Shown here piece by piece: positions 1 through 64,000 of a stretch of DNA of 64,000 bases. The notes under the pieces are model-generated. The model made no database searches. It was given only the letters and a program-made list of their open reading frames with translations, and was not told the origin of the DNA. Both the position numbers and the translations under genes were made by a program. Positions within the stretch are counted from its first letter, which is position 1. Each line of letters begins with the position of its first letter. The stretch is taken from IMG/VR virus record IMGVR_UViG_3300035698_010479, positions 124,001 through 188,000 of that record; one strand, given 5' to 3'.

Positions 1-179
1 AATTCTGGTTTGAATTTAAGTAGTACTATCTCTAAATCTCTACTAAATAACAGTAGTCTAGCGGATCTTTGTAGTTTAGGACTTGTAACAATAACCCCCT
101 TAATAAAAGTTTTGCCATCACTTGTAAAACACCAACCAGTACAAGACGCTGACACGTCTAGACTTAATATGCTACACAT
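1..179 (-). CDS. ruvC: RuvC-like Holliday junction resolvase, N-terminal part (runs off window edge)
   Basis: Not in the ORF track. Manual translation from ATG at 179 gives [31 protein letters not shown]...[19 protein letters not shown], matching the RuvC/RNase H-fold start (hhxhDxxxxxTGW ... KP). It overlaps the dnaJ stop. Confidence 0.75.
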
Positions 180-936
180 TACACACGTCTTTAATCACGT
201 TAAGCTGCTCAGGTGTTATCTTACTTGCTGTAGGCATTACTAAATTAAGCTGTATAAACACATTACCGTTAGGTCCACCGTTTCTACCTTTACCACCTTT
301 ACCTATAAACCTTAGTACAGTACCGTGGGTGGCTCCATCGGGTATGGCTATATCAATTTCCTTTTCCACAACTATATGGCCAGAATCACAGGCGGAACAC
401 TTTGTTTTAATCAAAAAACCTCTACCAGAACATGCTGTGCATGGTACTTGTGACATCATTCTAACGTTAAATTGACTAATAACTTGATCCTTACTACCTC
501 TTCCTTGACATTCCGAGCATGTAGTTCTGTCAGATGCACCAGTTCCTTCACAAATATCACAAGGTTCTACGATATTAAATTTAATATTTTTAGTTACACT
601 TGTTAATATGTCGTACAAATTAACTGCAAATTGTATGTTGACATCCTGCCCAGGCATAGCAAATGGTTGTCTATTGTTTCCACCACCCATACCAAAATGG
701 TTTTTAAAGAAATCATGTATATCAAAATTGTTGAAGCCAGACCTAGGGTGGTCATGTTGTTGTCTCTTGCCTGGATCTGATAGTATCTGGTAGGCATCGT
801 TTATTTCTTTAAACTTGGTGTCATCACCGTTATTTTTATCAGGGTGATACTGCAGTGCTAACTTTCTAAACGCTTTTTTAATGTCATCGTCGGAAGCACT
901 AGTAGGTACACCTAATATCTTATAATAATCTTTCAT
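172..936 (-). CDS. dnaJ: DnaJ-type co-chaperone (J domain, short G/F linker, zinc finger, shortened C-terminal region)
   Basis: DYYKILGV...YHPDKN J-domain with HPD motif; CxxCxGxG repeats ([28 protein letters not shown]); [18 protein letters not shown]-terminal motif. Confidence 0.95.
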
Positions 937-938
937 AA

Positions 939-1289
939 TTAATCCTCTAACATTGTCACAACTTTACCGTCTATTACTACATTATCGCCCTTTATCGAAA
1001 AGCTCACAGGACAAAATAGCTGATTATCAGTTAGTTGTGGGTACTGCTTCATGCCAAAAAGAACTTTAGTAATTGTAGAAACATGAAAAACGTTATTATC
1101 AAAAATTGTAAAATCACCATCCTCTGCTGAAAAGAAGTCTGGGTCCAAGTTTAGATAAGTGCCTTTACGTGGTAAGGTAAACGAATACATATTTTCACTA
1201 ATACTTATTTTAAAATTATTAGCAGGTAGCATTGCCAGTGTAGGCATTGCGAACATAACTTCACCTTCCTTAAATTCAGTATCATTCAT
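939..1289 (-). CDS. hypothetical protein (116 aa)
   Basis: ORF with AGGAG RBS upstream, contiguous with the operon; no recognisable motif. Confidence 0.7.
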
Positions 1290-1312
1290 AAAATCTCTCC
1301 TTTAATTAATAA

Positions 1313-1621
1313 TTATAGTACAATAAACGTATCAACCATCACATTTGTCCAATACACTTTAGATGGTCCTTGACAATACTTACATTTAGCGTCATAAGAG
1401 GTTTCCTCTATATGACCGAATAGTTTTATATAGGTGCCATTAGGCAGTTCTGCTAAGTCGTCAGCAATCTTACCCCAAGCGCCTATCTTTATATATTGGA
1501 ATTTCTCATCTACAGGCACGGCTAACTTACATTTAAAATTGGTAACATTACTGTAAGTATTTGTCTCTTTGTAAGATATTTTTCCAACCAGTTTAACAAT
1601 ATTTTCACCTGATATATTCAT
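1313..1621 (-). CDS. ssb: single-stranded DNA-binding protein (short OB fold)
   Basis: NIVKLVGKI...YIKIGAWGKIADDL...GTYIKLFGHIEETSY follows the SSB OB-fold pattern; lies next to the primase. Confidence 0.75.
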   Translation of the reverse strand: MNISGENIVKLVGKISYKETNTYSNVTNFKCKLAVPVDEKFQYIKIGAWGKIADDLAELPNGTYIKLFGHIEETSYDAKCKYCQGPSKVYWTNVMVDTFIVL

Positions 1622-2642
1622 TTAGGTACCCATATATTACTTCCATAGTTAACTCAGCAGGGCTATCTGTTTCGCGTTTAACAGACGGGGTTATATCAAT
1701 ATCTACAACAGGAATTCCTTCCTTAGTTAGAGATTTCACACCCATAGTTGCCGCCGCCCTCCCAGATTTATCTGCGTCATACATCATTATTACACCATTT
1801 AAGGCATATATCTTTAGTAGTTGTACTTGCCCAGGACTTAGAAAAGATCCCATTGTACAAACTACATTATATATCCCGTAATCATATAAGCGCCATACTG
1901 ATTTAAAACCCTCTACTACAACTATTGGTGCTATATTACCATATACTTTAGCATTATGCAAGTTATAAAGCACTGAATCTTTTATAAAGCCTGTAGTAAT
2001 AATATATTTAAAAGAGTCGTCTGGTGGGTTAAGTCTTGTATCTTTTAAAGAATAAGCTTTTAAAGCACCACTAACATCTCGTAATGGGATTATGTCTCTA
2101 AGTATACCAAATTCATCTGTAAGCCCTCCAGCTATCTCGAAGTAGTCCAAGGTAGTGTTAGAAAAACTGTCTTGCCTTAATATGGTATTAGAACGTAAAG
2201 GTCTGTAAGAGCGTAGATGATCTTCTGACACATATGCTGGTTTCTGTATAGTAGCATAACTCTTTATAAAACTATCTCTATCCTTAGAGAATAATCTATC
2301 CGTTTTAAAAGTATTTGATAAAACAGTATCCCCTACTAAATCTTGCAGGTACTTAACTGCATCTTTAAAATCTACCTTTAAAACTCCTTTTATTAAACCT
2401 ATTAAATCATAACCATAGGTTTCCTGACATTTTGTTGTAAAACACAGCCAGGTACGGGTCTGCTTGTTTAGTCTAAACGCACTTCTATTATCCCCACCAT
2501 GAACAGCACATGCTGCTCTTATTTGTTTTGAATTTTCATTAGTTATCTTAAAACCTAAAGAATGTAACAGTAGATGTAAATCTACACTTTCTTTAAGCAC
2601 CTGAATATCTGTATTATCATAAGAGTGAGTTGTTTTCTGCAA
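1605..2642 (-). CDS. dnaG: DnaG-like DNA primase (CHC2 zinc finger plus TOPRIM)
   Basis: CAVHGGDN...WLCFTTKC zinc finger; VVVEG and MYDAD TOPRIM acidic motifs; follows the helicase. Confidence 0.9.
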   Translation of the reverse strand: MQKTTHSYDNTDIQVLKESVDLHLLLHSLGFKITNENSKQIRAACAVHGGDNRSAFRLNKQTRTWLCFTTKCQETYGYDLIGLIKGVLKVDFKDAVKYLQDLVGDTVLSNTFKTDRLFSKDRDSFIKSYATIQKPAYVSEDHLRSYRPLRSNTILRQDSFSNTTLDYFEIAGGLTDEFGILRDIIPLRDVSGALKAYSLKDTRLNPPDDSFKYIITTGFIKDSVLYNLHNAKVYGNIAPIVVVEGFKSVWRLYDYGIYNVVCTMGSFLSPGQVQLLKIYALNGVIMMYDADKSGRAAATMGVKSLTKEGIPVVDIDITPSVKRETDSPAELTMEVIYGYLNEYIR

Positions 2643-4086
2643 AGGTGTTACCCCCAGGTTGGCTGTTCCCTAAATCTATTTTTAAATCACTTAAATAATC
2701 AAATGTCTCAACTTGATCTTCCTGACCAACTTCTAAAATTCTAAGCTTTGTTTTCTTGAACTTAAAACCTATACCCCATTCACCAGTAGTACCACCACGT
2801 CTAGTATCTCTAATACATAAGCCATAATGCCCTGCAATGTCTAAATCTACGCCTTCTTCCTCTGCTTTTTTTAAATCCCTTAGCCCCCAAAAAGCAACTA
2901 TATCACCATACCTTGCCACTCTGTCTGAATCTGCTACGTCACCAGTTCTATTAACTTGCACCGCTGCCAAGAAAGGAATATCAAGTTGCCCTGATAAGTC
3001 TTTAAGTCTTGTTGTTACATCACCTAAAATCTGATACTCCTTTCTGCCTGCTTCCATACTAGAAGACTCAGGCTCTTTTATGTAATCAAAAACAGCAAGC
3101 TTAATGTCCTCTTTAAATTTATATTTCTTGTAAAGCGCTGAAATTTTTTCAAGATTATATCCTGGTAAATAATGATGAAATAGCTTACTTTTCTTCAAAT
3201 ATTTTGCAGCATCTTGTATACGTCTAAAAACCTCTTTATCATTTCTAAAGCCACCATGTTTAATTGTTCTTTCTTGAACACCACTTATTATTGCTAAAAC
3301 TCTATCACGCCACTCTTTAAAAGTCATCTCTGTATCAACATATAACGTAGGTAGGCCATCATTTACTGCAACGTGGGTAGCAATGTTAGTCAGTACAGTA
3401 GATTTACCCATTTTCTTTCTAGCAGCTACTATCATTAGTGTTCCTGGAATCAGTCCGTCTATAACTTTATCTAGAATTGGATAACCTGTAGATAGGCCAA
3501 TAACAGGTATATGGTCATCCATAATACTTTCTATATATTCATCAAGACCATCCGATATATGCTTAGGTTCTGCAATGGCTTCACTATGTATAGATAAAGA
3601 TATTAAATCTGCTTGTACATTATTAATTAAATCGTCACTGGACTTAGCTGCTAAAGAAGATGCGTGATTAAGCACAGTGTCTTTATGCATATTTAGTTTA
3701 CTAAAAAGTTTATATTTAGTACTATCATCAAGTAGCTTACTTATCAGATTAGGTAAATTAGCTTCTACTACTGGAACATTTAGTATAGCATCAATAAAAG
3801 CTTCACTACACAAATCCTCGAAGTTTAAGTCTATGGCTGTTTTAGTCAATAGTAACTTGCTAAACTTACTATATCCAGCCTTATTTAATAGGCTAAGTAT
3901 AGAAAAGTATGCTCTAGACTCTGGTGCTAAAAAATCATTCTCTTCAACTCTAGCCAGCACGTTAAAAAAGGCGTCTTCACTAAAAGACATTATAGAAAGT
4001 ATACCACGTTCATTATAAGCATCACAGAAAGTATGTGCAAATTTATCTACAGAGTTACTTATAGTGCCTTCTTTGGTATAATTCAT
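2617..4086 (-). CDS. dnaB: DnaB-like replicative helicase (start codon uncertain)
   Basis: GLSTGYPILDKVIDGL; Walker A ARKKMGKS; YVDTEM; Walker B AVFDY; AAVQVNR motif. Confidence 0.93.
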   Translation of the reverse strand: MNYTKEGTISNSVDKFAHTFCDAYNERGILSIMSFSEDAFFNVLARVEENDFLAPESRAYFSILSLLNKAGYSKFSKLLLTKTAIDLNFEDLCSEAFIDAILNVPVVEANLPNLISKLLDDSTKYKLFSKLNMHKDTVLNHASSLAAKSSDDLINNVQADLISLSIHSEAIAEPKHISDGLDEYIESIMDDHIPVIGLSTGYPILDKVIDGLIPGTLMIVAARKKMGKSTVLTNIATHVAVNDGLPTLYVDTEMTFKEWRDRVLAIISGVQERTIKHGGFRNDKEVFRRIQDAAKYLKKSKLFHHYLPGYNLEKISALYKKYKFKEDIKLAVFDYIKEPESSSMEAGRKEYQILGDVTTRLKDLSGQLDIPFLAAVQVNRTGDVADSDRVARYGDIVAFWGLRDLKKAEEEGVDLDIAGHYGLCIRDTRRGGTTGEWGIGFKFKKTKLRILEVGQEDQVETFDYLSDLKIDLGNSQPGGNTFAENNSLL

Positions 4087-4510
4087 TTTCTCTCCTTGTT
4101 AATTCACGCTTAAAAGCAGCTATAAGTTCCATAATTGTTTTATCAATACCATCAAGTAGTACTAATTCATCCTCTAGAGCTTCAATTTCTAGCTGTAATT
4201 TATTTAATACCTCGTTTGTGTATATTAAAGAAGCTCTGGCATCTTTCTTAGTTTTAAACTCCTTTATTACATCTGGAGTTATCAAACCAAATAGTACTCC
4301 TTCAATTATTCTTTCCTTTATAGTAACGTTTGCTTTAGTAGTATTATATTGTGACTTGAAATACACTAAATACTGAGATAATGCAAGTACACTTTTACTG
4401 ATAAACATATCATCAGTTTGTTCTAGTGTTCTAACATCATATGTAAATATCTGTTCTATTAGAGACTCTTCTGGTTTACTTTTTTGGTACAACAATAATC
4501 CAGCATCCAT
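4055..4510 (-). CDS. helical protein, possibly a UvsY-like recombination mediator
   Basis: 151 aa coiled-coil-rich protein between RecA and DnaB; function suggested only by size, helicity and context. Confidence 0.35.
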   Translation of the reverse strand: MDAGLLLYQKSKPEESLIEQIFTYDVRTLEQTDDMFISKSVLALSQYLVYFKSQYNTTKANVTIKERIIEGVLFGLITPDVIKEFKTKKDARASLIYTNEVLNKLQLEIEALEDELVLLDGIDKTIMELIAAFKRELTRRENELYQRRHYK

Positions 4511-4761
4511 TATGATACCTCTTTATCTTCATGTTTATTATCATCAGTAGCGTAATAACCAGTACAAAAATAATCGAAATCGTACTCCTTTGCTTCATAG
4601 TTAAAAAAATGGTACCAATCAGTTTTCATGCCTAGCTGTGTACAGTACTGACTTAAATCACAATATTTTGGGTCGCCAGTAGCAGTACCATCTTTCAAAG
4701 GTCTCCAGTCTAGACAATCCTTACAGTGCAGCTTTTTATTCACATTAATTAAATTAAACAT
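4510..4761 (-). CDS. hypothetical Cys-containing protein (83 aa)
   Basis: Overlaps both neighbours (coupled starts and stops); CxxC plus further Cys residues. Confidence 0.6.
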   Translation of the reverse strand: MFNLINVNKKLHCKDCLDWRPLKDGTATGDPKYCDLSQYCTQLGMKTDWYHFFNYEAKEYDFDYFCTGYYATDDNKHEDKEVS

Positions 4762-5098
4762 TCATGGCCTCATATATTCTTTTTAAAACAAGCTCTGTAG
4801 TTATCTTGTCTATTGTATCAAATAACAAAACTAATGTCAAGTCGTTTTCCTCACAATATTCAACTTTAAGACTATCTCTTCTTTTTTGAGCATAAAAATT
4901 AGAGGCGTCCCCATGAAAATGCTTTACAAATTCAGTATGTTGACGCCCCTGACATTCAAATAATAAACCTAAAGACCTTATATAAAAGTCGAAAAACAGT
5001 TGTGTATTTTTAAATTTAACATAATGTTCTTTCTCTACATAAGAAAATTGAAACTCTTTAATTAGTATACTATAAACATCTTCGGCTATTTTACTCAT
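4754..5098 (-). CDS. PD-(D/E)XK-type endonuclease (Vsr/DUF559-like)
   Basis: E...LFFDFYI...LLFECQGRQH...RRDSLKVEYCEENDLTLV is typical of this phage nuclease family. Confidence 0.75.
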   Translation of the reverse strand: MSKIAEDVYSILIKEFQFSYVEKEHYVKFKNTQLFFDFYIRSLGLLFECQGRQHTEFVKHFHGDASNFYAQKRRDSLKVEYCEENDLTLVLLFDTIDKITTELVLKRIYEAMNV

Positions 5099-5100
5099 AA

Positions 5101-6198
5101 CTAAACAGTGGCTTCTTTGGCTTTATCGTATTCTGCTTGAGCTGTGTAATAAACATCTAAACCAAGTAGTTTTGTTATCTCTTCTTTTATTAACAAAAAT
5201 ATATCTGGGTTATCATCAAAAAATTTTCTTACGCCATTATCGCCCTGGCCAATATTTTCGTCGCAATATTTATACCAACTACCAGATTTTGATAATATAC
5301 CTAAGTCCGTGGAAATTTTTATAACCTCACCAACCATGTCGTAGCCTATACCATAAATAAGATCTGTTTCGGCTTTTACGAAAGGACATGCCAGTTTATT
5401 TTTAATAGTTTCAAACTCTGTCTTATGTCCTATAACCTTACCCTTTTCATCTATAATACGGTTAGCTTTTGCACCCACACCAGAAACCCTTATTCTTCCA
5501 GTGCAATAGAAAGGTAAAGCATCTCCTCCCGTAGTTGTTTCAGGGTTACCATATCCGCCGATCTTATTTCGTGTTTGGTTTATAAATATAACACAAGTAT
5601 TGGTCTCGGCAGCTATAGGTACAAATCTAAGTGTAGTCTTACTCATTAATCTAGCCAATAGTGCAATAGTATTATCTTCTAATTCATTATCAGCAGCGAC
5701 CTTGGGTATTAGAGATGTTACAGAGTCTATAACTAATAGGTCTACATTACCAGTTTTCATGAGCAATTCAGCAACAGCTAGATTATCTTCTCCTGTATAC
5801 ATCTCCACTACGTGTAATTTCTCAGTATCCACCCCCATACTACTGAATAATCTAGGATCTGCACTATGTTCGGCATCCACGAATACACAATTCATGTTTC
5901 TACGTTGTGCCTCAGCAATTACGGACATGGCCAAAGTAGTTTTACCTGCGCTAGGTGGTCCGTATATTTCATAAAGTCTACCTTTAGCTACGCCTCCCCT
6001 GTCTAGTGCAGCATCTAGCCCTATACTCCTTGTAGAAATAGTATTTATTATTAGGGGCTTGTCACACATATACTGTAATACATTTGGATGTTTTTTATTA
6101 ATCGCTTTAACTGCTATATCAAAAGATGATAATTTGCCTGCATTGTTACCAAAAGCTGTAACATCTAGTGATCCGTCTTTAGTTTTTTTATTCGCCAT
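5101..6198 (-). CDS. recA: RecA recombinase
   Basis: EIYGPPSAGKTT Walker A; FVDAEH; VIDSVTSL; ARLMSK; IFINQTR; PETTTGGDALPFY; KNK; SGSWY. Confidence 0.97.
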   Translation of the reverse strand: MANKKTKDGSLDVTAFGNNAGKLSSFDIAVKAINKKHPNVLQYMCDKPLIINTISTRSIGLDAALDRGGVAKGRLYEIYGPPSAGKTTLAMSVIAEAQRRNMNCVFVDAEHSADPRLFSSMGVDTEKLHVVEMYTGEDNLAVAELLMKTGNVDLLVIDSVTSLIPKVAADNELEDNTIALLARLMSKTTLRFVPIAAETNTCVIFINQTRNKIGGYGNPETTTGGDALPFYCTGRIRVSGVGAKANRIIDEKGKVIGHKTEFETIKNKLACPFVKAETDLIYGIGYDMVGEVIKISTDLGILSKSGSWYKYCDENIGQGDNGVRKFFDDNPDIFLLIKEEITKLLGLDVYYTAQAEYDKAKEATV

Positions 6199-6763
6199 GT
6201 ACTCTCCTTAAATTATCAAAATTAAATCCTGTATACTCATCTGTTCGTAACTCGTCTGCGTCTACCATCTTACTTATCTTATACTCATTAAGCATTTCAA
6301 CATTATTATTTAATATGTTTATAACCTTATCGGTCAACCACTTACATTTATCACTACCAAAAATCCAGGTACCTATAGGTAATGTTAAATTAAGTTCACT
6401 CTCATAAACAAACAAAGCATTAATGATGTTAGCACAATCTTGTAATCCATCTTCAAAAGTACATTGTAACTCTTCCTGCCTATTTGATATAAATCTAGAA
6501 AATAATGCGCTGTCTTTCTGCCTGTTGGATACCAAGGAACATACATCATTATGATAATATTCCATAAGAGTATAAAATAAATTTATCAGATCGTCAAGTT
6601 TTTTTATCTGCCTAGGTTGATTTTTATTAGCTACCTTATACCCTAGAGATTTTAGTAAAGCTACACAAGCCAGTTCCACTTCCTTCTCATAGACATTATC
6701 TTTAAAAAAACTAGGTGTCTCTAATTGCTTAATTTTAGTAACTAAAACCTCTAAAGTAGTCAT
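6188..6763 (-). CDS. hypothetical protein (191 aa)
   Basis: ORF coupled to the clamp gene and to recA; no motif recognised. Confidence 0.7.
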   Translation of the reverse strand: MTTLEVLVTKIKQLETPSFFKDNVYEKEVELACVALLKSLGYKVANKNQPRQIKKLDDLINLFYTLMEYYHNDVCSLVSNRQKDSALFSRFISNRQEELQCTFEDGLQDCANIINALFVYESELNLTLPIGTWIFGSDKCKWLTDKVINILNNNVEMLNEYKISKMVDADELRTDEYTGFNFDNLRRVHGE

Positions 6764-7896
6764 TAGTGACGTCTTATAGGTGTAATTAATGCTTTTTGGT
6801 TACTAAATTGCGCGGAATCGAATATAACAGCACTTGTGTCATCCGAAAATTGCATTATAATCAAATCATCCATTATTGCAGTTAATGTTTGCAATAAATA
6901 AGTACCGTTTAAATCCACGATAAAACTGCCTTCAAATTTAATATCCTCTCCATACTCAGCATCAGCGAAGTCATTCTTTAATGACAATTTATTATTATCT
7001 AAGATTATAGTGAGCCTACTATGATCTTCCTGGTCTAAGGATGGTAATACGGGTGCCAAGCTGCTTAATAGTATATTTTTATTTAAAGTTATTGTATGTG
7101 TAAAATTATCAAAAGCTTTTAAATAATTAGGGTACTCTTCGCCAAGAATAAGCTGGCCATGTAGAGTGGTATTACCAAAATTAGCTTTAATTTTTCCACT
7201 ATCAATACAAAAATATACTACACTATCTGTATCTAGTATACGTTTTAAAGCAGTGACGAAAGCAAAAGTAACTATGTAGCTACCAGTAAGAAGCTTGCTT
7301 GTATTGGGTGTTTTGTATTCAGATAATTTTTGGGCGTCTGTGCCAGCAAAATAAATGAATTCTTTATCAAAATTTATGTTAATGCCTTGTAGGAAACCAC
7401 GTATAGATGATGGGTTTACGGCATACATTATTTTAGATAATGCCAGACGTAATGTAGCTGCATTTATTTCAAATAAACTTTGGTTAAACGGTGTTGGTAT
7501 TGCTATTTTTTGTGGTGGATAAAGCCTTAGTTTAAGTTTGTGGACGGTTTTTTTGTTATTAACAGCCATACTATCAATAGTTATAGATAAATCATTTTTT
7601 AATGCTTTAAATTTTACATTTTTAGCTCCAACTCCATCAGATAAGTAAGGAAATGCAAACAAGAAAGCACTTAATTTACCATAAAGAATAGCTACAGTAC
7701 CTGTAACTTTAACATCACACTTATTTACTATATGAGTTAACGATGTTAGCTTGTTACTACAAAGTATAACTAATTCACCAGTATCCCTTATGTCTATGAA
7801 TAGTTGCCCATCAGCCTCTTCGGAAGTTGGTTTAGCTACAGCACCAAATAACTTCATAGCTTTCTGAAGAGCTAATAAATCTACAGTAAATTCCAT
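6763..7896 (-). CDS. dnaN: DNA polymerase III beta-type sliding clamp
   Basis: 377 aa three-domain length; FLQGINI, AGTDAQKLS, GEEYPNY, LNGTYLLQTL, ALITPIR parallel conserved DnaN segments; AGGAG RBS at 7902-7906. Confidence 0.88.
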   Translation of the reverse strand: MEFTVDLLALQKAMKLFGAVAKPTSEEADGQLFIDIRDTGELVILCSNKLTSLTHIVNKCDVKVTGTVAILYGKLSAFLFAFPYLSDGVGAKNVKFKALKNDLSITIDSMAVNNKKTVHKLKLRLYPPQKIAIPTPFNQSLFEINAATLRLALSKIMYAVNPSSIRGFLQGININFDKEFIYFAGTDAQKLSEYKTPNTSKLLTGSYIVTFAFVTALKRILDTDSVVYFCIDSGKIKANFGNTTLHGQLILGEEYPNYLKAFDNFTHTITLNKNILLSSLAPVLPSLDQEDHSRLTIILDNNKLSLKNDFADAEYGEDIKFEGSFIVDLNGTYLLQTLTAIMDDLIIMQFSDDTSAVIFDSAQFSNQKALITPIRRH

Positions 7897-7939
7897 AAAT
7901 ACTCCTTTAGTTAATTTTTAAATTCTGAACTGTTTTTAT

Positions 7940-7968
7940 ATTATAATGTATATTATATATAATGTCAA
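7940..7968 (-). promoter_or_regulatory. consensus sigma70/sigmaA promoter for the replication operon
   Basis: Minus strand reads TTGACA (7968-7963), a 17-nt spacer, then TATAAT (7945-7940), about 45 nt before the dnaN ATG. Confidence 0.9.
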
Positions 7969-10728
7969 CTATAAAATTAACTGTGGAGTAATATTACTTA
8001 GGATGTAGTTGTTATGATAAACATCTCCTTCACCTACTATAAAATAACTTGGTCTAAACGGTACCTCTAAGTAGTAGAAACCTAGTTCATTTGTAACGGT
8101 TGCCCCTAGTAAATCACCATTGGTTTGATCATATACTAAAATTAATGTACTTATCGCCTTGTTATATATAGTAGTATAGCCTCTTAAGAAGTAATTACTG
8201 AAGTCTATTAGGTTATCAGTTAAGCTAGCATTCATAAATTGAATAGTGTCTTCGGATACTTGCTTAGAAAAGAAAAAAATCTCAGATATTTTACCAATAA
8301 AACCTTGTTCTGGATCACCAAGTACTATAGGTAGTGTATTAACATTTACACCAGTAGAATTTCTATACAATATGTCTCGCTCAGAATTACCCAACAACGT
8401 GTTTAAGTCAGAAAATTCACTAGTTATACCAAACGTGTACGATGACCAATTACTAGACAAGGTGTATTCCCTTAAATCTAAACTATTAGAAAGCCCGTTA
8501 TGCCTATAATCCAGTGCTAATACATTATGTGCTTTTGACATTCGTCTGAAAAAGCAATTATTATACTTTACTACAAAGTTTGAAATATACACATAAGTTA
8601 AACCTGGTGTTTGTTTAAGACTATCAATCTCTATGCGTACATCTTGAAAACTTGTCATATTAAGTGTAGCAGCATTTACCCATACAGAATTATAAAGATA
8701 AGATATCTGCATGATAGTACCAGTTACCTTAACCTTTATACTTCCTGTAAAAAAATCAACTACCCCAGCAGTTAAACTCTTACCCCATAGTGCAGTATAG
8801 GTGCCACTGGTACATTGTTGCCAATACATACTGGTCAAATTATTAGAACGTAGAATACTATATAAATAATCCCTAGAGTTATCATCAAAAATAAATCTAA
8901 CAGCTATTCGCCAAAAATCACTTAGAGTACCCCCTGTTATATTAAAATCAAAAGAAAATTCAAATTCTTGGCCCAAGTAATAAGTTGTTCTAAGTCTAGA
9001 ATCACTAGCATCGGAAAATTTTAGTTTATCACCGTCCAAAAAAGCACCGCCTACAGGCATATACCAAAGATAACTATCGGGTAAACTACCAATAAGCCCA
9101 GAAAAAGTATCACTAAAACTATCCCTAGTTATTAAAGGTGTTTCTTGATGGTATAAAGTAGTAGTAGTTTCAGAATACAAACCTTTAGTCATAAATATAT
9201 TACCTGATGTTATTGTACCAAATAGTAATACCTGTGCTGTGTTAGTATAATCGTATCTGAAAGAATTACCTAGGTCAGCATAGCTAGTTAAACTGTTAAA
9301 TTTTATAGCATAACTACCTATATTATCTGAAGTAATAGATACATCACTTAAAAAACCAACTGGTGAATTTATATCCGCAGAGTTTACATAACCGAATGAA
9401 GGGTTAAAATGATGTACTGAGCTAAAAGAGCCTTTCCAAACATATTGTGATGGGGTACTAGGGGAGTCCAAAAATACTGAATCTACGCGTAACATATGAT
9501 CTTTGCTGTTCAAACTCCCACAGTATATGATTGTGTTATAAACAGAATCACCTTTAAAAATACAAAAACCACGCGTAGTAGTTAAGTCGTAAAAACCCTC
9601 TAGACCAAATTCAGCGAATACCTTTACACCACTAAAATTTATACCATCTAAGGATTTGCAAACTTTTAAAGTTGTACCCATAGCTACAGTACACGAAAAC
9701 CACATATAATAAATATCTTTTTCAAGATGTACTCGATGTATATCAATAAAATTATTAATAGACCCTACGTCTTCTGCACGTAATACTAAATTTGGGGTAG
9801 TCCAAACTTTACCATCTAACGATTCACTGTAAAATACACTATGTTTGTAAGTATTAGCAGCTCCTATACCAGTGAACCACATTTTGTATAGTGACCCTTC
9901 TTTACTTACTGAAGGAGATCTTTTACCTGATGAAGTACTATAGGCACCTGAGATATCCAAACCATCACATTTAGTAAAATTGTACCATAACTTACCATCA
10001 ATTGATTCACAATAGTATAATTGATGCAAATAAGAAGAGTTTGATTGATTACCTGAATACCACATTTTAAACAAACCATCTTCGTATATTACAGTACCAC
10101 CTGACTTATATTTAGAAGTTTCTACAGGTAGTGGATCAACACATATTGTAAAGTTAGAAAAACTATATAAGTCGTAAGATTCACAATAGTAAATAACCCC
10201 GTGCCAATACCCGCCTATAGGTGTTTGTGTTACGTACCACAGCATGTATAAATCACCAAGCTTAAGCAGTGTCATCGGTACACCACCATATAAGTCATAC
10301 TGAGTGTTAGAATCACTTGGAATCAGTGGGCTTATAGATAAATCTCCGGCTTCTGAAATAAATGATAAATTGGGTGTATGTTTTATATCATAGTAAAAAT
10401 AGAATATATTTACATACTTACTAGATATTTCAACAGGTCTAAACCAAAAAACTGCTTTAGCTGTAACGTGGTCCCACATATCTAGTTCAGCAAATAGTTG
10501 TATTTCTTCACCATTTACTAGTTGAGAAAAAGCTACCTTAGTTCTATTAGCATAGCTACTGCCAGCTACTGACATATAAGTAAATATATCACATATATCT
10601 TTTTTAGAGAATCCAGATATGTCTGATATCCTAAATAAAATAGGTACTAAGTCAATACTTTCACCAACTCTATCTTTAGGTATTGAAAATTGTAATCTCT
10701 TCGACCCACTCCAGCCAACTAGACTCAT
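7969..10728 (-). CDS. modular virion/fibre protein: DUF2341-like N-terminus, glycosidase-like beta-propeller, lectin-like region, C-terminal beta-sandwich
   Basis: GW...VPILFRI...ELDMWD...FYFYYD (DUF2341-like); repeated blades VIYEDGLFKMWYSG..YCESIDGKLW and VSKEGSLYKMWFTG..YSESLDGKVW. Confidence 0.6.
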   Translation of the reverse strand: MSLVGWSGSKRLQFSIPKDRVGESIDLVPILFRISDISGFSKKDICDIFTYMSVAGSSYANRTKVAFSQLVNGEEIQLFAELDMWDHVTAKAVFWFRPVEISSKYVNIFYFYYDIKHTPNLSFISEAGDLSISPLIPSDSNTQYDLYGGVPMTLLKLGDLYMLWYVTQTPIGGYWHGVIYYCESYDLYSFSNFTICVDPLPVETSKYKSGGTVIYEDGLFKMWYSGNQSNSSYLHQLYYCESIDGKLWYNFTKCDGLDISGAYSTSSGKRSPSVSKEGSLYKMWFTGIGAANTYKHSVFYSESLDGKVWTTPNLVLRAEDVGSINNFIDIHRVHLEKDIYYMWFSCTVAMGTTLKVCKSLDGINFSGVKVFAEFGLEGFYDLTTTRGFCIFKGDSVYNTIIYCGSLNSKDHMLRVDSVFLDSPSTPSQYVWKGSFSSVHHFNPSFGYVNSADINSPVGFLSDVSITSDNIGSYAIKFNSLTSYADLGNSFRYDYTNTAQVLLFGTITSGNIFMTKGLYSETTTTLYHQETPLITRDSFSDTFSGLIGSLPDSYLWYMPVGGAFLDGDKLKFSDASDSRLRTTYYLGQEFEFSFDFNITGGTLSDFWRIAVRFIFDDNSRDYLYSILRSNNLTSMYWQQCTSGTYTALWGKSLTAGVVDFFTGSIKVKVTGTIMQISYLYNSVWVNAATLNMTSFQDVRIEIDSLKQTPGLTYVYISNFVVKYNNCFFRRMSKAHNVLALDYRHNGLSNSLDLREYTLSSNWSSYTFGITSEFSDLNTLLGNSERDILYRNSTGVNVNTLPIVLGDPEQGFIGKISEIFFFSKQVSEDTIQFMNASLTDNLIDFSNYFLRGYTTIYNKAISTLILVYDQTNGDLLGATVTNELGFYYLEVPFRPSYFIVGEGDVYHNNYILSNITPQLIL

Positions 10729-11111
10729 ATATCATCTCCTGTAATCGGTGAAGGTACCAATCTTTTAACTATAAGATGGTTGTATTCTATGTTATCCGAT
10801 AGTACTACAATAAAACACGTACCGCTGGTAGTAACAGGTAAAACAAAATTACCAGTCAACACATCTGATGTGCAACTACCCACCATTCTATATGTACTAC
10901 TATCATACGCGTATATTTGAGATTCTTTCGGTAAGGTTAATTCACTGACATTGCCGCTAAAATAATAATATTTAGGCGTGTAGTATACTTTTTTTGTATA
11001 TTTATGCAGTACTTCTACACTAAAACTTGCTATCTTTATTGAGTTAGCATCAATATTAGGAGTACTTTCTAGTATTTCTAAAGTATAATTTGCTATTCTA
11101 AGATCAGTCAT
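10725..11111 (-). CDS. small virion protein paralogous to the C-terminus of 7969..10728
   Basis: YFSGNV...IYAYDSSTYRMVGSCTSD...FIV...YNHLIVKRLVP aligns with YFLRGYT...LVYDQTNGDLLGATVTN...YFIV...HNNYILSNITP. Confidence 0.6.
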   Translation of the reverse strand: MTDLRIANYTLEILESTPNIDANSIKIASFSVEVLHKYTKKVYYTPKYYYFSGNVSELTLPKESQIYAYDSSTYRMVGSCTSDVLTGNFVLPVTTSGTCFIVVLSDNIEYNHLIVKRLVPSPITGDDI

Positions 11112-11113
11112 GA

Positions 11114-12766
11114 TTAACCAGATATAGTAGTAAAACCAAATTCATGGGTATTTAAAAAGATATCTTGCCACTGTTCTGTATTACCTGGAGTACTTTCGTA
11201 AATAAATGATAAATTTTTATAATTTATACTTGGAAGTAATCCTGATGTATTATATACACTGCCGCCACTTACTACAGTCGCAGCTAATTTAAAATTAACA
11301 TCTAGGTCTCTTTTAGCTATAACATTCGCACTAATTGCAAGTATATTAGGTATATTAAATGTAGTGGTAAAATCGTAACTATCTGAGCTACCTATTGTAG
11401 AGGAATATATATATTTATTACCAGCTTCTTCTGGTAATTGCCAAGATACAAAAAATTTTGGTGAATTAATATGGTACGGATCATTATTAGCTTCATATGC
11501 GGAATAGCCTAGGCTAATATATGCTACAGTAGTCTCTTTGTAATATATATTTATAATAGCTAATATACTATTACTTGTAGCTTGCCAATTAGGTAAGTCT
11601 ACTAATTCCTGCACTAAATTTTTAATATCTCTATAAGCTAAATTATCACCTTGTTTTAGATAAGTTTTATTAAATGTTGGTGTCCTAGAAGACAAATCAG
11701 TATAAGAAGTTACCTGTGCTGCGGGTGTGCCTGAAAGTTGCAAAAAAAGTAATTGTTCATTTGTACTTGGTTGTTCTGGTATATGTAACTGATTCAATAT
11801 TAAATAAGCACTTATTATTTTGGCATTTTTTGGGATGTTAATATTTGAAAATCTAAACCAAAAATAATTATTTTTAGTGTTAATATCCATGTACAATGCT
11901 GTATTACCTGGTACGGTAACACTAGTATTATTAAACAACCATAATACAGTAGAGGTAGTTGACCGCATGTAACTACCATCATCTAACCCATCATATTCGT
12001 AATAAATTCCACTATATGTGGTGGTATTCAATGGGTAAGTACCATTGAGTATTATTTCAGAATTAACACTTCCTGAATAAGTAGTTTCTGGTACAAATTG
12101 TTGTAAACTTCCAGTAGTAGCAACATTGAGAGTAGAAATAGTACAATTACCTAAAAAAGCATTATTTATACTACCAAGTGTATTTAATATGTATAAATCT
12201 TCAATATATAAAAAACTGCCAGGTGTTGAAGAACTATCTTTTTTACCAAATTTAATATTATTTACCGTATAAGGTGCTGTTGTAGCAGTAGATATATCAC
12301 TGATAGTAAATACACTACTATCGTCAATACGTATGAAAAAATTGCCACCAGTATTACTAAATTTAACTTTTATTTCTAAGTAACTCCATTTGTTTAATAC
12401 AAATATTTTATTAATACCGTAATTACTATATACACTACCGGAATACCAATGTAATCCAGTAGGTGTTACAACTAGTCTGCATTGTTCGATATCATCATAA
12501 CAAAATGCTACATAAAAATGATCTGGAACATCCAATATACGAACGTACGCAAAACCAATAATAAGCTCATCGTAGTAGTTATGTAAAGACTTCTGTAAGT
12601 AATCACCTGAAATATAAGATGGTATACAATTAGCAGCTAGTACATTACCACCATTTCTACCTAAATGGCCCTCTTTTATAAAAAAGCCACAATTAGCCGT
12701 ACGTTCTTCCCACTTCAACGGTAAATGTAAATAATTTTTAAAACTATCAAAAAATAAAATGCTCAT
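11114..12766 (-). CDS. putative virion protein with concanavalin-like and carbohydrate-binding-like beta-sandwich domains
   Basis: ILFFDSF start, NKWSYLEIKVK..IRID, YIEDLYI, WFRFSNINIPKNAKIISAYL motifs are common in phage fibre/adhesin proteins. Confidence 0.5.
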   Translation of the reverse strand: MSILFFDSFKNYLHLPLKWEERTANCGFFIKEGHLGRNGGNVLAANCIPSYISGDYLQKSLHNYYDELIIGFAYVRILDVPDHFYVAFCYDDIEQCRLVVTPTGLHWYSGSVYSNYGINKIFVLNKWSYLEIKVKFSNTGGNFFIRIDDSSVFTISDISTATTAPYTVNNIKFGKKDSSSTPGSFLYIEDLYILNTLGSINNAFLGNCTISTLNVATTGSLQQFVPETTYSGSVNSEIILNGTYPLNTTTYSGIYYEYDGLDDGSYMRSTTSTVLWLFNNTSVTVPGNTALYMDINTKNNYFWFRFSNINIPKNAKIISAYLILNQLHIPEQPSTNEQLLFLQLSGTPAAQVTSYTDLSSRTPTFNKTYLKQGDNLAYRDIKNLVQELVDLPNWQATSNSILAIINIYYKETTVAYISLGYSAYEANNDPYHINSPKFFVSWQLPEEAGNKYIYSSTIGSSDSYDFTTTFNIPNILAISANVIAKRDLDVNFKLAATVVSGGSVYNTSGLLPSINYKNLSFIYESTPGNTEQWQDIFLNTHEFGFTTISG

Positions 12767-12769
12767 AGA

Positions 12770-14938
12770 TTATTCCTTCCAAAAATCTTCTGCTTGAATA
12801 TGTGACCAATTCATATTATTATATGAACCTGGCGGCACATAAGTAAGGTGCTTAAACTTAAGATGTACATCTGTAGGTAATGGTGGTTCATAAGCTTTTC
12901 CTACTATTATGGTAGTTAGATTATTGCTACTATTAATCCTTTTAGGCGTAATAGATGCTGATAAACTCTTAAAATTATTAAGTACACCTGTTATAGTGGC
13001 TTTACATGATATGGACCAGTGCTTAACTTTATGAACAGTTATATAGGCATTCAAATCATTTGATGGATATGTAGTAGCTGATATATACGCCTCTAGGTTG
13101 GTATGCCTGCTGACGGATACTCTATCAATTAAATCATTGAGTGCTTGGTCAAATGTATCATAGTTTTTTATGTTGAAAATAAATAGCTTTTTGACTTTTA
13201 TCCTTGAATATAGTTTATTAGGATCGTTTGAAAAACCAGATACCTGCACTTTCCAAGTTCTTTTTCTATCAACCTTATAGACTTTATTTTCTTGTGGCAC
13301 AAAGAAAAAATGATAGTCTTCTTCGGAATTTGTAAAAAACATCATCTCAACGAATCGTCTCCAGTATTCTTCAAATCTATCTAAATTTACTACAACCTCT
13401 AAAGTTTTAGGATTGACCCAAGTAGGTACAGTAGTAAAGTTAGCTAACGGTTTTGCAATTATTGATGCACTTAAGTCTTTAGAATATAAAATACCAGTAA
13501 TAGTTGCTTTTAAAATATTAGTTGCCTTAGACCCTAATAACATAAACGTGTCAAATACTTTATGAGTGTTTGGTTTAAGGTTACTAGTAATATTTAAGGT
13601 AACATATGGTTGTGTTGCTTCATAAATATTTCCCACACAACTTATATAGTTAGTTTGTACATGGTTTACTACGTTTATATACGCGGATAAATCTAACACA
13701 TTATCAGCCCCGCCTGCGTACCAGCCTATAATAAAGGCCCCCAGGTCTAATCTTTTAATTGTATATAGATGGGCAGCTAAATTCACATAACTTGATTGAA
13801 GACAGTTGTAATTAATTACTGCTCTCAAATCCTTATGTTCTAAAAGTGATATAGATATGATTCTCTTTATATTAATAGTTTTTGGTACTATTTCAGCTTT
13901 TAGATCTAGATATTTACCGGTGGCATTTATATAAGCAAGAAAAAAAGACGACCCTATAGCATTTATATAGGCATTTAAATCTTGTGTATCAAGACCTATT
14001 ATACTAGCATATAAATCATATGACATATTTTGCGCCTGCATACCGTAAATATAAGCAGGCATATCTTTAGGTTTTACAGCGTTAATATTGGCTGGTAGGT
14101 CGTAAGGCTGATAACCAACTATTGTTATAGCACTTAAGTTAGCTGCAGCGTAGCCATGTAAATGGGCACTTAAATCTACAGGAGTAACACATTTAAGGTA
14201 TGCATTTAAATTTTTATATATTTTAAACGCTCCAGCGAATATAGTGGCTTTCAAATCATATACTGAAAAGGAGTGAATAAAAGCAGCTAAATCACTTATT
14301 TGCCATCCAATAATAGTAGACTTGATATCTGACTTGCTCTTAAATGTAATTTTACCAAAATTTACAGCTAAGTCTGAAGATCCTTTAAATAATACGCCAG
14401 AAATAAATGAGCTTAAATCCCTCAACTCAATGATATTTAGTAGTGCCTGTAGGTTCACCGCTGGAATGGTCTGTAATAAAGAAGATATATCATTATAATT
14501 ACTATATAAAACTTTAATTGCTGCTGGCAAATCATAAAATAAATCGGTTTCACCAAAAATGTCTGCGTGTAAATCAATAAAACCAGAAAGATTAAACCTA
14601 CCACAAGTTATAAAAGAACCTAAATCTCGTATGCCTCCAAAAACGCATGGCAGTTCCAGCACTTGTATACCATTATTACTATAACCTACAACCACTTTTT
14701 TACATGTTTTTACGTAGGTGTATGTTGAATCCTGAAATAAAGGCCATACCTCTACGGATGCTTCCAGATCCTGAGTACCATGATAGTAGAATTTAAGTAC
14801 AGATATAGCGGCTTGTAAATCACTAGTACTAAGTGCATTAGCTAAAAAATCAATATTAACAAAATCCGGGGAAGTGTAGCCTTCATCTGTAAAATTAAAT
14901 AATACACTACTACCTTTAGGTGGGCGATAACTAGACAT
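12770..14938 (-). CDS. repeat-rich putative fibre/shaft protein
   Basis: About 30 degenerate (D/N)LxAxI repeats; located in the structural block. Confidence 0.5.
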   Translation of the reverse strand: MSSYRPPKGSSVLFNFTDEGYTSPDFVNIDFLANALSTSDLQAAISVLKFYYHGTQDLEASVEVWPLFQDSTYTYVKTCKKVVVGYSNNGIQVLELPCVFGGIRDLGSFITCGRFNLSGFIDLHADIFGETDLFYDLPAAIKVLYSNYNDISSLLQTIPAVNLQALLNIIELRDLSSFISGVLFKGSSDLAVNFGKITFKSKSDIKSTIIGWQISDLAAFIHSFSVYDLKATIFAGAFKIYKNLNAYLKCVTPVDLSAHLHGYAAANLSAITIVGYQPYDLPANINAVKPKDMPAYIYGMQAQNMSYDLYASIIGLDTQDLNAYINAIGSSFFLAYINATGKYLDLKAEIVPKTINIKRIISISLLEHKDLRAVINYNCLQSSYVNLAAHLYTIKRLDLGAFIIGWYAGGADNVLDLSAYINVVNHVQTNYISCVGNIYEATQPYVTLNITSNLKPNTHKVFDTFMLLGSKATNILKATITGILYSKDLSASIIAKPLANFTTVPTWVNPKTLEVVVNLDRFEEYWRRFVEMMFFTNSEEDYHFFFVPQENKVYKVDRKRTWKVQVSGFSNDPNKLYSRIKVKKLFIFNIKNYDTFDQALNDLIDRVSVSRHTNLEAYISATTYPSNDLNAYITVHKVKHWSISCKATITGVLNNFKSLSASITPKRINSSNNLTTIIVGKAYEPPLPTDVHLKFKHLTYVPPGSYNNMNWSHIQAEDFWKE

Positions 14939-15046
14939 TAGTTATACCTTTGTCTGGATAATTACCTAAGTTTTTAATACTATGTGTATAAATGTTCATC
15001 TATATAAACCTCATATACTTAAATTAAATATTAAAAACTAAATAGT

Positions 15047-18000
15047 TTATTGCTCATCCCACCAAACTTTAATTCGTGTATCTAATTGCGTAAAACCTGC
15101 TCCGGTAGGAATGTTAGACCGGATAAAAAATGGTTTACTTTGTTGTGGATGTATATCAGGTATCTCAATAGCTGGGGCCATTATTATCCTAGTAACAGTT
15201 GGTGTAGAAATACCATCAAAATTCCATAATGTAAGTTTTACTTGGTGATATTTATTTTTAGTTAAAAAATAACCATCCTTATCTACCTCTTTCCAAGGTA
15301 AAGACAGCTGCCCACTGCCCCATAAACTCTCGTAACTCTGAGGTATTAATTTAGGCCCTTGTAGATCAAGTTGTTGATTTTCCAACGTATATGAAAATAG
15401 ATTTGGGGGAAAACAATCTGTATAACTAGATAATCCAAAGTAATCAGTATAAAACTTAGTCCAACTAACAGCACCACTTTTTAAAGGTATATATTTAACC
15501 CTTTTTAATGTGGATGAATATACAAGTACACCAAGCTCTGCACCGCTTAAGTAATCGTTATTACTTAAACCAGTAACAGTCATAGTTAGACTCCCTTCTT
15601 TGTCGTAATGGCAAACCCTTTGATTGTTAGCTGTATCTAAAGTGTAAAAGCCCCCCATTAAATCAGGTGATATAATTGTAAATGAATAACTAACTGGGAC
15701 TGTAATAAGTAGTTCGCCTGAGGAGCTATATTTTTTTATGGTTTTTTTATACACTAAATCCAGATGGTCTATAACCCAACAACTATTTTCATTCGATATA
15801 GCTATCTCGAATGGAGCTGCTATGGCAACTGTTGATACAACCTCCCCAGCTGCGTTTAAATGTACTAAAGATTTAGCTATATTATTAGTATACCAAACAC
15901 CATCTGAAATAAAATCCACGGCTAGGCCACACAAACCGGCAAGAGAAACTTCCACTATCAAATTAAATGTGCTATCAAAATGTCTTATATAGTTTAGTGT
16001 GTTGTCGTATGACCAAAAGCCTCCTGAAAAGTCAAAACCACAGTATTTAGTATTACCAAAATATGATGTTATATTTAAATTTTTAGCTGTATAAACTATG
16101 CTATTATAATCATAAATCAGCGCATATGAACCGACTGTAGAAGTATAGTATGTCATTATATAAAGTTGTTTTCCATTACGTTTATTAACTGATGAAGCAT
16201 GTAAACTTATAGAAGATGCAAAACTTACTGTTGTTTGGGTAGTAGTACTAGTTGAACTAGTGCAATCAAAATTAGTCATAGCATAGTAAGTATGAGTTGT
16301 GGCGCGCATAAGCCAAGACATCATAACTACCGGTACTGGACTAATATCACTGCTTCTAACCTCTATAACACCGTCTTGCAGGTCCTTATACTTACTAACA
16401 TTTGTTTTTCCTATTGTAGATATTGTGTCAACTTTAAAATAACTAGCTTTATTAGAATAAGGTAATGATAAAATTGGTGTGATGTAATTACCACTTATAT
16501 GAAGTAAATTAGGTATGTTATTGTTTAAAACTTGTGGTAAGTTATAACCGAAGAACGCATATTCATTAGTAAAACCACTAAGTACAATCAGAGATACATC
16601 TGCTTCCAGGCTTAAAGGAGCAAACGCATGGATCTTGTTTACTACGCCCGTTTTTGTTAAAATATTTACAGGTAGTGTTGCGACTATATCTGTATTTAGA
16701 TTGTAACTATATATTTTCCCATTATATTCAGCTGCCTGAAAATATAATTTTTCATTGAAACAACTTATATGTATATCTGAGTAAGTAAGTGATATACGAG
16801 CGCCATAATTAAAATATTGATTTGTCCATGTATTTGTGGCTATATCATACATTTCTAAGTAATAATTGTTAGCTGCACTTAAGGTCCAGCAACTATGACT
16901 AAGTACATATATACGATTACGTATGTCATCATGAACAAGTGTATTCAAGTTTTGGCTTGTCTGTACCTGAAAAAAAGCATTATCCATTACAGTTAATACG
17001 CCTGTAGTAGTATTTATTTTTGCGAATTGTCTGGCACTATCATTTTGGTATATACCATGATTTTTCAACCATATATTACCATTAAAATCAGCAACCATAA
17101 AATAATCATAGATACTTAAGTACAAGGCCACGAATGTAGTAAATGTGGTTAGATTAGCTAAAGCACCTGTAGTAGAATGCCTTAGTATAGTACGAGTTGT
17201 ATCACTACCTGGAATAAGTGCCATAAAATATACATAAGCATTATCACAACACATACTAAAAGTTGTTACATCCCAAAGAGTACTTACAAGATCTCCCCTA
17301 AAAGCCCAAACATTAGTTTGTACGTTATAGCACCATAATTTAACAACGGAACTTTGCGCTACGGTACCTTCCCAAAAAGCTACATAAAGTTTATTATTAA
17401 CTTTATCATAGGCGGTAGATTTTTTAAGACCGAAAGGTTTACTTGGGTATGTACAAGAAACATTTGGTAGCACACCAATATAATCTGGTTCTAAATTCTC
17501 ATAAGGAGTTGTTTTAGATATAACTAACGAGGCTCCATCTGATGTGCCAATGACCTTCGTATTATTATGTGTACCCCTAGACCACATAGTTTTTATAATA
17601 TCACCATCCATAATATTATAAAATGGACCTGTTTGATTTGCTGAAATATCTATATAAGCATCCCCTGGTTGCCCAGTATAATCCACACATACATAAGCAT
17701 TTGCTGGTTTATCATTAGAACTATTATTGTATATATCTAATGCTTGTAGTTCACCATAAGAACCTTCAGGTGTGTCGTTTATAAATGCGTCTGTAACACT
17801 ACCATCCTGGCCAAAAGCTATTATATTATCATTATTGAGTACCTGTAGCTCATGTAATAATATGTCTGTACCACTAACTACACATCGTACATATCTTGGT
17901 GCACTTGGGTTAGGTACTGTACCAATATAAGATGTTGCGGATACACTTTCGGTGCAAATTGTAAATTCTTCTTCGTATATATTTTTGTAAAAAAAAGAAA

Positions 18001-18235
18001 TATTTGATAACTTTGTTAAATCATCTGCGTAGAGAAGTATACTGTCAATTTTTAATCTATACCCCAAATCAATATCTAAACATATAGTGTTCAGGTTTGT
18101 AACCTGAACGCCCCCAGTGTATAAATTGTTGTCTATTAAAGAGTTTAATTCCTCTATAGTTAGTACACGATTACCAATACCACTAGTAGTATTAGAAATA
18201 AATGAACTATTTCTTATCATATTATATTTTGACAT
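15047..18235 (-). CDS. putative tail fibre/receptor-binding protein with discoidin-like N-terminus and two beta-propeller regions
   Basis: IDLGYRLKIDSI...PRYVR (F5/8-like); kelch-like blades (YDKVNNKLYV, MYDIATNTW); NHL-like blades (GVWYTN, CWVID). Likely start is MSKYN at 18235 after an AGGGG RBS; the ORF track starts at 18262. Confidence 0.55.
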   Translation of the reverse strand: MSKYNMIRNSSFISNTTSGIGNRVLTIEELNSLIDNNLYTGGVQVTNLNTICLDIDLGYRLKIDSILLYADDLTKLSNISFFYKNIYEEEFTICTESVSATSYIGTVPNPSAPRYVRCVVSGTDILLHELQVLNNDNIIAFGQDGSVTDAFINDTPEGSYGELQALDIYNNSSNDKPANAYVCVDYTGQPGDAYIDISANQTGPFYNIMDGDIIKTMWSRGTHNNTKVIGTSDGASLVISKTTPYENLEPDYIGVLPNVSCTYPSKPFGLKKSTAYDKVNNKLYVAFWEGTVAQSSVVKLWCYNVQTNVWAFRGDLVSTLWDVTTFSMCCDNAYVYFMALIPGSDTTRTILRHSTTGALANLTTFTTFVALYLSIYDYFMVADFNGNIWLKNHGIYQNDSARQFAKINTTTGVLTVMDNAFFQVQTSQNLNTLVHDDIRNRIYVLSHSCWTLSAANNYYLEMYDIATNTWTNQYFNYGARISLTYSDIHISCFNEKLYFQAAEYNGKIYSYNLNTDIVATLPVNILTKTGVVNKIHAFAPLSLEADVSLIVLSGFTNEYAFFGYNLPQVLNNNIPNLLHISGNYITPILSLPYSNKASYFKVDTISTIGKTNVSKYKDLQDGVIEVRSSDISPVPVVMMSWLMRATTHTYYAMTNFDCTSSTSTTTQTTVSFASSISLHASSVNKRNGKQLYIMTYYTSTVGSYALIYDYNSIVYTAKNLNITSYFGNTKYCGFDFSGGFWSYDNTLNYIRHFDSTFNLIVEVSLAGLCGLAVDFISDGVWYTNNIAKSLVHLNAAGEVVSTVAIAAPFEIAISNENSCWVIDHLDLVYKKTIKKYSSSGELLITVPVSYSFTIISPDLMGGFYTLDTANNQRVCHYDKEGSLTMTVTGLSNNDYLSGAELGVLVYSSTLKRVKYIPLKSGAVSWTKFYTDYFGLSSYTDCFPPNLFSYTLENQQLDLQGPKLIPQSYESLWGSGQLSLPWKEVDKDGYFLTKNKYHQVKLTLWNFDGISTPTVTRIIMAPAIEIPDIHPQQSKPFFIRSNIPTGAGFTQLDTRIKVWWDEQ

Positions 18236-18243
18236 ATATTCCC

Positions 18244-21200
18244 CTAAATAGTTGTTAACCAATCTACTATTATTTGTGCATTACTACCCATAGATCGACG
18301 ATTACTGCCCTTAACTGTCCTAACATATACAATCTCGAAAGACCCGCTTGGGACTTGCTCAAATACTATAGGCAAATTTTCAGAGCCTGGTCCGTAAAAG
18401 GCTATATTATCTTTTGATAGTTCTATAAAATTCTCAGGTGTATATAAAAATTCGCCTTCTATGTTTTGAGTATTTACTAAAAAATCCTCCTTACAATAGT
18501 TGTATACTTTTATATTCTCATAAACAAAGGCACTATGGTCATTGTAAACCTGGGCTGTTTGTGTAATACCACCACCAAGCTTAAAGAAGGCTAATTTAGT
18601 GTCAGATACTTCCCAAGTTGACAAACTATTTAAGGTTAATATACCGTTTATAAATAGTTTAATAGTATAACCACCGGTTATGTCTGATCCATCATTACTC
18701 CAGACAAGTCCAATATGTGCTATTTTATTTCTACCTATAAAAGTATGTGCAGGTAACTCAGTAGTACTAAATAAACTTTGTTTTCTTATATTACCAGCGA
18801 ATACCTCAAACCAGTTTCCAGGTTTTATTCTGAGAGATATTATATCATTAGTATTACTACTTAGCGTGAATAATGTCGCAGCATGAATCTCCCCAAAAGC
18901 ATCTCTCCCTAGAGAGTCAACACCCATCTTTACCCAAAACTCAATTGAACCTCTATCTAAGTTAATGTTAGATAAAGGCATCATTAAATAATCATTATAT
19001 GTTAAACATACGCCGTTTGAGTATTTAACTGGTGTGTCAAAATAATTTCTAACGATAGAAAAATTATCAAATAATAATATTAAAGGATTACCAAGGCCTC
19101 TAAATTGTACATAAAGTGTAGTAAGATTTCTTTCATTACTTTGTAGACTTAATATAGTTTCTAAAAATTCAGTAGACCCGCTAGTTCTGGTTGGATGTAC
19201 ACTAGAGTAATCATAAAAATTCAGATGTACATCATTCCAACCAGTAGTAAGAGGTATATCAGCTATGTTCCATACATAATAAAAATCTTTCGTATCACTT
19301 CCTATAACTCCTAAAACAACCTTACCAAAAGATGTATCAAGATTTTCTATATTATCTATATATAAGAAGAAATGAAAGGCATCAGATATTGACCATAATA
19401 AGTCTTGGCCAAAATGATCTGCCTCTGATAGAGTAAGAGTTTCTATAAGACTGGAAGCTGGATAAGCTACTTTTAATGAACGTTTACCTACTTTAGTATT
19501 TGTACTATCATTAGATAATATAGATATATTTGATAGCCACCACCACCAATAAGCCGTTGGTATATATTTGTCACCACCATACACTTCAATTTTGTCTAAG
19601 TAATCCTTGCTAGACATATCGTCTAGAAATGTATAGGAGTAATTAGTGGCAGTGTCTCTTACAATAGCTACCCATTTTGTTAAATCATATAGTCTATATA
19701 TTTTTAAATTTCTTAGTCCCCAAGAATTTTCAATGTCTATATGTTGTCTTGCATATATATTAAAATAACCATCGTACTCTACGAAAAATTCATGTTTCTG
19801 TTTCTGCCATCCGCTACCATATACATTAGCATAAATAACGATAGTACTATTCCCTTCAAAATCAACACTAATTTCGTCCACATTTTGTGGGTAGTATGCA
19901 TCCCAATCTATATAGTGATGTCCTTGTGCTAAAAATAAAGAGGTCACTAATAAATACTCCATTGAGTACTTAAGATCATCTGTACTAAAATCACTATTAT
20001 ATTCTATAGTGTAGTCCTGTCCTTTGATAAAGGATGCTTTATTAGGGTCAGATGTTAAACTATCGGAGTAACTTATAAACTCACTAGAGTTGTCCCATTT
20101 CGTGTTACTGACCTGTGTAAGTAAAGGAGATCCTTGTCTAAAAGAATTATAAAGTTTCACATCAACAACATTAAACTTGTCTCGTAAATCTAAACATACT
20201 ATCGGAAAATCCTCACTATTTATATAAGGAACGTTTGTCTTTGCAAATATTTCTATTTCTCTTAAAAAACCTAAACTAGCATTCAAATGTGTGGAATTAA
20301 AAGCATCTGTAGGTACGTCTATAGTTTCAAAAGAGGTTATTTCAAATTTGGCTCTTCTAGCATATATAAAATCAAACTCATGTGTTTGAGTTACTGAGTT
20401 TTTTATATTAGCGGCTGTGTACACTAGTACCCAAGTTCTATTAGACCCATCCACTGTATTATCAATATACAACTTATAGGCCTTGTTATAACCTAGTGCC
20501 ACATTTGGTGAATAACCGTTATGTACACTAAATGATCCTACAAAATATTCTGAGTCAAACTCTATATACAGGATAGGATTGGTACCCTTCTCATACGCCC
20601 AGCAATATTCTGTACCATATTTTGAAGATGTACCATCAACAGCTTTGCTTGGTAAATTATCACCATAAAAAGTTGTACCCGATACAGTAGTATCTAAAGC
20701 TATGTTTTTTAATGGCGTATACTGTGTTAGAGAAGCATCTAAAGGTAGCCAAGAATTATTTAAGCCACCATCCTTACAAAAAACATTGGTTATATCCGTA
20801 TAAATTCCTAATTTTTCTATTGATTTTATTAAATTATCTGAACAATCCATCTGAATACCTAACCATCTGCAATCCGAAAATGAAGAATTAAAAATAGCAT
20901 CATCTATATTACCATAACTATTAGAGTACTGTGTTTTCAATTGTAGTGACACATCAAACAAATTACCTATACCGTAATGGCGTACTATTGATAAACTATG
21001 TCTTTTTTCAAGATCAAGAACAAAAGCTATAAACAGATCTTGTCTTTGAAGTGTACTTATAGAGTTTAAAGAGTAGTTATTGTTATTTACACCAGATAGT
21101 ATATTTATAGTTAATTCGTTACCTGTCGCTATTATGTTTAAACTGTCAATAGGTGTCAACTCTGCCAGTTCTATACCTAACCAAGTTCCTGAGGTAATCA

Positions 21201-24200
21201 TTGGTCTATAATTAAAACTTACATTATATATATCGACCTCAAGTAGTACTTTAGAGGCTCTAAAATAAAAAGATGATATTTTACCAGAAAAACTTAAAAT
21301 AAATGTAGCTATATGTATATGCTTTCCTAGGTATAATGAAATAGTTCTACCAGCTTTTCTTATACAGATATTATTAATCTGCAACATATTAAAATAACAT
21401 CCTAAGCTACTGCTGGAAAATAGTATATTGTCCCCTTCAAATATTTTTATAAAATGACCGGAAACGCAACTTGTTAAATAGGCACCAACTGGTACGGACC
21501 AATTTAACCAGAATATTTTTTCAGCGCCGCTATAGAACTCAAAATTACATTCAGCTCCAGAAAATATGTAAGAGGGATGTGTAGTGCTGAAATAGTAGTC
21601 AAAAATAAATTCAAAGTTATCTGAATTATTAAACCTATAAGTACTTAGATTAATAGTACCAGATTTACCACGTATATGTAAATATTTATTATCCACAACA
21701 ATAGCTTCTGGTGATTTTGTACCGAAAATTGAAAATTCATCAAAAGTACCTTCAGAAAATGAGTCTTTAAAAGTATAATAATTTTGAATATTAACACCAT
21801 CAGATACGATATAATCAGACGATGTATTTGGTATAATATCAGGTAATAGCACTTTACGTATTTTTGTACGTTTACCTTCGAAAGAAACTATTATATCATT
21901 CACTACACTAACTCTATCAGAGTTAATAACTTGAAACCTCCAATATTTGCTTGATACAGGGTTTATATAACCGCTGAACTTGTACATATGCATGAAGCGT
22001 TCATTAGAAAAATTAATAGCCACACCAGAACTTACTGTTCCAAACTTAAACCAGTCAAAGGTATTATAAGAGTAATATGCCTCTTTATTATCCGCCAGGT
22101 TAGCTAGGCCATAACTAAAGCAGTTTGTAGCACACTGTCCCCTGCTATATTTTATTGGAAAATCATCGCTTTTATATAAAAAGCACGTAGGGCCTAATTC
22201 TGAATCCTTAATAGACTCCATGGAGTTTAATTTATTCCACATTATAATATTCTTACTACTAATTAAATCTCTTGGTATATCTACAGTAAGGTCAAAAGCT
22301 TTATTATAAATATTAGTTATGGTTATCTCTTTACTATCGTTAATTATACCATTTTTAGCCTCACTTAATAATACCAATGAATCTTCTGTGTAAGCTTGTT
22401 CTGTAGTGGTTATCGAAATTTCTCGCATATTAAACGCAGTTTGTGATTCAAAAGATACCCTAAAGTATCTCGGTGTACTTCCTACAAAAGCAGATGTTGT
22501 AGTTTCGTCTAATGTTTTAAAACCTGTTGTGCGCCACTTATCTTTATAATCAGAAAAATGAAGGATAGTATTATCTACCATAGATACATCATTTGGTATT
22601 CTGGAATATACTTCCATCTCGGTAACCTTTGTGCTATTATGCTTATCACAAAAAATTCTAAACCCTTTACATGATATAGGTTCAAATTCATGTCCTAAAA
22701 TACTCCAATCTACAAAATATGTAGATATATGATCTGAACATGTTTCCGGGTTATCATAATCAGCGCTGTACAAATTCGTTGTGGCTGGATTCTTAAATAA
22801 ATATCTATCTATGTTATCATTATCACCTAAATTATATCTAACACCGTTTAGATATAAATGTTTATACTCTGGCACTAAGTCATATTCAACAGCATCGGCA
22901 TTACCTGAGTAGTGGTATGAACCACCATATGTAGATAAGGCTATGTTTCTAAAATTATTCTCTTCTTTAAAATAAATTACACTTTTATGTACATCAAATT
23001 TATGCTCTGCAGGGAAAAGGAGCGTAAATGCTATGGGATCAGTAGTATAATTAATTGAACCGCTTGTTGGCTTCTTTGCTCCACAGTACTCCGTTAAACC
23101 ATTACATACTGTTGCGTAGGGCCATTCAAAGTCACCATTTACATAAAAATAAGCATGATCTCCAAAAGTAGCTATTCCGTTATCTTGGGTGTATATATCA
23201 CCCTCTTTACCATTGTCAGCTGTTATTACCAAGTCATCGAGACAATCTTTACCATAGTATATATTATTATGTGTATCATACCATAGACCGCCATAAACTG
23301 TTAAGTATACTCCAGCATGATTGTGTGTTTCATTAAATAAGTTAACATTCCAGGTTACATCCAAGCAAGAAGCTAGATTAAATTCATAAAAACCTTCAAG
23401 TTCTTCACCGGATACTATGAAGTCAGATACGTTTAACCTAAAACCTATGTCAATATCTAGAATTGTATTATTTTGTTTTAGGTCCCCTCTAGCGTATATA
23501 GCAAAACCGCCTACACCATACGAATATGAAGTGCTATCTAAAACACTATGTTCTATATCACCATTTACTTGTATAAAAGTAGCGTCGGGTAAACCTGTAG
23601 ATGTCTTTCCAACGTATAAATTAGCATTATAGATACCTAGTACATCACCTTTATTGACCAGAACATCATAATCTACTCTAGAAACTATAGGATTGGCAGT
23701 ATATAATGTATTTGCCTTGTCCATCGGTAAGGGTATTGAGTGTACAAGAGAAAAGCTGCCGTCATTATGTGGTCTTAATATTTTTAAAGCAGCTCCACTA
23801 TAAAGAACGCCGTAGACCCAGAAATGTTTTAATTTACCATTATTATCAATTCGTTTAGAAAGATCAATAATTGTCTTACCTGTGTTATCAAAAGAAGCAT
23901 AACCTGTTACATCTTCCAACTCTGAAATAAGCTTTGATGTACCAATTTCATTAAAGTCTCTTCTACCGCCTTCAACAGAATATTGAGATGGGTTATGTAC
24001 ATAAGCTATGTCACCGTCCCCATCAACAAGTGCATTTATTTCAAATGTTTGTAGAAGCCTAGTACTGGCGTAGTCAAACCCAGTAGCTGGATCGGAACCA
24101 GTAACGCTCTCGTATGTAGGTTCCATGTCCGAATTAAAGAAGCCTAATTCTTCCGCAGCTTTTGAATATTTTATTACAACACTACTAGTGTTTCTATTAG

Positions 24201-25062
24201 TACCACTAGATATTTTAATTACATCATCTTCAGTATATTCAACTTTTACAAAAGAATATCCTCCTATATTTATAGTACTTATACTGTTACCAAGTACTTT
24301 GGCAATATCATTACCAGACATTAAGGTATTATTACCTAATTCTATATGCTCTATACCGTAGTCATCTATATCTAGTAATAAATCACTACTCTCATTGCTC
24401 ACTAAGGAGTAGTTAAGTTTTTTTGTATTAGCTTTACAATAGGCCCTATTTCCAGCACCTGGACATGGATGAGAATAGTATTGATAATACGAACAATCGG
24501 TGTTAATACACATCCAAAAATCTTCAGAAGTTATACGTAGTGATTTAAGAAAAAATTTGTCTCCGGTGTGTCCATCTATGAATGGATAGAATCTAAGATT
24601 ATTTATATCTCCTTGCCACCATTTGTACGGGCCCATGTTCAATTTATAATATTCCCAAGTACCTATACCTGTTATATCAAACTCTATAGTACGGTCAACT
24701 GACCAAGCAATGTCATCGGTCCTCAACCACATTATCTTACCTTTTGTTAAGCCCTTAACCGTTCTATCTGTATTTTCGTCTATAACTTTTAATATAAATT
24801 CTATAAAAAAGTATTCTTCAGCACTAACAGACAAAAAAACCTCTGTTCTACTTATGTGGCAGTCTGGTAAGTAAGCAGAGCCAAATAGTATATTATTCCA
24901 ACAACCATACATATACACATTATTATATATATCCCAACCATCTACATTACCGTTATTAGAAAAATCAGTAAAATACCCATTAGTTGAGTCGTATCTACAA
25001 AGTTCGGAATTGCTTATATACTTAGCATCTCTTAAGAAATTATGCTTCATGTTTTTTAACAA
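18244..25062 (-). CDS. very large virion adhesin-like protein (2272 aa) with discoidin/F5-8 and LamG-like domains
   Basis: NIALDTTVSG...PSKAVDG...W...YARRAKFEI...LREIEIF (F5/8); RGSIEFWVK...HIGLVW...KLFING (LamG). True start may be the ATG at 25050. Confidence 0.6.
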   Translation of the reverse strand: MLKNMKHNFLRDAKYISNSELCRYDSTNGYFTDFSNNGNVDGWDIYNNVYMYGCWNNILFGSAYLPDCHISRTEVFLSVSAEEYFFIEFILKVIDENTDRTVKGLTKGKIMWLRTDDIAWSVDRTIEFDITGIGTWEYYKLNMGPYKWWQGDINNLRFYPFIDGHTGDKFFLKSLRITSEDFWMCINTDCSYYQYYSHPCPGAGNRAYCKANTKKLNYSLVSNESSDLLLDIDDYGIEHIELGNNTLMSGNDIAKVLGNSISTINIGGYSFVKVEYTEDDVIKISSGTNRNTSSVVIKYSKAAEELGFFNSDMEPTYESVTGSDPATGFDYASTRLLQTFEINALVDGDGDIAYVHNPSQYSVEGGRRDFNEIGTSKLISELEDVTGYASFDNTGKTIIDLSKRIDNNGKLKHFWVYGVLYSGAALKILRPHNDGSFSLVHSIPLPMDKANTLYTANPIVSRVDYDVLVNKGDVLGIYNANLYVGKTSTGLPDATFIQVNGDIEHSVLDSTSYSYGVGGFAIYARGDLKQNNTILDIDIGFRLNVSDFIVSGEELEGFYEFNLASCLDVTWNVNLFNETHNHAGVYLTVYGGLWYDTHNNIYYGKDCLDDLVITADNGKEGDIYTQDNGIATFGDHAYFYVNGDFEWPYATVCNGLTEYCGAKKPTSGSINYTTDPIAFTLLFPAEHKFDVHKSVIYFKEENNFRNIALSTYGGSYHYSGNADAVEYDLVPEYKHLYLNGVRYNLGDNDNIDRYLFKNPATTNLYSADYDNPETCSDHISTYFVDWSILGHEFEPISCKGFRIFCDKHNSTKVTEMEVYSRIPNDVSMVDNTILHFSDYKDKWRTTGFKTLDETTTSAFVGSTPRYFRVSFESQTAFNMREISITTTEQAYTEDSLVLLSEAKNGIINDSKEITITNIYNKAFDLTVDIPRDLISSKNIIMWNKLNSMESIKDSELGPTCFLYKSDDFPIKYSRGQCATNCFSYGLANLADNKEAYYSYNTFDWFKFGTVSSGVAINFSNERFMHMYKFSGYINPVSSKYWRFQVINSDRVSVVNDIIVSFEGKRTKIRKVLLPDIIPNTSSDYIVSDGVNIQNYYTFKDSFSEGTFDEFSIFGTKSPEAIVVDNKYLHIRGKSGTINLSTYRFNNSDNFEFIFDYYFSTTHPSYIFSGAECNFEFYSGAEKIFWLNWSVPVGAYLTSCVSGHFIKIFEGDNILFSSSSLGCYFNMLQINNICIRKAGRTISLYLGKHIHIATFILSFSGKISSFYFRASKVLLEVDIYNVSFNYRPMITSGTWLGIELAELTPIDSLNIIATGNELTINILSGVNNNNYSLNSISTLQRQDLFIAFVLDLEKRHSLSIVRHYGIGNLFDVSLQLKTQYSNSYGNIDDAIFNSSFSDCRWLGIQMDCSDNLIKSIEKLGIYTDITNVFCKDGGLNNSWLPLDASLTQYTPLKNIALDTTVSGTTFYGDNLPSKAVDGTSSKYGTEYCWAYEKGTNPILYIEFDSEYFVGSFSVHNGYSPNVALGYNKAYKLYIDNTVDGSNRTWVLVYTAANIKNSVTQTHEFDFIYARRAKFEITSFETIDVPTDAFNSTHLNASLGFLREIEIFAKTNVPYINSEDFPIVCLDLRDKFNVVDVKLYNSFRQGSPLLTQVSNTKWDNSSEFISYSDSLTSDPNKASFIKGQDYTIEYNSDFSTDDLKYSMEYLLVTSLFLAQGHHYIDWDAYYPQNVDEISVDFEGNSTIVIYANVYGSGWQKQKHEFFVEYDGYFNIYARQHIDIENSWGLRNLKIYRLYDLTKWVAIVRDTATNYSYTFLDDMSSKDYLDKIEVYGGDKYIPTAYWWWWLSNISILSNDSTNTKVGKRSLKVAYPASSLIETLTLSEADHFGQDLLWSISDAFHFFLYIDNIENLDTSFGKVVLGVIGSDTKDFYYVWNIADIPLTTGWNDVHLNFYDYSSVHPTRTSGSTEFLETILSLQSNERNLTTLYVQFRGLGNPLILLFDNFSIVRNYFDTPVKYSNGVCLTYNDYLMMPLSNINLDRGSIEFWVKMGVDSLGRDAFGEIHAATLFTLSSNTNDIISLRIKPGNWFEVFAGNIRKQSLFSTTELPAHTFIGRNKIAHIGLVWSNDGSDITGGYTIKLFINGILTLNSLSTWEVSDTKLAFFKLGGGITQTAQVYNDHSAFVYENIKVYNYCKEDFLVNTQNIEGEFLYTPENFIELSKDNIAFYGPGSENLPIVFEQVPSGSFEIVYVRTVKGSNRRSMGSNAQIIVDWLTTI

Positions 25063-25438
25063 AGGGACATACAGCTATTATATCTTTATAACAGTTACCT
25101 TTGTTATCAACACCATCGCATATATTACAATAAACTAAACCATTGTCAGGATTTATACTGCCAGGATTTACTATATGTTTAAAAACATGTATCTTTCTAA
25201 ATCTTTTTACATCTGCCCTAACACTTTCTTGTCGTTTAAGTTCATATTCTTTAAATGTATATTTAAATATACTCATACAGTTAATACATTTGTATATTAG
25301 CGGAGTTTTTAAAGCGATTTCCTCTATAACATGAACTTCATCATTTATATAATCTACCTTAGATATATACTCAGCTATAGAAGAGTCATAGTCAAACTCT
25401 AATGTATGTTTGCAGTTATCACATTGTATGTTAAACAT
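25040..25438 (-). CDS. zinc-binding hypothetical protein (132 aa)
   Basis: CDNC, CINC, CNIC plus two further Cys; GAGG RBS. Confidence 0.65.
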   Translation of the reverse strand: MFNIQCDNCKHTLEFDYDSSIAEYISKVDYINDEVHVIEEIALKTPLIYKCINCMSIFKYTFKEYELKRQESVRADVKRFRKIHVFKHIVNPGSINPDNGLVYCNICDGVDNKGNCYKDIIAVCPFVKKHEA

Positions 25439-25449
25439 TTATTACCTCA

Positions 25450-28400
25450 TTATAATGATGCTAATCTTTCAGCTATGGCCATATCTGGATTCGCCAACCT
25501 TGTTAATGCATCAGATAAACCATAAGAATACAGATCTAATATATCTCTTTCATGTACAAAGCCATATATCCCCGAAACTCGCCCCCACTTATAGCTGAAA
25601 ATAGTAACTACTTGTCTTAGTCCACCACCACCACAGTTGAAGAAGTCTCTGAAACTGTTATTATCCCAAGTCCAGTTATGCCCCTCCGGGTAGTATAATT
25701 GTTTAGATGGTACAGCTCTTAAAGGCACCATTGAATTATTTTTAAATGTACATATCCATTCAGGAAAAGAAGTAACTCCTGTATTACTCAAGGTTTCTTT
25801 AAACACATCCTTAGCTATAGAATTATAAGAAATTACTTCAGCACCTCTTAGGGCTATATCGTCGTACAATTCCTTTTGCTTCAATTCAAAATCTAAATAT
25901 GATCCATATATATTTTCAGCATCCTGTTGAATACTACCGCAATGTCTAGACTGTGTCTTACCTACACACGAAAATTCACCTGAGCTATTAGACATACCAA
26001 CCATCCCCCAAGCATTATCATATTGATATGTAGTAGATAGTTCCTTAGTACTTGGGTATAGTAATGACCCCTCGTTCTCAAAACCATGTATTGGATAAGT
26101 ACCATATTCCCCAACAGAGATATTAAATTTTCTTTCATGTACTTGAACAGTTTCTTCTTGTTTTGTAAAAAGAACTTTGCTAAACTTTATGGAATCTAAA
26201 AGTATATAATGAAAAAACTTTATGTTATCATCAACAAAATTAATTTTATCAATAGAGTAATTGAATGTGACGCTGAATCCTAAACTAAGTTCCGACATAT
26301 ATGTTTGGTCAAGGTTCGTTATTTTATACCTTTTAGAAAATGGTGCCAAAGGTTCGTCTATATCAGCGGAAATAAAATCAAATTTTTCTACATCTTTGAA
26401 AACTACACCATCAACTGATCTCTTCAATACCACTTCAGGTATATGAAAGTAGTTAAATAATTCTATAGGCTCAGCTGTATTATTTTCAGATTCTTCATTT
26501 TGTACCTCTTTCCCTTTAAGAAAAGAAATATCTAATTGTCCTATATTAACTGGTTGTTCAAACCTGAATGTTATAGTAAAAGAGGAACTTTGAAAAAAAT
26601 ATTTCATACCAAAAGATTCTGATGCTGGGTAAAATTCTGTTATGTCTAAAATGGAATAATCTGAGTCGTCTGATGACTGTTTAGACAATTTAAATTCATA
26701 AGGTAAAGCTAAAGGTTCAAAAATTTTAGGTATGTACTTTATAAGGCTGGAATTTAACATAACGTATAGCCCCCTATTAAAATACATATCATACTGATCA
26801 CCATCTTTGTATATAGATACCATACGTTTAGCATCTTTAGCATTACTCATAGCTAATTCTAACGAGTCCACTACTTCTGTTTCACCGTCGTAAAGAATAA
26901 AACCGCTGCCAATCATAGTTTCTATAGCCATTACTTCAAGGTCTGCTTCACTTGAAATAGAATTTAACCAGTTAGTTTCGTAGCATAATTTGTAAAAATC
27001 AATATGCTTTTTAATATCTTCTGTAGATATTGAATCAAAAATTATACCCTCTTCTAAAATGGCTGTATCTGTAATTATTTCAAGTTTAGTATTAAGTAGA
27101 CGTACAGGACCATTATCCCCTAGCCTAACTATAAAATAGGTAGGAAGCGGATTTTCTATATTGTATTTTGACGGTTCCCATATAATCTTATGAAACCCTT
27201 CTTCCGGTATACGTCTGAATTCATCTATTCTAAAATCATAGGTGTAATTAGTATAATAGATATCTAAAAAACGTAAATAATTTGAATGCATATCACTAGT
27301 ATCACATAAATAAAAGTCCATATCCATAAGTACAGTACGTATATCTATGATTTCCCTCTCCAGTGGCTTCCAACGCTCACGCCAAGCCCATTGTATAGCT
27401 CCTGGTGATAACCCACCACTCTCATCAGCTGGTACGTCCTTATAAGTAAGCCACGCAGTTATCGGTCTAGGTGTCAGTTTACCTTGGTAATAGGCTTTCC
27501 TAGGTGAAGGATAAACCATACCTGTAGTAGTACTGTGGGCAAGAAAAATTTCAGAAAATCTATAACGTTTTAGAGAACCTTCTGAAAATTCATCAGTACT
27601 TTTAAGTAACTCTTCACTAATAGAAGTATTATCAACATTTCTAGCTGCTAGTAAGCCCATCTGATGAACGTAAGTTGTTGTAATATCAGACTCATTGAAA
27701 TAATTTTTCCATGGGAACTCTGTAAAATTACTACTAAGTGCCATATCAGAAAATGCCTCGTATATAGGCAACCATTTTTTATCCATGGACACACCACCAT
27801 AGTCATTTACAATTGGAAAGTGTAGTGCCGCTATTGATCTAAAACTATGTAGGTATGGTCTATGTTTATTACCAAATTTTGGGGGCGTGCCACCATTCTG
27901 TATCATATAATATAATGTTTCCCCTTCCACCCCAGCGCGTATTCTTGCGAAACCCCCAAACCACGGTGTAGATATCATATCATTATTATGATACACGTAA
28001 TCACAACCACAAGCCCATACTGTAGCATGTGTATCTACTGTAAAACCGTAGTGTTTTGCTGGCCCTAGCATTCTAAGGTCCTCAGAGCCGTGCTCAGTGT
28101 CGAAGTTCGGTTTGCCTACATCATCTAACCAGAATTCTAAAAAACCCTCGTCATTCTCATAATTACCACTGCTTAAGGCATACTTACCGTAAGGGTCACA
28201 AGCCGTATAAGGATACCACATAAGAGAGGGCCTACGTGAAATACTCCCAAAACTATGATCACCACACCTTGGGGTAGATCCACCTATTCCTGTATCAACT
28301 GGTGCAGCGCCTATATGTGCTACAAAACAATAACCCGTTGGTAATAATAAAGTCTCTTGATAATTGGCCTTCCAAGAGTACATTATTTCAACATCGCTAC

Positions 28401-30984
28401 AGTATGGTTTTTTTGCCCAGACGACTAGGTCTGATTTTGCTTGACCTTTTATTCTACCAGTAATACCGCCAGCGAAAATTACAGATGCTATTATTGGGGA
28501 TGTTGGTAAATTTTCTATAGTATAATCACCACTATCCAAACTTGAACCAAACATACTAGCTATTGACCTTATAAGTGTAACATCTTCCTCAGGCCAACCA
28601 TCTCGTATTTCGGTATAAGTACCTGTAGGTTTTCTATCAAAACTCCATCGTTCATATACATATAGACCTTCTTCAAACTCTATTACAGGGTCGTATAATC
28701 TAACATATTTATCGGGTTCTTTTGGTTTTATTATTAATTGATTAACTTCCATTCTACTAGAACAGTGTTCCACTACTTCCATCTCTATTGAGATCTCCGT
28801 TTCAGAAGAATCTTTACCTCTCAGGAATAGTTTTAAAGCTACTGGATTTCCTGCTGTGTCTATTTCACCTGTATCCCATTTCCTAATAACGGAATGAAGC
28901 TTAAAGTTATCAGCTATAATGAGCAGCATGTAACCTTCATTACCTAAAAACATCATAGAACTATTTTCGTAACTTGAACTGCAAGTACTATCAATATAAA
29001 AACGATCCATAACCTTTACTTTATACATATAGTAGCCTAAGAAATATGTTGTATTGACCTCTGACATTAGTGTGCCATAAGAAGGCACCACAACCTTAGT
29101 ATCAATATAAGTATGTATAGGCACAGCAGCAGAAGCACTTTCTTTACTTTTAAATGGTAGAAACTTGTAGTTTATTTTTGGGGAGTACCTAGGGAAACAA
29201 ATTTCCTGCTCGTAATTAACCAAACCCGATACTTCTGTTTCTACGGTTGTTACTTCAAAAGAAGTTTGTGCAATAATACCTCCACAAAATATTTTATTAA
29301 TAATTATAGTTGAAAAGGTGTATATATCACTGCTCGTATCAAATACAATTATTTTATTTATACCAAAAAATGTATTAACGCCTATAGCAAATGCGCCACA
29401 GGTAGTGGGCCATTCATTTGTATATAACTTATTTGGTGCTAGTTCATCAAGCAACTTAAAATAACATTTTAATTGTACTAATCTATTTTTAAATCTTTCC
29501 TCTGCATATTCGGGGTCCGTACCAACACCTAGAGCAAATTCCCTAAAAGAGTACATATTTTTAAATTTTAGTATATCATTAAATGGGAAGTCAAACTCTG
29601 GATCGCTGGTATTTATGGCAAATAGGTTATTATTATAACCAAAATATTCTCCTAAAATTAGAATTGTTGTGTGGTCAGAAAATGATGTTTCAAATACATA
29701 TTGATTGACACCTGTGGCATCCCCACTGTAACTAGGCATTATATCGAATACTGAACGTATTATTGGTTCAAAAAGTATGTCATTTAATTCTTTTATAAGT
29801 GATGGGAAACTTGGTATCAAATTATCTGAGCTGGTACCCTTTGTTAATAGTACTTGTTTCCTATCAATAGAGAAGCAAGTAAAGTCTGTGATTTTAGTTT
29901 CTATAGCTTTTAAAGTGTAGTCAACTATATTATTAGGCCCGTCATATATTATCTCTGGGGTTGTGCCTTCATTTGCAAATAAGATTGCCTCTTGCCCAAA
30001 GTAGTTAGAGTACTCCTCTATATCCCAAGTCTCTTTCTTTAGGTTGTAACGTATTTCTAAAATTTGTTCGGCTAGGATCTTATCACCACCACGTAGGTAT
30101 ATAGAGCTTAGATAAGGCATAAAACCAGTGCTTGCTAAATTACCCGTATATTTAGGACAATCTGGCATAGCTCCATTACAGGGGGGTCTAAGGTTAATAC
30201 CTTCTTTATCCTCAAAAAAGTTAGAAAATGGTGTAACAAGTGGTGATGTATTTGTACACTTAAACTCTGGGGCCTCTACAGATAATTTACCTGTGTTAGA
30301 ATCCTGTTTTAATGTGAAATCATAATTCTCACTTTTCCACCACTTACATCTACCTAAAAGTGCCCGTTTATTTAATACATCATATTTCATAGGTAGATGT
30401 GACCCACTTGGAAAACCAGTGGAAGTAGAGGTACCAGAAGTCGTAACACCAGAAACTGTGCAAACATCCTGTATTGGCGCAGTGCCAAAACCAGTATGGT
30501 GTGGTGCAAATCCAGAGCATGTTACTGCGGTGCCTCCAGTAAGTACATTACCAGATGAGAAGTTACAATTTCCATCGTTATAACCATTTATTTTAGAATA
30601 ATCCAATGGTATAGCTGTACCAGAAGAAGTGGTTAGTGTATTTGGAGCAGTAACCCATTTGGGGCAATTAGGTGACATAGATACATGTCTATATGGATCT
30701 GGAAGTACACATCTAGGTAAGACATCCGCTGCTGTAGGAGGAGTACCTTCAGTATTAGTGGCATATTTTGTACAAGAAAATCTAGCAGTACCAATATAAT
30801 TACAAAATGGGTATAAATCACCCCGTTGTATAAAAGAAGTTTCAACATTGTTTACCTCTGAAGTAATTTCTTCTTCAAAAGTACAAATGGTATTTGTGTT
30901 ATCCCAGTGTATACATTGGATTGGTTCTTTTTCCAACCAATATTGGCATCTATTTATAGGTCTGGGATTTCTTGTATATGCCAT
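25450..30984 (-). CDS. large putative baseplate/structural protein (1844 aa) with Cys-rich N-terminus
   Basis: Long ORF inside the structural block; many Cys in the first ~280 aa (RCQYW, CIHW, RCKWW, PPCNG..PDCPKY); no family recognised. Confidence 0.55.
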   Translation of the reverse strand: MAYTRNPRPINRCQYWLEKEPIQCIHWDNTNTICTFEEEITSEVNNVETSFIQRGDLYPFCNYIGTARFSCTKYATNTEGTPPTAADVLPRCVLPDPYRHVSMSPNCPKWVTAPNTLTTSSGTAIPLDYSKINGYNDGNCNFSSGNVLTGGTAVTCSGFAPHHTGFGTAPIQDVCTVSGVTTSGTSTSTGFPSGSHLPMKYDVLNKRALLGRCKWWKSENYDFTLKQDSNTGKLSVEAPEFKCTNTSPLVTPFSNFFEDKEGINLRPPCNGAMPDCPKYTGNLASTGFMPYLSSIYLRGGDKILAEQILEIRYNLKKETWDIEEYSNYFGQEAILFANEGTTPEIIYDGPNNIVDYTLKAIETKITDFTCFSIDRKQVLLTKGTSSDNLIPSFPSLIKELNDILFEPIIRSVFDIMPSYSGDATGVNQYVFETSFSDHTTILILGEYFGYNNNLFAINTSDPEFDFPFNDILKFKNMYSFREFALGVGTDPEYAEERFKNRLVQLKCYFKLLDELAPNKLYTNEWPTTCGAFAIGVNTFFGINKIIVFDTSSDIYTFSTIIINKIFCGGIIAQTSFEVTTVETEVSGLVNYEQEICFPRYSPKINYKFLPFKSKESASAAVPIHTYIDTKVVVPSYGTLMSEVNTTYFLGYYMYKVKVMDRFYIDSTCSSSYENSSMMFLGNEGYMLLIIADNFKLHSVIRKWDTGEIDTAGNPVALKLFLRGKDSSETEISIEMEVVEHCSSRMEVNQLIIKPKEPDKYVRLYDPVIEFEEGLYVYERWSFDRKPTGTYTEIRDGWPEEDVTLIRSIASMFGSSLDSGDYTIENLPTSPIIASVIFAGGITGRIKGQAKSDLVVWAKKPYCSDVEIMYSWKANYQETLLLPTGYCFVAHIGAAPVDTGIGGSTPRCGDHSFGSISRRPSLMWYPYTACDPYGKYALSSGNYENDEGFLEFWLDDVGKPNFDTEHGSEDLRMLGPAKHYGFTVDTHATVWACGCDYVYHNNDMISTPWFGGFARIRAGVEGETLYYMIQNGGTPPKFGNKHRPYLHSFRSIAALHFPIVNDYGGVSMDKKWLPIYEAFSDMALSSNFTEFPWKNYFNESDITTTYVHQMGLLAARNVDNTSISEELLKSTDEFSEGSLKRYRFSEIFLAHSTTTGMVYPSPRKAYYQGKLTPRPITAWLTYKDVPADESGGLSPGAIQWAWRERWKPLEREIIDIRTVLMDMDFYLCDTSDMHSNYLRFLDIYYTNYTYDFRIDEFRRIPEEGFHKIIWEPSKYNIENPLPTYFIVRLGDNGPVRLLNTKLEIITDTAILEEGIIFDSISTEDIKKHIDFYKLCYETNWLNSISSEADLEVMAIETMIGSGFILYDGETEVVDSLELAMSNAKDAKRMVSIYKDGDQYDMYFNRGLYVMLNSSLIKYIPKIFEPLALPYEFKLSKQSSDDSDYSILDITEFYPASESFGMKYFFQSSSFTITFRFEQPVNIGQLDISFLKGKEVQNEESENNTAEPIELFNYFHIPEVVLKRSVDGVVFKDVEKFDFISADIDEPLAPFSKRYKITNLDQTYMSELSLGFSVTFNYSIDKINFVDDNIKFFHYILLDSIKFSKVLFTKQEETVQVHERKFNISVGEYGTYPIHGFENEGSLLYPSTKELSTTYQYDNAWGMVGMSNSSGEFSCVGKTQSRHCGSIQQDAENIYGSYLDFELKQKELYDDIALRGAEVISYNSIAKDVFKETLSNTGVTSFPEWICTFKNNSMVPLRAVPSKQLYYPEGHNWTWDNNSFRDFFNCGGGGLRQVVTIFSYKWGRVSGIYGFVHERDILDLYSYGLSDALTRLANPDMAIAERLASL

Positions 30985-31070
30985 TATAAGTATCTTTCTA
31001 TTGGTGTATGGGTTGGTAGAACTTTTTTAGATAACCCTATTATTTCTTCTATTGACTTCTTTTTAGACAT
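30984..31070 (-). CDS. 28-aa small ORF translationally coupled to the 1844-aa gene
   Basis: AGGGAG RBS then ATG; encodes MSKKKSIEEIIGLSKKVLPTHTPIERYL; its TAA overlaps the next ATG (TAATG). Confidence 0.6.
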   Translation of the reverse strand: MSKKKSIEEIIGLSKKVLPTHTPIERYL

Positions 31071-31178
31071 TATTTACTCCCTATTAAAGTTTAAAATAAA
31101 GTGGTTAGGAAAAATGTAATAGGCAAATTTCCAATCTCCGTCGAGACTGTCCCACAGTTTTGTAGTAATTACAAGTAC

Positions 31179-32732
31179 TTATGAGTAGTCAAAAAAAGTA
31201 CGGTAATTACAAGTAGATGCTCCTGTTTCTGAACTTCCCAATTTAATATTAAACCAAACAGGGTCAGCTATAAGAAACTTATTACCTATCGCTTGTGAAT
31301 CATCAGCAGTAGATACTACCATAAGATTAGCTTTTGTGCTATATAAATATGTTGGTGGTATGTCACTATCAATATCCCCAGGAATTATTCCTGGATACCA
31401 TTCTACACCAGTTTCAGTACCAGAGCCAGCTTTATTTCCTGGGCCTGTTGTACCAAATCGAAACATTGTATCGTTGTTACCAGCGTAATGATGTTGAAAA
31501 GAACCATGACTCTGTAAACCAAATTTAACAGAACTCAGTTGGTAAGCACCTGATTCAATTTCAAATGTTACGCAACGTACAGTTGATTCTGTGGATACAG
31601 TAACGTTACCAAAGTTTACACTGGATATATTATAACTTGCTGGTTTAGGCCCTTGACACATAACGTAAAACTCATCCCGTATACCTAAATAATCAGAACC
31701 ACTGGCTGGAACAAATTGTAGAGCTAGTCCCCTTGTACCCAATGGTATATTTGTACCGGATGCTGGTGTAACTACAGCGGCAGCCATATCCCCTTTTGTA
31801 GAGCTATATGACATAAGAGCACTACCAGCTGCATCTGTTACGTTGGTACCACTGGTGTAGTCTGGTTTATAACAAGGGATGTTCCAGTAACCTGCAGCAA
31901 AAACTGCGTCGGTAAATTTAACCATTAGGCCTCTTGTACCTATATTATACCAGTATCCTGGATATAACAATTCAGTAGATACACTAGAATCATCTACTGA
32001 TGGTGATGCTGTCCAAGTAAGTGTTGGGACGTTGCCCGACCCACCGGCTAATGTAGTACCATTTGTAACATCAATGGTAATTGTATAAGTGGTATCTGTA
32101 CTATAGTTATATACCCCACCAGTTGTCATAACACCATCATATGTTATGCTTTTTATAGGTACACCTATACCTCTAGGTGAATCATTATCATTAGTAATAA
32201 CTATCTTATAGACTTCTGGTTCCATACCTTTAAAATCACCGGTAATGTTCAAAGTGCCAGCGAAGTTATTTGTTGATGCAGCGCCACCTACCTCAGATAC
32301 AGTGGCAAAGCCTAATACAGCATGTGCACTTTCGGCACCTATTGTGGTTACTGCTACGGAAGACGCAACACCTAGGGTTCCAGAATATATCTTAAATCTA
32401 TTACCTTGTCCAGGGGTATTAACCCAAGTACATTGCGCATCGTTCCATCTTGCATCATTTTTACCTAGATTTCGCATCTTTTCAGTTATATCTTTTGCTA
32501 CAAATCTGGGATCTAGATCTATACCCTGATATAAAGTTATAAAAGGACCTGGGTCACCGTCTATACTCATGTATAACTTATTTGTTGTTGGTCCTATTGT
32601 AAAGGTATCACTAACACTAGAAGTACCTATAGAGTAACCTCTTTTACCTTTACATCCTGCGTTTCTACCACTACCTATAGTACCTGTAGATGCGGGGTCA
32701 TATTGGACCCAGCGAGTAATTGCGGCGCACAT
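31179..32732 (-). CDS. putative virion structural protein (517 aa, Gly/Thr/Ser-rich)
   Basis: Strong AAGGAGG RBS; beta-rich composition; contains a domain shared with 41004..41969 and 18244..25062. Confidence 0.6.
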   Translation of the reverse strand: MCAAITRWVQYDPASTGTIGSGRNAGCKGKRGYSIGTSSVSDTFTIGPTTNKLYMSIDGDPGPFITLYQGIDLDPRFVAKDITEKMRNLGKNDARWNDAQCTWVNTPGQGNRFKIYSGTLGVASSVAVTTIGAESAHAVLGFATVSEVGGAASTNNFAGTLNITGDFKGMEPEVYKIVITNDNDSPRGIGVPIKSITYDGVMTTGGVYNYSTDTTYTITIDVTNGTTLAGGSGNVPTLTWTASPSVDDSSVSTELLYPGYWYNIGTRGLMVKFTDAVFAAGYWNIPCYKPDYTSGTNVTDAAGSALMSYSSTKGDMAAAVVTPASGTNIPLGTRGLALQFVPASGSDYLGIRDEFYVMCQGPKPASYNISSVNFGNVTVSTESTVRCVTFEIESGAYQLSSVKFGLQSHGSFQHHYAGNNDTMFRFGTTGPGNKAGSGTETGVEWYPGIIPGDIDSDIPPTYLYSTKANLMVVSTADDSQAIGNKFLIADPVWFNIKLGSSETGASTCNYRTFFDYS

Positions 32733-32803
32733 ATAAAATCCTCCTTAATTGTTACTATTTTTTAGGTGTAAACCAAAACAACACCTTATCATTATCTTTT
32801 CAC

Positions 32804-33418
32804 TCACTGTGGTTTACTCCCTAAAGAAAATTCAAAAGTTTTAACTGGTAAAATATTACCAGAAAAGTCTTTTACCCCAGAAATTGTAATACTATAAGAT
32901 TTACCATACATAAAATACTTACTTTGTGGTTTAACAGCTGCTGATATATTATACTGGCCTGATCCCTCTACAGATACATAAGCTCCAAGGTCGTACTCTT
33001 TATAAGTAGAAGTCTTAAAAAAAGTAGAAAAATAAGTAGTATTAGGATTAAACACATTATTAACTGCCGAAACTGAAACAGGTATTTCACTGTTAACAGG
33101 CCACCTAATCACTTTCTCCCACAGTACTTCATAACCATACTGTAATAAATATGTCCTACTAGTATTATCATCATTACTATTACTACCAAAAACCTCTAAA
33201 ACCATTGTACCACTTGGGACTGTAGAATATGATAATGTATAACCATTAACTAATGGTGTTGTTGTGCAATTTACAGTATACCCATTATTAACCATGAATG
33301 TACCGGATAGAGTAACACTATGTTCATCATCCAGTACGTCAACACGGAAATCTACTAAAGATGTACAATATACTGTAGAATCTTTAGGTATAGAAAAATT
33401 TGTTATGTATAGTGCCAT
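32804..33418 (-). CDS. Ig-like domain virion protein
   Basis: C-terminal YSITISGVKDFSGNIL..TFEF is a Big_5/SbsA-like Ig signature. Confidence 0.55.
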   Translation of the reverse strand: MALYITNFSIPKDSTVYCTSLVDFRVDVLDDEHSVTLSGTFMVNNGYTVNCTTTPLVNGYTLSYSTVPSGTMVLEVFGSNSNDDNTSRTYLLQYGYEVLWEKVIRWPVNSEIPVSVSAVNNVFNPNTTYFSTFFKTSTYKEYDLGAYVSVEGSGQYNISAAVKPQSKYFMYGKSYSITISGVKDFSGNILPVKTFEFSLGSKPQ

Positions 33419-33453
33419 ATAACGTTACCTATATTAAATCGTAGTTAGATTAA

Positions 33454-36063
33454 TTATAATATCCTCTTAATTATAGGAGTTACATTATGTTCTCTTATAA
33501 CATTATCAACTAATAATTCTATACTACTTTCTTTTAAACCATTTCCGCCATCAAAAACAGCGAATTTAATTTTGGTTGTTCTAGTGTTTAGTCCACGAAC
33601 ACATGCTCTTGGTAAAAAGCTAGTAGGATCTACAAAGGGCTCTAGGCTATCAGATAACCTAAATCTCCACATGTCATAAAGTATGTTTTTTTGCCCAGAT
33701 GAGTCATTTATTTGAATTGAAATTTCAACTACTTGACCATAGTAGAATATATTTTCATTTAAATATGTTATATTATAACCGTTAGGTATTACTGTGAAGT
33801 TGAATATCTTTATTCTATTATTTACATATAAATCTAAAGAAGTAATATCAACACCTACTTCACTATCAAGAATATCAAAACTTATATTAGTACCGAGAGG
33901 TATATCTACTGAATCACGTATAGGGAATTCGTTTACTATATAAGGTGGTTTGTAATCTGGTATTACAGTAAACCAATAGTCGAACTCTATCTTATTTGGT
34001 GGTATGGCATTATCATACACTGAAAGATATACATAAACAATCGCGTCATTATGAAAATATTCTGGTGGTGTAAATAACACATCTAGCCCAATCAAACCTC
34101 CCCCGGCGTCAAATTCAGTAACAACTAATAAACTACTTTCTGAAAAATCTATAAATTCAGTGTCGCCCACATAAGAAATTTCACGTACTCTAAATACTAA
34201 TGTACTTTTATTTAAATCAAAGCCGTAAGGAGCTAACCGTAACCATATGGTTGCATTTACATTATTTTTACTTGAGAATGGTACAGGTACTGCATCTATT
34301 AAAAACCTAAACTGGGCTATGAAAACATTATCAGTATTACTTCCTACTGGAAGGTGTCTACTTATGTATGTTTGACTTAAAGCACAGGAGCCTAAATGAG
34401 TAGTTAGTTGTTTAAAAGCAGAACTACTAGATTTTTGTGCTTTTTGTGGTATATCAAAATCTCCATCGAAATTCTGAAGCTGTCTTACAATTGCAACCTT
34501 AGGTAGATTATCAAATACTTCATGGCCACCAGGCATCTTAAATTTACTGTAACTTTTTAATATAAATTTGGATAAGAAAGATACTAGTTGTTTAATAATA
34601 TTAGTAGTAGCTTTAGAGTCTATTTTTTGTGTAATTATAGGTGCACCAAAACCAGCTATATCTAGCCTATCGAATAAAAACTTAGCATCTAGGTATAGTA
34701 GTATAGATGCAAATACATAGATACTGCCTGTTAGTATATTTGACCCATCAGTATAGGCTACTATTTTTATATCACCATTTATATTAGATATCAAAGATGA
34801 GTTATACCAAGTACTAGTATATGTTATGCTGCCTACACCATTCAAATCTGTTGTGGCTTCTTTATTTACATCACCCCATACGCCACCAGTATCTCCGTAT
34901 TCCTTATCAAAATGAATTGTCTTATTGGATATACCCATACCGTATTGGTCAGTTACTTTGGCATATATAGTTATAGTATCCTGGTTTGCAATTCTACGGG
35001 TGTCTGTATATAAGATTAAACAATCTGAATACCTATAAGGGCTGTCTTCATGATAATTGTAAGTTGTCCAAGTAATTTCAGCAAATGTGCCAGTATTAGA
35101 GCGCATCATTTTACTTTTCTGTAAACGATACATTGAAGATACAGTAAAAGCTATAGCAGACACATCTAAAACAGTACTACTATTTAATTTTGTAACATTT
35201 AGTCTACTGGATTTCATTATACTGTAATCTAGTATATCAATATAAATTAATTCTGAGTTTTTAATTATGGCTACTGAACCATAAAAAGGTAATCCGTAAT
35301 TCGCAGTTTTAATATTGTTATACAAGGCACTCTCGTGATGCCCTTTGGTTGCTCCTGTAAAATTATCTAATACAAGCATGGCACCCCTAGTTGTGTCTAC
35401 ACCATAACCAATATCACTGAATAAATATATATCGCCTAGGTAAGTAACAGGGTCCCCAACATTAAAATAGCTTTTAAGTGGTGTACCTGAGGAAGATTTA
35501 ATGTATACAGTAGTACCAGATACGGATGTGGCTGTTACCTCTTCAAAAGCACCAAGATAAGAGGTATTACTACTTGGACCTATGTATAATCTTGTACCAG
35601 AAACTACATTATCTATATTATTAAGCAGTATATTACCGGTACCTGTTATAGTTGTAAGTGATAAATTTGTGTAGTACCTACCCAAGGCCATGGACCTACT
35701 TACTATAGTATCATACCCACTAGATGCTTTAGTTATAGTATAATCTAAATCTAATCTAGTATTTGTTTTATTCAAATTCCATTTTTTTATAGACACAGAA
35801 GAAGTTAGATTACTTTCCATAGTAAAAAATACCATACCTGATTGTAAAGCACTTAAATCTCTTGGGCCTATATAATCTAAATAGTAAATTTTTGTATCTT
35901 GTGTGATATTAGGATTAAAAGTATATGATACAGTTGTCACACCAGTACTATTTTTTATTAACAACCTGGCTGTAGCCGTAGTAGTATCTACTGTAGCGAA
36001 AGTACCTAATAAAGGTGCTAAACAAAAATTAGACTGTGCTGCATTTATATTTTCCTGTGCCAT
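33454..36063 (-). CDS. putative tail fibre paralog 3 with Big_1-like and further Ig-like domains
   Basis: AKVTDQYGMGISNKTIHF...TTDLNGVGSITYT (invasin-type Ig); DYKPPYIVNEFP...GVDITSLDLYVN repeats; N-terminus related to the next two genes. Confidence 0.6.
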   Translation of the reverse strand: MAQENINAAQSNFCLAPLLGTFATVDTTTATARLLIKNSTGVTTVSYTFNPNITQDTKIYYLDYIGPRDLSALQSGMVFFTMESNLTSSVSIKKWNLNKTNTRLDLDYTITKASSGYDTIVSRSMALGRYYTNLSLTTITGTGNILLNNIDNVVSGTRLYIGPSSNTSYLGAFEEVTATSVSGTTVYIKSSSGTPLKSYFNVGDPVTYLGDIYLFSDIGYGVDTTRGAMLVLDNFTGATKGHHESALYNNIKTANYGLPFYGSVAIIKNSELIYIDILDYSIMKSSRLNVTKLNSSTVLDVSAIAFTVSSMYRLQKSKMMRSNTGTFAEITWTTYNYHEDSPYRYSDCLILYTDTRRIANQDTITIYAKVTDQYGMGISNKTIHFDKEYGDTGGVWGDVNKEATTDLNGVGSITYTSTWYNSSLISNINGDIKIVAYTDGSNILTGSIYVFASILLYLDAKFLFDRLDIAGFGAPIITQKIDSKATTNIIKQLVSFLSKFILKSYSKFKMPGGHEVFDNLPKVAIVRQLQNFDGDFDIPQKAQKSSSSAFKQLTTHLGSCALSQTYISRHLPVGSNTDNVFIAQFRFLIDAVPVPFSSKNNVNATIWLRLAPYGFDLNKSTLVFRVREISYVGDTEFIDFSESSLLVVTEFDAGGGLIGLDVLFTPPEYFHNDAIVYVYLSVYDNAIPPNKIEFDYWFTVIPDYKPPYIVNEFPIRDSVDIPLGTNISFDILDSEVGVDITSLDLYVNNRIKIFNFTVIPNGYNITYLNENIFYYGQVVEISIQINDSSGQKNILYDMWRFRLSDSLEPFVDPTSFLPRACVRGLNTRTTKIKFAVFDGGNGLKESSIELLVDNVIREHNVTPIIKRIL

Positions 36064-36065
36064 TT

Positions 36066-38636
36066 TTAATCCACCTGTGTTACAGTAGCATCTATAGTAA
36101 CTACCCTTAAAGCAGTACCAGAGGTATACCCTGTATCTGCTCTTCCTGTATTATAAAAAATATCCGTATTTACTAATTTAGTAGTTACAAAACCTATAGG
36201 ATCATCATCTTTAAAAGTAACAGGCCTGTTTACAACACCTTGACCGTATTGGTCTAAAGTTACTGAAGTAATAACAGCGGTATTTCTACCTGTAGCTGGT
36301 AATATATGTGTTGATGCATCTACTGATATAAAGTCTATAAAAGATCTTATAGGTGATATTTGATAGTTGTAAGTAGGCCATGTATAATCAGTGCCATAAT
36401 ATGAGGCTTCTAGTTGAAGTCTATATAAGTTATCTCCATCTATGTCTATGTCATATACCGATATTATAGTAGATTGATTTTTTCGTACATTATCTATAGA
36501 CATTGTACCATAATACATATTAGAATTTGTTGGATACCTTAGGTAACCGTTGGAAAAAATTAAATCATTAAAATATGCTCCAGATATAGTGGTGAGGGAA
36601 GAATGTAGGCCTAAAGATATAGCACATTCCTGTACATTAACGGTTAAAGACGTAAAATCAATCCAAGAACTTTCAATACCTGAAACTGTTGTTTTATAAC
36701 TTAGTCTTAAATCTGTACCAATTTTAGATGCTTTAAACTTATATGATAGCTCAGGTAACTCTTGTAAAGTAGGTGCATACTGAGTTAGTGTACCATTTAC
36801 TGTTATACCAATTAAACTGGTGTTATTTATATTAGTAAAATAACCAGTTGTATTATTATAAAAATCATTTATTTCGTATATGGATAATGCTCTACTGAAC
36901 ATTTTAAATTCATCTAAATTAAAATTCCTACCTGGATATTGTGTGCTAGTACCAAAATAAAGGGCGGCTCCTGTGTCTATTGTCGTGTTAGCAGCAAGTA
37001 CAAAAGTACCTTTTAACTCCTTGTTGTAATAGACATATAACATATTGTCTTTTTTTATAAATGCTACATTAAACCATATATCTATTGGTGAATTAGTAAC
37101 AACTACTGTCTGATTAGAGTTAGTGGCTGTAGTAGTCACACCGAAAGTTAAAGTATTAGCACCATTTAAAAACCATATATAGGGTGACCTAAAGGAACCA
37201 GAACTCTTTTGTAATATGGAATGAACTGCGGCATCATAACCGCCAACTAATTTTAACCAGAAAATCAAAGAAAAATCTTTGCCGTCTTTACCTACATCTA
37301 GTAAACTAGTACCTGCCACATTAACACTTGTAGCAGGTATGAAATTTGCTGCTCCAGATACAGTGGTATCGTAACCAACTACATAAGTAGGTGGTATTGT
37401 TTTATTGGTTATAAAGCTATTACCGGAGTAGTCATCAAAATTATTATTTAATGGGAAATAAAGTAACAATCCTGAATTATTAATACTATTTGAGAAGTCG
37501 GAGGATCTTCTATAACCAATCTCTATTTTAGTATTAGATGTTTTAAAATCAAACCCCATATAATGATTATACTGTCTAAGGTCTACCCCTGAAAAGGTGG
37601 TTACTCCCCATAGAGTACCTGAAACCTGTACTTCAAAGTTATTCAATAGTAAATAAGTAGAATCTAATTTATCATAACCATTACCATAAGTTGACATGAA
37701 TAAGTTATTATTTTGTATTTTTGGGTCACCCGAATATACAGACCATTTATTACTATTAGGTAGAGCGTTGTCAATATCAATAAAATCATCACTAGCTCGT
37801 ACATCTGCGCTATATCTGTATAGGTCCCTCTGGTCCCTTAGTTTAAGATTTGTGCCTTTAACGTATGCTAGAGTAAATACATCTGGAAAATTATGTAATA
37901 TATTATTCAATCTGGTAAATTTTGAAGCAGTAATGTTTTTATATTCTACATCCTGAAACTTACCTATTTCTACACCGGTATAAGGATTTAGTACTATTAA
38001 TGCACCATTATTATCTGATATGTAGTTAGCGTAGTTATTAAAAACATACACTGATGATATGATACTTACAGGATCTCCAGCAAAATAATTGTTTTTAAGT
38101 GGTGTAGTTAAGTATATATTTTGTCCAGTTATACCACTAACTGTAACTAACTCTCTTTGATTAAATTTATTAAAACCCAAACCAATTATTGTACCAGGTA
38201 TTACAGCGAATTCAACGTGTTCATTCATAGATATAACTAAGTCCCCATCACTTGCATCATTAGTTAAATCAGAGTTATAATGTTCTATAGATATTGTGTT
38301 TATATCATATTTTATAAATCCTGATATGTTGGATAGTACAAATTGATTTACCATTACACAAACAAAGTTTTCTAGATTCCAGCATCTTATAACATAGCTT
38401 AATCCATCTGTAAATTTTTGTAATGACCAAAAATTATACCCATCATATTGAAGACAAATCACATCCCCAACAACATAGTTTACAAAATTATTAGGTATAT
38501 CAACTGGGTACTGAAATGTAGTGGCCCCAGCTGATGATTTCTGCGAAAGAATTCTAGGAGTATAGTCTAATAAATAGAAATAGCCATCCCGAACGACCAT
38601 ATGTTTTTGATGGAATTTAATATTCTCATAAGCCAT
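36066..38636 (-). CDS. putative tail fibre paralog 2 with LamG insertion and C-terminal Big_1-like domain
   Basis: LLLYFPLNNNFDDYSGN...FSLIFWLK...WFNVAF...LDEFKMFSRALS (LamG); LDQYGQGVVNRPVTF (Big_1). Confidence 0.65.
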   Translation of the reverse strand: MAYENIKFHQKHMVVRDGYFYLLDYTPRILSQKSSAGATTFQYPVDIPNNFVNYVVGDVICLQYDGYNFWSLQKFTDGLSYVIRCWNLENFVCVMVNQFVLSNISGFIKYDINTISIEHYNSDLTNDASDGDLVISMNEHVEFAVIPGTIIGLGFNKFNQRELVTVSGITGQNIYLTTPLKNNYFAGDPVSIISSVYVFNNYANYISDNNGALIVLNPYTGVEIGKFQDVEYKNITASKFTRLNNILHNFPDVFTLAYVKGTNLKLRDQRDLYRYSADVRASDDFIDIDNALPNSNKWSVYSGDPKIQNNNLFMSTYGNGYDKLDSTYLLLNNFEVQVSGTLWGVTTFSGVDLRQYNHYMGFDFKTSNTKIEIGYRRSSDFSNSINNSGLLLYFPLNNNFDDYSGNSFITNKTIPPTYVVGYDTTVSGAANFIPATSVNVAGTSLLDVGKDGKDFSLIFWLKLVGGYDAAVHSILQKSSGSFRSPYIWFLNGANTLTFGVTTTATNSNQTVVVTNSPIDIWFNVAFIKKDNMLYVYYNKELKGTFVLAANTTIDTGAALYFGTSTQYPGRNFNLDEFKMFSRALSIYEINDFYNNTTGYFTNINNTSLIGITVNGTLTQYAPTLQELPELSYKFKASKIGTDLRLSYKTTVSGIESSWIDFTSLTVNVQECAISLGLHSSLTTISGAYFNDLIFSNGYLRYPTNSNMYYGTMSIDNVRKNQSTIISVYDIDIDGDNLYRLQLEASYYGTDYTWPTYNYQISPIRSFIDFISVDASTHILPATGRNTAVITSVTLDQYGQGVVNRPVTFKDDDPIGFVTTKLVNTDIFYNTGRADTGYTSGTALRVVTIDATVTQVD

Positions 38637-38644
38637 ATAATCTC

Positions 38645-40501
38645 CTAGTTGGTTTGTTGTACTGTAGCTGTTACCAACACATCTTGGGCAAGTACACCGG
38701 CTTTATAGACTGTTTGTACAAAACCATTTGCGTCTGTATTTAATTCAGTACCACCAGTGATAGAGCCATCTCCACCTCCACCTTCTGAGAATGTCACACG
38801 CCTATTTTTTATCGGTTGAAGAAACTGGTCTTTTACCCAAGCATTTATATTAGTTGTACTTAAACCATTGGCTGCTATAATAGCTGGAGAAGCTGATAAG
38901 GAAATAGATGTTACAAAAGATTCTAGAGGTGATAAAAAGTAATCAAATGCGGATGATCCCTGTAGTCTATACAGATTATTCCTATCCACCGCCATATCCT
39001 GGAGTATAATTGCTACGTTACTTGATATATTGTCCATAACCATAGAGCCATAATAAGGTAACGCAGTAGCACCTGTATATACCATTACAGTACCTTCTAC
39101 GAATGTTAGATTATCAAAAGTATTTATAATATCAGTGTCAGTAGCATTTTTAGAAGATATTACTAGTTGTGCATCTGAATTAAACATTTCAACAACTCCT
39201 AAATACCTCCAAGGTGTGAACTCAGTTGAGCTAGTGGTTTTATAATAGAAATGTACATCCGAAGCAACACGTTTGATTCTAAGACCGTATATATCAATAT
39301 TGGTTAAAGGATCTTCTTCTATACCAGAAACCGTCGTCAAAATACCATCAGTAGCTTTTCTATATATTACAGAAAAATTCTGATGCTCACCTGAGCCAAA
39401 CTCTGTACTATAGCCTCTTGATAACTTACAAAATCTATTCTGTTCGTTAGGAAAAATTAACTTAATGGAATTCTCCATAAAACCAATACCACTATAAGTA
39501 GCATCATAAGCAAGTAATCTACCATCTATTGTGACATCAAAATCCTCTGGTAAGTAGTATTTTGATTGGATACATTCTTCAGACTGTGGTGAGTGTAGTG
39601 GGTTTAAGTAAAGTGTACTACTTTGTATAGTAGGTGTACCACTAATAGTAGTCCATCGGTTAGAATCAATTGTATTAAAGGTATCATTAAATACATCAGC
39701 ATCATAAATATTGCGCTTATATATTGAAGTGTTTACAAATAATGTATTTGTACCTTTAGCATATAATAACATATCCTTACTACCCAAATCTTGGAATGAT
39801 CCTATCTTATAGAATGTACAAGCAGTAATAGCCTTGTATGCACCACCAGAAAACTTGGTTTTAAATGTACCATCTATGGAGCTGAATTTATATAAAGCAC
39901 CAGTAGTACCATCAATACCATTATAATTATTAAATAACCAGATATTTTTATGAAAATTTATTTCAGCACCTACTGCATAACCATAGCTAACTGGAGTACT
40001 TAAAACTACACCTCCGAACACAGTATCAACTATAGCAATATCCTCTTCCTCACCGTTGGCATTAGGTCCTATATGTAAGACAGCTCCTGTGATAACCTCT
40101 GGATTATTTGTATACTCATCCAAATACAATACTAAATCTCCTGGTATAACCAACTCAGTTAATTTTGTATGGTAGTGTTCAATAGTGAAACAATCCGAGT
40201 TGTATGTTAAGCTACCTGAAGAATTTAAAGTTATAGTTTGCTGTAATTTAGCTAAATAATTATCAATTCGCCATCTTTTTATAAATATAGTAGTTGATGG
40301 TGATTCCATAGTCCAAAAATTAACACCATCATATTCTAAGGACTTCACTGTATTATCTAGTAGAATATCGCATGGATATGAAAACGCTGTATTACCATCA
40401 TCCGTTTTTTGAAGTAGTGCATCCTGGTCCTCATCGAACGTATAAAAGTAACCATTACTTACCGTAAAATTGGACTTTCTTATATTAATATTTGTTGCCA
40501 T
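38645..40501 (-). CDS. putative tail fibre paralog 1 with C-terminal Big_1-like domain
   Basis: LSASPAIIAANGLSTTNINAWVKDQFLQPIKNRRVTFS (Big_1). Likely start is MATNIN at 40501, by alignment with paralog starts MAYENI and MAQENI; the ORF track starts at 40534. Confidence 0.65.
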   Translation of the reverse strand: MATNINIRKSNFTVSNGYFYTFDEDQDALLQKTDDGNTAFSYPCDILLDNTVKSLEYDGVNFWTMESPSTTIFIKRWRIDNYLAKLQQTITLNSSGSLTYNSDCFTIEHYHTKLTELVIPGDLVLYLDEYTNNPEVITGAVLHIGPNANGEEEDIAIVDTVFGGVVLSTPVSYGYAVGAEINFHKNIWLFNNYNGIDGTTGALYKFSSIDGTFKTKFSGGAYKAITACTFYKIGSFQDLGSKDMLLYAKGTNTLFVNTSIYKRNIYDADVFNDTFNTIDSNRWTTISGTPTIQSSTLYLNPLHSPQSEECIQSKYYLPEDFDVTIDGRLLAYDATYSGIGFMENSIKLIFPNEQNRFCKLSRGYSTEFGSGEHQNFSVIYRKATDGILTTVSGIEEDPLTNIDIYGLRIKRVASDVHFYYKTTSSTEFTPWRYLGVVEMFNSDAQLVISSKNATDTDIINTFDNLTFVEGTVMVYTGATALPYYGSMVMDNISSNVAIILQDMAVDRNNLYRLQGSSAFDYFLSPLESFVTSISLSASPAIIAANGLSTTNINAWVKDQFLQPIKNRRVTFSEGGGGDGSITGGTELNTDANGFVQTVYKAGVLAQDVLVTATVQQTN

Positions 40502-40506
40502 ATATA

Positions 40507-41004
40507 TTATCCATATAAAATTGTGGGTATCCAATGAAAATCATATTCATAAGGGTCCCCTTTAACGATCACTTCCGATGTTATATCAAAATCTACTTCG
40601 CCATTATTTAAGGTTACCACCATATCTGATAAGTCTATACCTGATGATGGGTGCTTCTCTTCTATAACAAAACGTATATGTTCTGTTATAGGTACATTAA
40701 TACCCACGGGGGAAAAATTTTTTAAAGTCGGTGGGTATCTATCTACATCAAAATCCTGCCAATCTATTATGCTACACATATCAGCAATAGCTTTATTTAT
40801 TTCAGGCTCTATAAAGTCTTCTGTAACTTTGTGTACAAATCTTGGTACTATCTTATTACCACTAGAGTCCAGAGATGCGGTTCCTATCTCTAGCAACCAC
40901 ACCATTTCACCCTCTTCATCCTTTAAAGCATATTTACGTAAGTTTAAATTAAACTTTACTGCTTTTCTAGGATTTAAAGTATGCTTTACAATTATATCAG
41001 ACAT
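40507..41004 (-). CDS. virion protein with C-terminal Ig-like domain
   Basis: DRYPPTLKNFSP...SGIDLSDMVVTLN resembles the Ig-like repeats of 33454..36063. Confidence 0.5.
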   Translation of the reverse strand: MSDIIVKHTLNPRKAVKFNLNLRKYALKDEEGEMVWLLEIGTASLDSSGNKIVPRFVHKVTEDFIEPEINKAIADMCSIIDWQDFDVDRYPPTLKNFSPVGINVPITEHIRFVIEEKHPSSGIDLSDMVVTLNNGEVDFDITSEVIVKGDPYEYDFHWIPTILYG

Positions 41005-41969
41005 TAAGAAAAGTCAATTTGATTTATCATAATTTTTGCCATATATCTTAATAATTCATCTATATCATTGTAGTAACTATCAGGTGAGTTATCTGGATCT
41101 ACCTTCTGTAGAATCTGAACATATGCTCCTGAAGCTACAGTGTAACTGTTAGGTATACCTATAAAACTATTAGTAGCAGTTGTAGCTACAGTTATATTAG
41201 TAGTGTTGACTGCCAATGCAGTAAAATAGTTACTCTTAGTTCCATCAGTAATAACAAGTGCATCACCAACATTAACACCGGTAGTCATATTTATAACTAA
41301 TGTATCCGCGTTCGCAGTATAATCAGATAATAGGGGTGCTTCCAATATAGTTATATCAGATAGTACTTCACTCATAACAGGCTGGTCAAAACCCAACATT
41401 GCCGCACAATCGTTTACAGGGCTATTTCCAACTCTAACAGATGACCTTGCAGGGCCTGTAAAATAGTTAGATATTGTACCTGAGGATATAAAAAATTTAT
41501 TATCCGAAAACTTTACTGAACAGTTTTTATAAGCCAGTTTAAAACCGGCATCAACTCCAGAAGCAGTAACCACACGTAGTTTGGCCTGTATATCCATAGC
41601 AATTTCTTCACCACGTTTTAATACGCCATTATTATGATCTAGTGTTATATTATAATAACCATTAGAAGTACCACTAACTGTAGCGTCCATTTTTACACCG
41701 AGAACGCAATGTGTGGAGTCTAATGCAAATTTACCATTTGTGCCTTTAAACCCTGAGCTTTTAACCCAACCTATCTTGCCCCCAGCTATATAAAGACTCT
41801 GAATAGATGTCCTAGCTGTAGTATCTGAATAAGCTGATGTCGATGCAGATATTAAATATTTTTCATCACCTTCTGAACCTGAAGGTACTAAAATAGTTGT
41901 GTCCAATGTAACTTTTTTTGTCACACCAGGAAAATTTTCTAAATCTTGTACGTCTAAGCTAATGGACAT
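41004..41969 (-). CDS. putative virion structural protein (321 aa)
   Basis: GGAGG RBS; carries the shared ...KFFISSGT...SSVRV...AAMLGF domain. Confidence 0.55.
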   Translation of the reverse strand: MSISLDVQDLENFPGVTKKVTLDTTILVPSGSEGDEKYLISASTSAYSDTTARTSIQSLYIAGGKIGWVKSSGFKGTNGKFALDSTHCVLGVKMDATVSGTSNGYYNITLDHNNGVLKRGEEIAMDIQAKLRVVTASGVDAGFKLAYKNCSVKFSDNKFFISSGTISNYFTGPARSSVRVGNSPVNDCAAMLGFDQPVMSEVLSDITILEAPLLSDYTANADTLVINMTTGVNVGDALVITDGTKSNYFTALAVNTTNITVATTATNSFIGIPNSYTVASGAYVQILQKVDPDNSPDSYYNDIDELLRYMAKIMINQIDFS

Positions 41970-41999
41970 TATTATATCCTCCGTTATTGAATTATTATA

Positions 42000-42287
42000 T
42001 TATACATAAAAAAAAGCTAATCCGGTATTTAAAAGGTACTGACACCCACTATAGGTGCATTGATAACCCCAAGTACCCCCAACATTAATCGGACGCATAT
42101 AATAGTGTTTGTTATCATCTCCTATGTGTGCTGCTTTTGCTGGCAAAGTACCTGATACAGAGATATCTAATAAGTGTCTAGTCCTTATATCTGTAGCTTC
42201 TATATCGAAAGGGCAAGGTGCATAACACTTACCGACATGATCAAATACTTTATATTCTGGAAAATTTCCACATGTATAGTCTGCCAT
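42000..42287 (-). CDS. hypothetical Cys-containing protein (95 aa)
   Basis: ORF packed in the tail cluster. Confidence 0.6.
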   Translation of the reverse strand: MADYTCGNFPEYKVFDHVGKCYAPCPFDIEATDIRTRHLLDISVSGTLPAKAAHIGDDNKHYYMRPINVGGTWGYQCTYSGCQYLLNTGLAFFYV

Positions 42288-42289
42288 TG

Positions 42290-42718
42290 TTATCCTATAA
42301 AATTATATATTTGTAAATCTTTATTAGAAACATACGTCTTATATGAAGTATAAAAATCATGCGTTTCTCTTTCGTGTTGTTTACAATCAATAACTAACGT
42401 GTCACTATCTTCCAACTTAGGTACCTTATGTATTTCAGAGTCGTGTGTAATATAGCAATCGGATAATAACACTTTATTAGCAACATAGGTTACTTCCCCC
42501 CATGCTAGTTTACCTATATATACATTGTCTACTAAAATAAAGTACTGTTTAAAAAAATCAAGAAACATAAAGTTATTACTTTCAATTTTTTCGGCAAACT
42601 GTAAAACAGGTCCAGAAAAATAAGCATTTAGTAAACTACACGTATTATCTGAATATATCGCTTTTTCCCAGCATAACTCTAATCTATATTTCTCACCAAG
42701 TAAAAATAAATCACGCAT
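42290..42718 (-). CDS. hypothetical protein (142 aa)
   Basis: ORF with GGAG RBS in the tail cluster. Confidence 0.65.
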   Translation of the reverse strand: MRDLFLLGEKYRLELCWEKAIYSDNTCSLLNAYFSGPVLQFAEKIESNNFMFLDFFKQYFILVDNVYIGKLAWGEVTYVANKVLLSDCYITHDSEIHKVPKLEDSDTLVIDCKQHERETHDFYTSYKTYVSNKDLQIYNFIG

Positions 42719-42729
42719 AAAAGCTCCAA

Positions 42730-43395
42730 TTATAAGTATAAAGGATTATAAGGCATAGAACAGTTACCAGTACCGATATCACCTGAACCGCCCGTAGATG
42801 AACCAACTGCAGCTATAACACCATTGTATATAAAATCTGATCTACCAATTTGTCCAGCTGATACACTACCAGTTGTACCTTGGTCAGTAGCTCCAGTAAA
42901 AGTTATACCAACTACATTTTCTGCTGTACCAACTGGATCAGAACTAGTGATGGAACCTTCTGATATACCCCGTAGTACATATGTAGGCAAAACAACATTA
43001 GCATCACCTAAAGTAACGTAATTCATCAACGACCAAGACTCTGTACCTGGCGATCTAGCATCCCCTTTTGAATAGTTATAACTACTGACATACCATGTAG
43101 TGGATGTTGGCCCAGATGAACCTGCACCACATCCTGCTGGTGATACTGTGGCAGCTAGTTGATTCGCATTTGCGCAAGTTGTTGTAGGAGTTGTTGTATA
43201 CGAAGGTCCTGGAGAATACACAGTAACGTTTAAAGTTTCTGTTGGGCTTTTCAACTCTGCCGCAGTATAAGGGTCCCAACTACCAAGAACGTATGCTCTC
43301 TGTATATTAGGACTAATACTCCAGGAAACTTGTGTAGCGTGACTACCAGCCCCGCCGAAGGATATTGTTGTAACTGAACCTATTATAACACCCAT
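42730..43395 (-). CDS. putative tail-tube-fold/baseplate protein
   Basis: ATQVSWSISPNIQRAYVLGS...ETLNVTVY resembles tube-fold strands; Gly/Ser/Thr-rich; tail-cluster context. Confidence 0.35.
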   Translation of the reverse strand: MGVIIGSVTTISFGGAGSHATQVSWSISPNIQRAYVLGSWDPYTAAELKSPTETLNVTVYSPGPSYTTTPTTTCANANQLAATVSPAGCGAGSSGPTSTTWYVSSYNYSKGDARSPGTESWSLMNYVTLGDANVVLPTYVLRGISEGSITSSDPVGTAENVVGITFTGATDQGTTGSVSAGQIGRSDFIYNGVIAAVGSSTGGSGDIGTGNCSMPYNPLYL

Positions 43396-43397
43396 AT

Positions 43398-43604
43398 TTA
43401 GTCCCCTTTTTTACATATTAAGAAAGAAGCATAGTCGCATTCGTATCTTTTTTCACATTCTGGGCAATTATGCCTTTTATATGATGCCAGTCTAGCCTCT
43501 ATTTGGGCGTTGGAAAGATACTTATATTCCCCAAAAAGCTCCTTACTTACATCATTGACCTTGTTAGTATATTTACTTCTTTTTGAGCAGCTTCCGCAAG
43601 TCAT
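43398..43604 (-). CDS. small Cys-rich protein (68 aa)
   Basis: CGSC...CPEC...C...C; AGGA RBS. Confidence 0.6.
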   Translation of the reverse strand: MTCGSCSKRSKYTNKVNDVSKELFGEYKYLSNAQIEARLASYKRHNCPECEKRYECDYASFLICKKGD

Positions 43605-43614
43605 ATTAGTATTC

Positions 43615-43869
43615 CTAATTAGTTGTTGTTATTAAAGTAACATGTGTTTCATACCAACCATTGGTACCAATAATTTGGTTCAATGACATAGCAGTAACTT
43701 CACCATCAAATGTTCTACCACCAGCATCAATTGACGTGGTATAACAAAAATTAGCTGTTTGATGCACAGTTGTATAAGACACAGTGGCTCTACCCATTAT
43801 ATCATAGCTAATAGATAATGAAGTACACTCTATAAAACCACAAGGTAAATTTATTGTGGAATTGCCCAT
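43615..43869 (-). CDS. small beta-barrel-like tail-tip protein (84 aa)
   Basis: SLSISYDIMGRATVSYT...FDGEVTAMSL; TAATG-coupled to the upstream gene. Confidence 0.4.
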   Translation of the reverse strand: MGNSTINLPCGFIECTSLSISYDIMGRATVSYTTVHQTANFCYTTSIDAGGRTFDGEVTAMSLNQIIGTNGWYETHVTLITTTN

Positions 43870-44144
43870 TAGCTTCTTTCCTCTACAAAATCTGGATTTT
43901 CCACAGTACTACCAGAAAAAACATCTCCACTAACATCTAGTAGTCTGGAAAAAGAACCAGACATCAAATCTCCACCCTGGCCTCTAAAGTCACCACTACC
44001 AGGAAGATTTTCTGTATATAAATAGTTAACTACAGTTGATTCTTCACCCATAAAAGTCTGCAGTATAAACTCAGAACCACCTACTGGCATTGGTGACCCA
44101 GCACGAAGCCTATATGTTCTACCAATTACTTTAACGTCTGCCAT
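43869..44144 (-). CDS. hypothetical protein (91 aa)
   Basis: Coupled ORF in the tail cluster. Confidence 0.6.
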   Translation of the reverse strand: MADVKVIGRTYRLRAGSPMPVGGSEFILQTFMGEESTVVNYLYTENLPGSGDFRGQGGDLMSGSFSRLLDVSGDVFSGSTVENPDFVEERS

Positions 44145-44152
44145 AATTTATC

Positions 44153-44758
44153 CTAACTTATTGAGTAAATGAAACTCATATTAACTACCGGAATTTGCCC
44201 TGGAACACACTGTATGTTAATATTCTGTAGTTTACAACTACCGTATCCCCCTATACCATATGAGGTTAGATTAATTGTACAACCGGCTTCCGTAGTAGTA
44301 TTTATATCCCACGGGTTTCCACTGTAGATCAACCCATAGCCATCTTTTTGTGTTGAGTTTTCGTACAAAGAAGCTGGTCCTGAACCAGCTGTGGCACTTA
44401 CTACTTGATACTCACTTATAGGATTGGGAACACCATTTATAGAGGGAAATTTTGCATACCCACCTACCTCACCAGATACATAGGATCTTCCAGCCCCTCC
44501 AAATAAATACATATTTTCTTCACAATTACTTTTTATAATCCAGGGGATAGTAACACCAGCTCTACCTGGGCAACCTACATATCGTTCTTTTGAAGCATAC
44601 GCAGTAATAGATACAGTACCAGTGCTTGGTGACACTGTATAAGCATTAGTTCCACCGGCGCTTATTAAATTCATCTGTGTAGACCCTTGAGAGGTTACGG
44701 AAATAATACCTTGAGCAGTTATATTAAAATTTCCAACTAAATTACAACAAGAAGTCAT
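44153..44758 (-). CDS. putative tail-tip structural protein (201 aa)
   Basis: GGAG RBS; beta-rich Gly/Ser/Thr composition; tail-cluster context. Confidence 0.45.
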   Translation of the reverse strand: MTSCCNLVGNFNITAQGIISVTSQGSTQMNLISAGGTNAYTVSPSTGTVSITAYASKERYVGCPGRAGVTIPWIIKSNCEENMYLFGGAGRSYVSGEVGGYAKFPSINGVPNPISEYQVVSATAGSGPASLYENSTQKDGYGLIYSGNPWDINTTTEAGCTINLTSYGIGGYGSCKLQNINIQCVPGQIPVVNMSFIYSIS

Positions 44759-44769
44759 TATAGTTCTCC

Positions 44770-45165
44770 TTAGGGTGTAGTAGGTGTAGTAGTTGGAATA
44801 TCTGCCATATACGTACCATAAGCAGGGCCACCTTGCTCTATAGATCCATGTGTGTGAATTGGTATGGATATGATAGAAATTATATGCTCTTCATTATTAG
44901 CTGTAAAAAAATGAATTCTATTTTCTCTACTTTGTAAATGTGTATATCTTACTTTTAGTACAGGCTCGTCTAATTTAGTTATACTACCTACTAACTCATC
45001 CTCTGAAACAAAGCCGTATATATGTAACCTAGGCTCTCCATGAATTTTTACCATATCCGCAGATTTTTTAGGAAAAGTGCCCTGTCTTTCTTTAGGAAAT
45101 ACTGGTACTGATATATCTACATAATGTCCAGCAGGTATTGATATAGTAGCTGCATTGTATGCCAT
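44770..45165 (-). CDS. putative baseplate spike/tip protein with HxH motif
   Basis: C-terminal IPIHTHGSIEQGG resembles the metal-binding HxH apex of P2 gpV/Mu gp45-type spikes. Confidence 0.4.
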   Translation of the reverse strand: MAYNAATISIPAGHYVDISVPVFPKERQGTFPKKSADMVKIHGEPRLHIYGFVSEDELVGSITKLDEPVLKVRYTHLQSRENRIHFFTANNEEHIISIISIPIHTHGSIEQGGPAYGTYMADIPTTTPTTP

Positions 45166-45764
45166 TATGGGGTTACTCCTGCAGTAGTATCTACTAAGGT
45201 TATCGCACTGAAACTAAAATTTAAAGACATATCAGAGTTGGCTAAATTAGTAACACCAAAAGCGTTAAGATCAGAAGAGTTATTACTTTTATTATTTTTC
45301 TCTTTAGCACTGGTAACATCTTGGTCTGTATATTGTACATTAGCATTTACTAAAGCAAATTGGCCTCCTTTTTCAGCTGCCCTAACTACACTTTCTATAA
45401 TAGCCCAACGTGCCTTAGAGTCCATCTGACGTCTAGTGTATTTCTCACCCTCTAGTCTATAAAGAACATCGCTACCTGAAATATTCAATACAGTATAATT
45501 AGGATCATCAAAACATATACTAGGTCTGGAAGATAGAATTAAACCAGTAAATATTTTACTTTCTCTACCTTTCTCACCAGCATATATAATCACCTCATTA
45601 TTATCAATAGATCTAAGGTGTGAAGATAGTACTTTAACAGACGCAGAAAAAGTAGATTTACTATTTCTAGTTTTTGTCACATTAAAAGATAGTATATACG
45701 GCGTTGCAACAGAAATACCACCGAAAGATATAGTAGCTCTAATTTTTACACTTTCTATTGACAT
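45165..45764 (-). CDS. baseplate-hub-like (gpD/XkdQ N-terminal barrel) protein
   Basis: ILSFNVTKTRN..STFSASV...EVIIYAG....KIFTGLI...LNISGSDVLYRL is the typical hub N-terminal pattern. Confidence 0.55.
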   Translation of the reverse strand: MSIESVKIRATISFGGISVATPYILSFNVTKTRNSKSTFSASVKVLSSHLRSIDNNEVIIYAGEKGRESKIFTGLILSSRPSICFDDPNYTVLNISGSDVLYRLEGEKYTRRQMDSKARWAIIESVVRAAEKGGQFALVNANVQYTDQDVTSAKEKNNKSNNSSDLNAFGVTNLANSDMSLNFSFSAITLVDTTAGVTP

Positions 45765-47767
45765 TACCCCTCCACAGCATTATTATGAATAGTTATAGAA
45801 ACCCTATCTCTTATGGCCAGTACACTAGCACAACCATTAATACACATTATTGGCCCTATACCATCAACATGTACAACATACTGTACATGATTTCCTAGAT
45901 CTTGTATAATAGTTCCTTTGGAGGATACTTCTTCGGTTTGTTTGTAATAAATTCCGCCATCTATACCAGCAAAATCTCCAAAATATTCTGGGCCTTCAGT
46001 TACATTTATTAAATAAGAGCCTTGGTCTGTGTATGAATACTCCACTACGTTTACAATACCACCGTTTATACCCCTATCACCTACTTTTGGGTTATCTGTA
46101 GGTGGACATGTATGTGTAAAAACCTCACCATTATCTGCCTTTAGTAAGTCATATAATTTACGTGATAATATTCTAGTATGTCCTTCATCTAGTGAAGCTA
46201 ATGTGAGGCTTAAAGTCCTACCGGAACTCATGGTTGATAAGGCCCTCTCCATAGCAGTATCTTGTAGTTCTTGAACGGTTGTTGGATCATTATCCACAAT
46301 GCCATCTGTTTGGTCAATTATATCACCATTTATAGCAATTGGTGATGGTAGATCTCTTATGGCCATTCCTAGAATTTCCACTGTAAGATTTTGAGCTATC
46401 TCAGACGCTCTGCCTGTAGGATCTGTAACAATAAAACATGGAGAGTCTAGATTTATTTGGGCCCATATTTGTTCTACAAGAACACCATTATTGTTTTCAA
46501 GCGGCAATATTGTACCTTGTGCTGGATCAGCACCTTGAAATAATTCTATTAAATCCTCACTTGCATCATCAATATAGAAATTAACGCCAGTACCAACAGT
46601 AGCGAAGTCATTATATCTTAGATTATCGACAAACTGAATACATGGAAGATTTTCAAAAGTATTATCCTCTTTATTATATAATGTTGCATAGTGTATACTT
46701 TCATTTAGTTTTATAATGTTCCTGTATATATTTCTGGAAAACACACATAATACTGTGTTTGTTATATCATTTTCAGAAATAGCAGCTGCGTCGTCAACAG
46801 GAACGCCCCAACAACTTACCAATGGTATACCTACAACAAATACACCCTGTATACCTAAAAACTTACTAACCACTGAACCTCTAATATCATCGTAAGTAAG
46901 CCCCTCAATACTAGGTATAACTAAAGGTATAGATGATGATGAACAATTCATTACAGTTGTGTCGAACGTTGTACAACCACTTAATGATTCATCATTAAAA
47001 ACAGATATCTTTCTTTTTACTAATGTACCAATATTTGGGTGTGGTCCTGGTCCGATCTTTGCTTCTGGGTCTGAAAGTATTACAGGAATAGATGACTGAC
47101 TTTGCTGATAAATCTTAGTAAATGGTGTAACCAAGTCTGCCGGTGGTGTAATTTTCCATGAAAAGCCTATAAATCTCTCAAATGGTGAGGTTAATTCAAA
47201 ACCTATATCATTTATACCATTATTCCAATTACTATTTGGTGAATTTCTAAATGGATCATTATAAGTCACAGTAGCGTGTGTGGTAAAATTACTAAAAAGG
47301 CAACTAGAATTTAATTTTGTAGTATCATGTACTGTACTATTACTTGATTCGGACCCTATAATTTCGTACCACTCATACATTATACGTTCTTGTTTAGGTT
47401 TAGCCCCTGTTATTTGAACGCCAACATCAGGTCTTACATAACTTCTTGAACCTATACTATAATAAGGACTTATATCAGCATTACTATCACCAACTTCATA
47501 AAATTCAGCTTTTCCATCTGCATTTATTCTCACTTCAAATAAGTTGGAACTTTCATTCTTAGCGTATTCCTCCAGCAAAGATGTTTTCAATGTTGATAAT
47601 GCATCAGCTCTCTTTATATCTACATTATTTAAAGGACCTCCCCCGTTACCTTCATAACTAATACCAAAAGTTGCTAGTACATCTTCAGCTACGCTGGATT
47701 TTTCAGGTACTTCATAGATATCTTGAAGTACCTGAAAACCTGGCCACACAAAATTTTCTGTTGCCAT
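45764..47767 (-). CDS. putative baseplate hub/Tal-like protein with C-terminal OB-like domain
   Basis: First gene after the tape measure; PKVGDR..IVNVVEYSYTDQGSYLINV (hub C-terminal barrel-like) then GTIIQ..YVVHVDG...RDRVSI (OB-like). Confidence 0.45.
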   Translation of the reverse strand: MATENFVWPGFQVLQDIYEVPEKSSVAEDVLATFGISYEGNGGGPLNNVDIKRADALSTLKTSLLEEYAKNESSNLFEVRINADGKAEFYEVGDSNADISPYYSIGSRSYVRPDVGVQITGAKPKQERIMYEWYEIIGSESSNSTVHDTTKLNSSCLFSNFTTHATVTYNDPFRNSPNSNWNNGINDIGFELTSPFERFIGFSWKITPPADLVTPFTKIYQQSQSSIPVILSDPEAKIGPGPHPNIGTLVKRKISVFNDESLSGCTTFDTTVMNCSSSSIPLVIPSIEGLTYDDIRGSVVSKFLGIQGVFVVGIPLVSCWGVPVDDAAAISENDITNTVLCVFSRNIYRNIIKLNESIHYATLYNKEDNTFENLPCIQFVDNLRYNDFATVGTGVNFYIDDASEDLIELFQGADPAQGTILPLENNNGVLVEQIWAQINLDSPCFIVTDPTGRASEIAQNLTVEILGMAIRDLPSPIAINGDIIDQTDGIVDNDPTTVQELQDTAMERALSTMSSGRTLSLTLASLDEGHTRILSRKLYDLLKADNGEVFTHTCPPTDNPKVGDRGINGGIVNVVEYSYTDQGSYLINVTEGPEYFGDFAGIDGGIYYKQTEEVSSKGTIIQDLGNHVQYVVHVDGIGPIMCINGCASVLAIRDRVSITIHNNAVEG

Positions 47768-47768
47768 A

Positions 47769-50700
47769 TTATACTCTCTTTATTGAATATATATGAGTCA
47801 TTGCATTGTTCTGGCTTTCTTTTAATTCATTTATAGACACATTAAGTACTTGTTTCAATGTTATTATTGATGAGGTTAGCCCAGATACCTCTGAAGAAGT
47901 AGCTAGCATATCTTTCTTAAGTCCAGCTATTTCAGATTTCTGATTAATATCTAGTACGGGCAATTCAGCAACAATATCCTTTACGGTAGTTTTAATTAAA
48001 GATATCTGATCGGCAGAACTTTTCTCTAAATTACCTACACGAGAATCAAAATCTTTTAAAGTACTAGCGAACATATCACCCATATCAGCTCCCACAGAAC
48101 TTGTTTTAACATTAATATCCTTCAACTCATCTAAACCTAATATCTTAATATCTCTTAAATTCTCTAGGCCTGTTATTGATATATTTTTCAATTGGTCTAT
48201 ATTTTCAATTCTAATATTAGCTAATTTTTCTAATCCCTCAACTTTTATATCTCTTATACTATCTATACCAGTTATCTTAATATCATGTAGGTCATTTATA
48301 CCTTCAATTTTGATATTCTTAAGCTCACTCAAACCTTCTATCTTTATATCTTTTAGGTCACTCAAACCTTCTATCTTTATATCACGTAAGTCGCTCAAAC
48401 CTTCTATCTTTATATCGGTTAGTTTATCAATACCTTCAATTTTTATATTGGTTAATTTATTTAAAGACTTCTCAAGGTTACTTACAATTTTCTCAAAAGC
48501 ATCTAAACCTTCTATTTCAACTGTCTGCTTTGCTGGTGCTTGTGTATTAATACTAGCTGAGTTATTTTGAGTAGTGTTATTACCAAAGTAATTTTTGTCC
48601 AGTATTACTTCCCCACCTTCTAAAAAGTAACTGCCGGATTTATGTGCAACACCACCATTATGTCTAACCTGTCTACTTAAATTGTTAGAGTTAACATCAC
48701 CGCCTGCTAGGAAATTATTTTTAGTGTTATCACCTCTTGTAAGTATCTCCCCTTGTTTTTGTTTAGTCAGCCTGCTTATTATTTCTATCAACATTTTTTC
48801 AGGAATGGTGCCTGACATAGACTGCATATATTTCTTATAAAAATCTGGGTCGTTACCTGCACGTGTAGTGAAACCATTTAGTTGTTCATTATATGTACGT
48901 AAACCATCTATATTTCGTTCACTTCGTTTTTTAAATGTACCTTTACCATACTTTTCATCCACTAGTTTAGCCATGTCTGATTTACGCTTATCTAAGTAAA
49001 AACTCTCAAAATTACTAGAATGTTGAAAAGCTTCAGACATCATAAAATTAGCTTTTTGATTTGTAGCTACAGCAGCCATACCACCAGCACTGGCCAAAGT
49101 TTTTACATTTCGGTCAGTTATAGATAAACTTTTAAAAAACGATTCTCTACCTTTATCATCTAATGTAGAAAGATACGCTTTTCTTTCTGGAGTATCGGCG
49201 CTTGCCAGATTAACTCTTTTTTGTAGTTCAGATAAAGCATCTGGACCTTTATTTAAATTATCAGCAACGAATGGGGTCCCTTTACCTGTACCATTCATAA
49301 CTGTAAGACCCTTTATATCACTCCAACGTTTTGTAGGTAGATTAACACTAGCACCAGCTCTAGTTGCATCAATTTGCTTTGCTATTAGTTTAGTAGTAGG
49401 TTCTTTCATAGCATTTTCGTAGTATGCAGTATTACCCCTACTTATATTACCTAGTTTAGTAATTTCATCAGTTAATTGTTTTTTGCCCTCTTCTTCTTCA
49501 GGTGTAACTGCATGAGTTAGATTAGCATCCTGTAAGCTAAGATGTAAACCCCTACTGTCTATTGAGTTGCTATCTCTAAATTTAGCTAAAGAACTTATTT
49601 TATTTATTAATTGTTCAGTAGTTTCCTCGGAGTTAATAATATTATTACTAGAAGTACTATTATCTAGACTGGCAGCAACGCGTTCTTTTAAAGATACACC
49701 AGAAGTGTTCTGATTACTAGGTGTTAAGCTAGTATTGTTTTGCCATACACCTTTATTATCTTTATAAACATCTGTTGTATAAACTTGTTTAGGTTCACTA
49801 GGGTAAGAAACTATAGCGTCTTTACTGTACATATCAAATAGCTGCTTTCTTAACTTTTCTTGTTCATCTACAGAGCCGCCTTTCGCAAAGCCTTTGGTGG
49901 CTATGGAGTCAACCATATTTTTTAAGCCTATAGGTCCAGTGCGTGTAACTATATTAATCAGTGAAGCACTATCACCATATATGGCTTGACCTTTACTCAT
50001 AACTTCTTTCAATAATGCTTTGTTATTCATTATTTCTTTAGTATATTTAGAAACATCCAAATTCGTTCCCATAATACCTTGGGCTTCTTTTAGATAACCA
50101 GATAGTCCTGATTTTGTTGTTACATTAGTAGCTTTAGATACTACATTTTTAAATAAGGCAGCAGAACCAAAGCCCGATAAGATATCTACTGGGTCTATCA
50201 TTGGTGTTTCTAAACCACCTATCTGCTGTGAATAGTCTTTCTCATTGGCAAAGCCGTGGTTATTATAATCTTCTTTGGACCATGAAGATCTTATGGTAGC
50301 ATCATCTGGTAATCTACCGCTGTTAAAGGCATCAGCAGTTGCTGTCCCACCAATTTTTGCGACCTCTTCAGGAGTTAATAGTAACTCACCATTACTAACA
50401 TTGATGGGTACTTGGCCACCTTTTGCAAACGAATTAAGCCTGCTTTTGGTAGCTTGAGCATATTTAGCCTGTATAACATATGAACCAGAAGGTACAGCCA
50501 TTGATATATCATCTGAAGTACCAGTACCAGCACCCCTGATTATAGATCCTACAGTTCCACCAGAAGCAAGGCCTGTTGGGTCAGAGAATGACCTAGAAAG
50601 TATATCACCCACCTTACTTAACTCTTCCATAAAAGTAGGTGATTTATCCACCTTTAATACACCTAAAGCCTCTACTAGTTGTGAACTTGTCAACAGGGTA

Positions 50701-53700
50701 TTAATTATTTTATCCGTCTGTGCATTAAGCGCAGATACTACTGGATTAGAAGAAACAGAACTAAGAGCATTCTTTAATTCATCCTTACTAGCACCACCCA
50801 AACTTTCAGTTGTTTGAGAAGATACTTCACGCATGGAATTAAAATCTTGTTCATTTATGGGCGTTCCACGGTCAACTAAACTATTCATTAAATCGTTTAA
50901 TTTTTTGTAACCATTATCTAGACTAACTATAGCAGATCTATCAGATTCCTTATTTTTGGATACTCCAGCAGTATCAAAATCGGTATAATTGTTATCAGCT
51001 ATGCGCTCTTGTATTTTTATACGGGAAGAAGCAATTGCTGCCTGATAATCTTGTCCTGGCCTAATCGCGTCACGTATAGCTTGCGAAGAACGTAATCTCT
51101 CTTCATGTTGTTTGTATTCTTCTTGTTTCTTTGGTAGATTAGCATTTCCTAGTTTGGCCTGCATCCATTCCTGAGGAGAAGTACTTTGCCCATGCATAGT
51201 TTTAAGATACTGTGCCTTCTCTATATCAAACTGGTTGGACTTACCGCTTATTAAAGTACCTCCACCATTTCTAGCAAAATCCTCACGCTGATTTATATCT
51301 ATTTGTTGAGGTGCAAATGGACTTGAACCTCCATATAAACTATCCAATTTACTTTGCAGACCGGATGCCCCCATAGAGGCAGCATACATTGAAGTTTTTA
51401 CACTAACAATAGCAGTTTCAAATTGTTTTGCTGCATCGGTGGCTTCCATAAAATTACTCATCTTCATACTAGCAACTTCTAGTGCATGTCCAGTTTCTTC
51501 TAACTCCTTTTTAGCTGCAGCAAGTGCTAAAGTTTTTGTAACAATATCACCTGATACTATACTAGCTTGAGCACCCTTACCAAAGTAACCGTTATTAGAT
51601 GTTTGAGGGTCTTCTAATTTAAGATTATTTAAGGTATCTTCTAACTCTTTAACTTTCTGTAATTGTCCATCATATAAATTAGTATTTACTTTATATTGTG
51701 ACATAGTATCTTTCATACCAGCACTTGCTTGAAGATGTGCATATTGTGTGTTACTTATACTATCCACACTATTAGGTATTAAAGATATATCATTTGTAGC
51801 ACCTCTTAGTCTACCACCCATACCTCTATTATTAACATTATACAATGCATCAGTACGTACACTGGTAATAGTAGCAAGTTTATTTTTAATATTCTCTATA
51901 GTTCTAGCTGCTGCGTCTGTCTCTTTAATTACAGAATGTAATGCTACCCTATAGCCATCTTGTTTTTCTGTAACATTTTCAAGTTCTTTACCTATGTCTT
52001 TTAAAAAATCGTCCCATTTTTCAAGTTCATCAGCATCAGTAGCTTGTGATCTATTCTGCAAACCAGCATTCATCCTCGAAGTAAGACCTACTTTTTTATC
52101 TTCTAAAGCTGAGTACTCTTTTAAAACATTCTGTCCTCTATATTTATGGTTCAGAGAGTCCTCTGGATTAACAGAGTTTATAACCCTTAAAGAGAAATTT
52201 TTAAAATCCTCGGCCCAATCTGTTGGCCCGTAAATACCTTTTTGATCTTCTTTTCTTTTTTGAACTAGTTGGTAAAGTTCCATACTATTTAAATCGGTAA
52301 CCCCTTTGGTTTCTATATTTAAATCTTTAGGTCCAGAGAAGCCCTCAAAAGCACCAGTACCAAGTTTAAGAGAATTCTTAAAATTTTCAGCAAAATTAGC
52401 ATCAGCTATTGACTTATTCATAGCCTCAATCTGCATTAAGAATTTTTCAGCAATATCTGCCTTTCTCATCTCTTCTTTTAGTGTGGCTATCTCTTTATTA
52501 TACTTGTCATGCTCAGATATTAAAGAACTTTCAATAGCCGCAGTATCATCAAGTGCTTTATTATATTCTTTCGCAGTATCAAAAATTCTGGATACTTCTT
52601 CAGTGGGTACCTCTGCCCCGTTGTTACCGTCAGCCATTGGGTTACGTGTAGTATCATAAACTTTTTGAGCTGCCTCTGAATTAGCAAGTATAGCATCATA
52701 TATTGCAGTGTTTTCACCCTCGGCTAAATTACCTAAGTCTGTTGCTTTGGTTTTATCAGCTGATTTCTCTGCAGCGTACCTTGATAAAGTAAATGCTGAA
52801 GCAGCAGCTGCCGCTTGAGCGAACCTATTCACACTATCTTGGTCAAGTGATACAACAGACGCTGGTAAACTAGAAACTTCACCACCATTGGTATATCCCC
52901 TAACTACACCACCATTAGCAAAAGAAGTCTTTTGTCCGTGTTGTAATTTTTTTAGGTTTGTCTCACCTATTTTAGAAGCGTCTTCAGGTGATATAAAGTA
53001 TTCCCCATTACTTACACGTATATCTGATTTTGCTGACCCGCCGGATGCAAACTCGATCTGTTCTTTAGCATTCTGTGCATACTTAGAAGGTACTATAAAA
53101 GAACCGTCTGGCACGTCATTCATATTGATAGAGTCAGATGTACCTGTTCCAGGACCTTTAATCATACCTGAACCTACAGTACCACCGCCAGCATGTCCAG
53201 CTAAAGAGTCGTTATACTTATCGTAAATGTCTTCATCTTCATTTAAATTTGCATATAATAGTGAGCCTCCAGCAGCTCCTAAAGTTCCTGTAGCAAGCGC
53301 CTCATACATTTTAGGATTTGCCTTCTTAAATGCCTCATAGGCACTAGGGGAAGCCGTAGCGGTTGCTTTAATTGCAGCTGTAGTTTTTCGAGCACCTGTT
53401 ACTAAATTTTTATTTTGTAAAATTTTCCCTATTTCGGCCAAACCAGAGGCAGCTGCTCCTATACCTAAACCAACGCCTGTACCAGTTAATTTTAATAAAC
53501 CCTTAAGCCCTGTAGATATAAAACCACCACTAGCGTAAGATTCCTCTTCATTGTTAAGCAAGGAATAAGCACCTAAAGATCCTGCGGCAATTGCAGAATA
53601 TTTTAATTTTGACATTTTAGATAGTTTATCCTGCAAGCCAGCTTTTGTATTTTTTATATCTTCTAAATTAGGTGCTTTACTAGATATAAAATCCTTACCC

Positions 53701-56700
53701 ATAAGTGCACCATCAATTAAGAAACTGGCAGCTGTACCAACACCAGGAATGTTACTAACTAATCCAGAAGCCATTTCCATACCGGCACCTAGATAGTCAC
53801 CTATGGCTGCTCTTTCAGCAGCAAATCCTGCGGCGGCTACTGTACCTATGCCTGGTATCTTTTTAAGGCCTATCTTACTTGCAGCCTTAGCTGTATATTT
53901 ACCTATAGTGCCTTTTGTGTTACTTATAGCATCCCCTAAAAACATTTTAGTTACTTCAGAATTAAAACCAGCTTTCTTACCAAAAGAAGCTGCAATATCA
54001 GCTCCTTTTGTTTCAGCAGTAGCTTGGAAAGCTTTAAGCTTGTCTAAGGTATCAGCCCCAAACCCCGTGGCCTTACTGTAGCCTAATGGGTCTGATACTG
54101 CACCTTTTAAAAGAGTAGCTTGATAACGAGCTTTTTCTAAAGTATCCCCTAAAAACATTTTAGTTACTTCAGAATTAAAACCAGCTTTCTTACCAAAAGA
54201 AGCTGCAATATCAGCTCCTTTTGTTTCAGCAGTAGCTTGGAAAGCTTTAAGCTTGTCTAATCTGTCATTAACGTAGCCGCCGTCAGCGTACATAACTGGT
54301 GGACCATTTTTTAAAGCGTCTAATACTGGTTTTAACTTTTTACGCTGTTCTTCAGTTAAAACTTCCTCACCTGCAGTAAGTAGGGATGGTTGTACATCAC
54401 CTGTACCTGGTACTATTTGTTTAACGGTACCACCAGTAGAAAACTTTTGTATGAAACCTCCAGCAGCATTACCTGGAGTAGATTCAGAACTACCATTAAC
54501 TGCATCTGTATTGTTTTTTAATGCTTCAACTAAGGCGTCCAATGCGCCTAAAGATGCTGTAGCTGCGTAATCAGCTGCTTTACCTGTAAATTCTCCGGCT
54601 GAAGACATTTTACCTTTTATATCTTCGTAAGACTCACCAGTTTTTATCTTAGCACCCTCATATACTTTTGAAGCTTCTTCTTTGAGGTTGACCTCCTCAC
54701 CACGTGCCATTTTATCCGCAGAAGATTTAATAGCATCTTGGCTTGTGGTTTTAACATACTCTTTTAACTCAGCTAATTTATCTTTTAAATCTTGTGCACC
54801 TTGATTAACAGATTCCTTTGTATTTTCGCGTAAGTCTGCATTTGGATTTTCTACTTTACGTTTAAATTCTTTAGCTTTCCATTCAGCGTCAAATACAACG
54901 TTATCTTTTGTATTACTAAATGATTTTGATGCAGCTGAATATTTTGCATCTCTATCATCATTTTCCTTATTAGGTGTTACCTTAAGGTCTAAGGTTTCTT
55001 CTGTAAACTGCTTCATAAAACCTTCAGAGGCATCCTTAAATCTACTAGCAGCTTTACCTTGTTTTAGTGTACTGAATATACCATCGTCTTTCATTGCTGC
55101 AGCAAATATCGTAACTTCTTTACCAAAATCTTTTACCAACGGTGGCAAATCATCACCGGTCATACCTTGATTTAATTTAGCTGCACCATAAACACCAAGA
55201 GCTGCCCCGCCTGCACCAATTCGTTTGATATTGTCTTCGGACATTCCTAAATTACGCGCTAAAAGCATACCGCCAGAAGTACCACCGGCAGCATATCGCA
55301 TAGTACCATACATTCTAGCTTTCTTCTCTTCTGCAGCTTTGGCAGTTGTGAGTGACTCCATCTGAGGAGCATAGTCAATGAAGCCTACTTCGTTCTCTCT
55401 CTTTTTTAGATCTTGAATTTCTTTTTCATAATTTTCAATCTTCTTATTTGAGAAGTTGCTATTAAAGGCTTGGTATACACCAAAACCAGTAGCGGCTCCG
55501 GCTATATTTTTTGAGTTTAGTATTGTGCTCTCTTTTGACTTAGCTATATTTTCAGCTTGTATGCTCTGTACACCCTCTACAGTTTTATCGAAAGTAGGTG
55601 TACCTTTCTTGGTTACTAAACCAAACCAAGATTTTTCGTCAGGCATATTAGCTTTCATTTCTGAAGATAATGTTTTGAAATCCAAACCACCAAAAGCTCT
55701 CTGAATAAGTTCTTCACCTTTGAAGTCGCCTGAACCAAATATACCACTATTTACTTTATTAGTAGCACCAACTATACCCATACGGTCTACCAACTGCTTA
55801 GTAAGGTTATCTAAAGCAGCATTTGCTTTAGTAGTTTTATCAACATCTCCAGCAGAAGCTGCCTCATTTCTAATAGATGCTACCCGGTCTAATGCCTCGC
55901 TTAAACGTTCATTTTTAGTAATATTTGGCGATGGTAACATGAAATCCAATGCGTCCATAAAACTAGTTTGCATAGCTTCAGAACCAGCCGTATCCGATAG
56001 ATTATTTAGTATTTCATCTAATTTATCTACAGTTTTAGCAGTGTTCTCCGCAGTATTACTAGTATCTATCTTAAGTTCTGCAATACCTAAATCACCTGTC
56101 TTAGCTACTATGTCTGTGTATTTAGCAAAATCCTTATCACCTATAGTCGAACCAAAACCACCTGATAGATTTTTTATACTTTCTAGAGCTACTTTTGATC
56201 TTTCTACAGTATACATCTGTTCAGCTTTACCAGATTTTCTAATTTCTAACTCTTTAAGTTTTTTGGAGTTTTCTTCAAATTTAGAAGACTTTATTAATAA
56301 TCGTTCTTGTGAAGATAAATCTGCCTTATTATATTTACCTAAATCTACGTTGGCTAATGAAGCATCTCTACCTTTTAATAGACCAGAAGTTTCTTTTGAT
56401 AAAGGAGATCTTGTCTTCTCTACTGCTATGTTTTCCTTAACAGCACGAGTATTAGCTTCCATAGTTTTAGTCAAATCAGCGAATACTGCACGATACTGTA
56501 AAACTACTTGATTATTTCTAAGTATATTTTGAAGCTTCATTAGAGACTCGTAAAGACCAGTCGACATTTCAACACTACTTGTGTCCAAACCGTCAAGATG
56601 CATTTTTTCCAACTGCTCTAAACTAGTTTTGTATTCATGGAGAGGTTTATTGTAATATTTTTCAAAATCATCAGCCCAACCTTTCTGAAAAGGTGACTCA

Positions 56701-59700
56701 CCAAAACCTTCAGTAGGATTAAAACCTTTATCTCCTTGAATAATAGTAGATGTACTAATGTCGCTAAAGAAACGTTCTCCAAGATTGAAGTCTGTTTTGA
56801 ACCCCTTCTTAGCTAGACCTACTAACCCTGCACTGGCACCAGTAATAATAGTACCTAACGCATCTATTCTTTCGGACATATCTTGTTCTATAACTTTAGT
56901 TGGTAATATAGATTCAACTAAATCCTGCATATTATTATCAAATTTACGTTCGTCTATTTTTAAAGTCTTAGAGTTAAAGTAAGTAGCTACCCATTCAAAT
57001 ATACCATCTGAAGTTTCCTTAAGTTTTACAATGGCTTGTTGTCCTGCCATATTGAAACCTTTGGCAGCGTCATCTGTAAAAGTAACTAGGTCACCGCTTA
57101 ATACTTTACCCTCTCTTTTTGATACACCAGCAGTTTCTGTATTAGCTACACTAAGTGCTTTAGTAGCACCAAGATTATTACTTTCAGGGAACAAACGTTT
57201 CATTACCTCTGCTCCTAATACATCCTCTTTTGTAACCTTTCCTTTCACACCTTTAACATTAAACTGGGGCTCAACGTCTATCATCAACTGATAGCCCGCC
57301 TGTAATTCGTCAGCACCCATTATACTAGCTACTTCGTCTTTACCAAAACCAGCTGTTGGTATGTTTGATAATGATCTTTTAAATTCAGAATATGTAACAT
57401 TAAAAGTATCTTTAATCTTAGCCAATTTACCCTGTAGATTTTTTATATCGTCATCATAAACTGTGGACATGGGCGAAGCGTTTTTCTTTGCAACTAAATT
57501 ATTAAGCTTTCCTGTAAGTATTTCAAGACTTTTAGCAGGTGCTACACTTATCTGATTACTTATTAATTCACCTATAATAGGTATCTCTTTAGTAAGGTCT
57601 TTAAGTTCACTCTTCCACGTTTCAGAACCATCTGTTTTTGTTAGTGCCTCTATATGTCTAGCAGCAACACTAGAATCCTTTGCGGCTAAATCTCTAACTT
57701 TAGACCTCTCAAAAGTATTTAAAAGTGTTTGATAATTATCAGAAGTTCTTAGGATAACATTACCAAGCTTGTCGTAACCAGAGATCATATTTGTATTTTC
57801 TCTAGCTATTTTTTCACCTAATTTTAATGCGTCTGTCTGTACAGATGATAGGGCATTTAAAGGATTAACATAGGTACCAAGATACTTCTGTCTATCAGCA
57901 GTTGCTGGGTCTTCACTTTTAGCTACATCCTTTAACTTTCTCTTAATATCCCCTGTAGATTTTTCAGTATCTCTGATACTAAACAAATCTGTCTCATCTT
58001 TTGTTATGGCACCATACATAGAATCAGCAAAATCTTTAGAAGATCTTGTCGTCTTCATGAATTCAGCGCCAAGTGTTTTTATAGCGGGTGTCAACAAACC
58101 CAAAGTTAATAACATTGGTGCCATAGATTTTATAACACCTGCGTTATCTTTGGCCCAGTTTTTAAATATATCCCCACCGGCACCTAATTTTTTTGAAAAC
58201 TCATCTATAAAGATACCAGCAGCAGCACCACCTAATCCAGCCACCTCTGTTGCCACACCTAGGAAAGATGAAGCAACTTTACCTATACCTTTCATACCGC
58301 CTAAAGCAAATGCACCTTTTACGCCTTCTGATTTAGAATATTTTGATGCTGCCCCACCTGCCAAATCTTTATATGTAACATCTTCGTCTTTTCCATATTT
58401 ACCACCGCCTAGCGATGATACAACGGCACTCAACCAAGAGCTACCTCTAACCATAGATTGTCCAAAACCCTGACCAGCTTTACCAGTACCTTGTAAACCC
58501 CCTCCTACTGTGTCATTAAAAGATTTTCCAGCTGATACTAACATGTAAGCAGCCTTTCCTAAAGCTGATTCAAAATCTCTAATACCTTTACCCTGGCCTC
58601 TGCCTTCTACTTGGTCAGCTACTAATGTTTTCAAACCTCTTGAAGATGGGTCAGTAGCCCCTGCACCCATTATTTCAAAAGAAGCTGTTTTAAGTTCATC
58701 TTTTATAGAACCTATTAAATTACCAACTATAGGTGTACCACCAGAAAAGAAGTTAGATATAGTATCTAGAATTTTAGCGCCTTTAGATAAATAGGTAAAT
58801 AACCCTAACGCGGCTACACTGGCTATCTTAAAAGAGGCTGGTATAGCAGAGACAGTTTCAGCCATAGCTCGCATACCCTGAAGACCAAACTTGGCTGCTG
58901 GGAAAGCTATTTTACCAAAAGCCAACTGTAATTCTAGGGAAGCTGACTTGGTCTGTTCAACTTGTTTCGAGTAAGTCTGCATTAACTCTGCATTTCTTCT
59001 TGAAGCCGAACCTTGTGAATTCATACTATCTTGCACGCCGTCCAATGCTTCCTGCCAGTTATCCATAAGAACAAGTAAAGAGTTATATTGTCTAGTACCA
59101 CCTATAGCCTGTGCTACAGTTAGTTTCTGGGCACTATTTAACTCTTTCCATTTCTCTGCTAGGCCGCTAAGAATATCAAAGCCGCCACGTAACTCACCTG
59201 CACCGGTTATAGTAGGAACATTAAGCTTAGCCAACTCATTAGGTCCTTTCTCAGAAGATAATCTTCTCATTATAAATCTCAAGGAAGTACCTACCTCTTT
59301 ACCAGACTGTCTAGTAACAGAACCTATAGAGGCCACAATACCGTTTAACTGGTCAAAAGTAATACCAGCTGTGCTAGCAGCTGCTGCTGACTTTTTAATA
59401 GCTTCAGCCATATCACCTGCTGTAATAGCATGTTTAGATTCAACTTCAGACCATGAATCTAAGAAACGCATAGATCTATCACCCTCAGTTCTAAACACCT
59501 TCATAGCTGCGGTAAGAGCTTCTGTAGCATCTTTTGCTTTTAACGTAGTAACGTTAGCAGCCAACATAGATGTGTTAGTTCTATCGGTAACTTCTGATTG
59601 AGACAAGCCCTGTTGCGCGTATACAACCATAGCATCTATAACACCAGTAGTACCGGTGCCATACTCTTTGGCCATACCAACAGCCGATTTCTGTAAACCG

Positions 59701-62700
59701 GAAAAATCTGTAGTTTTAGCTGGCATAACCATTTTTAATCTTGCCATACCTACTTCTACTTCTGCTACTGTTTCAACTGCCTCTTTTAATTTATCTACGC
59801 CGCCATAAATTAATGAAGAAGCTGCGCCCCATTTTACAGCTCTCTCAATAGCCCCTAAGAAGCCTCTATTGGCACCAGCTAGAGAAGCTGCCATATCTTC
59901 TTGTTTTGCTGTAAAAATACCTACTGTTTGTCCTGCAGTATCTACAGACTCACTTAATTTATGAAAAAGAACTCGTTGATTTTCGATAGGTTTACCAGAA
60001 TCATCAAATACCTTAGCATCATAAGTATAACGCTCTCCTACCTTTGCACCACCCTCTTCGTTACCTTTACCGTAGTATTCCCGTAATTTTGATATATTGC
60101 GTTTATGTAAGTTAGCTTGCATTTCTGGATCGGCCCATTTAGGTACCTGTACAACACCCGTGTCACCCCATACACCTGGTCCACCAGGTTGTGTTTTTCT
60201 TCCCATATCAACTTTAGAGAGCTTATTTTCTGCGTCTTTTAAAAGTTTAATAGTAGTTTCTAAATTCTTACTTTCTACAGATAGTGGGCTATCAGAGACA
60301 TTAAACTGTTTAAATAACTCTAAAGCACTTCTAAGTCTTGTTACTCTCTCTGCGGCACCCTCAAAATTCCAGGCCTCAGCAATCTCAGGTCCTAGTCTTT
60401 CCAGTAATCTACCATTACTCATGAGAGCTATGGATTCATCGTTCATTTCTGTAAGGTCTTTTATAGCATTTCTTGCTTTGTCTGTAGGTGCAGTTATATT
60501 ACCTCTATTTTTACCAGAAAGATCTCCTGTTATATCATCAAATACTTTTTTAAGTAAGTCACTATCTGGATCAGTTATATCACCTAAATCCCTATTTGAT
60601 TTTCTTTGTATATCTACAGGAGCTTGATATACACCAGCTGCTTTAGCTATATCTGGAAAAGCCCAAACTTTATTAGCAGTATATATGTCGCTTCTTTTAC
60701 CAGTATCATCCGTTATTTTTTTCTGTACAGCAGTAACAGCTGATTCTAGTCTATTATAAGCCTTACCTTCTTCATTACCACCCATACCTTTAACACTTTC
60801 ATAAGCTATTTGGGCTTCCTCTGCCTTATCCATTAAATACCCTACTACAGCGTCTTTATATAGCCGCCACGCAGTAGATATGTCTTTACCCGACATACCC
60901 TGTGCAGGATCTTGTTGATTCAATATACGGGCATTTTTAGTGAAATCTAGGAATTCTGATACATCTATACCTCCACGGTCTTTTGCCCCTTCGATATAAT
61001 CCTGAGCTTCTGTTGTAAGTTTCTTAGCTTCATTATTAAAATCCATACCCCTAGCTTCATACAAAGATTTGGAAGCGTCCCTTAATAATTGTAAATTAGA
61101 CAACTCTACTGACGGGCCTGTTCCTTCATGTGGTTGTAATGTTTGTGCTCTACCCGCAGCTGATTTACGTTGTTCTTCCGTAGTTTTAAATTTATCTACA
61201 GTTTGATTTATATTTCCTATACCTGAGTCATCATCTTTAAACGCACCTGTGGTATAAGCAGAATTACCTGTATTGCCAAGATTAGCGGAGTCTATTAATT
61301 GGCCTAATAATTTTACAGGGAATACTAGACTAGCATTAATACCTTCAATGAATACTGGAATTACTCCTCCAGTTGTTGGTATAGCTAGTTTAGTACCTTC
61401 TGGTGGACTAGGTGGTAAGTTGCCTCCTGTTACGCCTGTATTAAATGCTGGGTGTGGTGGCTCTTCACCTCTATTAGTATTGTACTCAACCCCAGTTTGA
61501 TTTTGTGGTGTAATAGTAGGTATAACACTTGCTGATTCTTGAGTTTTAAATACTCCAAGAGATGCGTTAGCTATAGCATCTTTATCTTCAGTAACACCTA
61601 TAGATATATCTCTTCCAGCTGTTGGTAATGGATCTTTTCTGTATCCTGATACTTCTGAAATTCTAGACATCCTGGCACGAAGTATTTCCAAGTCTCCTAG
61701 TTTATCATTATACTTAGAAATACTATCTATCTCTTCAGATTTAGCATTCTCAGGGATATCCGATAATTTAGCTACATGTTCAGGAGAAGTAAGTATACTA
61801 TTTTGCTTTCTATCACTTATAGGTGCTAAACCTAAAGTATTTTCCATGGAGCCTATTAATTCTTTTATAGGTCCCATAGGTGCTTTACCTAAGGCAAACT
61901 GTTCACTAGTTGTTCCATATAGCAAACTACTAGCTTTAGAATAATCTTTTTGATTAACACCTTCTTTCCCTAGAGAATCAAAAGTCTTTACAAGCTCAGC
62001 GTAAGCGCCTTTACTTCTAAATGTCTTAGCTACTGAGTCCAAACCATCTTTAAATTGTTCATCGAAGGTATCATCTACTTGGAAACCACCAGTTCTAAAT
62101 TTATACATAGGGTCATTAATATTAGTGACCATACTAGATACATCTATACCCTTAGGTGGGTTACCATCTTTAGGCTCATAACGTTTACTTAATATTTTAT
62201 AAGCCACCTCAGCGCTCATTGGTTTTTCACTTTTAGCTTGAATACCCTTTATTGCTAACTGTTCAATAGTACTTTGAAGATCTCTTAAAAACCCATCAAA
62301 GCCTAGATTCTTTACTAAAGTGTCAGTTAAGTCAGATCTATTCATATCAGAAACATTACCTATGTTAGCACCTGTTGCTGCTACTTGATCTTTCAACTCT
62401 TGTGTAGAAAACTTACCAAAAGTATTTCTTAATGACTCCTCATTTATATTCTTAAACTTCTTTAAATCATCATAACTTTTATTTTTGTCAAGTTTCTGCA
62501 TTAAGTCTGCTAAACCACTAGGACCTGTAGTAACACCTTTGACCAATTCACCAGCTATTGGTCTCTCACCAGCATGTTTTACATCCATACCTTTTTGAAT
62601 AGTAAATCTAAAGAACTCATTTAATTGAGTATTTCGTTCTCGTGTAACAAAGTCGTTATCTATTTTTCCTGATTTAGTCTTATCAGAAAGAGCTATCTCA

Positions 62701-64000
62701 CCTTCACCAAAACCACGTTTACTTTCATATGCACGCATAAGTTTAGTCATACTTTCAGTATCTGTACCAGTGTTTATTTTAAATAACTGGGCATTTACTG
62801 CTGTATCTAACTTCATATTAGCTAACTCTTCTTTCAAGTGTCCTTCAATTAAAGATTTGATATTTATATCTTTTATTGTGTCAAGCTGTAATGAAGCTGC
62901 TTGTGAAGCATCACCAAGATCTTCAATATCTTTTATAGAACTATCATCAAATTTGGCTCCTGCTTTATCAAAAATTGCTCTCATAACACGACTTACCGAC
63001 TCACCGCCAGAAGTCATATTTAGATCTTGTTCTTTACTAGCCAAAATACCAACCTTCTCCTTAGGATTTAAATAAGATAAGTCTTCAGTTGTAAAGGGTT
63101 TATCAAGAAAAGAGTAACCTTTCGAGCTATCAAATTTTTTACTAAATGCTTGAGACATATAAGATAGTGGTAAATCACCTTGTGAAGGTTGTTTAGAATC
63201 ATAGGAATAAAAATCACCAAATTTACCAGCTGTAGAGTCTATATCTTCTGTAAGCATTTTAAAATGCTTATAAATATCATTTCTAGCTTCAGATGTTTTA
63301 GCGGTATGGAGCTCAATCTGGTCGCCGTCATAATCAAGTTTCTGTGCATGAGCCACATATTTTGGAAGTACTGCAGATATCGCCTCGTTTAATCTATCAA
63401 TTGTATTGGTTAACTCATCGGCTTTAGGGTCATCTCCGGTATCTCTTGCAGATTCTCTTTCTATAGACAAGGTTTTTACTTTATCTTTTATAGAATTATA
63501 AACCTCTTCAAAAGCACCCATATCCATCTCAGGTGTTCCAGGTACCATTAAGGAATCATCCCCTATACCACCTGCAGTTTGTACAAGTTTAGCTTTGTAG
63601 GGTTTTAGTGAGGAAGTTCCAGTAAATGGAAAACGTACGCTCTCTATATAAGGAGATAATTCTTCGTTAACATACCGCTTGATATCTTCAGCCCTGTCGC
63701 CACCGTTTACTTTTTTAGCAGTGTTTTCTAGTTTATCTGAGTAGACCAACAAATCTTTTAAAGAGCCCTCAACTTGATTACCTTTATCACCATTTAATAA
63801 AAAGCCTTTATCGGCATCGTATTTCTTGGTAAAATTTACTCTAAGTTTTTCAGCTAACTTACTAGACACACCCAACTCATGTTGTTTTAATACGGGCATA
63901 CCAATTTCTTTGTACTTAGCAACATTGTCTGAATGTTCTGCAGTAAGTTTGTCAATTTTAGAAATTTCACTAGTGAGGTCTAATCCATCGATCCCACGTA
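47769..64000 (-). CDS. giant tail tape-measure protein fused to an N-terminal two-barrel RNA polymerase beta'-like region (5'-truncated, at least 5409 aa)
   Basis: The frame stays open from 63899 to the edge (...RGIDGLDLTSEISKIDKLTAEHSDNVAKYKEIG-MPVLK). TP901-type TMP core at about 58900-59870 (AVETVAEVEVGMARLKMV...YAQQG...ATEALTA...VGTSLRFIMRRL...AIGGTRQYN). RNAP-like motifs RFP, DYDGDQIELH and QKGMDVKH lie upstream of it. Confidence 0.85.
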   Translation of the reverse strand, partial: RGIDGLDLTSEISKIDKLTAEHSDNVAKYKEIGMPVLKQHELGVSSKLAEKLRVNFTKKYDADKGFLLNGDKGNQVEGSLKDLLVYSDKLENTAKKVNGGDRAEDIKRYVNEELSPYIESVRFPFTGTSSLKPYKAKLVQTAGGIGDDSLMVPGTPEMDMGAFEEVYNSIKDKVKTLSIERESARDTGDDPKADELTNTIDRLNEAISAVLPKYVAHAQKLDYDGDQIELHTAKTSEARNDIYKHFKMLTEDIDSTAGKFGDFYSYDSKQPSQGDLPLSYMSQAFSKKFDSSKGYSFLDKPFTTEDLSYLNPKEKVGILASKEQDLNMTSGGESVSRVMRAIFDKAGAKFDDSSIKDIEDLGDASQAASLQLDTIKDINIKSLIEGHLKEELANMKLDTAVNAQLFKINTGTDTESMTKLMRAYESKRGFGEGEIALSDKTKSGKIDNDFVTRERNTQLNEFFRFTIQKGMDVKHAGERPIAGELVKGVTTGPSGLADLMQKLDKNKSYDDLKKFKNINEESLRNTFGKFSTQELKDQVAATGANIGNVSDMNRSDLTDTLVKNLGFDGFLRDLQSTIEQLAIKGIQAKSEKPMSAEVAYKILSKRYEPKDGNPPKGIDVSSMVTNINDPMYKFRTGGFQVDDTFDEQFKDGLDSVAKTFRSKGAYAELVKTFDSLGKEGVNQKDYSKASSLLYGTTSEQFALGKAPMGPIKELIGSMENTLGLAPISDRKQNSILTSPEHVAKLSDIPENAKSEEIDSISKYNDKLGDLEILRARMSRISEVSGYRKDPLPTAGRDISIGVTEDKDAIANASLGVFKTQESASVIPTITPQNQTGVEYNTNRGEEPPHPAFNTGVTGGNLPPSPPEGTKLAIPTTGGVIPVFIEGINASLVFPVKLLGQLIDSANLGNTGNSAYTTGAFKDDDSGIGNINQTVDKFKTTEEQRKSAAGRAQTLQPHEGTGPSVELSNLQLLRDASKSLYEARGMDFNNEAKKLTTEAQDYIEGAKDRGGIDVSEFLDFTKNARILNQQDPAQGMSGKDISTAWRLYKDAVVGYLMDKAEEAQIAYESVKGMGGNEEGKAYNRLESAVTAVQKKITDDTGKRSDIYTANKVWAFPDIAKAAGVYQAPVDIQRKSNRDLGDITDPDSDLLKKVFDDITGDLSGKNRGNITAPTDKARNAIKDLTEMNDESIALMSNGRLLERLGPEIAEAWNFEGAAERVTRLRSALELFKQFNVSDSPLSVESKNLETTIKLLKDAENKLSKVDMGRKTQPGGPGVWGDTGVVQVPKWADPEMQANLHKRNISKLREYYGKGNEEGGAKVGERYTYDAKVFDDSGKPIENQRVLFHKLSESVDTAGQTVGIFTAKQEDMAASLAGANRGFLGAIERAVKWGAASSLIYGGVDKLKEAVETVAEVEVGMARLKMVMPAKTTDFSGLQKSAVGMAKEYGTGTTGVIDAMVVYAQQGLSQSEVTDRTNTSMLAANVTTLKAKDATEALTAAMKVFRTEGDRSMRFLDSWSEVESKHAITAGDMAEAIKKSAAAASTAGITFDQLNGIVASIGSVTRQSGKEVGTSLRFIMRRLSSEKGPNELAKLNVPTITGAGELRGGFDILSGLAEKWKELNSAQKLTVAQAIGGTRQYNSLLVLMDNWQEALDGVQDSMNSQGSASRRNAELMQTYSKQVEQTKSASLELQLAFGKIAFPAAKFGLQGMRAMAETVSAIPASFKIASVAALGLFTYLSKGAKILDTISNFFSGGTPIVGNLIGSIKDELKTASFEIMGAGATDPSSRGLKTLVADQVEGRGQGKGIRDFESALGKAAYMLVSAGKSFNDTVGGGLQGTGKAGQGFGQSMVRGSSWLSAVVSSLGGGKYGKDEDVTYKDLAGGAASKYSKSEGVKGAFALGGMKGIGKVASSFLGVATEVAGLGGAAAGIFIDEFSKKLGAGGDIFKNWAKDNAGVIKSMAPMLLTLGLLTPAIKTLGAEFMKTTRSSKDFADSMYGAITKDETDLFSIRDTEKSTGDIKRKLKDVAKSEDPATADRQKYLGTYVNPLNALSSVQTDALKLGEKIARENTNMISGYDKLGNVILRTSDNYQTLLNTFERSKVRDLAAKDSSVAARHIEALTKTDGSETWKSELKDLTKEIPIIGELISNQISVAPAKSLEILTGKLNNLVAKKNASPMSTVYDDDIKNLQGKLAKIKDTFNVTYSEFKRSLSNIPTAGFGKDEVASIMGADELQAGYQLMIDVEPQFNVKGVKGKVTKEDVLGAEVMKRLFPESNNLGATKALSVANTETAGVSKREGKVLSGDLVTFTDDAAKGFNMAGQQAIVKLKETSDGIFEWVATYFNSKTLKIDERKFDNNMQDLVESILPTKVIEQDMSERIDALGTIITGASAGLVGLAKKGFKTDFNLGERFFSDISTSTIIQGDKGFNPTEGFGESPFQKGWADDFEKYYNKPLHEYKTSLEQLEKMHLDGLDTSSVEMSTGLYESLMKLQNILRNNQVVLQYRAVFADLTKTMEANTRAVKENIAVEKTRSPLSKETSGLLKGRDASLANVDLGKYNKADLSSQERLLIKSSKFEENSKKLKELEIRKSGKAEQMYTVERSKVALESIKNLSGGFGSTIGDKDFAKYTDIVAKTGDLGIAELKIDTSNTAENTAKTVDKLDEILNNLSDTAGSEAMQTSFMDALDFMLPSPNITKNERLSEALDRVASIRNEAASAGDVDKTTKANAALDNLTKQLVDRMGIVGATNKVNSGIFGSGDFKGEELIQRAFGGLDFKTLSSEMKANMPDEKSWFGLVTKKGTPTFDKTVEGVQSIQAENIAKSKESTILNSKNIAGAATGFGVYQAFNSNFSNKKIENYEKEIQDLKKRENEVGFIDYAPQMESLTTAKAAEEKKARMYGTMRYAAGGTSGGMLLARNLGMSEDNIKRIGAGGAALGVYGAAKLNQGMTGDDLPPLVKDFGKEVTIFAAAMKDDGIFSTLKQGKAASRFKDASEGFMKQFTEETLDLKVTPNKENDDRDAKYSAASKSFSNTKDNVVFDAEWKAKEFKRKVENPNADLRENTKESVNQGAQDLKDKLAELKEYVKTTSQDAIKSSADKMARGEEVNLKEEASKVYEGAKIKTGESYEDIKGKMSSAGEFTGKAADYAATASLGALDALVEALKNNTDAVNGSSESTPGNAAGGFIQKFSTGGTVKQIVPGTGDVQPSLLTAGEEVLTEEQRKKLKPVLDALKNGPPVMYADGGYVNDRLDKLKAFQATAETKGADIAASFGKKAGFNSEVTKMFLGDTLEKARYQATLLKGAVSDPLGYSKATGFGADTLDKLKAFQATAETKGADIAASFGKKAGFNSEVTKMFLGDAISNTKGTIGKYTAKAASKIGLKKIPGIGTVAAAGFAAERAAIGDYLGAGMEMASGLVSNIPGVGTAASFLIDGALMGKDFISSKAPNLEDIKNTKAGLQDKLSKMSKLKYSAIAAGSLGAYSLLNNEEESYASGGFISTGLKGLLKLTGTGVGLGIGAAASGLAEIGKILQNKNLVTGARKTTAAIKATATASPSAYEAFKKANPKMYEALATGTLGAAGGSLLYANLNEDEDIYDKYNDSLAGHAGGGTVGSGMIKGPGTGTSDSINMNDVPDGSFIVPSKYAQNAKEQIEFASGGSAKSDIRVSNGEYFISPEDASKIGETNLKKLQHGQKTSFANGGVVRGYTNGGEVSSLPASVVSLDQDSVNRFAQAAAAASAFTLSRYAAEKSADKTKATDLGNLAEGENTAIYDAILANSEAAQKVYDTTRNPMADGNNGAEVPTEEVSRIFDTAKEYNKALDDTAAIESSLISEHDKYNKEIATLKEEMRKADIAEKFLMQIEAMNKSIADANFAENFKNSLKLGTGAFEGFSGPKDLNIETKGVTDLNSMELYQLVQKRKEDQKGIYGPTDWAEDFKNFSLRVINSVNPEDSLNHKYRGQNVLKEYSALEDKKVGLTSRMNAGLQNRSQATDADELEKWDDFLKDIGKELENVTEKQDGYRVALHSVIKETDAAARTIENIKNKLATITSVRTDALYNVNNRGMGGRLRGATNDISLIPNSVDSISNTQYAHLQASAGMKDTMSQYKVNTNLYDGQLQKVKELEDTLNNLKLEDPQTSNNGYFGKGAQASIVSGDIVTKTLALAAAKKELEETGHALEVASMKMSNFMEATDAAKQFETAIVSVKTSMYAASMGASGLQSKLDSLYGGSSPFAPQQIDINQREDFARNGGGTLISGKSNQFDIEKAQYLKTMHGQSTSPQEWMQAKLGNANLPKKQEEYKQHEERLRSSQAIRDAIRPGQDYQAAIASSRIKIQERIADNNYTDFDTAGVSKNKESDRSAIVSLDNGYKKLNDLMNSLVDRGTPINEQDFNSMREVSSQTTESLGGASKDELKNALSSVSSNPVVSALNAQTDKIINTLLTSSQLVEALGVLKVDKSPTFMEELSKVGDILSRSFSDPTGLASGGTVGSIIRGAGTGTSDDISMAVPSGSYVIQAKYAQATKSRLNSFAKGGQVPINVSNGELLLTPEEVAKIGGTATADAFNSGRLPDDATIRSSWSKEDYNNHGFANEKDYSQQIGGLETPMIDPVDILSGFGSAALFKNVVSKATNVTTKSGLSGYLKEAQGIMGTNLDVSKYTKEIMNNKALLKEVMSKGQAIYGDSASLINIVTRTGPIGLKNMVDSIATKGFAKGGSVDEQEKLRKQLFDMYSKDAIVSYPSEPKQVYTTDVYKDNKGVWQNNTSLTPSNQNTSGVSLKERVAASLDNSTSSNNIINSEETTEQLINKISSLAKFRDSNSIDSRGLHLSLQDANLTHAVTPEEEEGKKQLTDEITKLGNISRGNTAYYENAMKEPTTKLIAKQIDATRAGASVNLPTKRWSDIKGLTVMNGTGKGTPFVADNLNKGPDALSELQKRVNLASADTPERKAYLSTLDDKGRESFFKSLSITDRNVKTLASAGGMAAVATNQKANFMMSEAFQHSSNFESFYLDKRKSDMAKLVDEKYGKGTFKKRSERNIDGLRTYNEQLNGFTTRAGNDPDFYKKYMQSMSGTIPEKMLIEIISRLTKQKQGEILTRGDNTKNNFLAGGDVNSNNLSRQVRHNGGVAHKSGSYFLEGGEVILDKNYFGNNTTQNNSASINTQAPAKQTVEIEGLDAFEKIVSNLEKSLNKLTNIKIEGIDKLTDIKIEGLSDLRDIKIEGLSDLKDIKIEGLSELKNIKIEGINDLHDIKITGIDSIRDIKVEGLEKLANIRIENIDQLKNISITGLENLRDIKILGLDELKDINVKTSSVGADMGDMFASTLKDFDSRVGNLEKSSADQISLIKTTVKDIVAELPVLDINQKSEIAGLKKDMLATSSEVSGLTSSIITLKQVLNVSINELKESQNNAMTHIYSIKRV
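48120..48449 (-). repeat. 10 x 33-bp (11-aa) coding tandem repeat, consensus DIKIEGLxxLx
   Basis: NIKIEGIDKLT DIKIEGLSDLR DIKIEGLSDLK DIKIEGLSELK ... DIKILGLDELK; the DNA unit ctcaaaccttctatctttatatc occurs three times identically. Confidence 0.95.
53931..54260. repeat. perfect 117-bp direct repeat (53931-54047 and 54144-54260), in frame
   Basis: The two copies are identical by eye, with period 213 bp; each encodes LDKLKAFQATAETKGADIAASFGKKAGFNSEVTKMFLGD. Confidence 0.95.
63321..63335 (-). other. DYDGD: predicted catalytic Mg-binding aspartate triad of a two-barrel RNA polymerase
   Basis: Context AQKLDYDGDQIELHTAKTSEARNDI versus E. coli beta' [24 protein letters not shown]. Confidence 0.8.

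What the first reader, a model, noticed from the sequence alone, without database searches (positions are those of the whole stretch)
7969..42287. T-x-S-G motif strongly over-represented across unrelated exterior virion proteins
Seen, counted by eye: at least 23 T-x-S-G occurrences, often TT(V/I/Y/F)SG. There are 5 in 36066..38636, 4 in 25450..30984, 3 each in 38645..40501 and 11114..12766 (which ends in TTISG), 2 each in 41004..41969 and 32804..33418, and singles in four more genes, plus near-matches (VVSGT, SVSGT, VASG). A rough composition-based expectation is about 5. The motif is not conspicuous in the TMP or the replication proteins. Inference: a shared sequon for post-translational modification of surface proteins (for example O-glycosylation by a phage or host glycosyltransferase), or a docking signal for a decoration protein.
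Basis: partly seen in the sequence, partly recalled or inferred. Interest (0 to 1): 0.6.

Follow-up and report, generated by a model that had tools for sequence, protein, structure and literature searches.

The report
Clade-wide T-x-S-G motif on phage tail proteins
The outer tail proteins of an uncultured jumbo phage, and of about 80 metagenomic relatives, carry far too many copies of a six-residue motif (Thr-Thr-Val/Ile-Ser-Gly-Thr) that their folds do not need, so it looks like a selected tag, possibly a sugar-attachment site, though its function is unproven.

Summary
The 16 proteins of 7969..42287 have 25 T-x-S-G sites against 5.9 expected. T-hydrophobic-S-G is 19 against 2.2, and TT-x-SG is 11 against 0.5. 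Local composition, codons or DNA words, paralogy and hidden shared domains do not explain this. Pooled tail and fibre proteins of T4, crAss001 and A511 show no enrichment. The enrichment recurs in 80 metagenomic relatives (585 against about 147). It is confined to the distal tail module: the tape measure, the proteins just after it, the capsid candidate and the replication genes lack it. In the family of the 550-aa protein, clade members end in TT(I/V)SG and carry 13 times the expected count. A large outgroup of about 340-aa homologues has ordinary residues at the same positions, so the fold does not need the motif.

My best reading (0.45) is a selected recognition tag for a trans-acting factor. 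Ser/Thr O-glycosylation by the conserved phage GT4 pair is the leading candidate (about 0.25) and is unproven. The main rival (0.3) is a purely structural clade habit: a strand with an exposed Thr/Ser ladder and a buried Gly. Predicted structures place most sites in or at the ends of β-strands, not in exposed turns.

The parts
36066..38636 (-). 856-aa receptor-binding-type tail protein (Laminin_G_3 domain at 451-589; ConA-like lectin fold). It has 5 T-x-S-G sites.
   Evidence: Sites: TVSG165 (38133-38144), TFSG347 (37587-37598), TVSG425 (37353-37364), TVSG650 (36678-36689), TISG683 (36579-36590). Pfam hit, AF2 model, Foldseek. In 13 homologues, 3 of the 5 sites are widely conserved.
38645..40534 (-). 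629-aa paralogous tail fibre/RBP with a C-terminal Big_1 domain. It has 3 sites.
   Evidence: Sites: TISG296 (39638-39649), TYSG346 (39488-39499), TVSG401 (39323-39334). Big_1 hit. Only site 346 aligns with a site of the 856-aa paralogue.
33454..36063 (-). 869-aa third paralogue. It has no exact site, only the near-matches VVSGT, SVSGT and SSSGT.
   Evidence: Orthologues in L002 and L019 do carry exact sites.
32804..33418 (-). 204-aa two-domain Ig-like protein (C-terminal half is Big_5-like). It has 2 sites.
   Evidence: Sites: TLSG36 (33302-33313), TISG178 (32876-32887). T36, S38, G39, T40, T178 and G181 are invariant in 21 homologues. In the AF2 model site 36 lies inside strand 35-44 at pLDDT about 90. 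Big_5 matches 2 of 21 members, best E 3.6e-6.
25450..30984 (-). 1844-aa tail protein. It has 4 sites, clustered in a Thr/Ser-rich stretch at residues 119-184.
   Evidence: Sites: TSSG119 (30619-30630), TCSG155 (30511-30522), TVSG176 (30448-30459), TTSG181 (30433-30444). Three of the four are shared with relatives.
41004..41969 (-). 321-aa tail protein. It has 2 sites.
   Evidence: Sites: TVSG97 (41670-41681), TASG135 (41556-41567). D-A/N-T-V/I-S-G-T is kept in all four compared phages.
42000..42287 (-). 95-aa tail protein. It has 1 site, and it is the first motif-bearing gene after the tape measure block.
   Evidence: Site: TYSG78 (42045-42056), shared with L001 and L002.
11114..12766 (-). 550-aa protein, an expanded member of the very large phrog_2448 family. 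It has 3 sites, one of which forms the C-terminus (TTISG-COOH).
   Evidence: Sites: TYSG229 (12071-12082), TYSG250 (12008-12019), TISG547 (11117-11128). Eleven of the 14 clade members (the window protein plus 13 homologues) end in TT(I/V/L/A)SG. The 118 outgroup homologues instead end in sequences such as K-V-T-A.
7969..10728 (-). 919-aa last protein of the tail module. It has 2 sites.
   Evidence: Sites: TSSG265 (9925-9936), TFSG541 (9097-9108).
10725..11111 (-). 128-aa protein. It has 1 site.
   Evidence: Site: TTSG94 (10821-10832).
15047..18262 (-). 1071-aa tail protein. It has 1 site.
   Evidence: Site: TTSG25 (18179-18190).
18244..25062 (-). 2272-aa tail protein. It has 1 site.
   Evidence: Site: TVSG1459 (20677-20688).
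31179..32732 (-). 517-aa highly conserved protein with no site in this phage. It was used as the marker to fetch 80 related loci.
   Evidence: The same protein family carries the motif in more distant relatives (134 against 60.6).
47769..64000 (-). Tape measure protein, used as a negative control. It totals 7473 aa and runs off the right end of the window.
   Evidence: T.SG is 3 against 4.1 expected over the whole protein. Orthologues carry PF10145.

Best explanation
The motif is a short linear tag with consensus [T/V]-T-[V/I/Y/F]-S-G-[T/V/I]. It has been written many times, independently, onto β-strands and strand ends of the distal tail proteins (baseplate, fibre and receptor-binding proteins downstream of the tape measure). 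The phages concerned are an uncultured jumbo-phage clade. Purifying selection keeps the motif in place. Because homologues outside the clade build the same folds without it, it most likely serves as a common recognition element for one trans-acting factor made during infection. The leading candidate is O-glycosylation of the Ser and/or Thr by the clade's conserved pair of GT4 glycosyltransferases and the adjacent SAM methyltransferase. A shared assembly chaperone is the other candidate. What is shown: the enrichment, its specificity, its clade-wide conservation, its independence from the fold, and its restriction to the distal tail. What is inferred: that a trans-acting reader exists, and that it is a glycosyltransferase. 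Of the 0.45 confidence, about 0.25 goes to glycosylation and 0.2 to another reader.
For: Enrichment and specificity. T.SG is 25 against 5.9, T-hydrophobic-S-G is 19 against 2.2 and TT.SG is 11 against 0.5. Near-variants (S.SG, T.SN, T.NG, T.GG, T.SA, T.AG) are not enriched.

Protein level, not DNA. Ser is encoded by both AGY and TCN, and identical peptides use different codons.

Not a general property of β-rich tail proteins. In 45 tail and fibre proteins of T4, crAss001 and A511 (23.6k aa), T.SG is 17 against 12.0, T-hydrophobic-S-G is 3 against 3.7 and TT.SG is 0 against 1.0.

Clade-wide. In 80 related loci (245k aa), T.SG is 585 against about 147. The excess is 3.0-4.6x in every identity bin down to 45%, and TT.SG is 9-18x.

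Many independent positions. There are 113 in-register site clusters, 24 with at least 4 members and 12 with at least 10. Twenty permuted or variant control motifs give 0-16 clusters with at least 4 members and 0-4 with at least 10; SGT, the other half of the same extended motif, gives 19 and 9.

No shared domain behind the sites. Profile-profile comparison of the motif-masked flanks finds none of 273 pairs in register. Conservation in the position matrix is limited to positions -1 to +4.

Also enriched in swapped-in, non-homologous central modules of related fibre proteins: 12 against 2.7.

Fold-independent. In the 550-aa family, clade members have 56 against 4.3 and end in TT(I/V)SG. The 118 outgroup homologues have T-hydrophobic-S-G at 14 against 11.8 and end in sequences such as K-V-T-A. 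At site 229 the outgroup has S-x-G.

Restricted to the distal tail. The tape measure has 3 against 4.1 and the capsid candidate has 0. The nine proteins after the tape measure in three relatives have 2 against 3.8, and the replication and glycan modules of relatives have 4 against 2.4.

Candidate enzymes. There are two GT4 genes and a methyltransferase at genome 116.7-122.5 kb, with orthologues on the contigs of L001 and L002. Distant relatives add GT9, GT-D, FkbM-type methyltransferases, acetyltransferases and PIG-L next to them. The best solved relative of the 421-aa GT is the chlorovirus GT-B enzyme B736L.
Against: There is no evidence of any modification. The GT4 genes lie among replication and nucleotide-metabolism genes (PolA, clamp loader, NUDIX, DHFR, ThyA, PD-(D/E)XK nuclease) and match Pfam GT4-conflict. 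They could therefore act on DNA, on a small molecule or on the host envelope. The GT family is far wider than the tail-protein families, with more than 1000 homologues. No sugar-nucleotide synthesis genes were found.

Of 7 modelled sites, 3 lie inside continuous strands, 3 at strand ends and 1 in coil. The middle residue is hydrophobic, and the Gly falls on the side of the strand that is probably buried. That pattern fits a structural role, or recognition before folding.

Thr at position 0 exchanges with V, I and L in homologues. The capsid candidate lacks the motif. SG dipeptides as a whole are raised 1.6x, so part of the signal is a broader habit.
Confidence: 0.45

Rival explanations
1. The motif is a purely structural clade habit. 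It is a favoured way to build a surface β-strand, with Thr/Ser hydroxyls on the exposed face and V/I plus a small Gly on the packed face, possibly with a β-bulge at S-G. It spread through this clade's tail proteins for stability or solubility, and nothing reads it.
For: Sites lie in or at the ends of predicted strands. The position matrix alternates: V at -3, V/I at +1, G at +3, Y at +5 and I/V at +7, against T/S at -4, 0, +2, +4 and +6. Thr at position 0 exchanges with V, I and L. The Gly at site 229 is also conserved in the outgroup. One site sits in a Big_5-like Ig-domain stretch...T-I-S-G-V-K-D-x-x-G-N. SG dipeptides are generally raised.
Against: Folding physics is universal, yet tail and fibre proteins of three other phages show no enrichment. 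Outgroup homologues of the same fold use ordinary residues at the same positions. Chemically similar variants (T.NG, T.DG, S.SG, T.SN, T.SA) are not enriched. The capsid candidate and the proteins after the tape measure lack the motif.
Confidence: 0.3
2. The motif is a docking element inside the virion. The strand pairs with a common partner, or with copies of itself, by β-strand addition during baseplate and fibre assembly, or it binds a decoration protein.
For: It is restricted to proteins that assemble together at the tail tip. In one family it forms a strictly conserved free C-terminal pentapeptide, and C-terminal strands often dock.
Against: Up to 5-7 copies occur per protein, many in mid-strand positions of different domains.
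Confidence: 0.12
3. The motif reflects hidden common ancestry. The sites would all descend from one repeated ancestral domain, too diverged for BLAST, in which T-x-S-G is the conserved signature.
For: Ig-like (Big_1, Big_5-like) and ConA-like domains recur in these proteins. One pair of sites is truly paralogous.
Against: All-against-all BLASTP aligns only one site pair. With the motif masked, ±40-45-residue profiles of the sites never align in register: 0 of 115 pairs with 4-sequence profiles and 0 of 273 with deep profiles. There is no conservation beyond positions -1 to +4. The structural contexts differ.
Confidence: 0.04
4. The signal is chance, composition or a DNA-level signal.
For: The motif was picked by eye after the fact. 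Thr, Ser and Gly are common in these proteins.
Against: None of 20,000 shuffles reaches the count and block shuffles give the same result. The motif is 3-5 orders of magnitude beyond the best motifs of control sets. It is replicated in 80 further loci. Codons vary.
Confidence: 0.01

Closest known systems
Virus-encoded protein glycosylation at unusual sequons (chlorovirus major capsid protein, N-T-x-T)
   Same: A virus with its own glycosyltransferases decorates exterior virion proteins at a short virus-specific sequence, not the cellular sequon (PMC9614988). The best solved relative of the 421-aa GT4 here is the chlorovirus enzyme B736L.
   Different: That system is N-linked, acts on the capsid and has been demonstrated chemically. 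Here the putative acceptors are Ser/Thr on tail proteins and nothing has been demonstrated. The acceptor of B736L itself is unknown (PMC9614988).
Mycobacteriophage virion O-glycosylation (Freeman et al. 2023, as summarised in PMC12619734)
   Same: Phage-encoded glycosyltransferases modify virion proteins. The glycans sit at C-termini, and one family here ends in the motif.
   Different: The targets there are the capsid and tail-tube C-terminal tails, and I know of no defined sequon. Here the capsid candidate has no site and the motif is sharply defined.
Cytoplasmic Ser O-glycosylation of β-rich or repeat adhesins: autotransporter heptosyltransferases (GT9-like) and GT4 enzymes acting on Ser-rich or Ser-Asp repeats (own knowledge)
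   Same: A cytoplasmic GT adds sugar to Ser in a short recurring sequence of a β-rich surface protein. GT4 is present here, and GT9 and GT-D are present in relatives.
   Different: Those substrates are tandem repeats within one protein. Here single sites are scattered over at least 12 unrelated proteins.
Big_5 (PF13205) bacterial Ig-like domain
   Same: The C-terminal half of the 204-aa family matches Big_5 in 2 of 21 members, and its site lies in ...T-I-S-G-V-K-D-x-x-G-N. From memory, this resembles the family's conserved strand.
   Different: This explains at most one of the 25 sites. The window's own copy does not reach significance.
Bacteroidota general O-glycosylation motif D-(S/T)-(A/I/L/V/M/T) (own knowledge)
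   Same: It is a three-residue motif with a hydroxyl residue followed by a hydrophobic one, spread over many exterior proteins.
   Different: That system is periplasmic and host-encoded and requires Asp. The phage DnaK points to Desulfobulbales rather than Bacteroidota. Only a few sites here have D before T.

Membership tests
Protein glycosylation sequon | Short motif over-represented on exterior proteins relative to composition and to comparable proteins elsewhere | tested here: met
Protein glycosylation sequon | A glycosyltransferase is available in the same system | tested here: inconclusive
   Two GT4 genes are present and conserved in relatives. Their acceptor is unknown and their context is replication and nucleotide metabolism.
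Protein glycosylation sequon | Acceptor residues are solvent-exposed | tested here: inconclusive
   Only secondary structure was available. Three of 7 sites are in mid-strand, 3 at strand ends and 1 in coil. Side-chain exposure is inferred from sequence alternation only.
Protein glycosylation sequon | A glycan is covalently attached at the motif | not testable with these tools
   This needs mass spectrometry of virions or of co-expressed proteins.
Generic β-strand/turn motif of β-rich proteins | Similar enrichment in β-rich tail proteins of unrelated phages and in homologues of the same fold | tested here: not met
   Controls give T-hydrophobic-S-G at 3 against 3.7. Outgroup homologues give 14 against 11.8.
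Internal repeats or paralogous domains | Sites align with each other within homologous segments | tested here: not met
   One aligned pair by BLASTP. No pairs in register by hhalign.
DNA-level signal | A constant nucleotide word underlies the sites | tested here: not met
   Codons vary, and Ser uses both AGY and TCN.
Big_5 Ig-like domain signature | Significant match to PF13205 covering the site | tested here: inconclusive
   Two of 21 family members match, best E 3.6e-6. The window copy has no significant hit. This concerns one site only.

The most novel reading that the evidence does not exclude
A whole clade of jumbo phages with micrometre-scale tails marks its baseplate and receptor-binding proteins with a defined O-glycosylation sequon, T-hydrophobic-S-G, read by phage-encoded GT4 enzymes. 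To my knowledge this would be the first sequon-directed protein glycosylation system described in a phage.
Probability: 0.25. Interest if true: 0.85.

Novelty: new variant of a known kind. Interest (0 to 1): 0.6.

Why it matters
If the motif is a modification or recognition tag, it gives a sequence handle for predicting which virion proteins of uncultured phages are decorated, and at which residues. It would also link a widespread but unassigned phage GT4 family to a substrate. The hypothesis can be tested directly by co-expressing a 204-aa domain with two enzymes. If the motif is purely structural, it is still an unusually clean case of one hexapeptide solution being adopted convergently at dozens of positions in unrelated proteins of a single lineage.

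Tried and rejected
- Local composition: block shuffles down to 8 residues do not explain the count.
- Lower-order dipeptide effects: the expectation rises only to 8.9.
- DNA word or codon bias: rejected.
- Paralogy: explains one site pair.
- Hidden shared domain: hhalign on masked flanks finds nothing in register.
- General β-protein property: controls from T4, crAss001 and A511 show no enrichment.
- Avoidance of deamidation-prone Asn-Gly: NG is only slightly low (0.89, against 1.1-1.3 in controls), and the outgroup positions are not N-G.
- GT genes explained away as hydroxymethyl-pyrimidine DNA glycosylation: not supported, because the adjacent enzyme is a canonical ThyA (297 bits against the thymidylate synthase equivalog) paired with DHFR. 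DNA modification by another route remains possible.
- Substitution spectrum at motif columns, to separate an acceptor-like from a structural pattern: uninformative.
- Correlating GT presence with motif density: not possible. All checked relatives have both, and whole metagenome records could not be searched.
- Searches that found nothing: the viral-contig scan, tblastn against cultured phages, a literature search for TxSG, and PDB sequence searches for the 550-aa family.
- Side-chain burial: could not be measured because model coordinates are not exposed.
- The DL.A motif that rivalled T.SG in the scan is a different thing: 16 repeats inside one protein.

Full report
**Setting.** The window is bases 124001-188000 of a 228,458-bp single-contig virus record with GC 0.34. 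All main genes in the window are on the minus strand. Reading in the direction of transcription, a giant tape measure protein comes first (7473 aa in total; orthologues carry PF10145). Nine mostly small proteins follow (47767 down to 42290). Then come the 16 proteins of the finding (42287 down to 7969). The replication genes follow: the sliding clamp at 6763..7896, the DnaB helicase at 2617..4086 and DnaJ at 172..936. The 16 proteins include three paralogous fibre or receptor-binding proteins with Laminin_G_3 and Big_1 domains. Calling them exterior tail-tip proteins is a reasonable inference from gene order and domain content. The AF2 model of the 856-aa protein matches ConA-like lectin jelly rolls of many sugar-binding proteins. 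I read this as a lectin-type fold resemblance and nothing more.

**The observation.** I count 25 T-x-S-G sites in the 16 proteins against 5.9 expected from composition.
- None of 20,000 per-protein shuffles exceeded 16.
- Shuffling within blocks of 100 down to 8 residues leaves the expectation at 6-7.
- A lower-order expectation from the T.S and SG frequencies gives 8.9.
- The middle residue is hydrophobic in 19 sites (2.2 expected), and TT.SG occurs 11 times (0.5 expected).
- SGT is equally enriched (25 against 5.9). The full consensus is [T/V]-T-[V/I/Y/F]-S-G-[T/V/I].
- Near-variants (S.SG, T.SN, T.NG, T.GG, T.SA, T.AG) are not enriched.
- The one comparable hit in this region, DL.A, is 16 repeats inside a single protein.

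**Simple explanations excluded.**
- DNA word: codons at the sites vary freely. Ser is encoded by both AGY and TCN, and the five TTVSG peptides use five different codon strings.
- Paralogy: all-against-all BLASTP aligns only one pair of sites.
- Hidden shared domain: conservation around the sites stops at positions -1 and +4. With the motif masked, profile-profile comparison of the flanks never aligns two sites in register. This holds for 4-sequence profiles (0 of 115 pairs, no better than random windows) and for deep profiles of 24 conserved site groups (0 of 273 pairs).
- General habit of β-rich phage proteins: in 45 tail, baseplate and fibre proteins of T4, crAss001 and A511 (23.6k aa, similar Thr/Ser/Gly content), T.SG is 17 against 12.0, T-hydrophobic-S-G is 3 against 3.7, TT.SG is 0 against 1.0 and hydrophobic-SG is 0.79x. 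In those controls the residue before SG is mostly polar. Here it is V, Y, S or T.

**Relatives.** The phage has no cultured relatives but many metagenomic ones.
- Three syntenic contigs (L001, L002, L019) show the same enrichment in the nine orthologous proteins: 9 against 3.0, 21 against 3.2 and 12 against 3.5, compared with 17 against 3.2 in the window.
- Using the conserved 517-aa protein as a marker I fetched 80 further loci at 45-92% identity. Their 521 same-strand proteins (245k aa) hold 585 T.SG sites against about 147 expected. The excess is 3.0-4.6x in every identity bin. T-hydrophobic-S-G is 5.5-9.6x and TT.SG is 9-18x, while T.NG, T.DG, T.SN, T.SD and T.SA stay near 1x.
- The sites form 113 independent in-register groups, 24 with at least 4 members and 12 with at least 10. 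Twenty permuted or variant control motifs give 27-99 groups, 0-16 with at least 4 members and 0-4 with at least 10. SGT, the other half of the same extended motif, gives 116, 19 and 9. The excess therefore comes from somewhat more origins and much stronger retention. The 4-phage alignments say the same.
- Non-homologous central modules swapped into related fibre proteins are also enriched: 12 against 2.7.
- Within the clade the motif is absent from the tape measure, from the nine proteins after it (2 against 3.8 in three relatives), from replication and glycan modules (4 against 2.4), and from this phage's capsid candidate.

**The most telling result.** The 550-aa protein (11114..12766, phrog_2448) belongs to a family with 2121 detectable relatives.
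- The 14 clade members (the window protein plus 13 full-length homologues at 26-51% identity) carry 56 T.SG sites against 4.3 expected. Eleven of the 14 end in T-T-(I/V/L/A)-S-G.
- The 118 outgroup representatives of about 340 aa have T-hydrophobic-S-G at 14 against 11.8.
- After the shared ...A-E-F-G-hydrophobic, the outgroup proteins end in ordinary strand residues such as K-V-T-A.
- At site 229 the outgroup has S-x-G where the clade has T-(Y/F/V)-S-G.

The same fold is therefore built without the motif. The clade has overlaid it on pre-existing strands and turns.

**Structure.**
- In the AF2 model of the 856-aa protein (pLDDT 70), sites 165 and 683 lie inside strands. Sites 347 and 650 lie at strand C-ends, and site 425 is in coil just before the first lectin-domain strand.
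- In the 204-aa protein, the invariant V-T-L-S-G-T lies inside a confidently predicted strand.
- That protein's second site sits in a Big_5-like stretch.
- The position matrix from 330 non-redundant contexts alternates weakly. This suggests V/I, G and Y on one face of the strand and T, S, T on the other.

**Glycosyltransferases.** A scan of most other proteins of the genome found two GT4 enzymes (PF00534) at genome 118270-119385 and 121204-122472, just left of the window.
- They lie among PolA, a clamp-loader subunit, a KdsC-like phosphatase, a SAM methyltransferase, NUDIX, DHFR, a canonical ThyA and a PD-(D/E)XK nuclease.
- No GT2 (above cut-off), GT9, FkbM methyltransferase, nucleotidyltransferase or epimerase was found.
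- The 421-aa GT has more than 1000 homologues.
- Its best solved relative is chlorovirus B736L, a GT-B enzyme of unknown acceptor (PMC9614988).
- More distant relatives keep the GT4-Thy-GT4-methyltransferase core and add GT9, GT-D, FkbM methyltransferases, acetyltransferases, PIG-L and a Macro domain.

The clade therefore has glycan-building capacity. Its target could be protein, DNA or envelope, and this is open.

**Interpretation.** A motif that is sharply defined, scattered over unrelated contexts, retained by selection, restricted to one set of virion proteins and dispensable for the fold behaves like a recognition tag. I give 0.45 to a trans-acting reader: 0.25 to Ser/Thr O-glycosylation by the GT4 pair and 0.2 to another reader such as a shared fibre chaperone.

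The main rival, at 0.3, is a purely structural clade habit. It fits the strand location, the hydrophobic middle residue, the T-to-V/I exchanges and the general 1.6x excess of SG. It does not explain why other phages and outgroup homologues lack the motif. In-virion docking gets 0.12, hidden ancestry 0.04 and chance 0.01. About 0.08 is left unassigned, for readings not thought of here.

**Limits.** Gene calls are my own longest-ORF calls. Expectations assume independent residues, backed by empirical controls. The related loci are not phylogenetically independent, which is why I counted in-register site groups. Only two proteins were modelled. No reads tool was used.

Noticed in passing
window 47769..64000 (continues to genome 194190): The tape measure protein is 7473 aa, and orthologues are 7601-8076 aa with PF10145. 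By the usual rule of about 1.5 Å per residue, this implies a tail longer than 1 µm.
   Followed up: partly
window 12770..14938: A 722-aa tail-module protein contains 16 copies of a D-L-x-A-x-I repeat at spacings of about 12-30 residues. It has no T-x-S-G and no family match.
   Followed up: partly
window 33454..40534: Three adjacent paralogous fibre proteins (869, 856 and 629 aa) share an N-terminal region of about 350 aa and a C-terminal part. Their central modules differ. Metagenomic homologues swap the central module too.
   Followed up: partly
window 11114..12766: The 550-aa protein is an expanded member of a very large phage family of about 340 aa (phrog_2448, 2121 relatives, no solved structure). 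The clade-specific insertion of about 210 aa starts right after the motif at residue 229.
   Followed up: yes
genome 116747-122472 (window -7253..-1528): A SAM methyltransferase, a GT4, NUDIX, DHFR, a canonical ThyA and a second GT4 lie in a row. A KdsC-like phosphatase lies just beyond. Distant relatives (L103, L104) expand this into a large glycan cluster with GT9, GT-D, FkbM methyltransferases, acetyltransferases, PIG-L, a Macro domain and radical SAM.
   Followed up: partly
genome 93353-95209 and window 172..936: The phage encodes Hsp70/DnaK and DnaJ. The nearest bacterial DnaK sequences (58-62% identity) are from Desulfobulbales (Desulfopila, Desulfocapsa, Desulfofustis), which hints at the host lineage.
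   Followed up: partly
genome 1-83 kb (alignment A2 set): The family scan lists three phiEco32-like COOH-NH2 ligases, two Peptidase_C26/GATase proteins, two radical SAM proteins and two proteins with a PEP-CTERM motif. It also lists NAD salvage genes (NAMPT, NAPRTase, PRPP synthetase, NAD kinase), a ClpB-like AAA protein, a TROVE domain and RNA ligases.
   Followed up: no
genome 207928-210942: The large terminase ORF is 1004 aa. It has an N-terminal extension matching an unknown PHROG and an endonuclease PHROG. Two proteins elsewhere match an intein splicing domain, and ribonucleotide reductase hits appear twice.
   Followed up: no
genome 95903-101215 (+ strand, outside window): A second small cluster of fibre-like proteins lies outside the window. 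It includes a 390-aa protein with 5 T-x-S-G sites (0.3 expected) and a protein whose C-terminus resembles that of 10725..11111.
   Followed up: partly
window 31179..32732: A 517-aa Thr/Gly-rich protein is by far the most conserved gene of the module (73-92% identity among close relatives). It has no family match, and its role is unknown.
   Followed up: partly

Follow-up and report, generated by a model that had tools for sequence, protein, structure and literature searches.

Does a single reading frame of an uncultivated jumbo phage join an RNA polymerase's (RNAP) catalytic core to a tape-measure protein (TMP), and could such an enzyme be carried into the host by the tail? The locus belongs to a 228-kb contig (IMG/VR), from which a stretch of 64,000 nt (the window) was analyzed. 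On its minus strand, translation yields one uninterrupted frame from nt 64000 down to a stop at 47769:

47769..64000, minus strand: window part of the giant open reading frame (ORF), 5,376 aa from a Met at 63899 plus 33 codons to the window edge.

The ATG at nt 63899 is the start given in the ORF list, yet the frame is free of stops up to nt 64000; we therefore discarded it as the gene start and conclude that the ORF runs on upstream, as the original prediction had anticipated. Residue numbers prefixed with 'r' count from this internal Met. A piece of the source contig (L001), 100% identical to the window across an overlap of 12,351 nt, supplies ~2,050-2,100 additional residues (L001:3710 or 3839 to 10000), which brings the full TMP ORF to ~7,430-7,473 aa (~7,450 aa). 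The polymerase module described below spans ~2,100 aa at roughly aa 600-2,730, in the front third of the protein and behind ~600 poorly conserved residues. Hence the N-terminal fusion that had been proposed holds in that the polymerase lies ahead of the TMP core, but not in the sense of an extreme N-terminal position.

The portion of the module inside the window contains the four β'-type motifs first reported, all in one open frame and where they had been placed, with exact coordinates for DYDGD and QKGMDVKH. Together with the surrounding elements, they are as follows:

63870..63896, minus strand: PVLKQHELG (r2-10), resembling the β' PxLxLHQCGLP segment, just before and within double-psi β-barrel A (DPBB-A).
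63300..63650, minus strand: DPBB-A core (r84-200), comprising the RxP strand and the catalytic loop, with a helical hairpin inserted.
63582..63638, minus strand: VRFPFTGTSSLKPYKAKLV (r88-106), counterpart of β' NRAPTLHRLGIQAFEP, with R89, P91, G94 and P100 invariant.
63369..63521, minus strand: two-helix hairpin (r127-177) inserted into DPBB-A after the VPGxPE strand and ahead of the catalytic loop.
63321..63335, minus strand: DYDGD (r189-193), the metal-binding aspartate triad, within the wider motif QKLD[FY]DGDxIExH.
62715..62867, minus strand: bridge-helix-like helix of 51 residues (r345-395), from the AF2 model and conservation.
62766..62813, minus strand: KLDTAVNAQLFKINTG (r363-378), within the bridge-helix-like helix, of which K374, G378 and E382 are invariant.
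62529..62657, minus strand: trigger-loop-like helix-loop-helix (r415-457), with AF2 helix 415-438, a loop, and helix 448-457.
62574..62597, minus strand: QKGMDVKH (r435-442), in the Q..M...H.G register of β' Q929/M932/H936/G938.
61980..62528, minus strand: the polymerase module's C-terminal part (r458-640), conserved and mainly helical.

An AF2 model of r1-736 (pLDDT 79.4, pTM 0.73) placed DPBB-A strands at 84-89, 98-106 and 195-198 and the helices of the hairpin insertion at 127-153 and 157-177 (pLDDT 79-96). The region past the trigger loop is compact, and in the C-terminal part of the module pLDDT stayed mostly between 80 and 95 until about r600. When this model was compared with the PDB using Foldseek, ~45 of the top 50 matches were β'/Rpb1/A190/C160 (probability up to 0.98), at E-values of at least 0.4 and rmsd of 8-9 Å over ~220 columns; a further Foldseek comparison pointed the same way. 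A DPBB around DYDGD, as predicted, is thus backed by the modeled strands and by the predominance of β'/Rpb1 in the match list, but not by the E-values. Foldseek against BFVD returned nothing significant, its list mixing TMPs, crAss-like proteins and giant-virus RNAP subunits. The trigger-loop assignment stood up well: QKGMDVKH keeps the register of Q929/M932/H936, the model gives a helix-loop-helix, and the counterpart residues Q435/M438/H442/G444 are conserved. The bridge helix fared less evenly, with a 51-residue modeled helix and invariant K374/G378/E382 in its favor, but an imperfect register and weak sequence match to the β'/Rpb1 bridge helix and no hhalign match in this region. A search of the window and of the ±10-kb flanks of 82 loci found no other RNAP-like D[FYW]D[GT]D ORF; DxDxD also occurs twice in other ORFs of the window, but these strings were dismissed as RNAP signatures because the surrounding context is missing.

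A β-like half precedes these elements in the same ORF. Its clearest landmark is the following:

L001:7712-7753 (outside the window): FGRKxTTRxGSKGV, a β-type basic loop, assigned from motif register and invariance.

This loop, FGRK(-759)LTTR(-755)YGSK(-751)GV, is in exact register with β GDK1065MAGR1069HGNK1073GV, and K-759, R-755 and K-751 are invariant in the family. TFEDQ, which matches β NFEDS, places its FEDQ ~100 aa ahead of the loop, and RISSxGxAKRGLQxExLE, which matches β SRMNIGQILE, comes third, the same order as in β. The β' N-terminal hallmarks follow, and the two predicted barrels are spaced ~950 aa apart. As far as motifs can tell, the β-like second barrel expected upstream of the window would therefore reside in this ORF; its region had pLDDT <50 in the structure model, and none of the 65 members matched a Pfam Rpb2 family there. 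Some members (P0023, P0038) may keep the β-like part as a separate gene. Since β hallmarks are succeeded by β' hallmarks in one ORF, we read the module as a fused β-β'-type two-barrel RNAP of ~2,100 aa.

Conservation was assessed across 65-66 independent homologous loci with 24-85% identity to the window's ORF. Invariant positions comprised R89, P91, G94, P100, P120, G121 and P123 on the DPBB-A side; Q186, K187, L188, D189, D191, G192, D193, H198 and R206 around the catalytic loop; and K374, G378, E382, N427, E428, R431, Q435, G437, D439 and K441 on the helix and trigger-loop side. M438, H442 and G444 were 89-98% conserved, and P2, V3, L4, E8 and G10 of the PVLKQHELG segment at least 89%. D[FY]DGD occurred in 34 of 34 protein homologues, with the aspartate triad invariant in 66 loci. 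The key residues of the motifs first noted are invariant or nearly so across these loci, beyond what chance would give.

These data bear on whether the domain could be RNAP-derived but catalytically dead, acting as a DNA-binding or structural tail plug or as a tail-length spacer. Its extreme divergence from known RNAPs, the loss of the β' Zn-finger cysteines from the N-terminal-like motif and the poorly modeled second barrel would all fit such a role. However, the DxDGD triad, the K/R/K of the β-like loop and the trigger-loop Q/M/H register remain fixed at 24-85% identity, and we regard a dead domain as quite unlikely because a purely structural role would not fix residues needed only for catalysis.

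The homologues also speak to the integrity of the ORF. Searches matched 86 clusters (50% identity), almost all full-length members of which share the same architecture and a length of 7,000-8,000 aa, on contigs that reach 285 kb and come from many environmental samples. The RNAP-TMP architecture is kept in >60 independent contigs or loci, which disfavors misassembly and indicates that the junction is real. In two loci (L027, L051) the frame breaks before the TMP core; we set programmed frameshifting aside and attribute the breaks to indel errors, since comparison with L024 (98% identical) shows a 1-nt deletion and there is a poly-C tract.

Profile comparisons used hhalign with a β reference drawn from 73 diverse bacteria and a β' reference drawn from 46. 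Against β, collinear matches fell on the hallmark motifs (E 0.037, 0.099 and 0.87). Against β', the N-terminal SPExIRxWS...IFGP match (E 0.0048) was the best of a collinear series that continued, in order, with GKQGRFRQN-like, PxLxLHQCGLP-like and NADFDGDQ segments. Hit 2 of query Q2 against this profile aligned family positions 569-590 with β' 412-433 (E 0.31), collinear with the others, and the top match of the DYDGD loop was E. coli β' 457-480 (E 0.0089). Reversed-sequence and cross-subunit controls gave best E-values of 0.2-0.7; hhalign in global mode was uninformative. Pfam RNA_pol_Rpb1_2 (PF00623) matched 37 of 65 members (best E 1.6e-5), and the next family matched 12; the same scan also gave many spurious coiled-coil matches. 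Searches of all PDB sequences with phmmer and with a profile (hmmsearch) produced coiled-coil noise and no RNAP, and r1-700 had no tblastn match among 50,697 phage genomes.

No single RNAP comparison is statistically strong: the hhalign E-values are marginal, and the DPBB-A scores all lie below formal significance. Such weak E-values, and the spurious coiled-coil matches in the same sequences, are what one could cite for there being no polymerase at all, the motifs being chance likenesses within a lengthy helical tail protein, or else the ORF an assembly chimera. Against chance stand at least seven β/β' hallmarks in correct order and register at the family's most conserved positions, Foldseek lists dominated by RNAP largest subunits, and controls that score worse; against a chimera stands the recurrence of the architecture in independent contigs from many samples. 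We consider either origin highly improbable. Together, the results support the assignment of the window region as the β'-like catalytic part of a two-barrel RNAP, sharing its ORF with a giant TMP of the TP901 type.

The module shares with cellular β/β' (Rpb2/Rpb1, and natural β-β' fusions) the order and register of its hallmarks: on the β side, NFED-like, GDKxxxRHGxKGV-like and SRMNxGQxxE-like motifs; on the β' side, SPE..WS..IFGP-, GKQGRFRQN- and PxLxLHQCGLP-like motifs, an NRAPTLH-like RxP, the NADFDGD-type metal-binding loop and the trigger-loop Q..M...H.G. Its best Foldseek matches are likewise β'/Rpb1. Unlike the cellular enzymes, it consists of one chain joined to a tail protein, falls far under family thresholds (Rpb1_2 best 1.6e-5 in one member), has no Zn-finger cysteines in the β' N-terminal-like motif, and carries a helical hairpin in DPBB-A and a compact region after the trigger loop.

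Among phage enzymes, the virion RNAPs of phiKZ and AR9 consist of several β/β' fragments packed in the head, and N4 vRNAP has a T7-like, right-hand fold. They resemble what is proposed for the module in being particle-borne and injected for early genes, but none is part of a TMP. The crAss-like phi14:2 gp66, Neurospora QDE-1 and YonO-type RNAPs hold both barrels in a single polypeptide, as is predicted for the module, and phi14:2 gp66 also belongs to a large protein that is packaged in the virion and injected. These RNAPs, absent from the Foldseek top 50, have short inter-barrel connectors and form the other major two-barrel clade (PMC10770324). Conversely, the jumbo-phage module looks derived from the multisubunit enzymes.

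Past the polymerase, the ORF proceeds as first described, through a Pro/Gly linker to a TP901-type TMP core at ~r1350-1660:

61350..61520, minus strand: Pro/Gly-rich linker (r794-850), poorly conserved.
59097..59678, minus strand: TMP core, matching Pfam PF10145 PhageMin_Tail (~r1408-1601).
58797..58853, minus strand: hydrophobic 19-mer (r1683-1701) from a Kyte-Doolittle scan, directly past the TMP core, a candidate membrane-inserting segment.
58206..58262, minus strand: second hydrophobic 19-mer (r1880-1898) from the same scan.

The PF10145 match is strong (E 2.4e-25; 90 bits, where the cut-off is 33.2). Fourteen of the 15 PHROG families matched are TMPs, these spanning ~r1348-1663 (phrog_4211 best, E 2e-81); PHROGs were otherwise uninformative for the initial ~3,400 aa and for 17 neighboring proteins. 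Genes downstream of the TMP encode Ig-like and lectin domains. On sequence grounds, the core domain, length, hydrophobic segments and tail-gene setting identify the giant protein as a TP901/PhageMin_Tail-type TMP.

To our knowledge, the sole TMP-fused RNAP described earlier is that of Thermus phage P23-45 and phages closely related to it. There, gp96 is a TMP with an active virion RNAP as its N-terminal part, and related systems occur in P74-26, G20c and TSP4 (Chaban et al. 2024, PMC10770324). The original prediction of an 'opposite (N-terminal) topology' relative to P23-45 was thus mistaken, the gp96 RNAP being N-terminal as well (PMC10770324). In both cases one giant polypeptide carries, N-terminal to its TMP part, an RNAP of two-barrel type that bears a D[FY]DGD triad. 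The order is DPBB-B (in the jumbo-phage protein predicted from motifs), DPBB-A, bridge helix, trigger loop, and TMP with membrane segments, and in both the TMP is very long (5,002 aa for gp96, ~7,450 aa here). They differ in module size (~2,100 aa versus ~800-1,100 aa in gp96) and in barrel spacing (~950 versus ~200 aa). Hallmark motifs of β and β' are kept, and are collinear, in the jumbo-phage module; for gp96, no similarity to known RNAPs was reported to be detectable outside DFDGD (PMC10770324). The gp96 enzyme has a flat, clamp-less shape. The jumbo-phage module is preceded by ~600 poorly conserved residues, and no metallopeptidase domain was found in its protein, in contrast to gp96; the phages themselves are of 230-285 kb and from mesophilic environments, unlike the 84-kb Thermus phage.

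Direct comparison of the two proteins gave no significant match: hhalign against gp96 1-1200 yielded E 0.075 (the DFDGD loop alone aligned) and 0.14, PDB sequence and profile searches and tblastn against the phage collection revealed no gp96 homology, and the gp96 structure was absent from the Foldseek top 50. We lean, by a little, toward a second, independent TMP-RNAP fusion, in which a whole β-β' enzyme of cellular (multisubunit) ancestry, joined into one chain, was built into the 7,000-8,000-residue TMPs of a widespread jumbo-phage clade.

By analogy with gp96 and from the behavior of TMPs, the protein is probably a tail-delivered virion RNAP. It would form part of the tail and be expelled into the cell envelope before the DNA; last to exit, beside the leading DNA end, would be the N-terminal polymerase, which could transcribe the first (pre-early) genes, possibly during genome entry. 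A folded module of ~230 kDa has no obvious way through, or room inside, a tail tube.

The same TMP-delivered two-barrel polymerase might instead be active mainly in drawing in the 228-kb genome by transcription, or in making primers or other RNAs. T7-type RNAP internalizes its genome by transcription. An entry motor would share all the evidence gathered here, would suit a polymerase attached to a TMP that forms a pore and has hydrophobic segments, and recalls the proposal of the P23-45 authors that transcription is concomitant with DNA translocation (PMC10770324). The data do not tell it apart from early transcription, and both could hold at once; a primer-synthesis role is superfluous, since the phage carries its own DnaG-type primase and DnaB. 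As the main job of the enzyme, these functions seem unlikely. A single-chain fused β-β' RNAP within the TMP, tail-delivered and transcribing pre-early genes, is the reading we hold to be likely.

The concept of a TMP-RNAP fusion is already published (P23-45 gp96; PMC10770324). The jumbo-phage fusion appears to be a separate, larger and more cell-like version, widespread in uncultivated jumbo phages. If our reading is true, delivery of a transcription machine by the tail ruler would be a recurrent strategy and not an oddity of Thermus phages, and the 86-cluster family would make it common in jumbo phages, starting from a different, cell-like β-β' enzyme. It would also offer a compact single-chain relative of cellular RNAP for studies of minimal transcription, pose a sharp physical question of how a ~230 kDa polymerase travels with or through a tail, and supply a rule by which thousands of residues now labeled just 'tape measure' could be annotated.

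A single minus-strand frame runs uninterrupted from the window edge (nt 64000) to a stop at nt 47769. It contains, where the original prediction had placed them, all four motifs on which that prediction based an RNA polymerase (RNAP) fused to a giant tape-measure protein (TMP). The parts of the frame inside the window are as follows, with residues (r) counted from an internal ATG at nt 63899 and negative r upstream.

r88-106, nt 63582-63638, minus strand: VRFPFTGTSSLKPYKAKLV in translation, RxP region
r189-193, nt 63321-63335, minus strand: DYDGD in translation, catalytic loop
r363-378, nt 62766-62813, minus strand: KLDTAVNAQLFKINTG in translation, bridge-helix-like motif
r435-442, nt 62574-62597, minus strand: QKGMDVKH in translation, trigger-loop-like motif
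r794-850, minus strand: Pro/Gly-rich linker, after the polymerase motifs
about r1350-1660, minus strand: tape-measure core (Pfam PF10145, E 2.4e-25; phrog_4211, E 2e-81)

Two hydrophobic 19-mers both lie C-terminal of the tape-measure core. The ATG at nt 63899 was rejected as the gene start because it is internal to a longer frame: Met1 aligns with residue 2092 of homologue P0001 (80% identity) and residue 2154 of homologue P0010 (34%), and the nearest homologues run to 7,000-8,000 aa. The source contig, IMGVR_UViG_3300035698_010479 (228,458 bp), was recovered by IMG/VR scan as locus L001, with 0 mismatches to the window over 12,351 nt. There the same ORF continues upstream, as expected, by 2,054-2,097 aa; it opens after a stop at L001:3664, with first start codons TTG at L001:3710 and ATG at L001:3839. 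The full protein is thus ~7,430-7,473 aa, which puts DYDGD at about residue 2,286 (counted from the TTG). Its N-terminal leader of ~600 aa is poorly conserved; the first ~560 aa (L001:3665-5400, outside the window) have a mean column identity of ~0.2 across the TMP-RNAP family and no family match. At the other end of the ORF (window 47769-55499, minus strand), the C-terminal ~250 aa gave weak leucine-rich-repeat-like Pfam matches below cut-off (LRR_RPS2, E 0.0011; LRR_EndoS, E 0.019).

The beta-like part had been placed upstream of the window, and motifs of beta type, together with those of the beta-prime N-terminus, do occur there in the same ORF (forms are family consensus or L001 sequence):

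ORF position ~1,025: GMMPixEQNAPrRg, counterpart of the beta fork-loop region PFxEHxDxxRALMG
r-876 to -858: GxNVlaELRxTAxTFEDQI, counterpart of beta GxNxxVAFMxWxGYNFEDS
L001:7712-7753: FGRK(-759)LTTR(-755)YGSK(-751)GV, counterpart of beta GDK1065MAGR1069HGNK1073GV; R-760, K-759, T-756, R-755, K-751 and G-750 invariant
r-598 to -581: RISSxGxAKRGLQxExLE, counterpart of beta SRMNIGQILE
from r-468: IxEEPxxxxWSxxxIxxxxKGxKLNxPAFxAYxxxFGE, counterpart of the beta-prime N-terminus SPExIRxWSxGEVxKPETINYRTxKPExDGLFCxxIFGP
~r-70: GKKGxIxxxFFxR, counterpart of beta-prime GKQGRFRQNLLGKR
r0-10, window edge: GMPVLKQHELG, counterpart of beta-prime PxLxLHQCGLP

The window region is therefore the beta-prime-like half of a predicted fused beta-beta-prime-type RNAP module of ~2,100 aa (~230 kDa) that lies within the N-terminal third of a giant tape measure. 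Two homologues, P0023 (6,792 aa) and P0038 (7,100 aa), lack the beta-like half and start at the predicted beta/beta-prime junction, 40-100 aa ahead of the beta-prime-N-terminus-like 'IIEEPxxxxW' motif, which suggests that the two are naturally separate genes there, one beta-like and the other beta-prime-TMP. A distant relative, P0095 (5,013 aa; E 9.6e-14), has DFDGD at residue 1528 and no trigger-loop or beta-loop motif recognisable by regex; it may be a different architecture for the TMP-RNAP idea.

A word-indexed protein search found 34 homologues of the window ORF, all with D[FY]DGD, and 86 homologous clusters (E ≤ 1e-3) emerged when 1.84 billion representatives were searched exhaustively. 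With few exceptions, the full-length members are tape measures of TP901 type, 7,000-8,000 aa long, in which the region matching the window query lies at ~aa 1,900-2,900. A metagenome scan added 77 loci, and in nearly all of these 2,050-2,530 aa precede the motif within the same ORF. Given this recurrence, the fusion is a conserved architecture and no misassembly. A search of 50,697 phage genomes, cultured or deposited, gave no match.

Aligning 66 loci that share 24-85% identity with the window ORF showed the motifs to be conserved, and the best-conserved positions coincide exactly with those important for a two-barrel polymerase. These are R89, P91, G94, P100, P120, G121 and P123 in the RxP strand and barrel; Q186-K-L-D189-x-D191-G-D193, then H198 and R206, in the catalytic loop; K374, G378 and E382 in the bridge-helix-like helix; and N427, E428, R431, Q435, G437, D439 and K441 in the trigger-loop-like element. 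There, M438, H442 and G444 are 89-98% conserved, and the Q..M...H.G spacing is that of beta-prime Q929/M932/H936/G938. That residues with a purely catalytic role are invariant across the family speaks against the module being a dead structural relic.

We compared the module by hhalign with beta (73 sequences) and beta-prime (46 sequences) profiles built from 120 bacterial rpoBC stretches. Matches 1, 2 and 4 to the beta profile were the FED (E 0.037), GDK...KGV (E 0.099) and SRMN (E 0.87) motifs, in collinear order. The best beta-prime match was the N-terminal region (E 0.0048, 145 columns), with matches to GKQGRF, PxLxLHQCGLP and NADFDGDQ collinear with it. Controls (reversed-sequence and cross-subunit) reached E 0.2-0.7 at best and aligned no hallmark motifs, and the best matches to single E. 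coli sequences were again exactly the hallmark loops. Pfam RNA_pol_Rpb1_2 was the only family matched by the polymerase region of the window protein (E 0.05-0.09); scanned singly, 37 of 65 members matched it (best E 1.6e-5), the next-commonest family reaching 12 of 65. No Pfam Rpb2 family was matched in the beta-like region.

An AlphaFold2 model of r1-736 (65 sequences; pLDDT 79.4, pTM 0.73) has strands around DYDGD and the RxP motif, an insertion of two helices in the barrel that forms a hairpin (r127-177), a 51-residue helix (r345-395) spanning the bridge-helix-like motif and a helix-loop-helix (r415-457) spanning the trigger-loop-like motif. Foldseek against the PDB returned no E of 1e-3 or better; ~45 of the best 50 matches were RNAP largest subunits (bacterial beta-prime, Rpb1, A190, C160; probability ≤0.98 over ~219-250 columns). 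Neither P23-45 gp96, crAss-like phage phi14:2 gp66 nor QDE-1 was among the top matches, and BFVD gave nothing significant. A 1,200-aa model over both barrels (pLDDT 76.8) pointed the same way; its beta-like barrel has pLDDT < 50, so it does not demonstrate the geometry of two barrels facing each other.

The original prediction held that the TMP-fused RNAP of Thermus phage P23-45 is C-terminal and the topology here opposite. This was not borne out: the RNAP of gp96 is also N-terminal to the tape measure in one polypeptide (fragment 327-1124, DFDGD at 779-783), and gp96 has been shown experimentally to be the virion RNAP of the first genes (PMC10770324). The fusion concept is thus already published for gp96. 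Unlike gp96, the module here is ~2 times as large, has its predicted barrels ~950 aa apart and collinear hallmarks of both cellular subunits, stands behind a non-conserved leader of ~600 aa, and belongs to a family in jumbo-phage genomes; it has no detectable homology to gp96 (hhalign E 0.075, only the DFDGD loop aligned). Full-text searches of the literature turned up no other TMP-fused RNAP, and none is listed in the supplements of PMC10770324.

Some homologous loci have frame oddities. The giant ORF of L011 stays collinear but is interrupted by three isolated in-frame TAG codons (8654-8656, 9671-9673, ~17243), for which either TAG recoding in that phage or sequencing errors could account. 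Two unrelated loci, L027 (~13,996-14,062) and L051 (~7,229-7,385), shift frame just ahead of the TMP core. Programmed frameshifts are disfavoured, as L024, 98% identical to L027, is in frame, L027 having a 1-nt deletion, and the L051 break falls in a poly-C (poly-Pro) run; in both, an indel error is the likeliest cause.

The left end of the window (172-7896, minus strand) is a replication and recombination block:

172-936, minus strand: DnaJ
1605-2642, minus strand: DnaG-type primase, Zn ribbon and Toprim
2617-4086, minus strand: DnaB helicase
5101-6198, minus strand: RecA (E 3e-71)
6763-7896, minus strand: DNA polymerase III beta-clamp (sliding clamp) homologue

Between this block and the TMP, downstream of the latter (33454-40534, minus strand), lie large proteins with Big_1 Ig-like and Laminin_G_3 lectin-like domains, which make a baseplate or fibre role probable. 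Of the other neighbours (up to 2,272 aa), almost none had a PHROG or Pfam match.

It is established, and summarised in PMC10770324, that tape measures, housed in the lumen of the tail, are expelled into the envelope of the host ahead of the DNA. On this basis, the most likely role of the module is that of a virion RNAP transcribing the first genes, the role demonstrated for P23-45 gp96: it would be packed in the virion with the tape measure, ejected, and would then transcribe those genes from promoters.

What the first reader, a model, noticed from the sequence alone, without database searches (positions are those of the whole stretch)
63360..63535. About 65-residue helical insertion inside the catalytic barrel, just before the aspartate triad
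Seen: the RxP arginine is residue 89 and the first Asp is residue 189 of the ORF-track protein, 100 aa apart. In E. coli beta' the R425-D460 spacing is 35. The extra segment (EEVYNSIKDKVKTLSIERESARDTGDDPKADELTNTIDRLNEAISAV) looks like an alpha-helical hairpin. Inference: a lineage-specific insertion next to the active site that could bind template, replace missing subunits or autoinhibit. It could also weaken standard HMM matches to this polymerase.
Basis: partly seen in the sequence, partly recalled or inferred. Interest (0 to 1): 0.6.

Follow-up and report, generated by a model that had tools for sequence, protein, structure and literature searches.

The report
Helical hairpin inside phage polymerase barrel
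A giant tail tape-measure protein of an uncultured jumbo phage contains an RNA polymerase whose catalytic barrel carries a conserved, acidic two-helix arm just before the metal-binding aspartates, at a site where no solved polymerase of this kind has an insert; its job is still unknown.

Summary
On the minus strand, the Arg of RFP (window 63635-63633) and the first Asp of DYDGD (63335-63333) are 100 residues apart. The spacing is 35 in E. coli beta' (checked) and 39 in a second, compact RNA polymerase of the same genome.

Two AlphaFold models (pLDDT 87 and 82) put both motifs in one double-psi barrel. That barrel superposes on beta' chains and on an 86-residue designed barrel. The extra 55 residues (63366-63530) form an antiparallel two-helix hairpin between strand b5 and the short helix before the Asp loop.

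All 76 aligned relatives have the hairpin (spacing 99-128). It is mostly acidic (median net charge -5). None of six solved two-barrel polymerases has an insert at that site.

The ORF is 7,473 aa and starts 6.2 kb beyond the window edge. It holds the beta-like barrel about 900 residues upstream and a tape-measure domain downstream. It is a tape-measure-fused virion polymerase of the kind known from Thermus phage P23-45, but its fold is nearer beta/beta'.

The hairpin's function is untested. Template binding is unlikely. I favour a structural brace or docking arm. The hairpin does cut Pfam and profile matches short.

The parts
47769..64000 (-). In-window part (about residue 2064 to 7473, plus stop) of a 7,473-aa ORF. 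The ORF continues to genome position 194190, which would be window coordinate 70190.
   Evidence: TTG start with AGGAGG 7 nt upstream. 77 relatives, most of 6,500-8,000 aa.
63300..64000 (-). Mg-binding double-psi beta-barrel (DPBB-A, beta'-like), giant 2040-2297. Its first ~24 residues lie beyond the window edge.
   Evidence: Model m452ef58de614 residues 891-1148 align to the 86-residue designed DPBB 7dww_A (Z 9.1, rmsd 1.9, 86 aligned). Model m589de82adfd5 residues 9-244 align to 8w9z_C 394-539 (Z 9.2, rmsd 2.2, 95 aligned, 23% id).
63627..63635 (-). RFP motif (R2186-F-P2188), counterpart of beta' R425-A-P427.
   Evidence: R and P invariant in 76 sequences. Aligned to RFP of the compact polymerase P0080 by hhalign once the hairpin columns are removed.
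63366..63530 (-). The insert: a 55-residue antiparallel helical hairpin (giant 2221-2275) between strand b5 (ending in PG) and the short helix before the Asp loop.
63441..63521 (-). Helix 1 of the hairpin (giant 2224-2250).
   Evidence: DSSP on the AF2 models, pLDDT 93-97. Hydrophobic positions recur at 3-4 residue spacing.
63453..63458 (-). Conserved polar pair R2245-E2246, towards the tip end of helix 1.
   Evidence: R in 95% and E in 88% of 76 sequences.
63369..63431 (-). Helix 2 of the hairpin (giant 2254-2274). It contains L2260, T2261, I2264 and L2267, each 88-96% conserved.
63321..63335 (-). DYDGD metal-binding motif (giant 2286-2290).
   Evidence: D, D, G, D invariant. Matches Pfam PF00623 positions 132-162.
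63657..63761 (-). Helical insert (giant ~2144-2178) at the site of the canonical helical insert that bacterial beta' has before RxP.
   Evidence: Helices 995-1011 and 1016-1029 of model m452ef58de614. The E. coli beta' sequence has a helical stretch at the same place. Iyer et al. describe this insert site (PMC7824862).
63900..64000 (-). In-window part of another family-specific helical insert (giant ~2052-2097) between strands b1 and b2 of the same barrel.
   Evidence: Helices 905-916 and 924-946 of model m452ef58de614. Conserved in alignment A4.
62715..62867 (-). 51-residue helix (giant 2442-2492) with invariant K2471 and G2475. Candidate bridge helix.
   Evidence: Helix 353-403 of model m589de82adfd5. 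Invariant columns. The bridge-helix assignment is inferred only.
59097..59678 (-). Tape-measure core domain (Pfam PF10145, PhageMin_Tail), giant 3505-3698.
   Evidence: E 3.2e-25, 89.6 bits against a cut-off of 33.2.

Best explanation
The segment is a family-specific antiparallel two-helix hairpin of 55-75 residues. It is inserted in the Mg-binding (beta'-like) double-psi barrel of an RNA polymerase module, between strand b5 and the short helix that leads into the DxDGD loop.

The polymerase module (about giant residues 585-2700) is part of a 7,473-aa tail tape-measure protein of an uncultured jumbo phage. The enzyme is therefore most likely carried in the virion and delivered with the DNA, as in Thermus phage P23-45.

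Proposed role (inferred, not shown): the hairpin is a structural brace and docking arm. Its conserved hydrophobic stripes pack it against neighbouring helices of the same domain, which fixes the helix and loop that hold the three aspartates. Its acidic, solvent-facing surface and the conserved R2245/E2246/T2261 cluster towards the tip end would contact another protein surface, either in the giant protein itself or in a partner, rather than nucleic acid.

Confidence by part: what it is and where it sits, about 0.9. That the host protein is a tape-measure-fused two-barrel polymerase, about 0.85. The brace or docking role, about 0.35.
For: Shown:
- Spacing is 100 here, 35 in E. coli beta' and 39 in P0080.
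- The hairpin is predicted with pLDDT 93-97 in two independent AF2 runs.
- RFP and DYDGD lie in one barrel that superposes on a designed DPBB (Z 9.1, rmsd 1.9 over 86/86) and on beta' chains (8w9z_C Z 9.2, rmsd 2.2, 23% id; 2pmz_A Z 9.2).
- Giant 1151-1637 aligns to second-largest RNAP subunits (8qma_A Z 16.2, 4c2m_B 15.6, 7ogp_C 15.1, 6j9e_C 15.1). Giant 1695-2349 aligns to largest subunits (7ob9_A Z 11.8, 9mu7_A 11.6).
- The beta-like motifs E-D-Q (1236-1238) and K1338/R1342/K1346 are invariant.
- PF10145 is in the same ORF.
- 77 relatives carry PF10145, most of them 6,500-8,000 aa.
- The insert is present in all 76 aligned relatives (spacing 99-128) and in the distant L027/L028 group.
- Hairpin identity (31% over all pairs) is like the rest of the module (37%). 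Hydrophobic positions recur at 3-4 residue spacing, and R2245, E2246, T2261, I2264 and L2267 are 88-96% conserved.
- Net charge has a median of -5, range -9 to +2.
- Four-helix-bundle proteins align over model range about 900-1130, and three-helix bundles over 131-250 of the shorter model. This suggests the hairpin is packed against other helices.
- A structure-based alignment of six solved two-barrel polymerases has only 39-49 residues across this half of the barrel. All its long inserts are in the other half (supplement of PMC10770324).
- Precedent for a tape-measure-fused virion RNAP plus a second non-virion RNAP: PMC10770324. A second compact RNAP exists in this genome.
Against: - No coordinates were available to me. 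Where the hairpin points (secondary channel, RNA exit, outer surface) and what it touches are inferred only from alignment ranges.
- The test of hairpin against the b1-b2 insert as separate chains gave no verdict.
- No expression, virion or activity data exist. The phage is uncultured and no GenBank phage matches.
- A conserved acidic arm next to an active site would also fit an inhibitory or gating role.
- The beta-like barrel region is modelled with low confidence (pLDDT 42-89 in model residues 1-230).
Confidence: 0.55

Rival explanations
1. Autoinhibitory or gating element. The acidic hairpin occupies or screens the DNA/RNA or NTP path while the polymerase is stored in the tail as part of the tape measure, and moves away after ejection and refolding.
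For: The base of the hairpin is only about 11 residues from the first catalytic Asp. The surface is acidic in most relatives. The virion RNAP of a crAss-like phage was crystallised with its catalytic motif in a conformation incompatible with catalysis (bioRxiv 10.1101/2020.03.07.982082), so stored virion polymerases can be inactive.
Against: The helices carry conserved hydrophobic stripes and are predicted with very high confidence as a fixed element. This fits a packed arm better than a mobile plug. The charge is not uniformly acidic (range up to +2). There is no positional evidence.
Confidence: 0.15
2. Substitute for parts that this single-chain enzyme lacks. Candidates are the rim-helix or funnel region of beta' at the NTP entry channel, or the small omega/Rpb6-type subunit that latches onto the beta' barrel region. 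It could also be a landing pad for a phage or host factor.
For: Only about 150 residues separate DYDGD from the long candidate bridge helix, against about 300 in E. coli beta' (bridge-helix position from my own knowledge). That suggests a reduced funnel. R2245, E2246 and T2261 form a conserved polar cluster towards the tip end, as expected of a binding site.
Against: This rests purely on inference. No superposition on a multisubunit enzyme was possible. Matches of the hairpin alone to other helical hairpins (Z about 8) are generic.
Confidence: 0.2
3. The hairpin binds the template or the RNA-DNA hybrid directly.
For: It lies close to the active site in sequence.
Against: Median net charge is -5 and only 4 of 76 relatives are net positive. 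The one nearly invariant basic residue (R2245) sits next to a conserved Glu.
Confidence: 0.05
4. There is no true insertion. RFP is not the counterpart of beta' RxP and the 100-residue spacing is an alignment illusion, or the DxDGD is a chance motif in a non-polymerase tail protein.
For: Pfam, PHROGs and PDB sequence searches give no significant match for the whole region. Foldseek E-values are weak (0.09 or more).
Against: VIA-align gives Z 16.2 to beta-type and 11.8 to beta'-type subunits in the expected order. The barrel matches an 86-residue DPBB at rmsd 1.9. Both barrels have invariant catalytic motifs. With hairpin columns removed, RFP through DYDGD aligns to RFP through DFDGD of the compact polymerase at 94.5% probability.
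Confidence: 0.03

Closest known systems
Thermus phage P23-45 gp96, a tape-measure-fused virion RNA polymerase (PDB 8H2M; PMC10770324)
   Same: A two-barrel RNA polymerase lies N-terminal to the tape-measure part in one giant polypeptide. The genome also encodes a second, compact two-barrel polymerase. The gene sits where a tape-measure gene is expected, upstream of genes with Big_1 and Laminin_G_3 domains.
   Different: gp96 has 5,002 aa, a minimal polymerase of about 800 residues at the very N-terminus, and no clamp. Here the conserved module spans about 2,100 residues and starts after about 585 residues of unknown function. It aligns better to beta and beta' chains (Z 16.2 and 11.8) than to gp96 (Z 7.7). 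There is no detectable sequence similarity. The corresponding half of the gp96 barrel has 41 residues against about 100 here.
beta' / Rpb1 Mg-binding double-psi barrel of multisubunit RNA polymerases (Pfam PF00623)
   Same: RxP, the PG/HP turn, the short helix and DxDGD-x-x-x-H come in the same order. The helical insert before RxP is at the same place as in bacterial beta'. Structural superposition gives rmsd 2.2 A over 95 residues with 23% identity.
   Different: Arg-to-Asp spacing is 100 instead of 35. There is an extra helical insert between b1 and b2. The Pfam score is below the cut-off and covers only the part after the hairpin. Both barrels are in one chain.
Compact 1,085-aa single-chain polymerase of the same phage genome (P0080, G000:C1:23334-26591)
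   Same: It has both barrels in one chain, in the order beta-like then beta'-like, with RFP and DFDGD motifs.
   Different: Its spacing is 39 with no hairpin. PF00623 matches contiguously over HMM positions 58-160. It has no tape-measure part.
crAss-like phage phi14:2 gp66 and Neurospora QDE-1 (single-chain two-barrel polymerases)
   Same: Single chain with both barrels. gp66 is virion-packaged and large (2,180 aa).
   Different: QDE-1 aligns at Z 10.2 but with rmsd 7.2. gp66 is not among the 50 listed matches. Their barrels have 43-49 residues in this half, and their long inserts are in the other half.
Gre/DksA-type coiled-coil hairpins and the KIF21A antiparallel coiled coil
   Same: An antiparallel two-helix coiled coil with acidic character. 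The family profile hits KIF21A (5d3a) at E 0.0013 over the hairpin only.
   Different: Gre and DksA are separate proteins whose tip reaches the active site. Here the base, not the tip, is next to the active site. The KIF21A match is a coiled-coil resemblance without any other shared feature.

Membership tests
Two-barrel (double-psi beta-barrel) RNA polymerase superfamily | Mg-binding barrel with an invariant DxDGD loop | tested here: met
   DYDGD at giant 2286-2290. D, D, G, D are invariant in 76 sequences. The barrel matches 7dww_A at rmsd 1.9 over 86 residues.
Two-barrel (double-psi beta-barrel) RNA polymerase superfamily | Second barrel supplying conserved basic residues (the beta GxKxxxRxGxKG-type motif) | tested here: met
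   K1338, R1342, K1346 and G1347 are invariant, and E-D-Q 1236-1238 is invariant. Giant 1151-1637 aligns to beta-type subunits at Z 14-16. Local pLDDT is low in part of this barrel.
Two-barrel (double-psi beta-barrel) RNA polymerase superfamily | Bridge helix and trigger loop after the Mg-binding barrel | tested here: inconclusive
   There is a 51-residue helix at giant 2442-2492 with invariant K2471 and G2475. The model aligns to beta' chains out to their C-terminal third (6edt_D 434-1229, Z 9.3). No residue-level check was made.
Two-barrel (double-psi beta-barrel) RNA polymerase superfamily | Template-dependent RNA synthesis | not testable with these tools
   Needs a purified fragment and an RNA-DNA scaffold assay.
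Tape-measure-fused virion RNA polymerase (P23-45 gp96 type) | Polymerase module and tape-measure domain in one polypeptide, polymerase first | tested here: met
   One ORF of 7,473 aa without stops. Polymerase about 585-2700. PF10145 at 3505-3698. All 77 relatives except two shorter proteins (3,698 and 4,042 aa) carry PF10145.
Tape-measure-fused virion RNA polymerase (P23-45 gp96 type) | Sequence or close structural kinship with gp96 (flat, clamp-less fold) | tested here: not met
   No sequence match to any PDB chain. 8h2m_A reaches only Z 7.7, below the beta/beta' matches. An archaeal clamp-domain entry (3qqc_A) aligns to model 526-879 at Z 8.3, so a clamp-like part may exist.
Tape-measure-fused virion RNA polymerase (P23-45 gp96 type) | Presence in the virion and transcription of the first genes to enter | not testable with these tools
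   Uncultured phage. No match among 50,697 GenBank phage records.
Tape-measure-fused virion RNA polymerase (P23-45 gp96 type) | A second, non-virion two-barrel polymerase in the genome | tested here: met
   P0080, 1,085 aa. PF00623 scores 27.3 bits in the genome scan (cut-off 25.3) and 24.1 bits on the protein. PF00562 E 0.0017. PHROG 'RNA polymerase beta subunit' families at E 1e-5.
Pfam PF00623 (RNA_pol_Rpb1_2), canonical beta' barrel | Score over the gathering cut-off with a contiguous match through RxP and DxDGD | tested here: not met
   15.9-17.4 bits against a cut-off of 25.3. Only HMM positions 132-162, after the hairpin, are matched.
Pfam PF00623 (RNA_pol_Rpb1_2), canonical beta' barrel | Arg(RxP)-to-Asp spacing of about 35-40 | tested here: not met
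   100 here and 99-128 in the family. 35 in E. coli beta' and 39 in P0080.

The most novel reading that the evidence does not exclude
The hairpin is a built-in switch specific to tape-measure-borne polymerases. It would be an acidic arm, hinged next to the aspartate loop, that keeps the enzyme silent or partly unfolded while it is stored in the tail, and that locks the active site into shape (or opens the NTP channel) only after ejection. Together with the giant fusion it would mark a previously undescribed lineage of beta/beta'-like single-chain virion polymerases in jumbo phages, separate from P23-45 gp96 and from crAss gp66.
Probability: 0.15. Interest if true: 0.75.

Novelty: new variant of a known kind. 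Interest (0 to 1): 0.5.

Why it matters
The stretch from RxP to DxDGD is among the least variable parts of two-barrel polymerases. In a published structure-based alignment of six solved enzymes this half of the barrel is 39-49 residues long with no insert. A conserved 55-75-residue arm at that site shows the catalytic barrel tolerates a large elaboration next to the metal loop.

The arm also gives a handle for asking how a polymerase that travels as part of a tape measure is stored, refolded and switched on.

Practically, the insert helps explain why standard profiles do not recognise this polymerase. The proteins are annotated only as tape measure proteins.

The family behind it (77 relatives found, most of 6,500-8,000 aa, on contigs up to 318 kb) extends the single known case of a tape-measure-fused polymerase from a Thermus siphovirus to uncultured jumbo phages. 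Its polymerase module is larger and of a different structural type.

Tried and rejected
- **Family scans of giant 1-2396.** Pfam and PHROGs gave no hit even at E 1.
- **PDB sequence searches.** phmmer of giant 1065-3000 found nothing. A profile of alignment A3 gave only sub-threshold hits to Rpb1/Rpc1 at the DFDGD block, plus a KIF21A coiled-coil hit over the hairpin. I take the KIF21A hit as compositional and structural resemblance, not kinship.
- **Foldseek.** Against PDB, the top 50 were nearly all beta'-type chains but E was 0.09 or more. Against BFVD, nothing reached E 0.001.
- **hhalign of the family profile.** Against E. coli beta' 331-530 only 20-26 columns around DFDGD aligned, with or without the hairpin columns.
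- **Complex prediction.** The hairpin (2219-2279) against the b1-b2 insert (2048-2100) scored 0.27, under the mark. That is no verdict, and I do not use it for or against packing.
- **tblastn against GenBank phages.** No match.
- **Host assignment from genome contigs.** Three MAG contigs came back, labelled Woesearchaeota, Fermentibacteria and Gammaproteobacteria. They are mutually inconsistent and probably binned phage contigs.
- **tRNA scan of the window.** None found.
- **PHROGs on ten neighbouring genes.** None hit.
- **Gre/DksA-like reading of the hairpin.** Rejected, because the base and not the tip adjoins the active site.
- **Not run.** The large representative-protein search, because the word search had already found 77 relatives and no claim here rests on absence of relatives. 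No read-mapping tool was used.

Full report
**What is at the coordinates**

The finding lies on the minus strand in a very long ORF that runs off the right edge of the window. The window is positions 124001-188000 of a 228,458-bp IMG/VR virus record, linear and about 86% complete.

With the rest of the genome, the ORF is 7,473 codons long (genome 171769-194190). It has a TTG start preceded by AGGAGG at 7 nt.

In full-length numbering:
- The RFP arginine is R2186 (window 63635-63633).
- DYDGD is 2286-2290 (window 63335-63321).

I read E. coli rpoC from NC_000913.3 and confirmed R425 and D460, 35 apart.

**Is the protein a two-barrel RNA polymerase?**

Sequence libraries alone do not say so:
- Pfam, PHROGs and PDB sequence searches of the region gave nothing significant.
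- PF00623 (Rpb1 domain 2) touches only the 31 HMM positions after the insert, at 16-17 bits against a cut-off of 25.3.

Homologues and structure prediction settle it.

*Homologues.* IMG/VR scans and the word search gave 25 loci and 77 proteins. Most of the proteins are 6,500-8,000 aa, and all but two carry the tape-measure family PF10145. Their conserved core corresponds to giant residues about 585-2700.

*Models.* Two AlphaFold2 models were built on 76-sequence alignments:
- Giant 2090-2700: pLDDT 86.7, pTM 0.84.
- Giant 1150-2349: pLDDT 81.9, pTM 0.67.

*Structure search without Foldseek.*
- Giant 1151-1637 aligns to second-largest subunits of multisubunit polymerases: plastid PEP 8qma_A Z 16.2, Pol I 4c2m_B 15.6, phiKZ non-virion enzyme 7ogp_C 15.1, Xanthomonas beta 6j9e_C 15.1, AR9 7s00_C 14.9.
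- Giant 1695-2349 aligns to largest subunits: 7ob9_A Z 11.8, 9mu7_A 11.6, 2pmz_A 11.1.
- QDE-1 (Z 10.2, rmsd 7.2), P23-45 gp96 (Z 7.7) and P74-26 gp62 (Z 7.6) score lower.

*Catalytic residues.* The beta-like signatures E-D-Q 1236-1238 and K1338/R1342/K1346 are invariant. The same holds for R2186, P2188, G2191, G2218 and L-D-x-D-G-D.

So both barrels are present in one chain, beta-like first. The beta-like barrel lies outside the window.

**The barrel and the insert**

In the long model, residues 891-1148 (giant 2040-2297) align to an 86-residue designed double-psi barrel over all 86 residues at rmsd 1.9 A (7dww_A, Z 9.1) and to other DPBB domains. In the short model, residues 9-244 align to 146 residues of 8w9z_C (95 aligned, rmsd 2.2 A, 23% identity) and to 2pmz_A and 7ogp_A.

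The order of elements is the same as in beta' (E. coli sequence):
1. Strand b1.
2. Strand b2 with the G-x-P motif.
3. A helical insert.
4. Strand b3 with RxP.
5. Strands b4 and b5, ending in PG (HP in beta').
6. A short helix.
7. DxDGD.
8. Strand b6 with His.

There are three helical inserts:
- One between b1 and b2 (giant about 2052-2097).
- One before RxP (about 2144-2178), at the site where beta' also has a helical insert. Iyer et al. describe this site as variable between lineages (PMC7824862).
- The one in question, giant 2221-2275 (window 63366-63530), between the PG turn and the short helix.

The insert in question consists of helices 2224-2250 and 2254-2274, joined by a short turn, with block pLDDT 93-97 in both models. 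Of the 65 extra residues relative to E. coli, 59 are here and 6 are in the b4-b5 loop.

**Conservation**

- All 76 aligned sequences (24-82% identity to the query) have an Arg-to-Asp spacing of 99-128.
- The hairpin is 55-75 residues long. Length changes are confined to the turn and to one stretch of helix 1.
- Hydrophobic positions recur every 3-4 residues on both helices.
- R2245 (95%), E2246 (88%), L2260, T2261 (88%), I2264 (93%) and L2267 (96%) are conserved.
- Mean pairwise identity in the hairpin is 31%. The comparable figures are 57% for the barrel strands and motifs, 37% for the whole C-terminal half of the module and 30% for the insert before RxP.
- A more distant group of giant proteins (L027, L028; 26-27% identity over the barrel only) has an insert of the same length, so the feature is old within this clade.
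- Net charge is negative in most members (median -5, range -9 to +2).

**Comparison with other polymerases**

The same genome encodes a compact 1,085-aa single-chain polymerase outside the window (G000:C1:23334-26591, P0080):
- Its RFP and DFDGD are 39 residues apart.
- PF00623 matches it contiguously over HMM positions 58-160.
- PF00562 matches its beta-like part.
- It is also collinear with Rpb1 over 185 residues.

The structure-based alignment of the Mg-binding barrels of P23-45 gp96 and gp64, QDE-1, phi14:2 gp66, Thermus beta' and PolD has 39-49 residues in the half that runs from after RxP to strand b6. All its long lineage-specific inserts are in the first half (supplement of PMC10770324). 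The present family has about 100 residues there. The site of this insert is therefore unusual among characterised enzymes. I have not surveyed all uncharacterised families.

**Effect on profile matches**

I removed the hairpin columns from the family alignment and repeated hhalign.
- Against the compact polymerase, the match grew from 28 columns (probability 71%, E 3.6e-5) to 64 columns running from RFP to beyond DFDGD (probability 94.5%, E 7.6e-8).
- Against a single E. coli beta' sequence, nothing changed.

General divergence contributes too.

**Wider context**

PF10145 (tape-measure core) matches giant 3505-3698 (window 59097-59678) at E 3.2e-25. Genes downstream on the same strand carry Big_1 and Laminin_G_3 domains, as expected after a tape-measure gene.

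The only described precedent I found is Thermus phage P23-45:
- Its 5,002-aa tape measure gp96 starts with a two-barrel virion polymerase that transcribes the first genes to enter.
- A second enzyme, gp64, takes over afterwards.

The present genome repeats that logic (fusion plus a compact second polymerase). Its polymerase module, however, is about 2,100 residues, starts after about 585 residues of unknown function, and is structurally closer to beta/beta' than to gp96. No GenBank phage record matches it. A full-text search for tape-measure and two-barrel polymerases in metagenomes found no paper, which is weak evidence that the family is undescribed.

**How it most likely works**

*Shown:*
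- A rigid, conserved, mostly acidic two-helix arm is hinged about 11 residues before the first catalytic Asp.

*Inferred:*
- Small four-helix bundles align over model range about 900-1130, and three-helix bundles over 131-250 of the shorter model. The arm is therefore probably packed against neighbouring helices. These would be the b1-b2 insert and/or the helices after strand b6. The arm is then not free in solution.
- Such an arm would brace the short helix and loop that carry the aspartates.
- The conserved R2245/E2246/T2261 cluster and the acidic face suggest contact with another protein surface.
- Direct template binding is unlikely on charge grounds.
- A gating or autoinhibitory role, or replacement of missing funnel or omega-like parts, cannot be excluded. 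I rank these lower because the element looks fixed rather than mobile.

I could not obtain coordinates, so the direction of the arm relative to the channels is unknown. A two-chain test of hairpin against the b1-b2 insert gave no verdict.

**Verdict**

The feature is a new variant within a known kind: a lineage-specific insert in a two-barrel polymerase, inside a tape-measure-fused virion enzyme. Interest is moderate. The site of the insert and the giant fusion family would interest polymerase and phage specialists, but no function is established.

Noticed in passing
outside the window: G000:C1:23334-26591 (+), locus L032:1335-4592: A second, compact (1,085 aa) single-chain two-barrel RNA polymerase in the same genome. 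It has canonical RFP-to-DFDGD spacing (39) and sub-threshold to threshold Pfam matches to Rpb1 domain 2 and Rpb2 domain 6. It is a likely non-virion partner of the tape-measure-borne enzyme.
   Followed up: partly
window 59097-59678 (-): A tape-measure core domain (PF10145, E 3.2e-25) lies inside the same 7,473-aa ORF, about 1,200 residues after the catalytic motif.
   Followed up: yes
window 63900-64000 (-) and beyond the window edge (giant ~2052-2097): Another family-specific helical hairpin sits between strands b1 and b2 of the same barrel. It may pack with the hairpin of the finding into a helical bundle. The two-chain test gave no verdict.
   Followed up: partly
window 48273-48449 (-): A tandem array of 33-nt (11-aa) units, about 5 copies at 76% match, near the C-terminus of the giant protein. 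The wider region gives a weak leucine-rich-repeat-like Pfam hit (E 0.0013, below cut-off).
   Followed up: no
giant residues 1-585 (outside the window, L003:5436-7190): An N-terminal region of about 585 residues before the conserved polymerase core. It aligns only among the closer relatives and has no family match.
   Followed up: no
relatives P0062, P0065, P0068, P0070, P0073-P0075, P0077 and P0079: Some giant homologues also carry PF00929 (RNase T-type exonuclease). One (P0079) carries helix-hairpin-helix and Pol X-like Pfam domains. Different enzymes seem to be loaded onto the same tape-measure scaffold.
   Followed up: no
window 18244-25062 and 25450-30984 (-): Two further very long ORFs (2,272 and 1,844 aa) lie downstream on the same strand. 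The 1,844-aa one has no Pfam or PHROG match and the other was not scanned.
   Followed up: partly
window 33454-40534 (-): Three ORFs of 629-869 aa carry Big_1 or Laminin_G_3 domains, as in tail fibre or baseplate proteins. None of ten neighbouring genes matches any PHROG family, which marks a very divergent phage group.
   Followed up: partly
L034, L035, L036 (genome contigs): Relatives of the giant protein sit on short MAG contigs labelled Woesearchaeota, Fermentibacteria and Gammaproteobacteria. These are probably phage contigs binned into MAGs and give no host clue.
   Followed up: no
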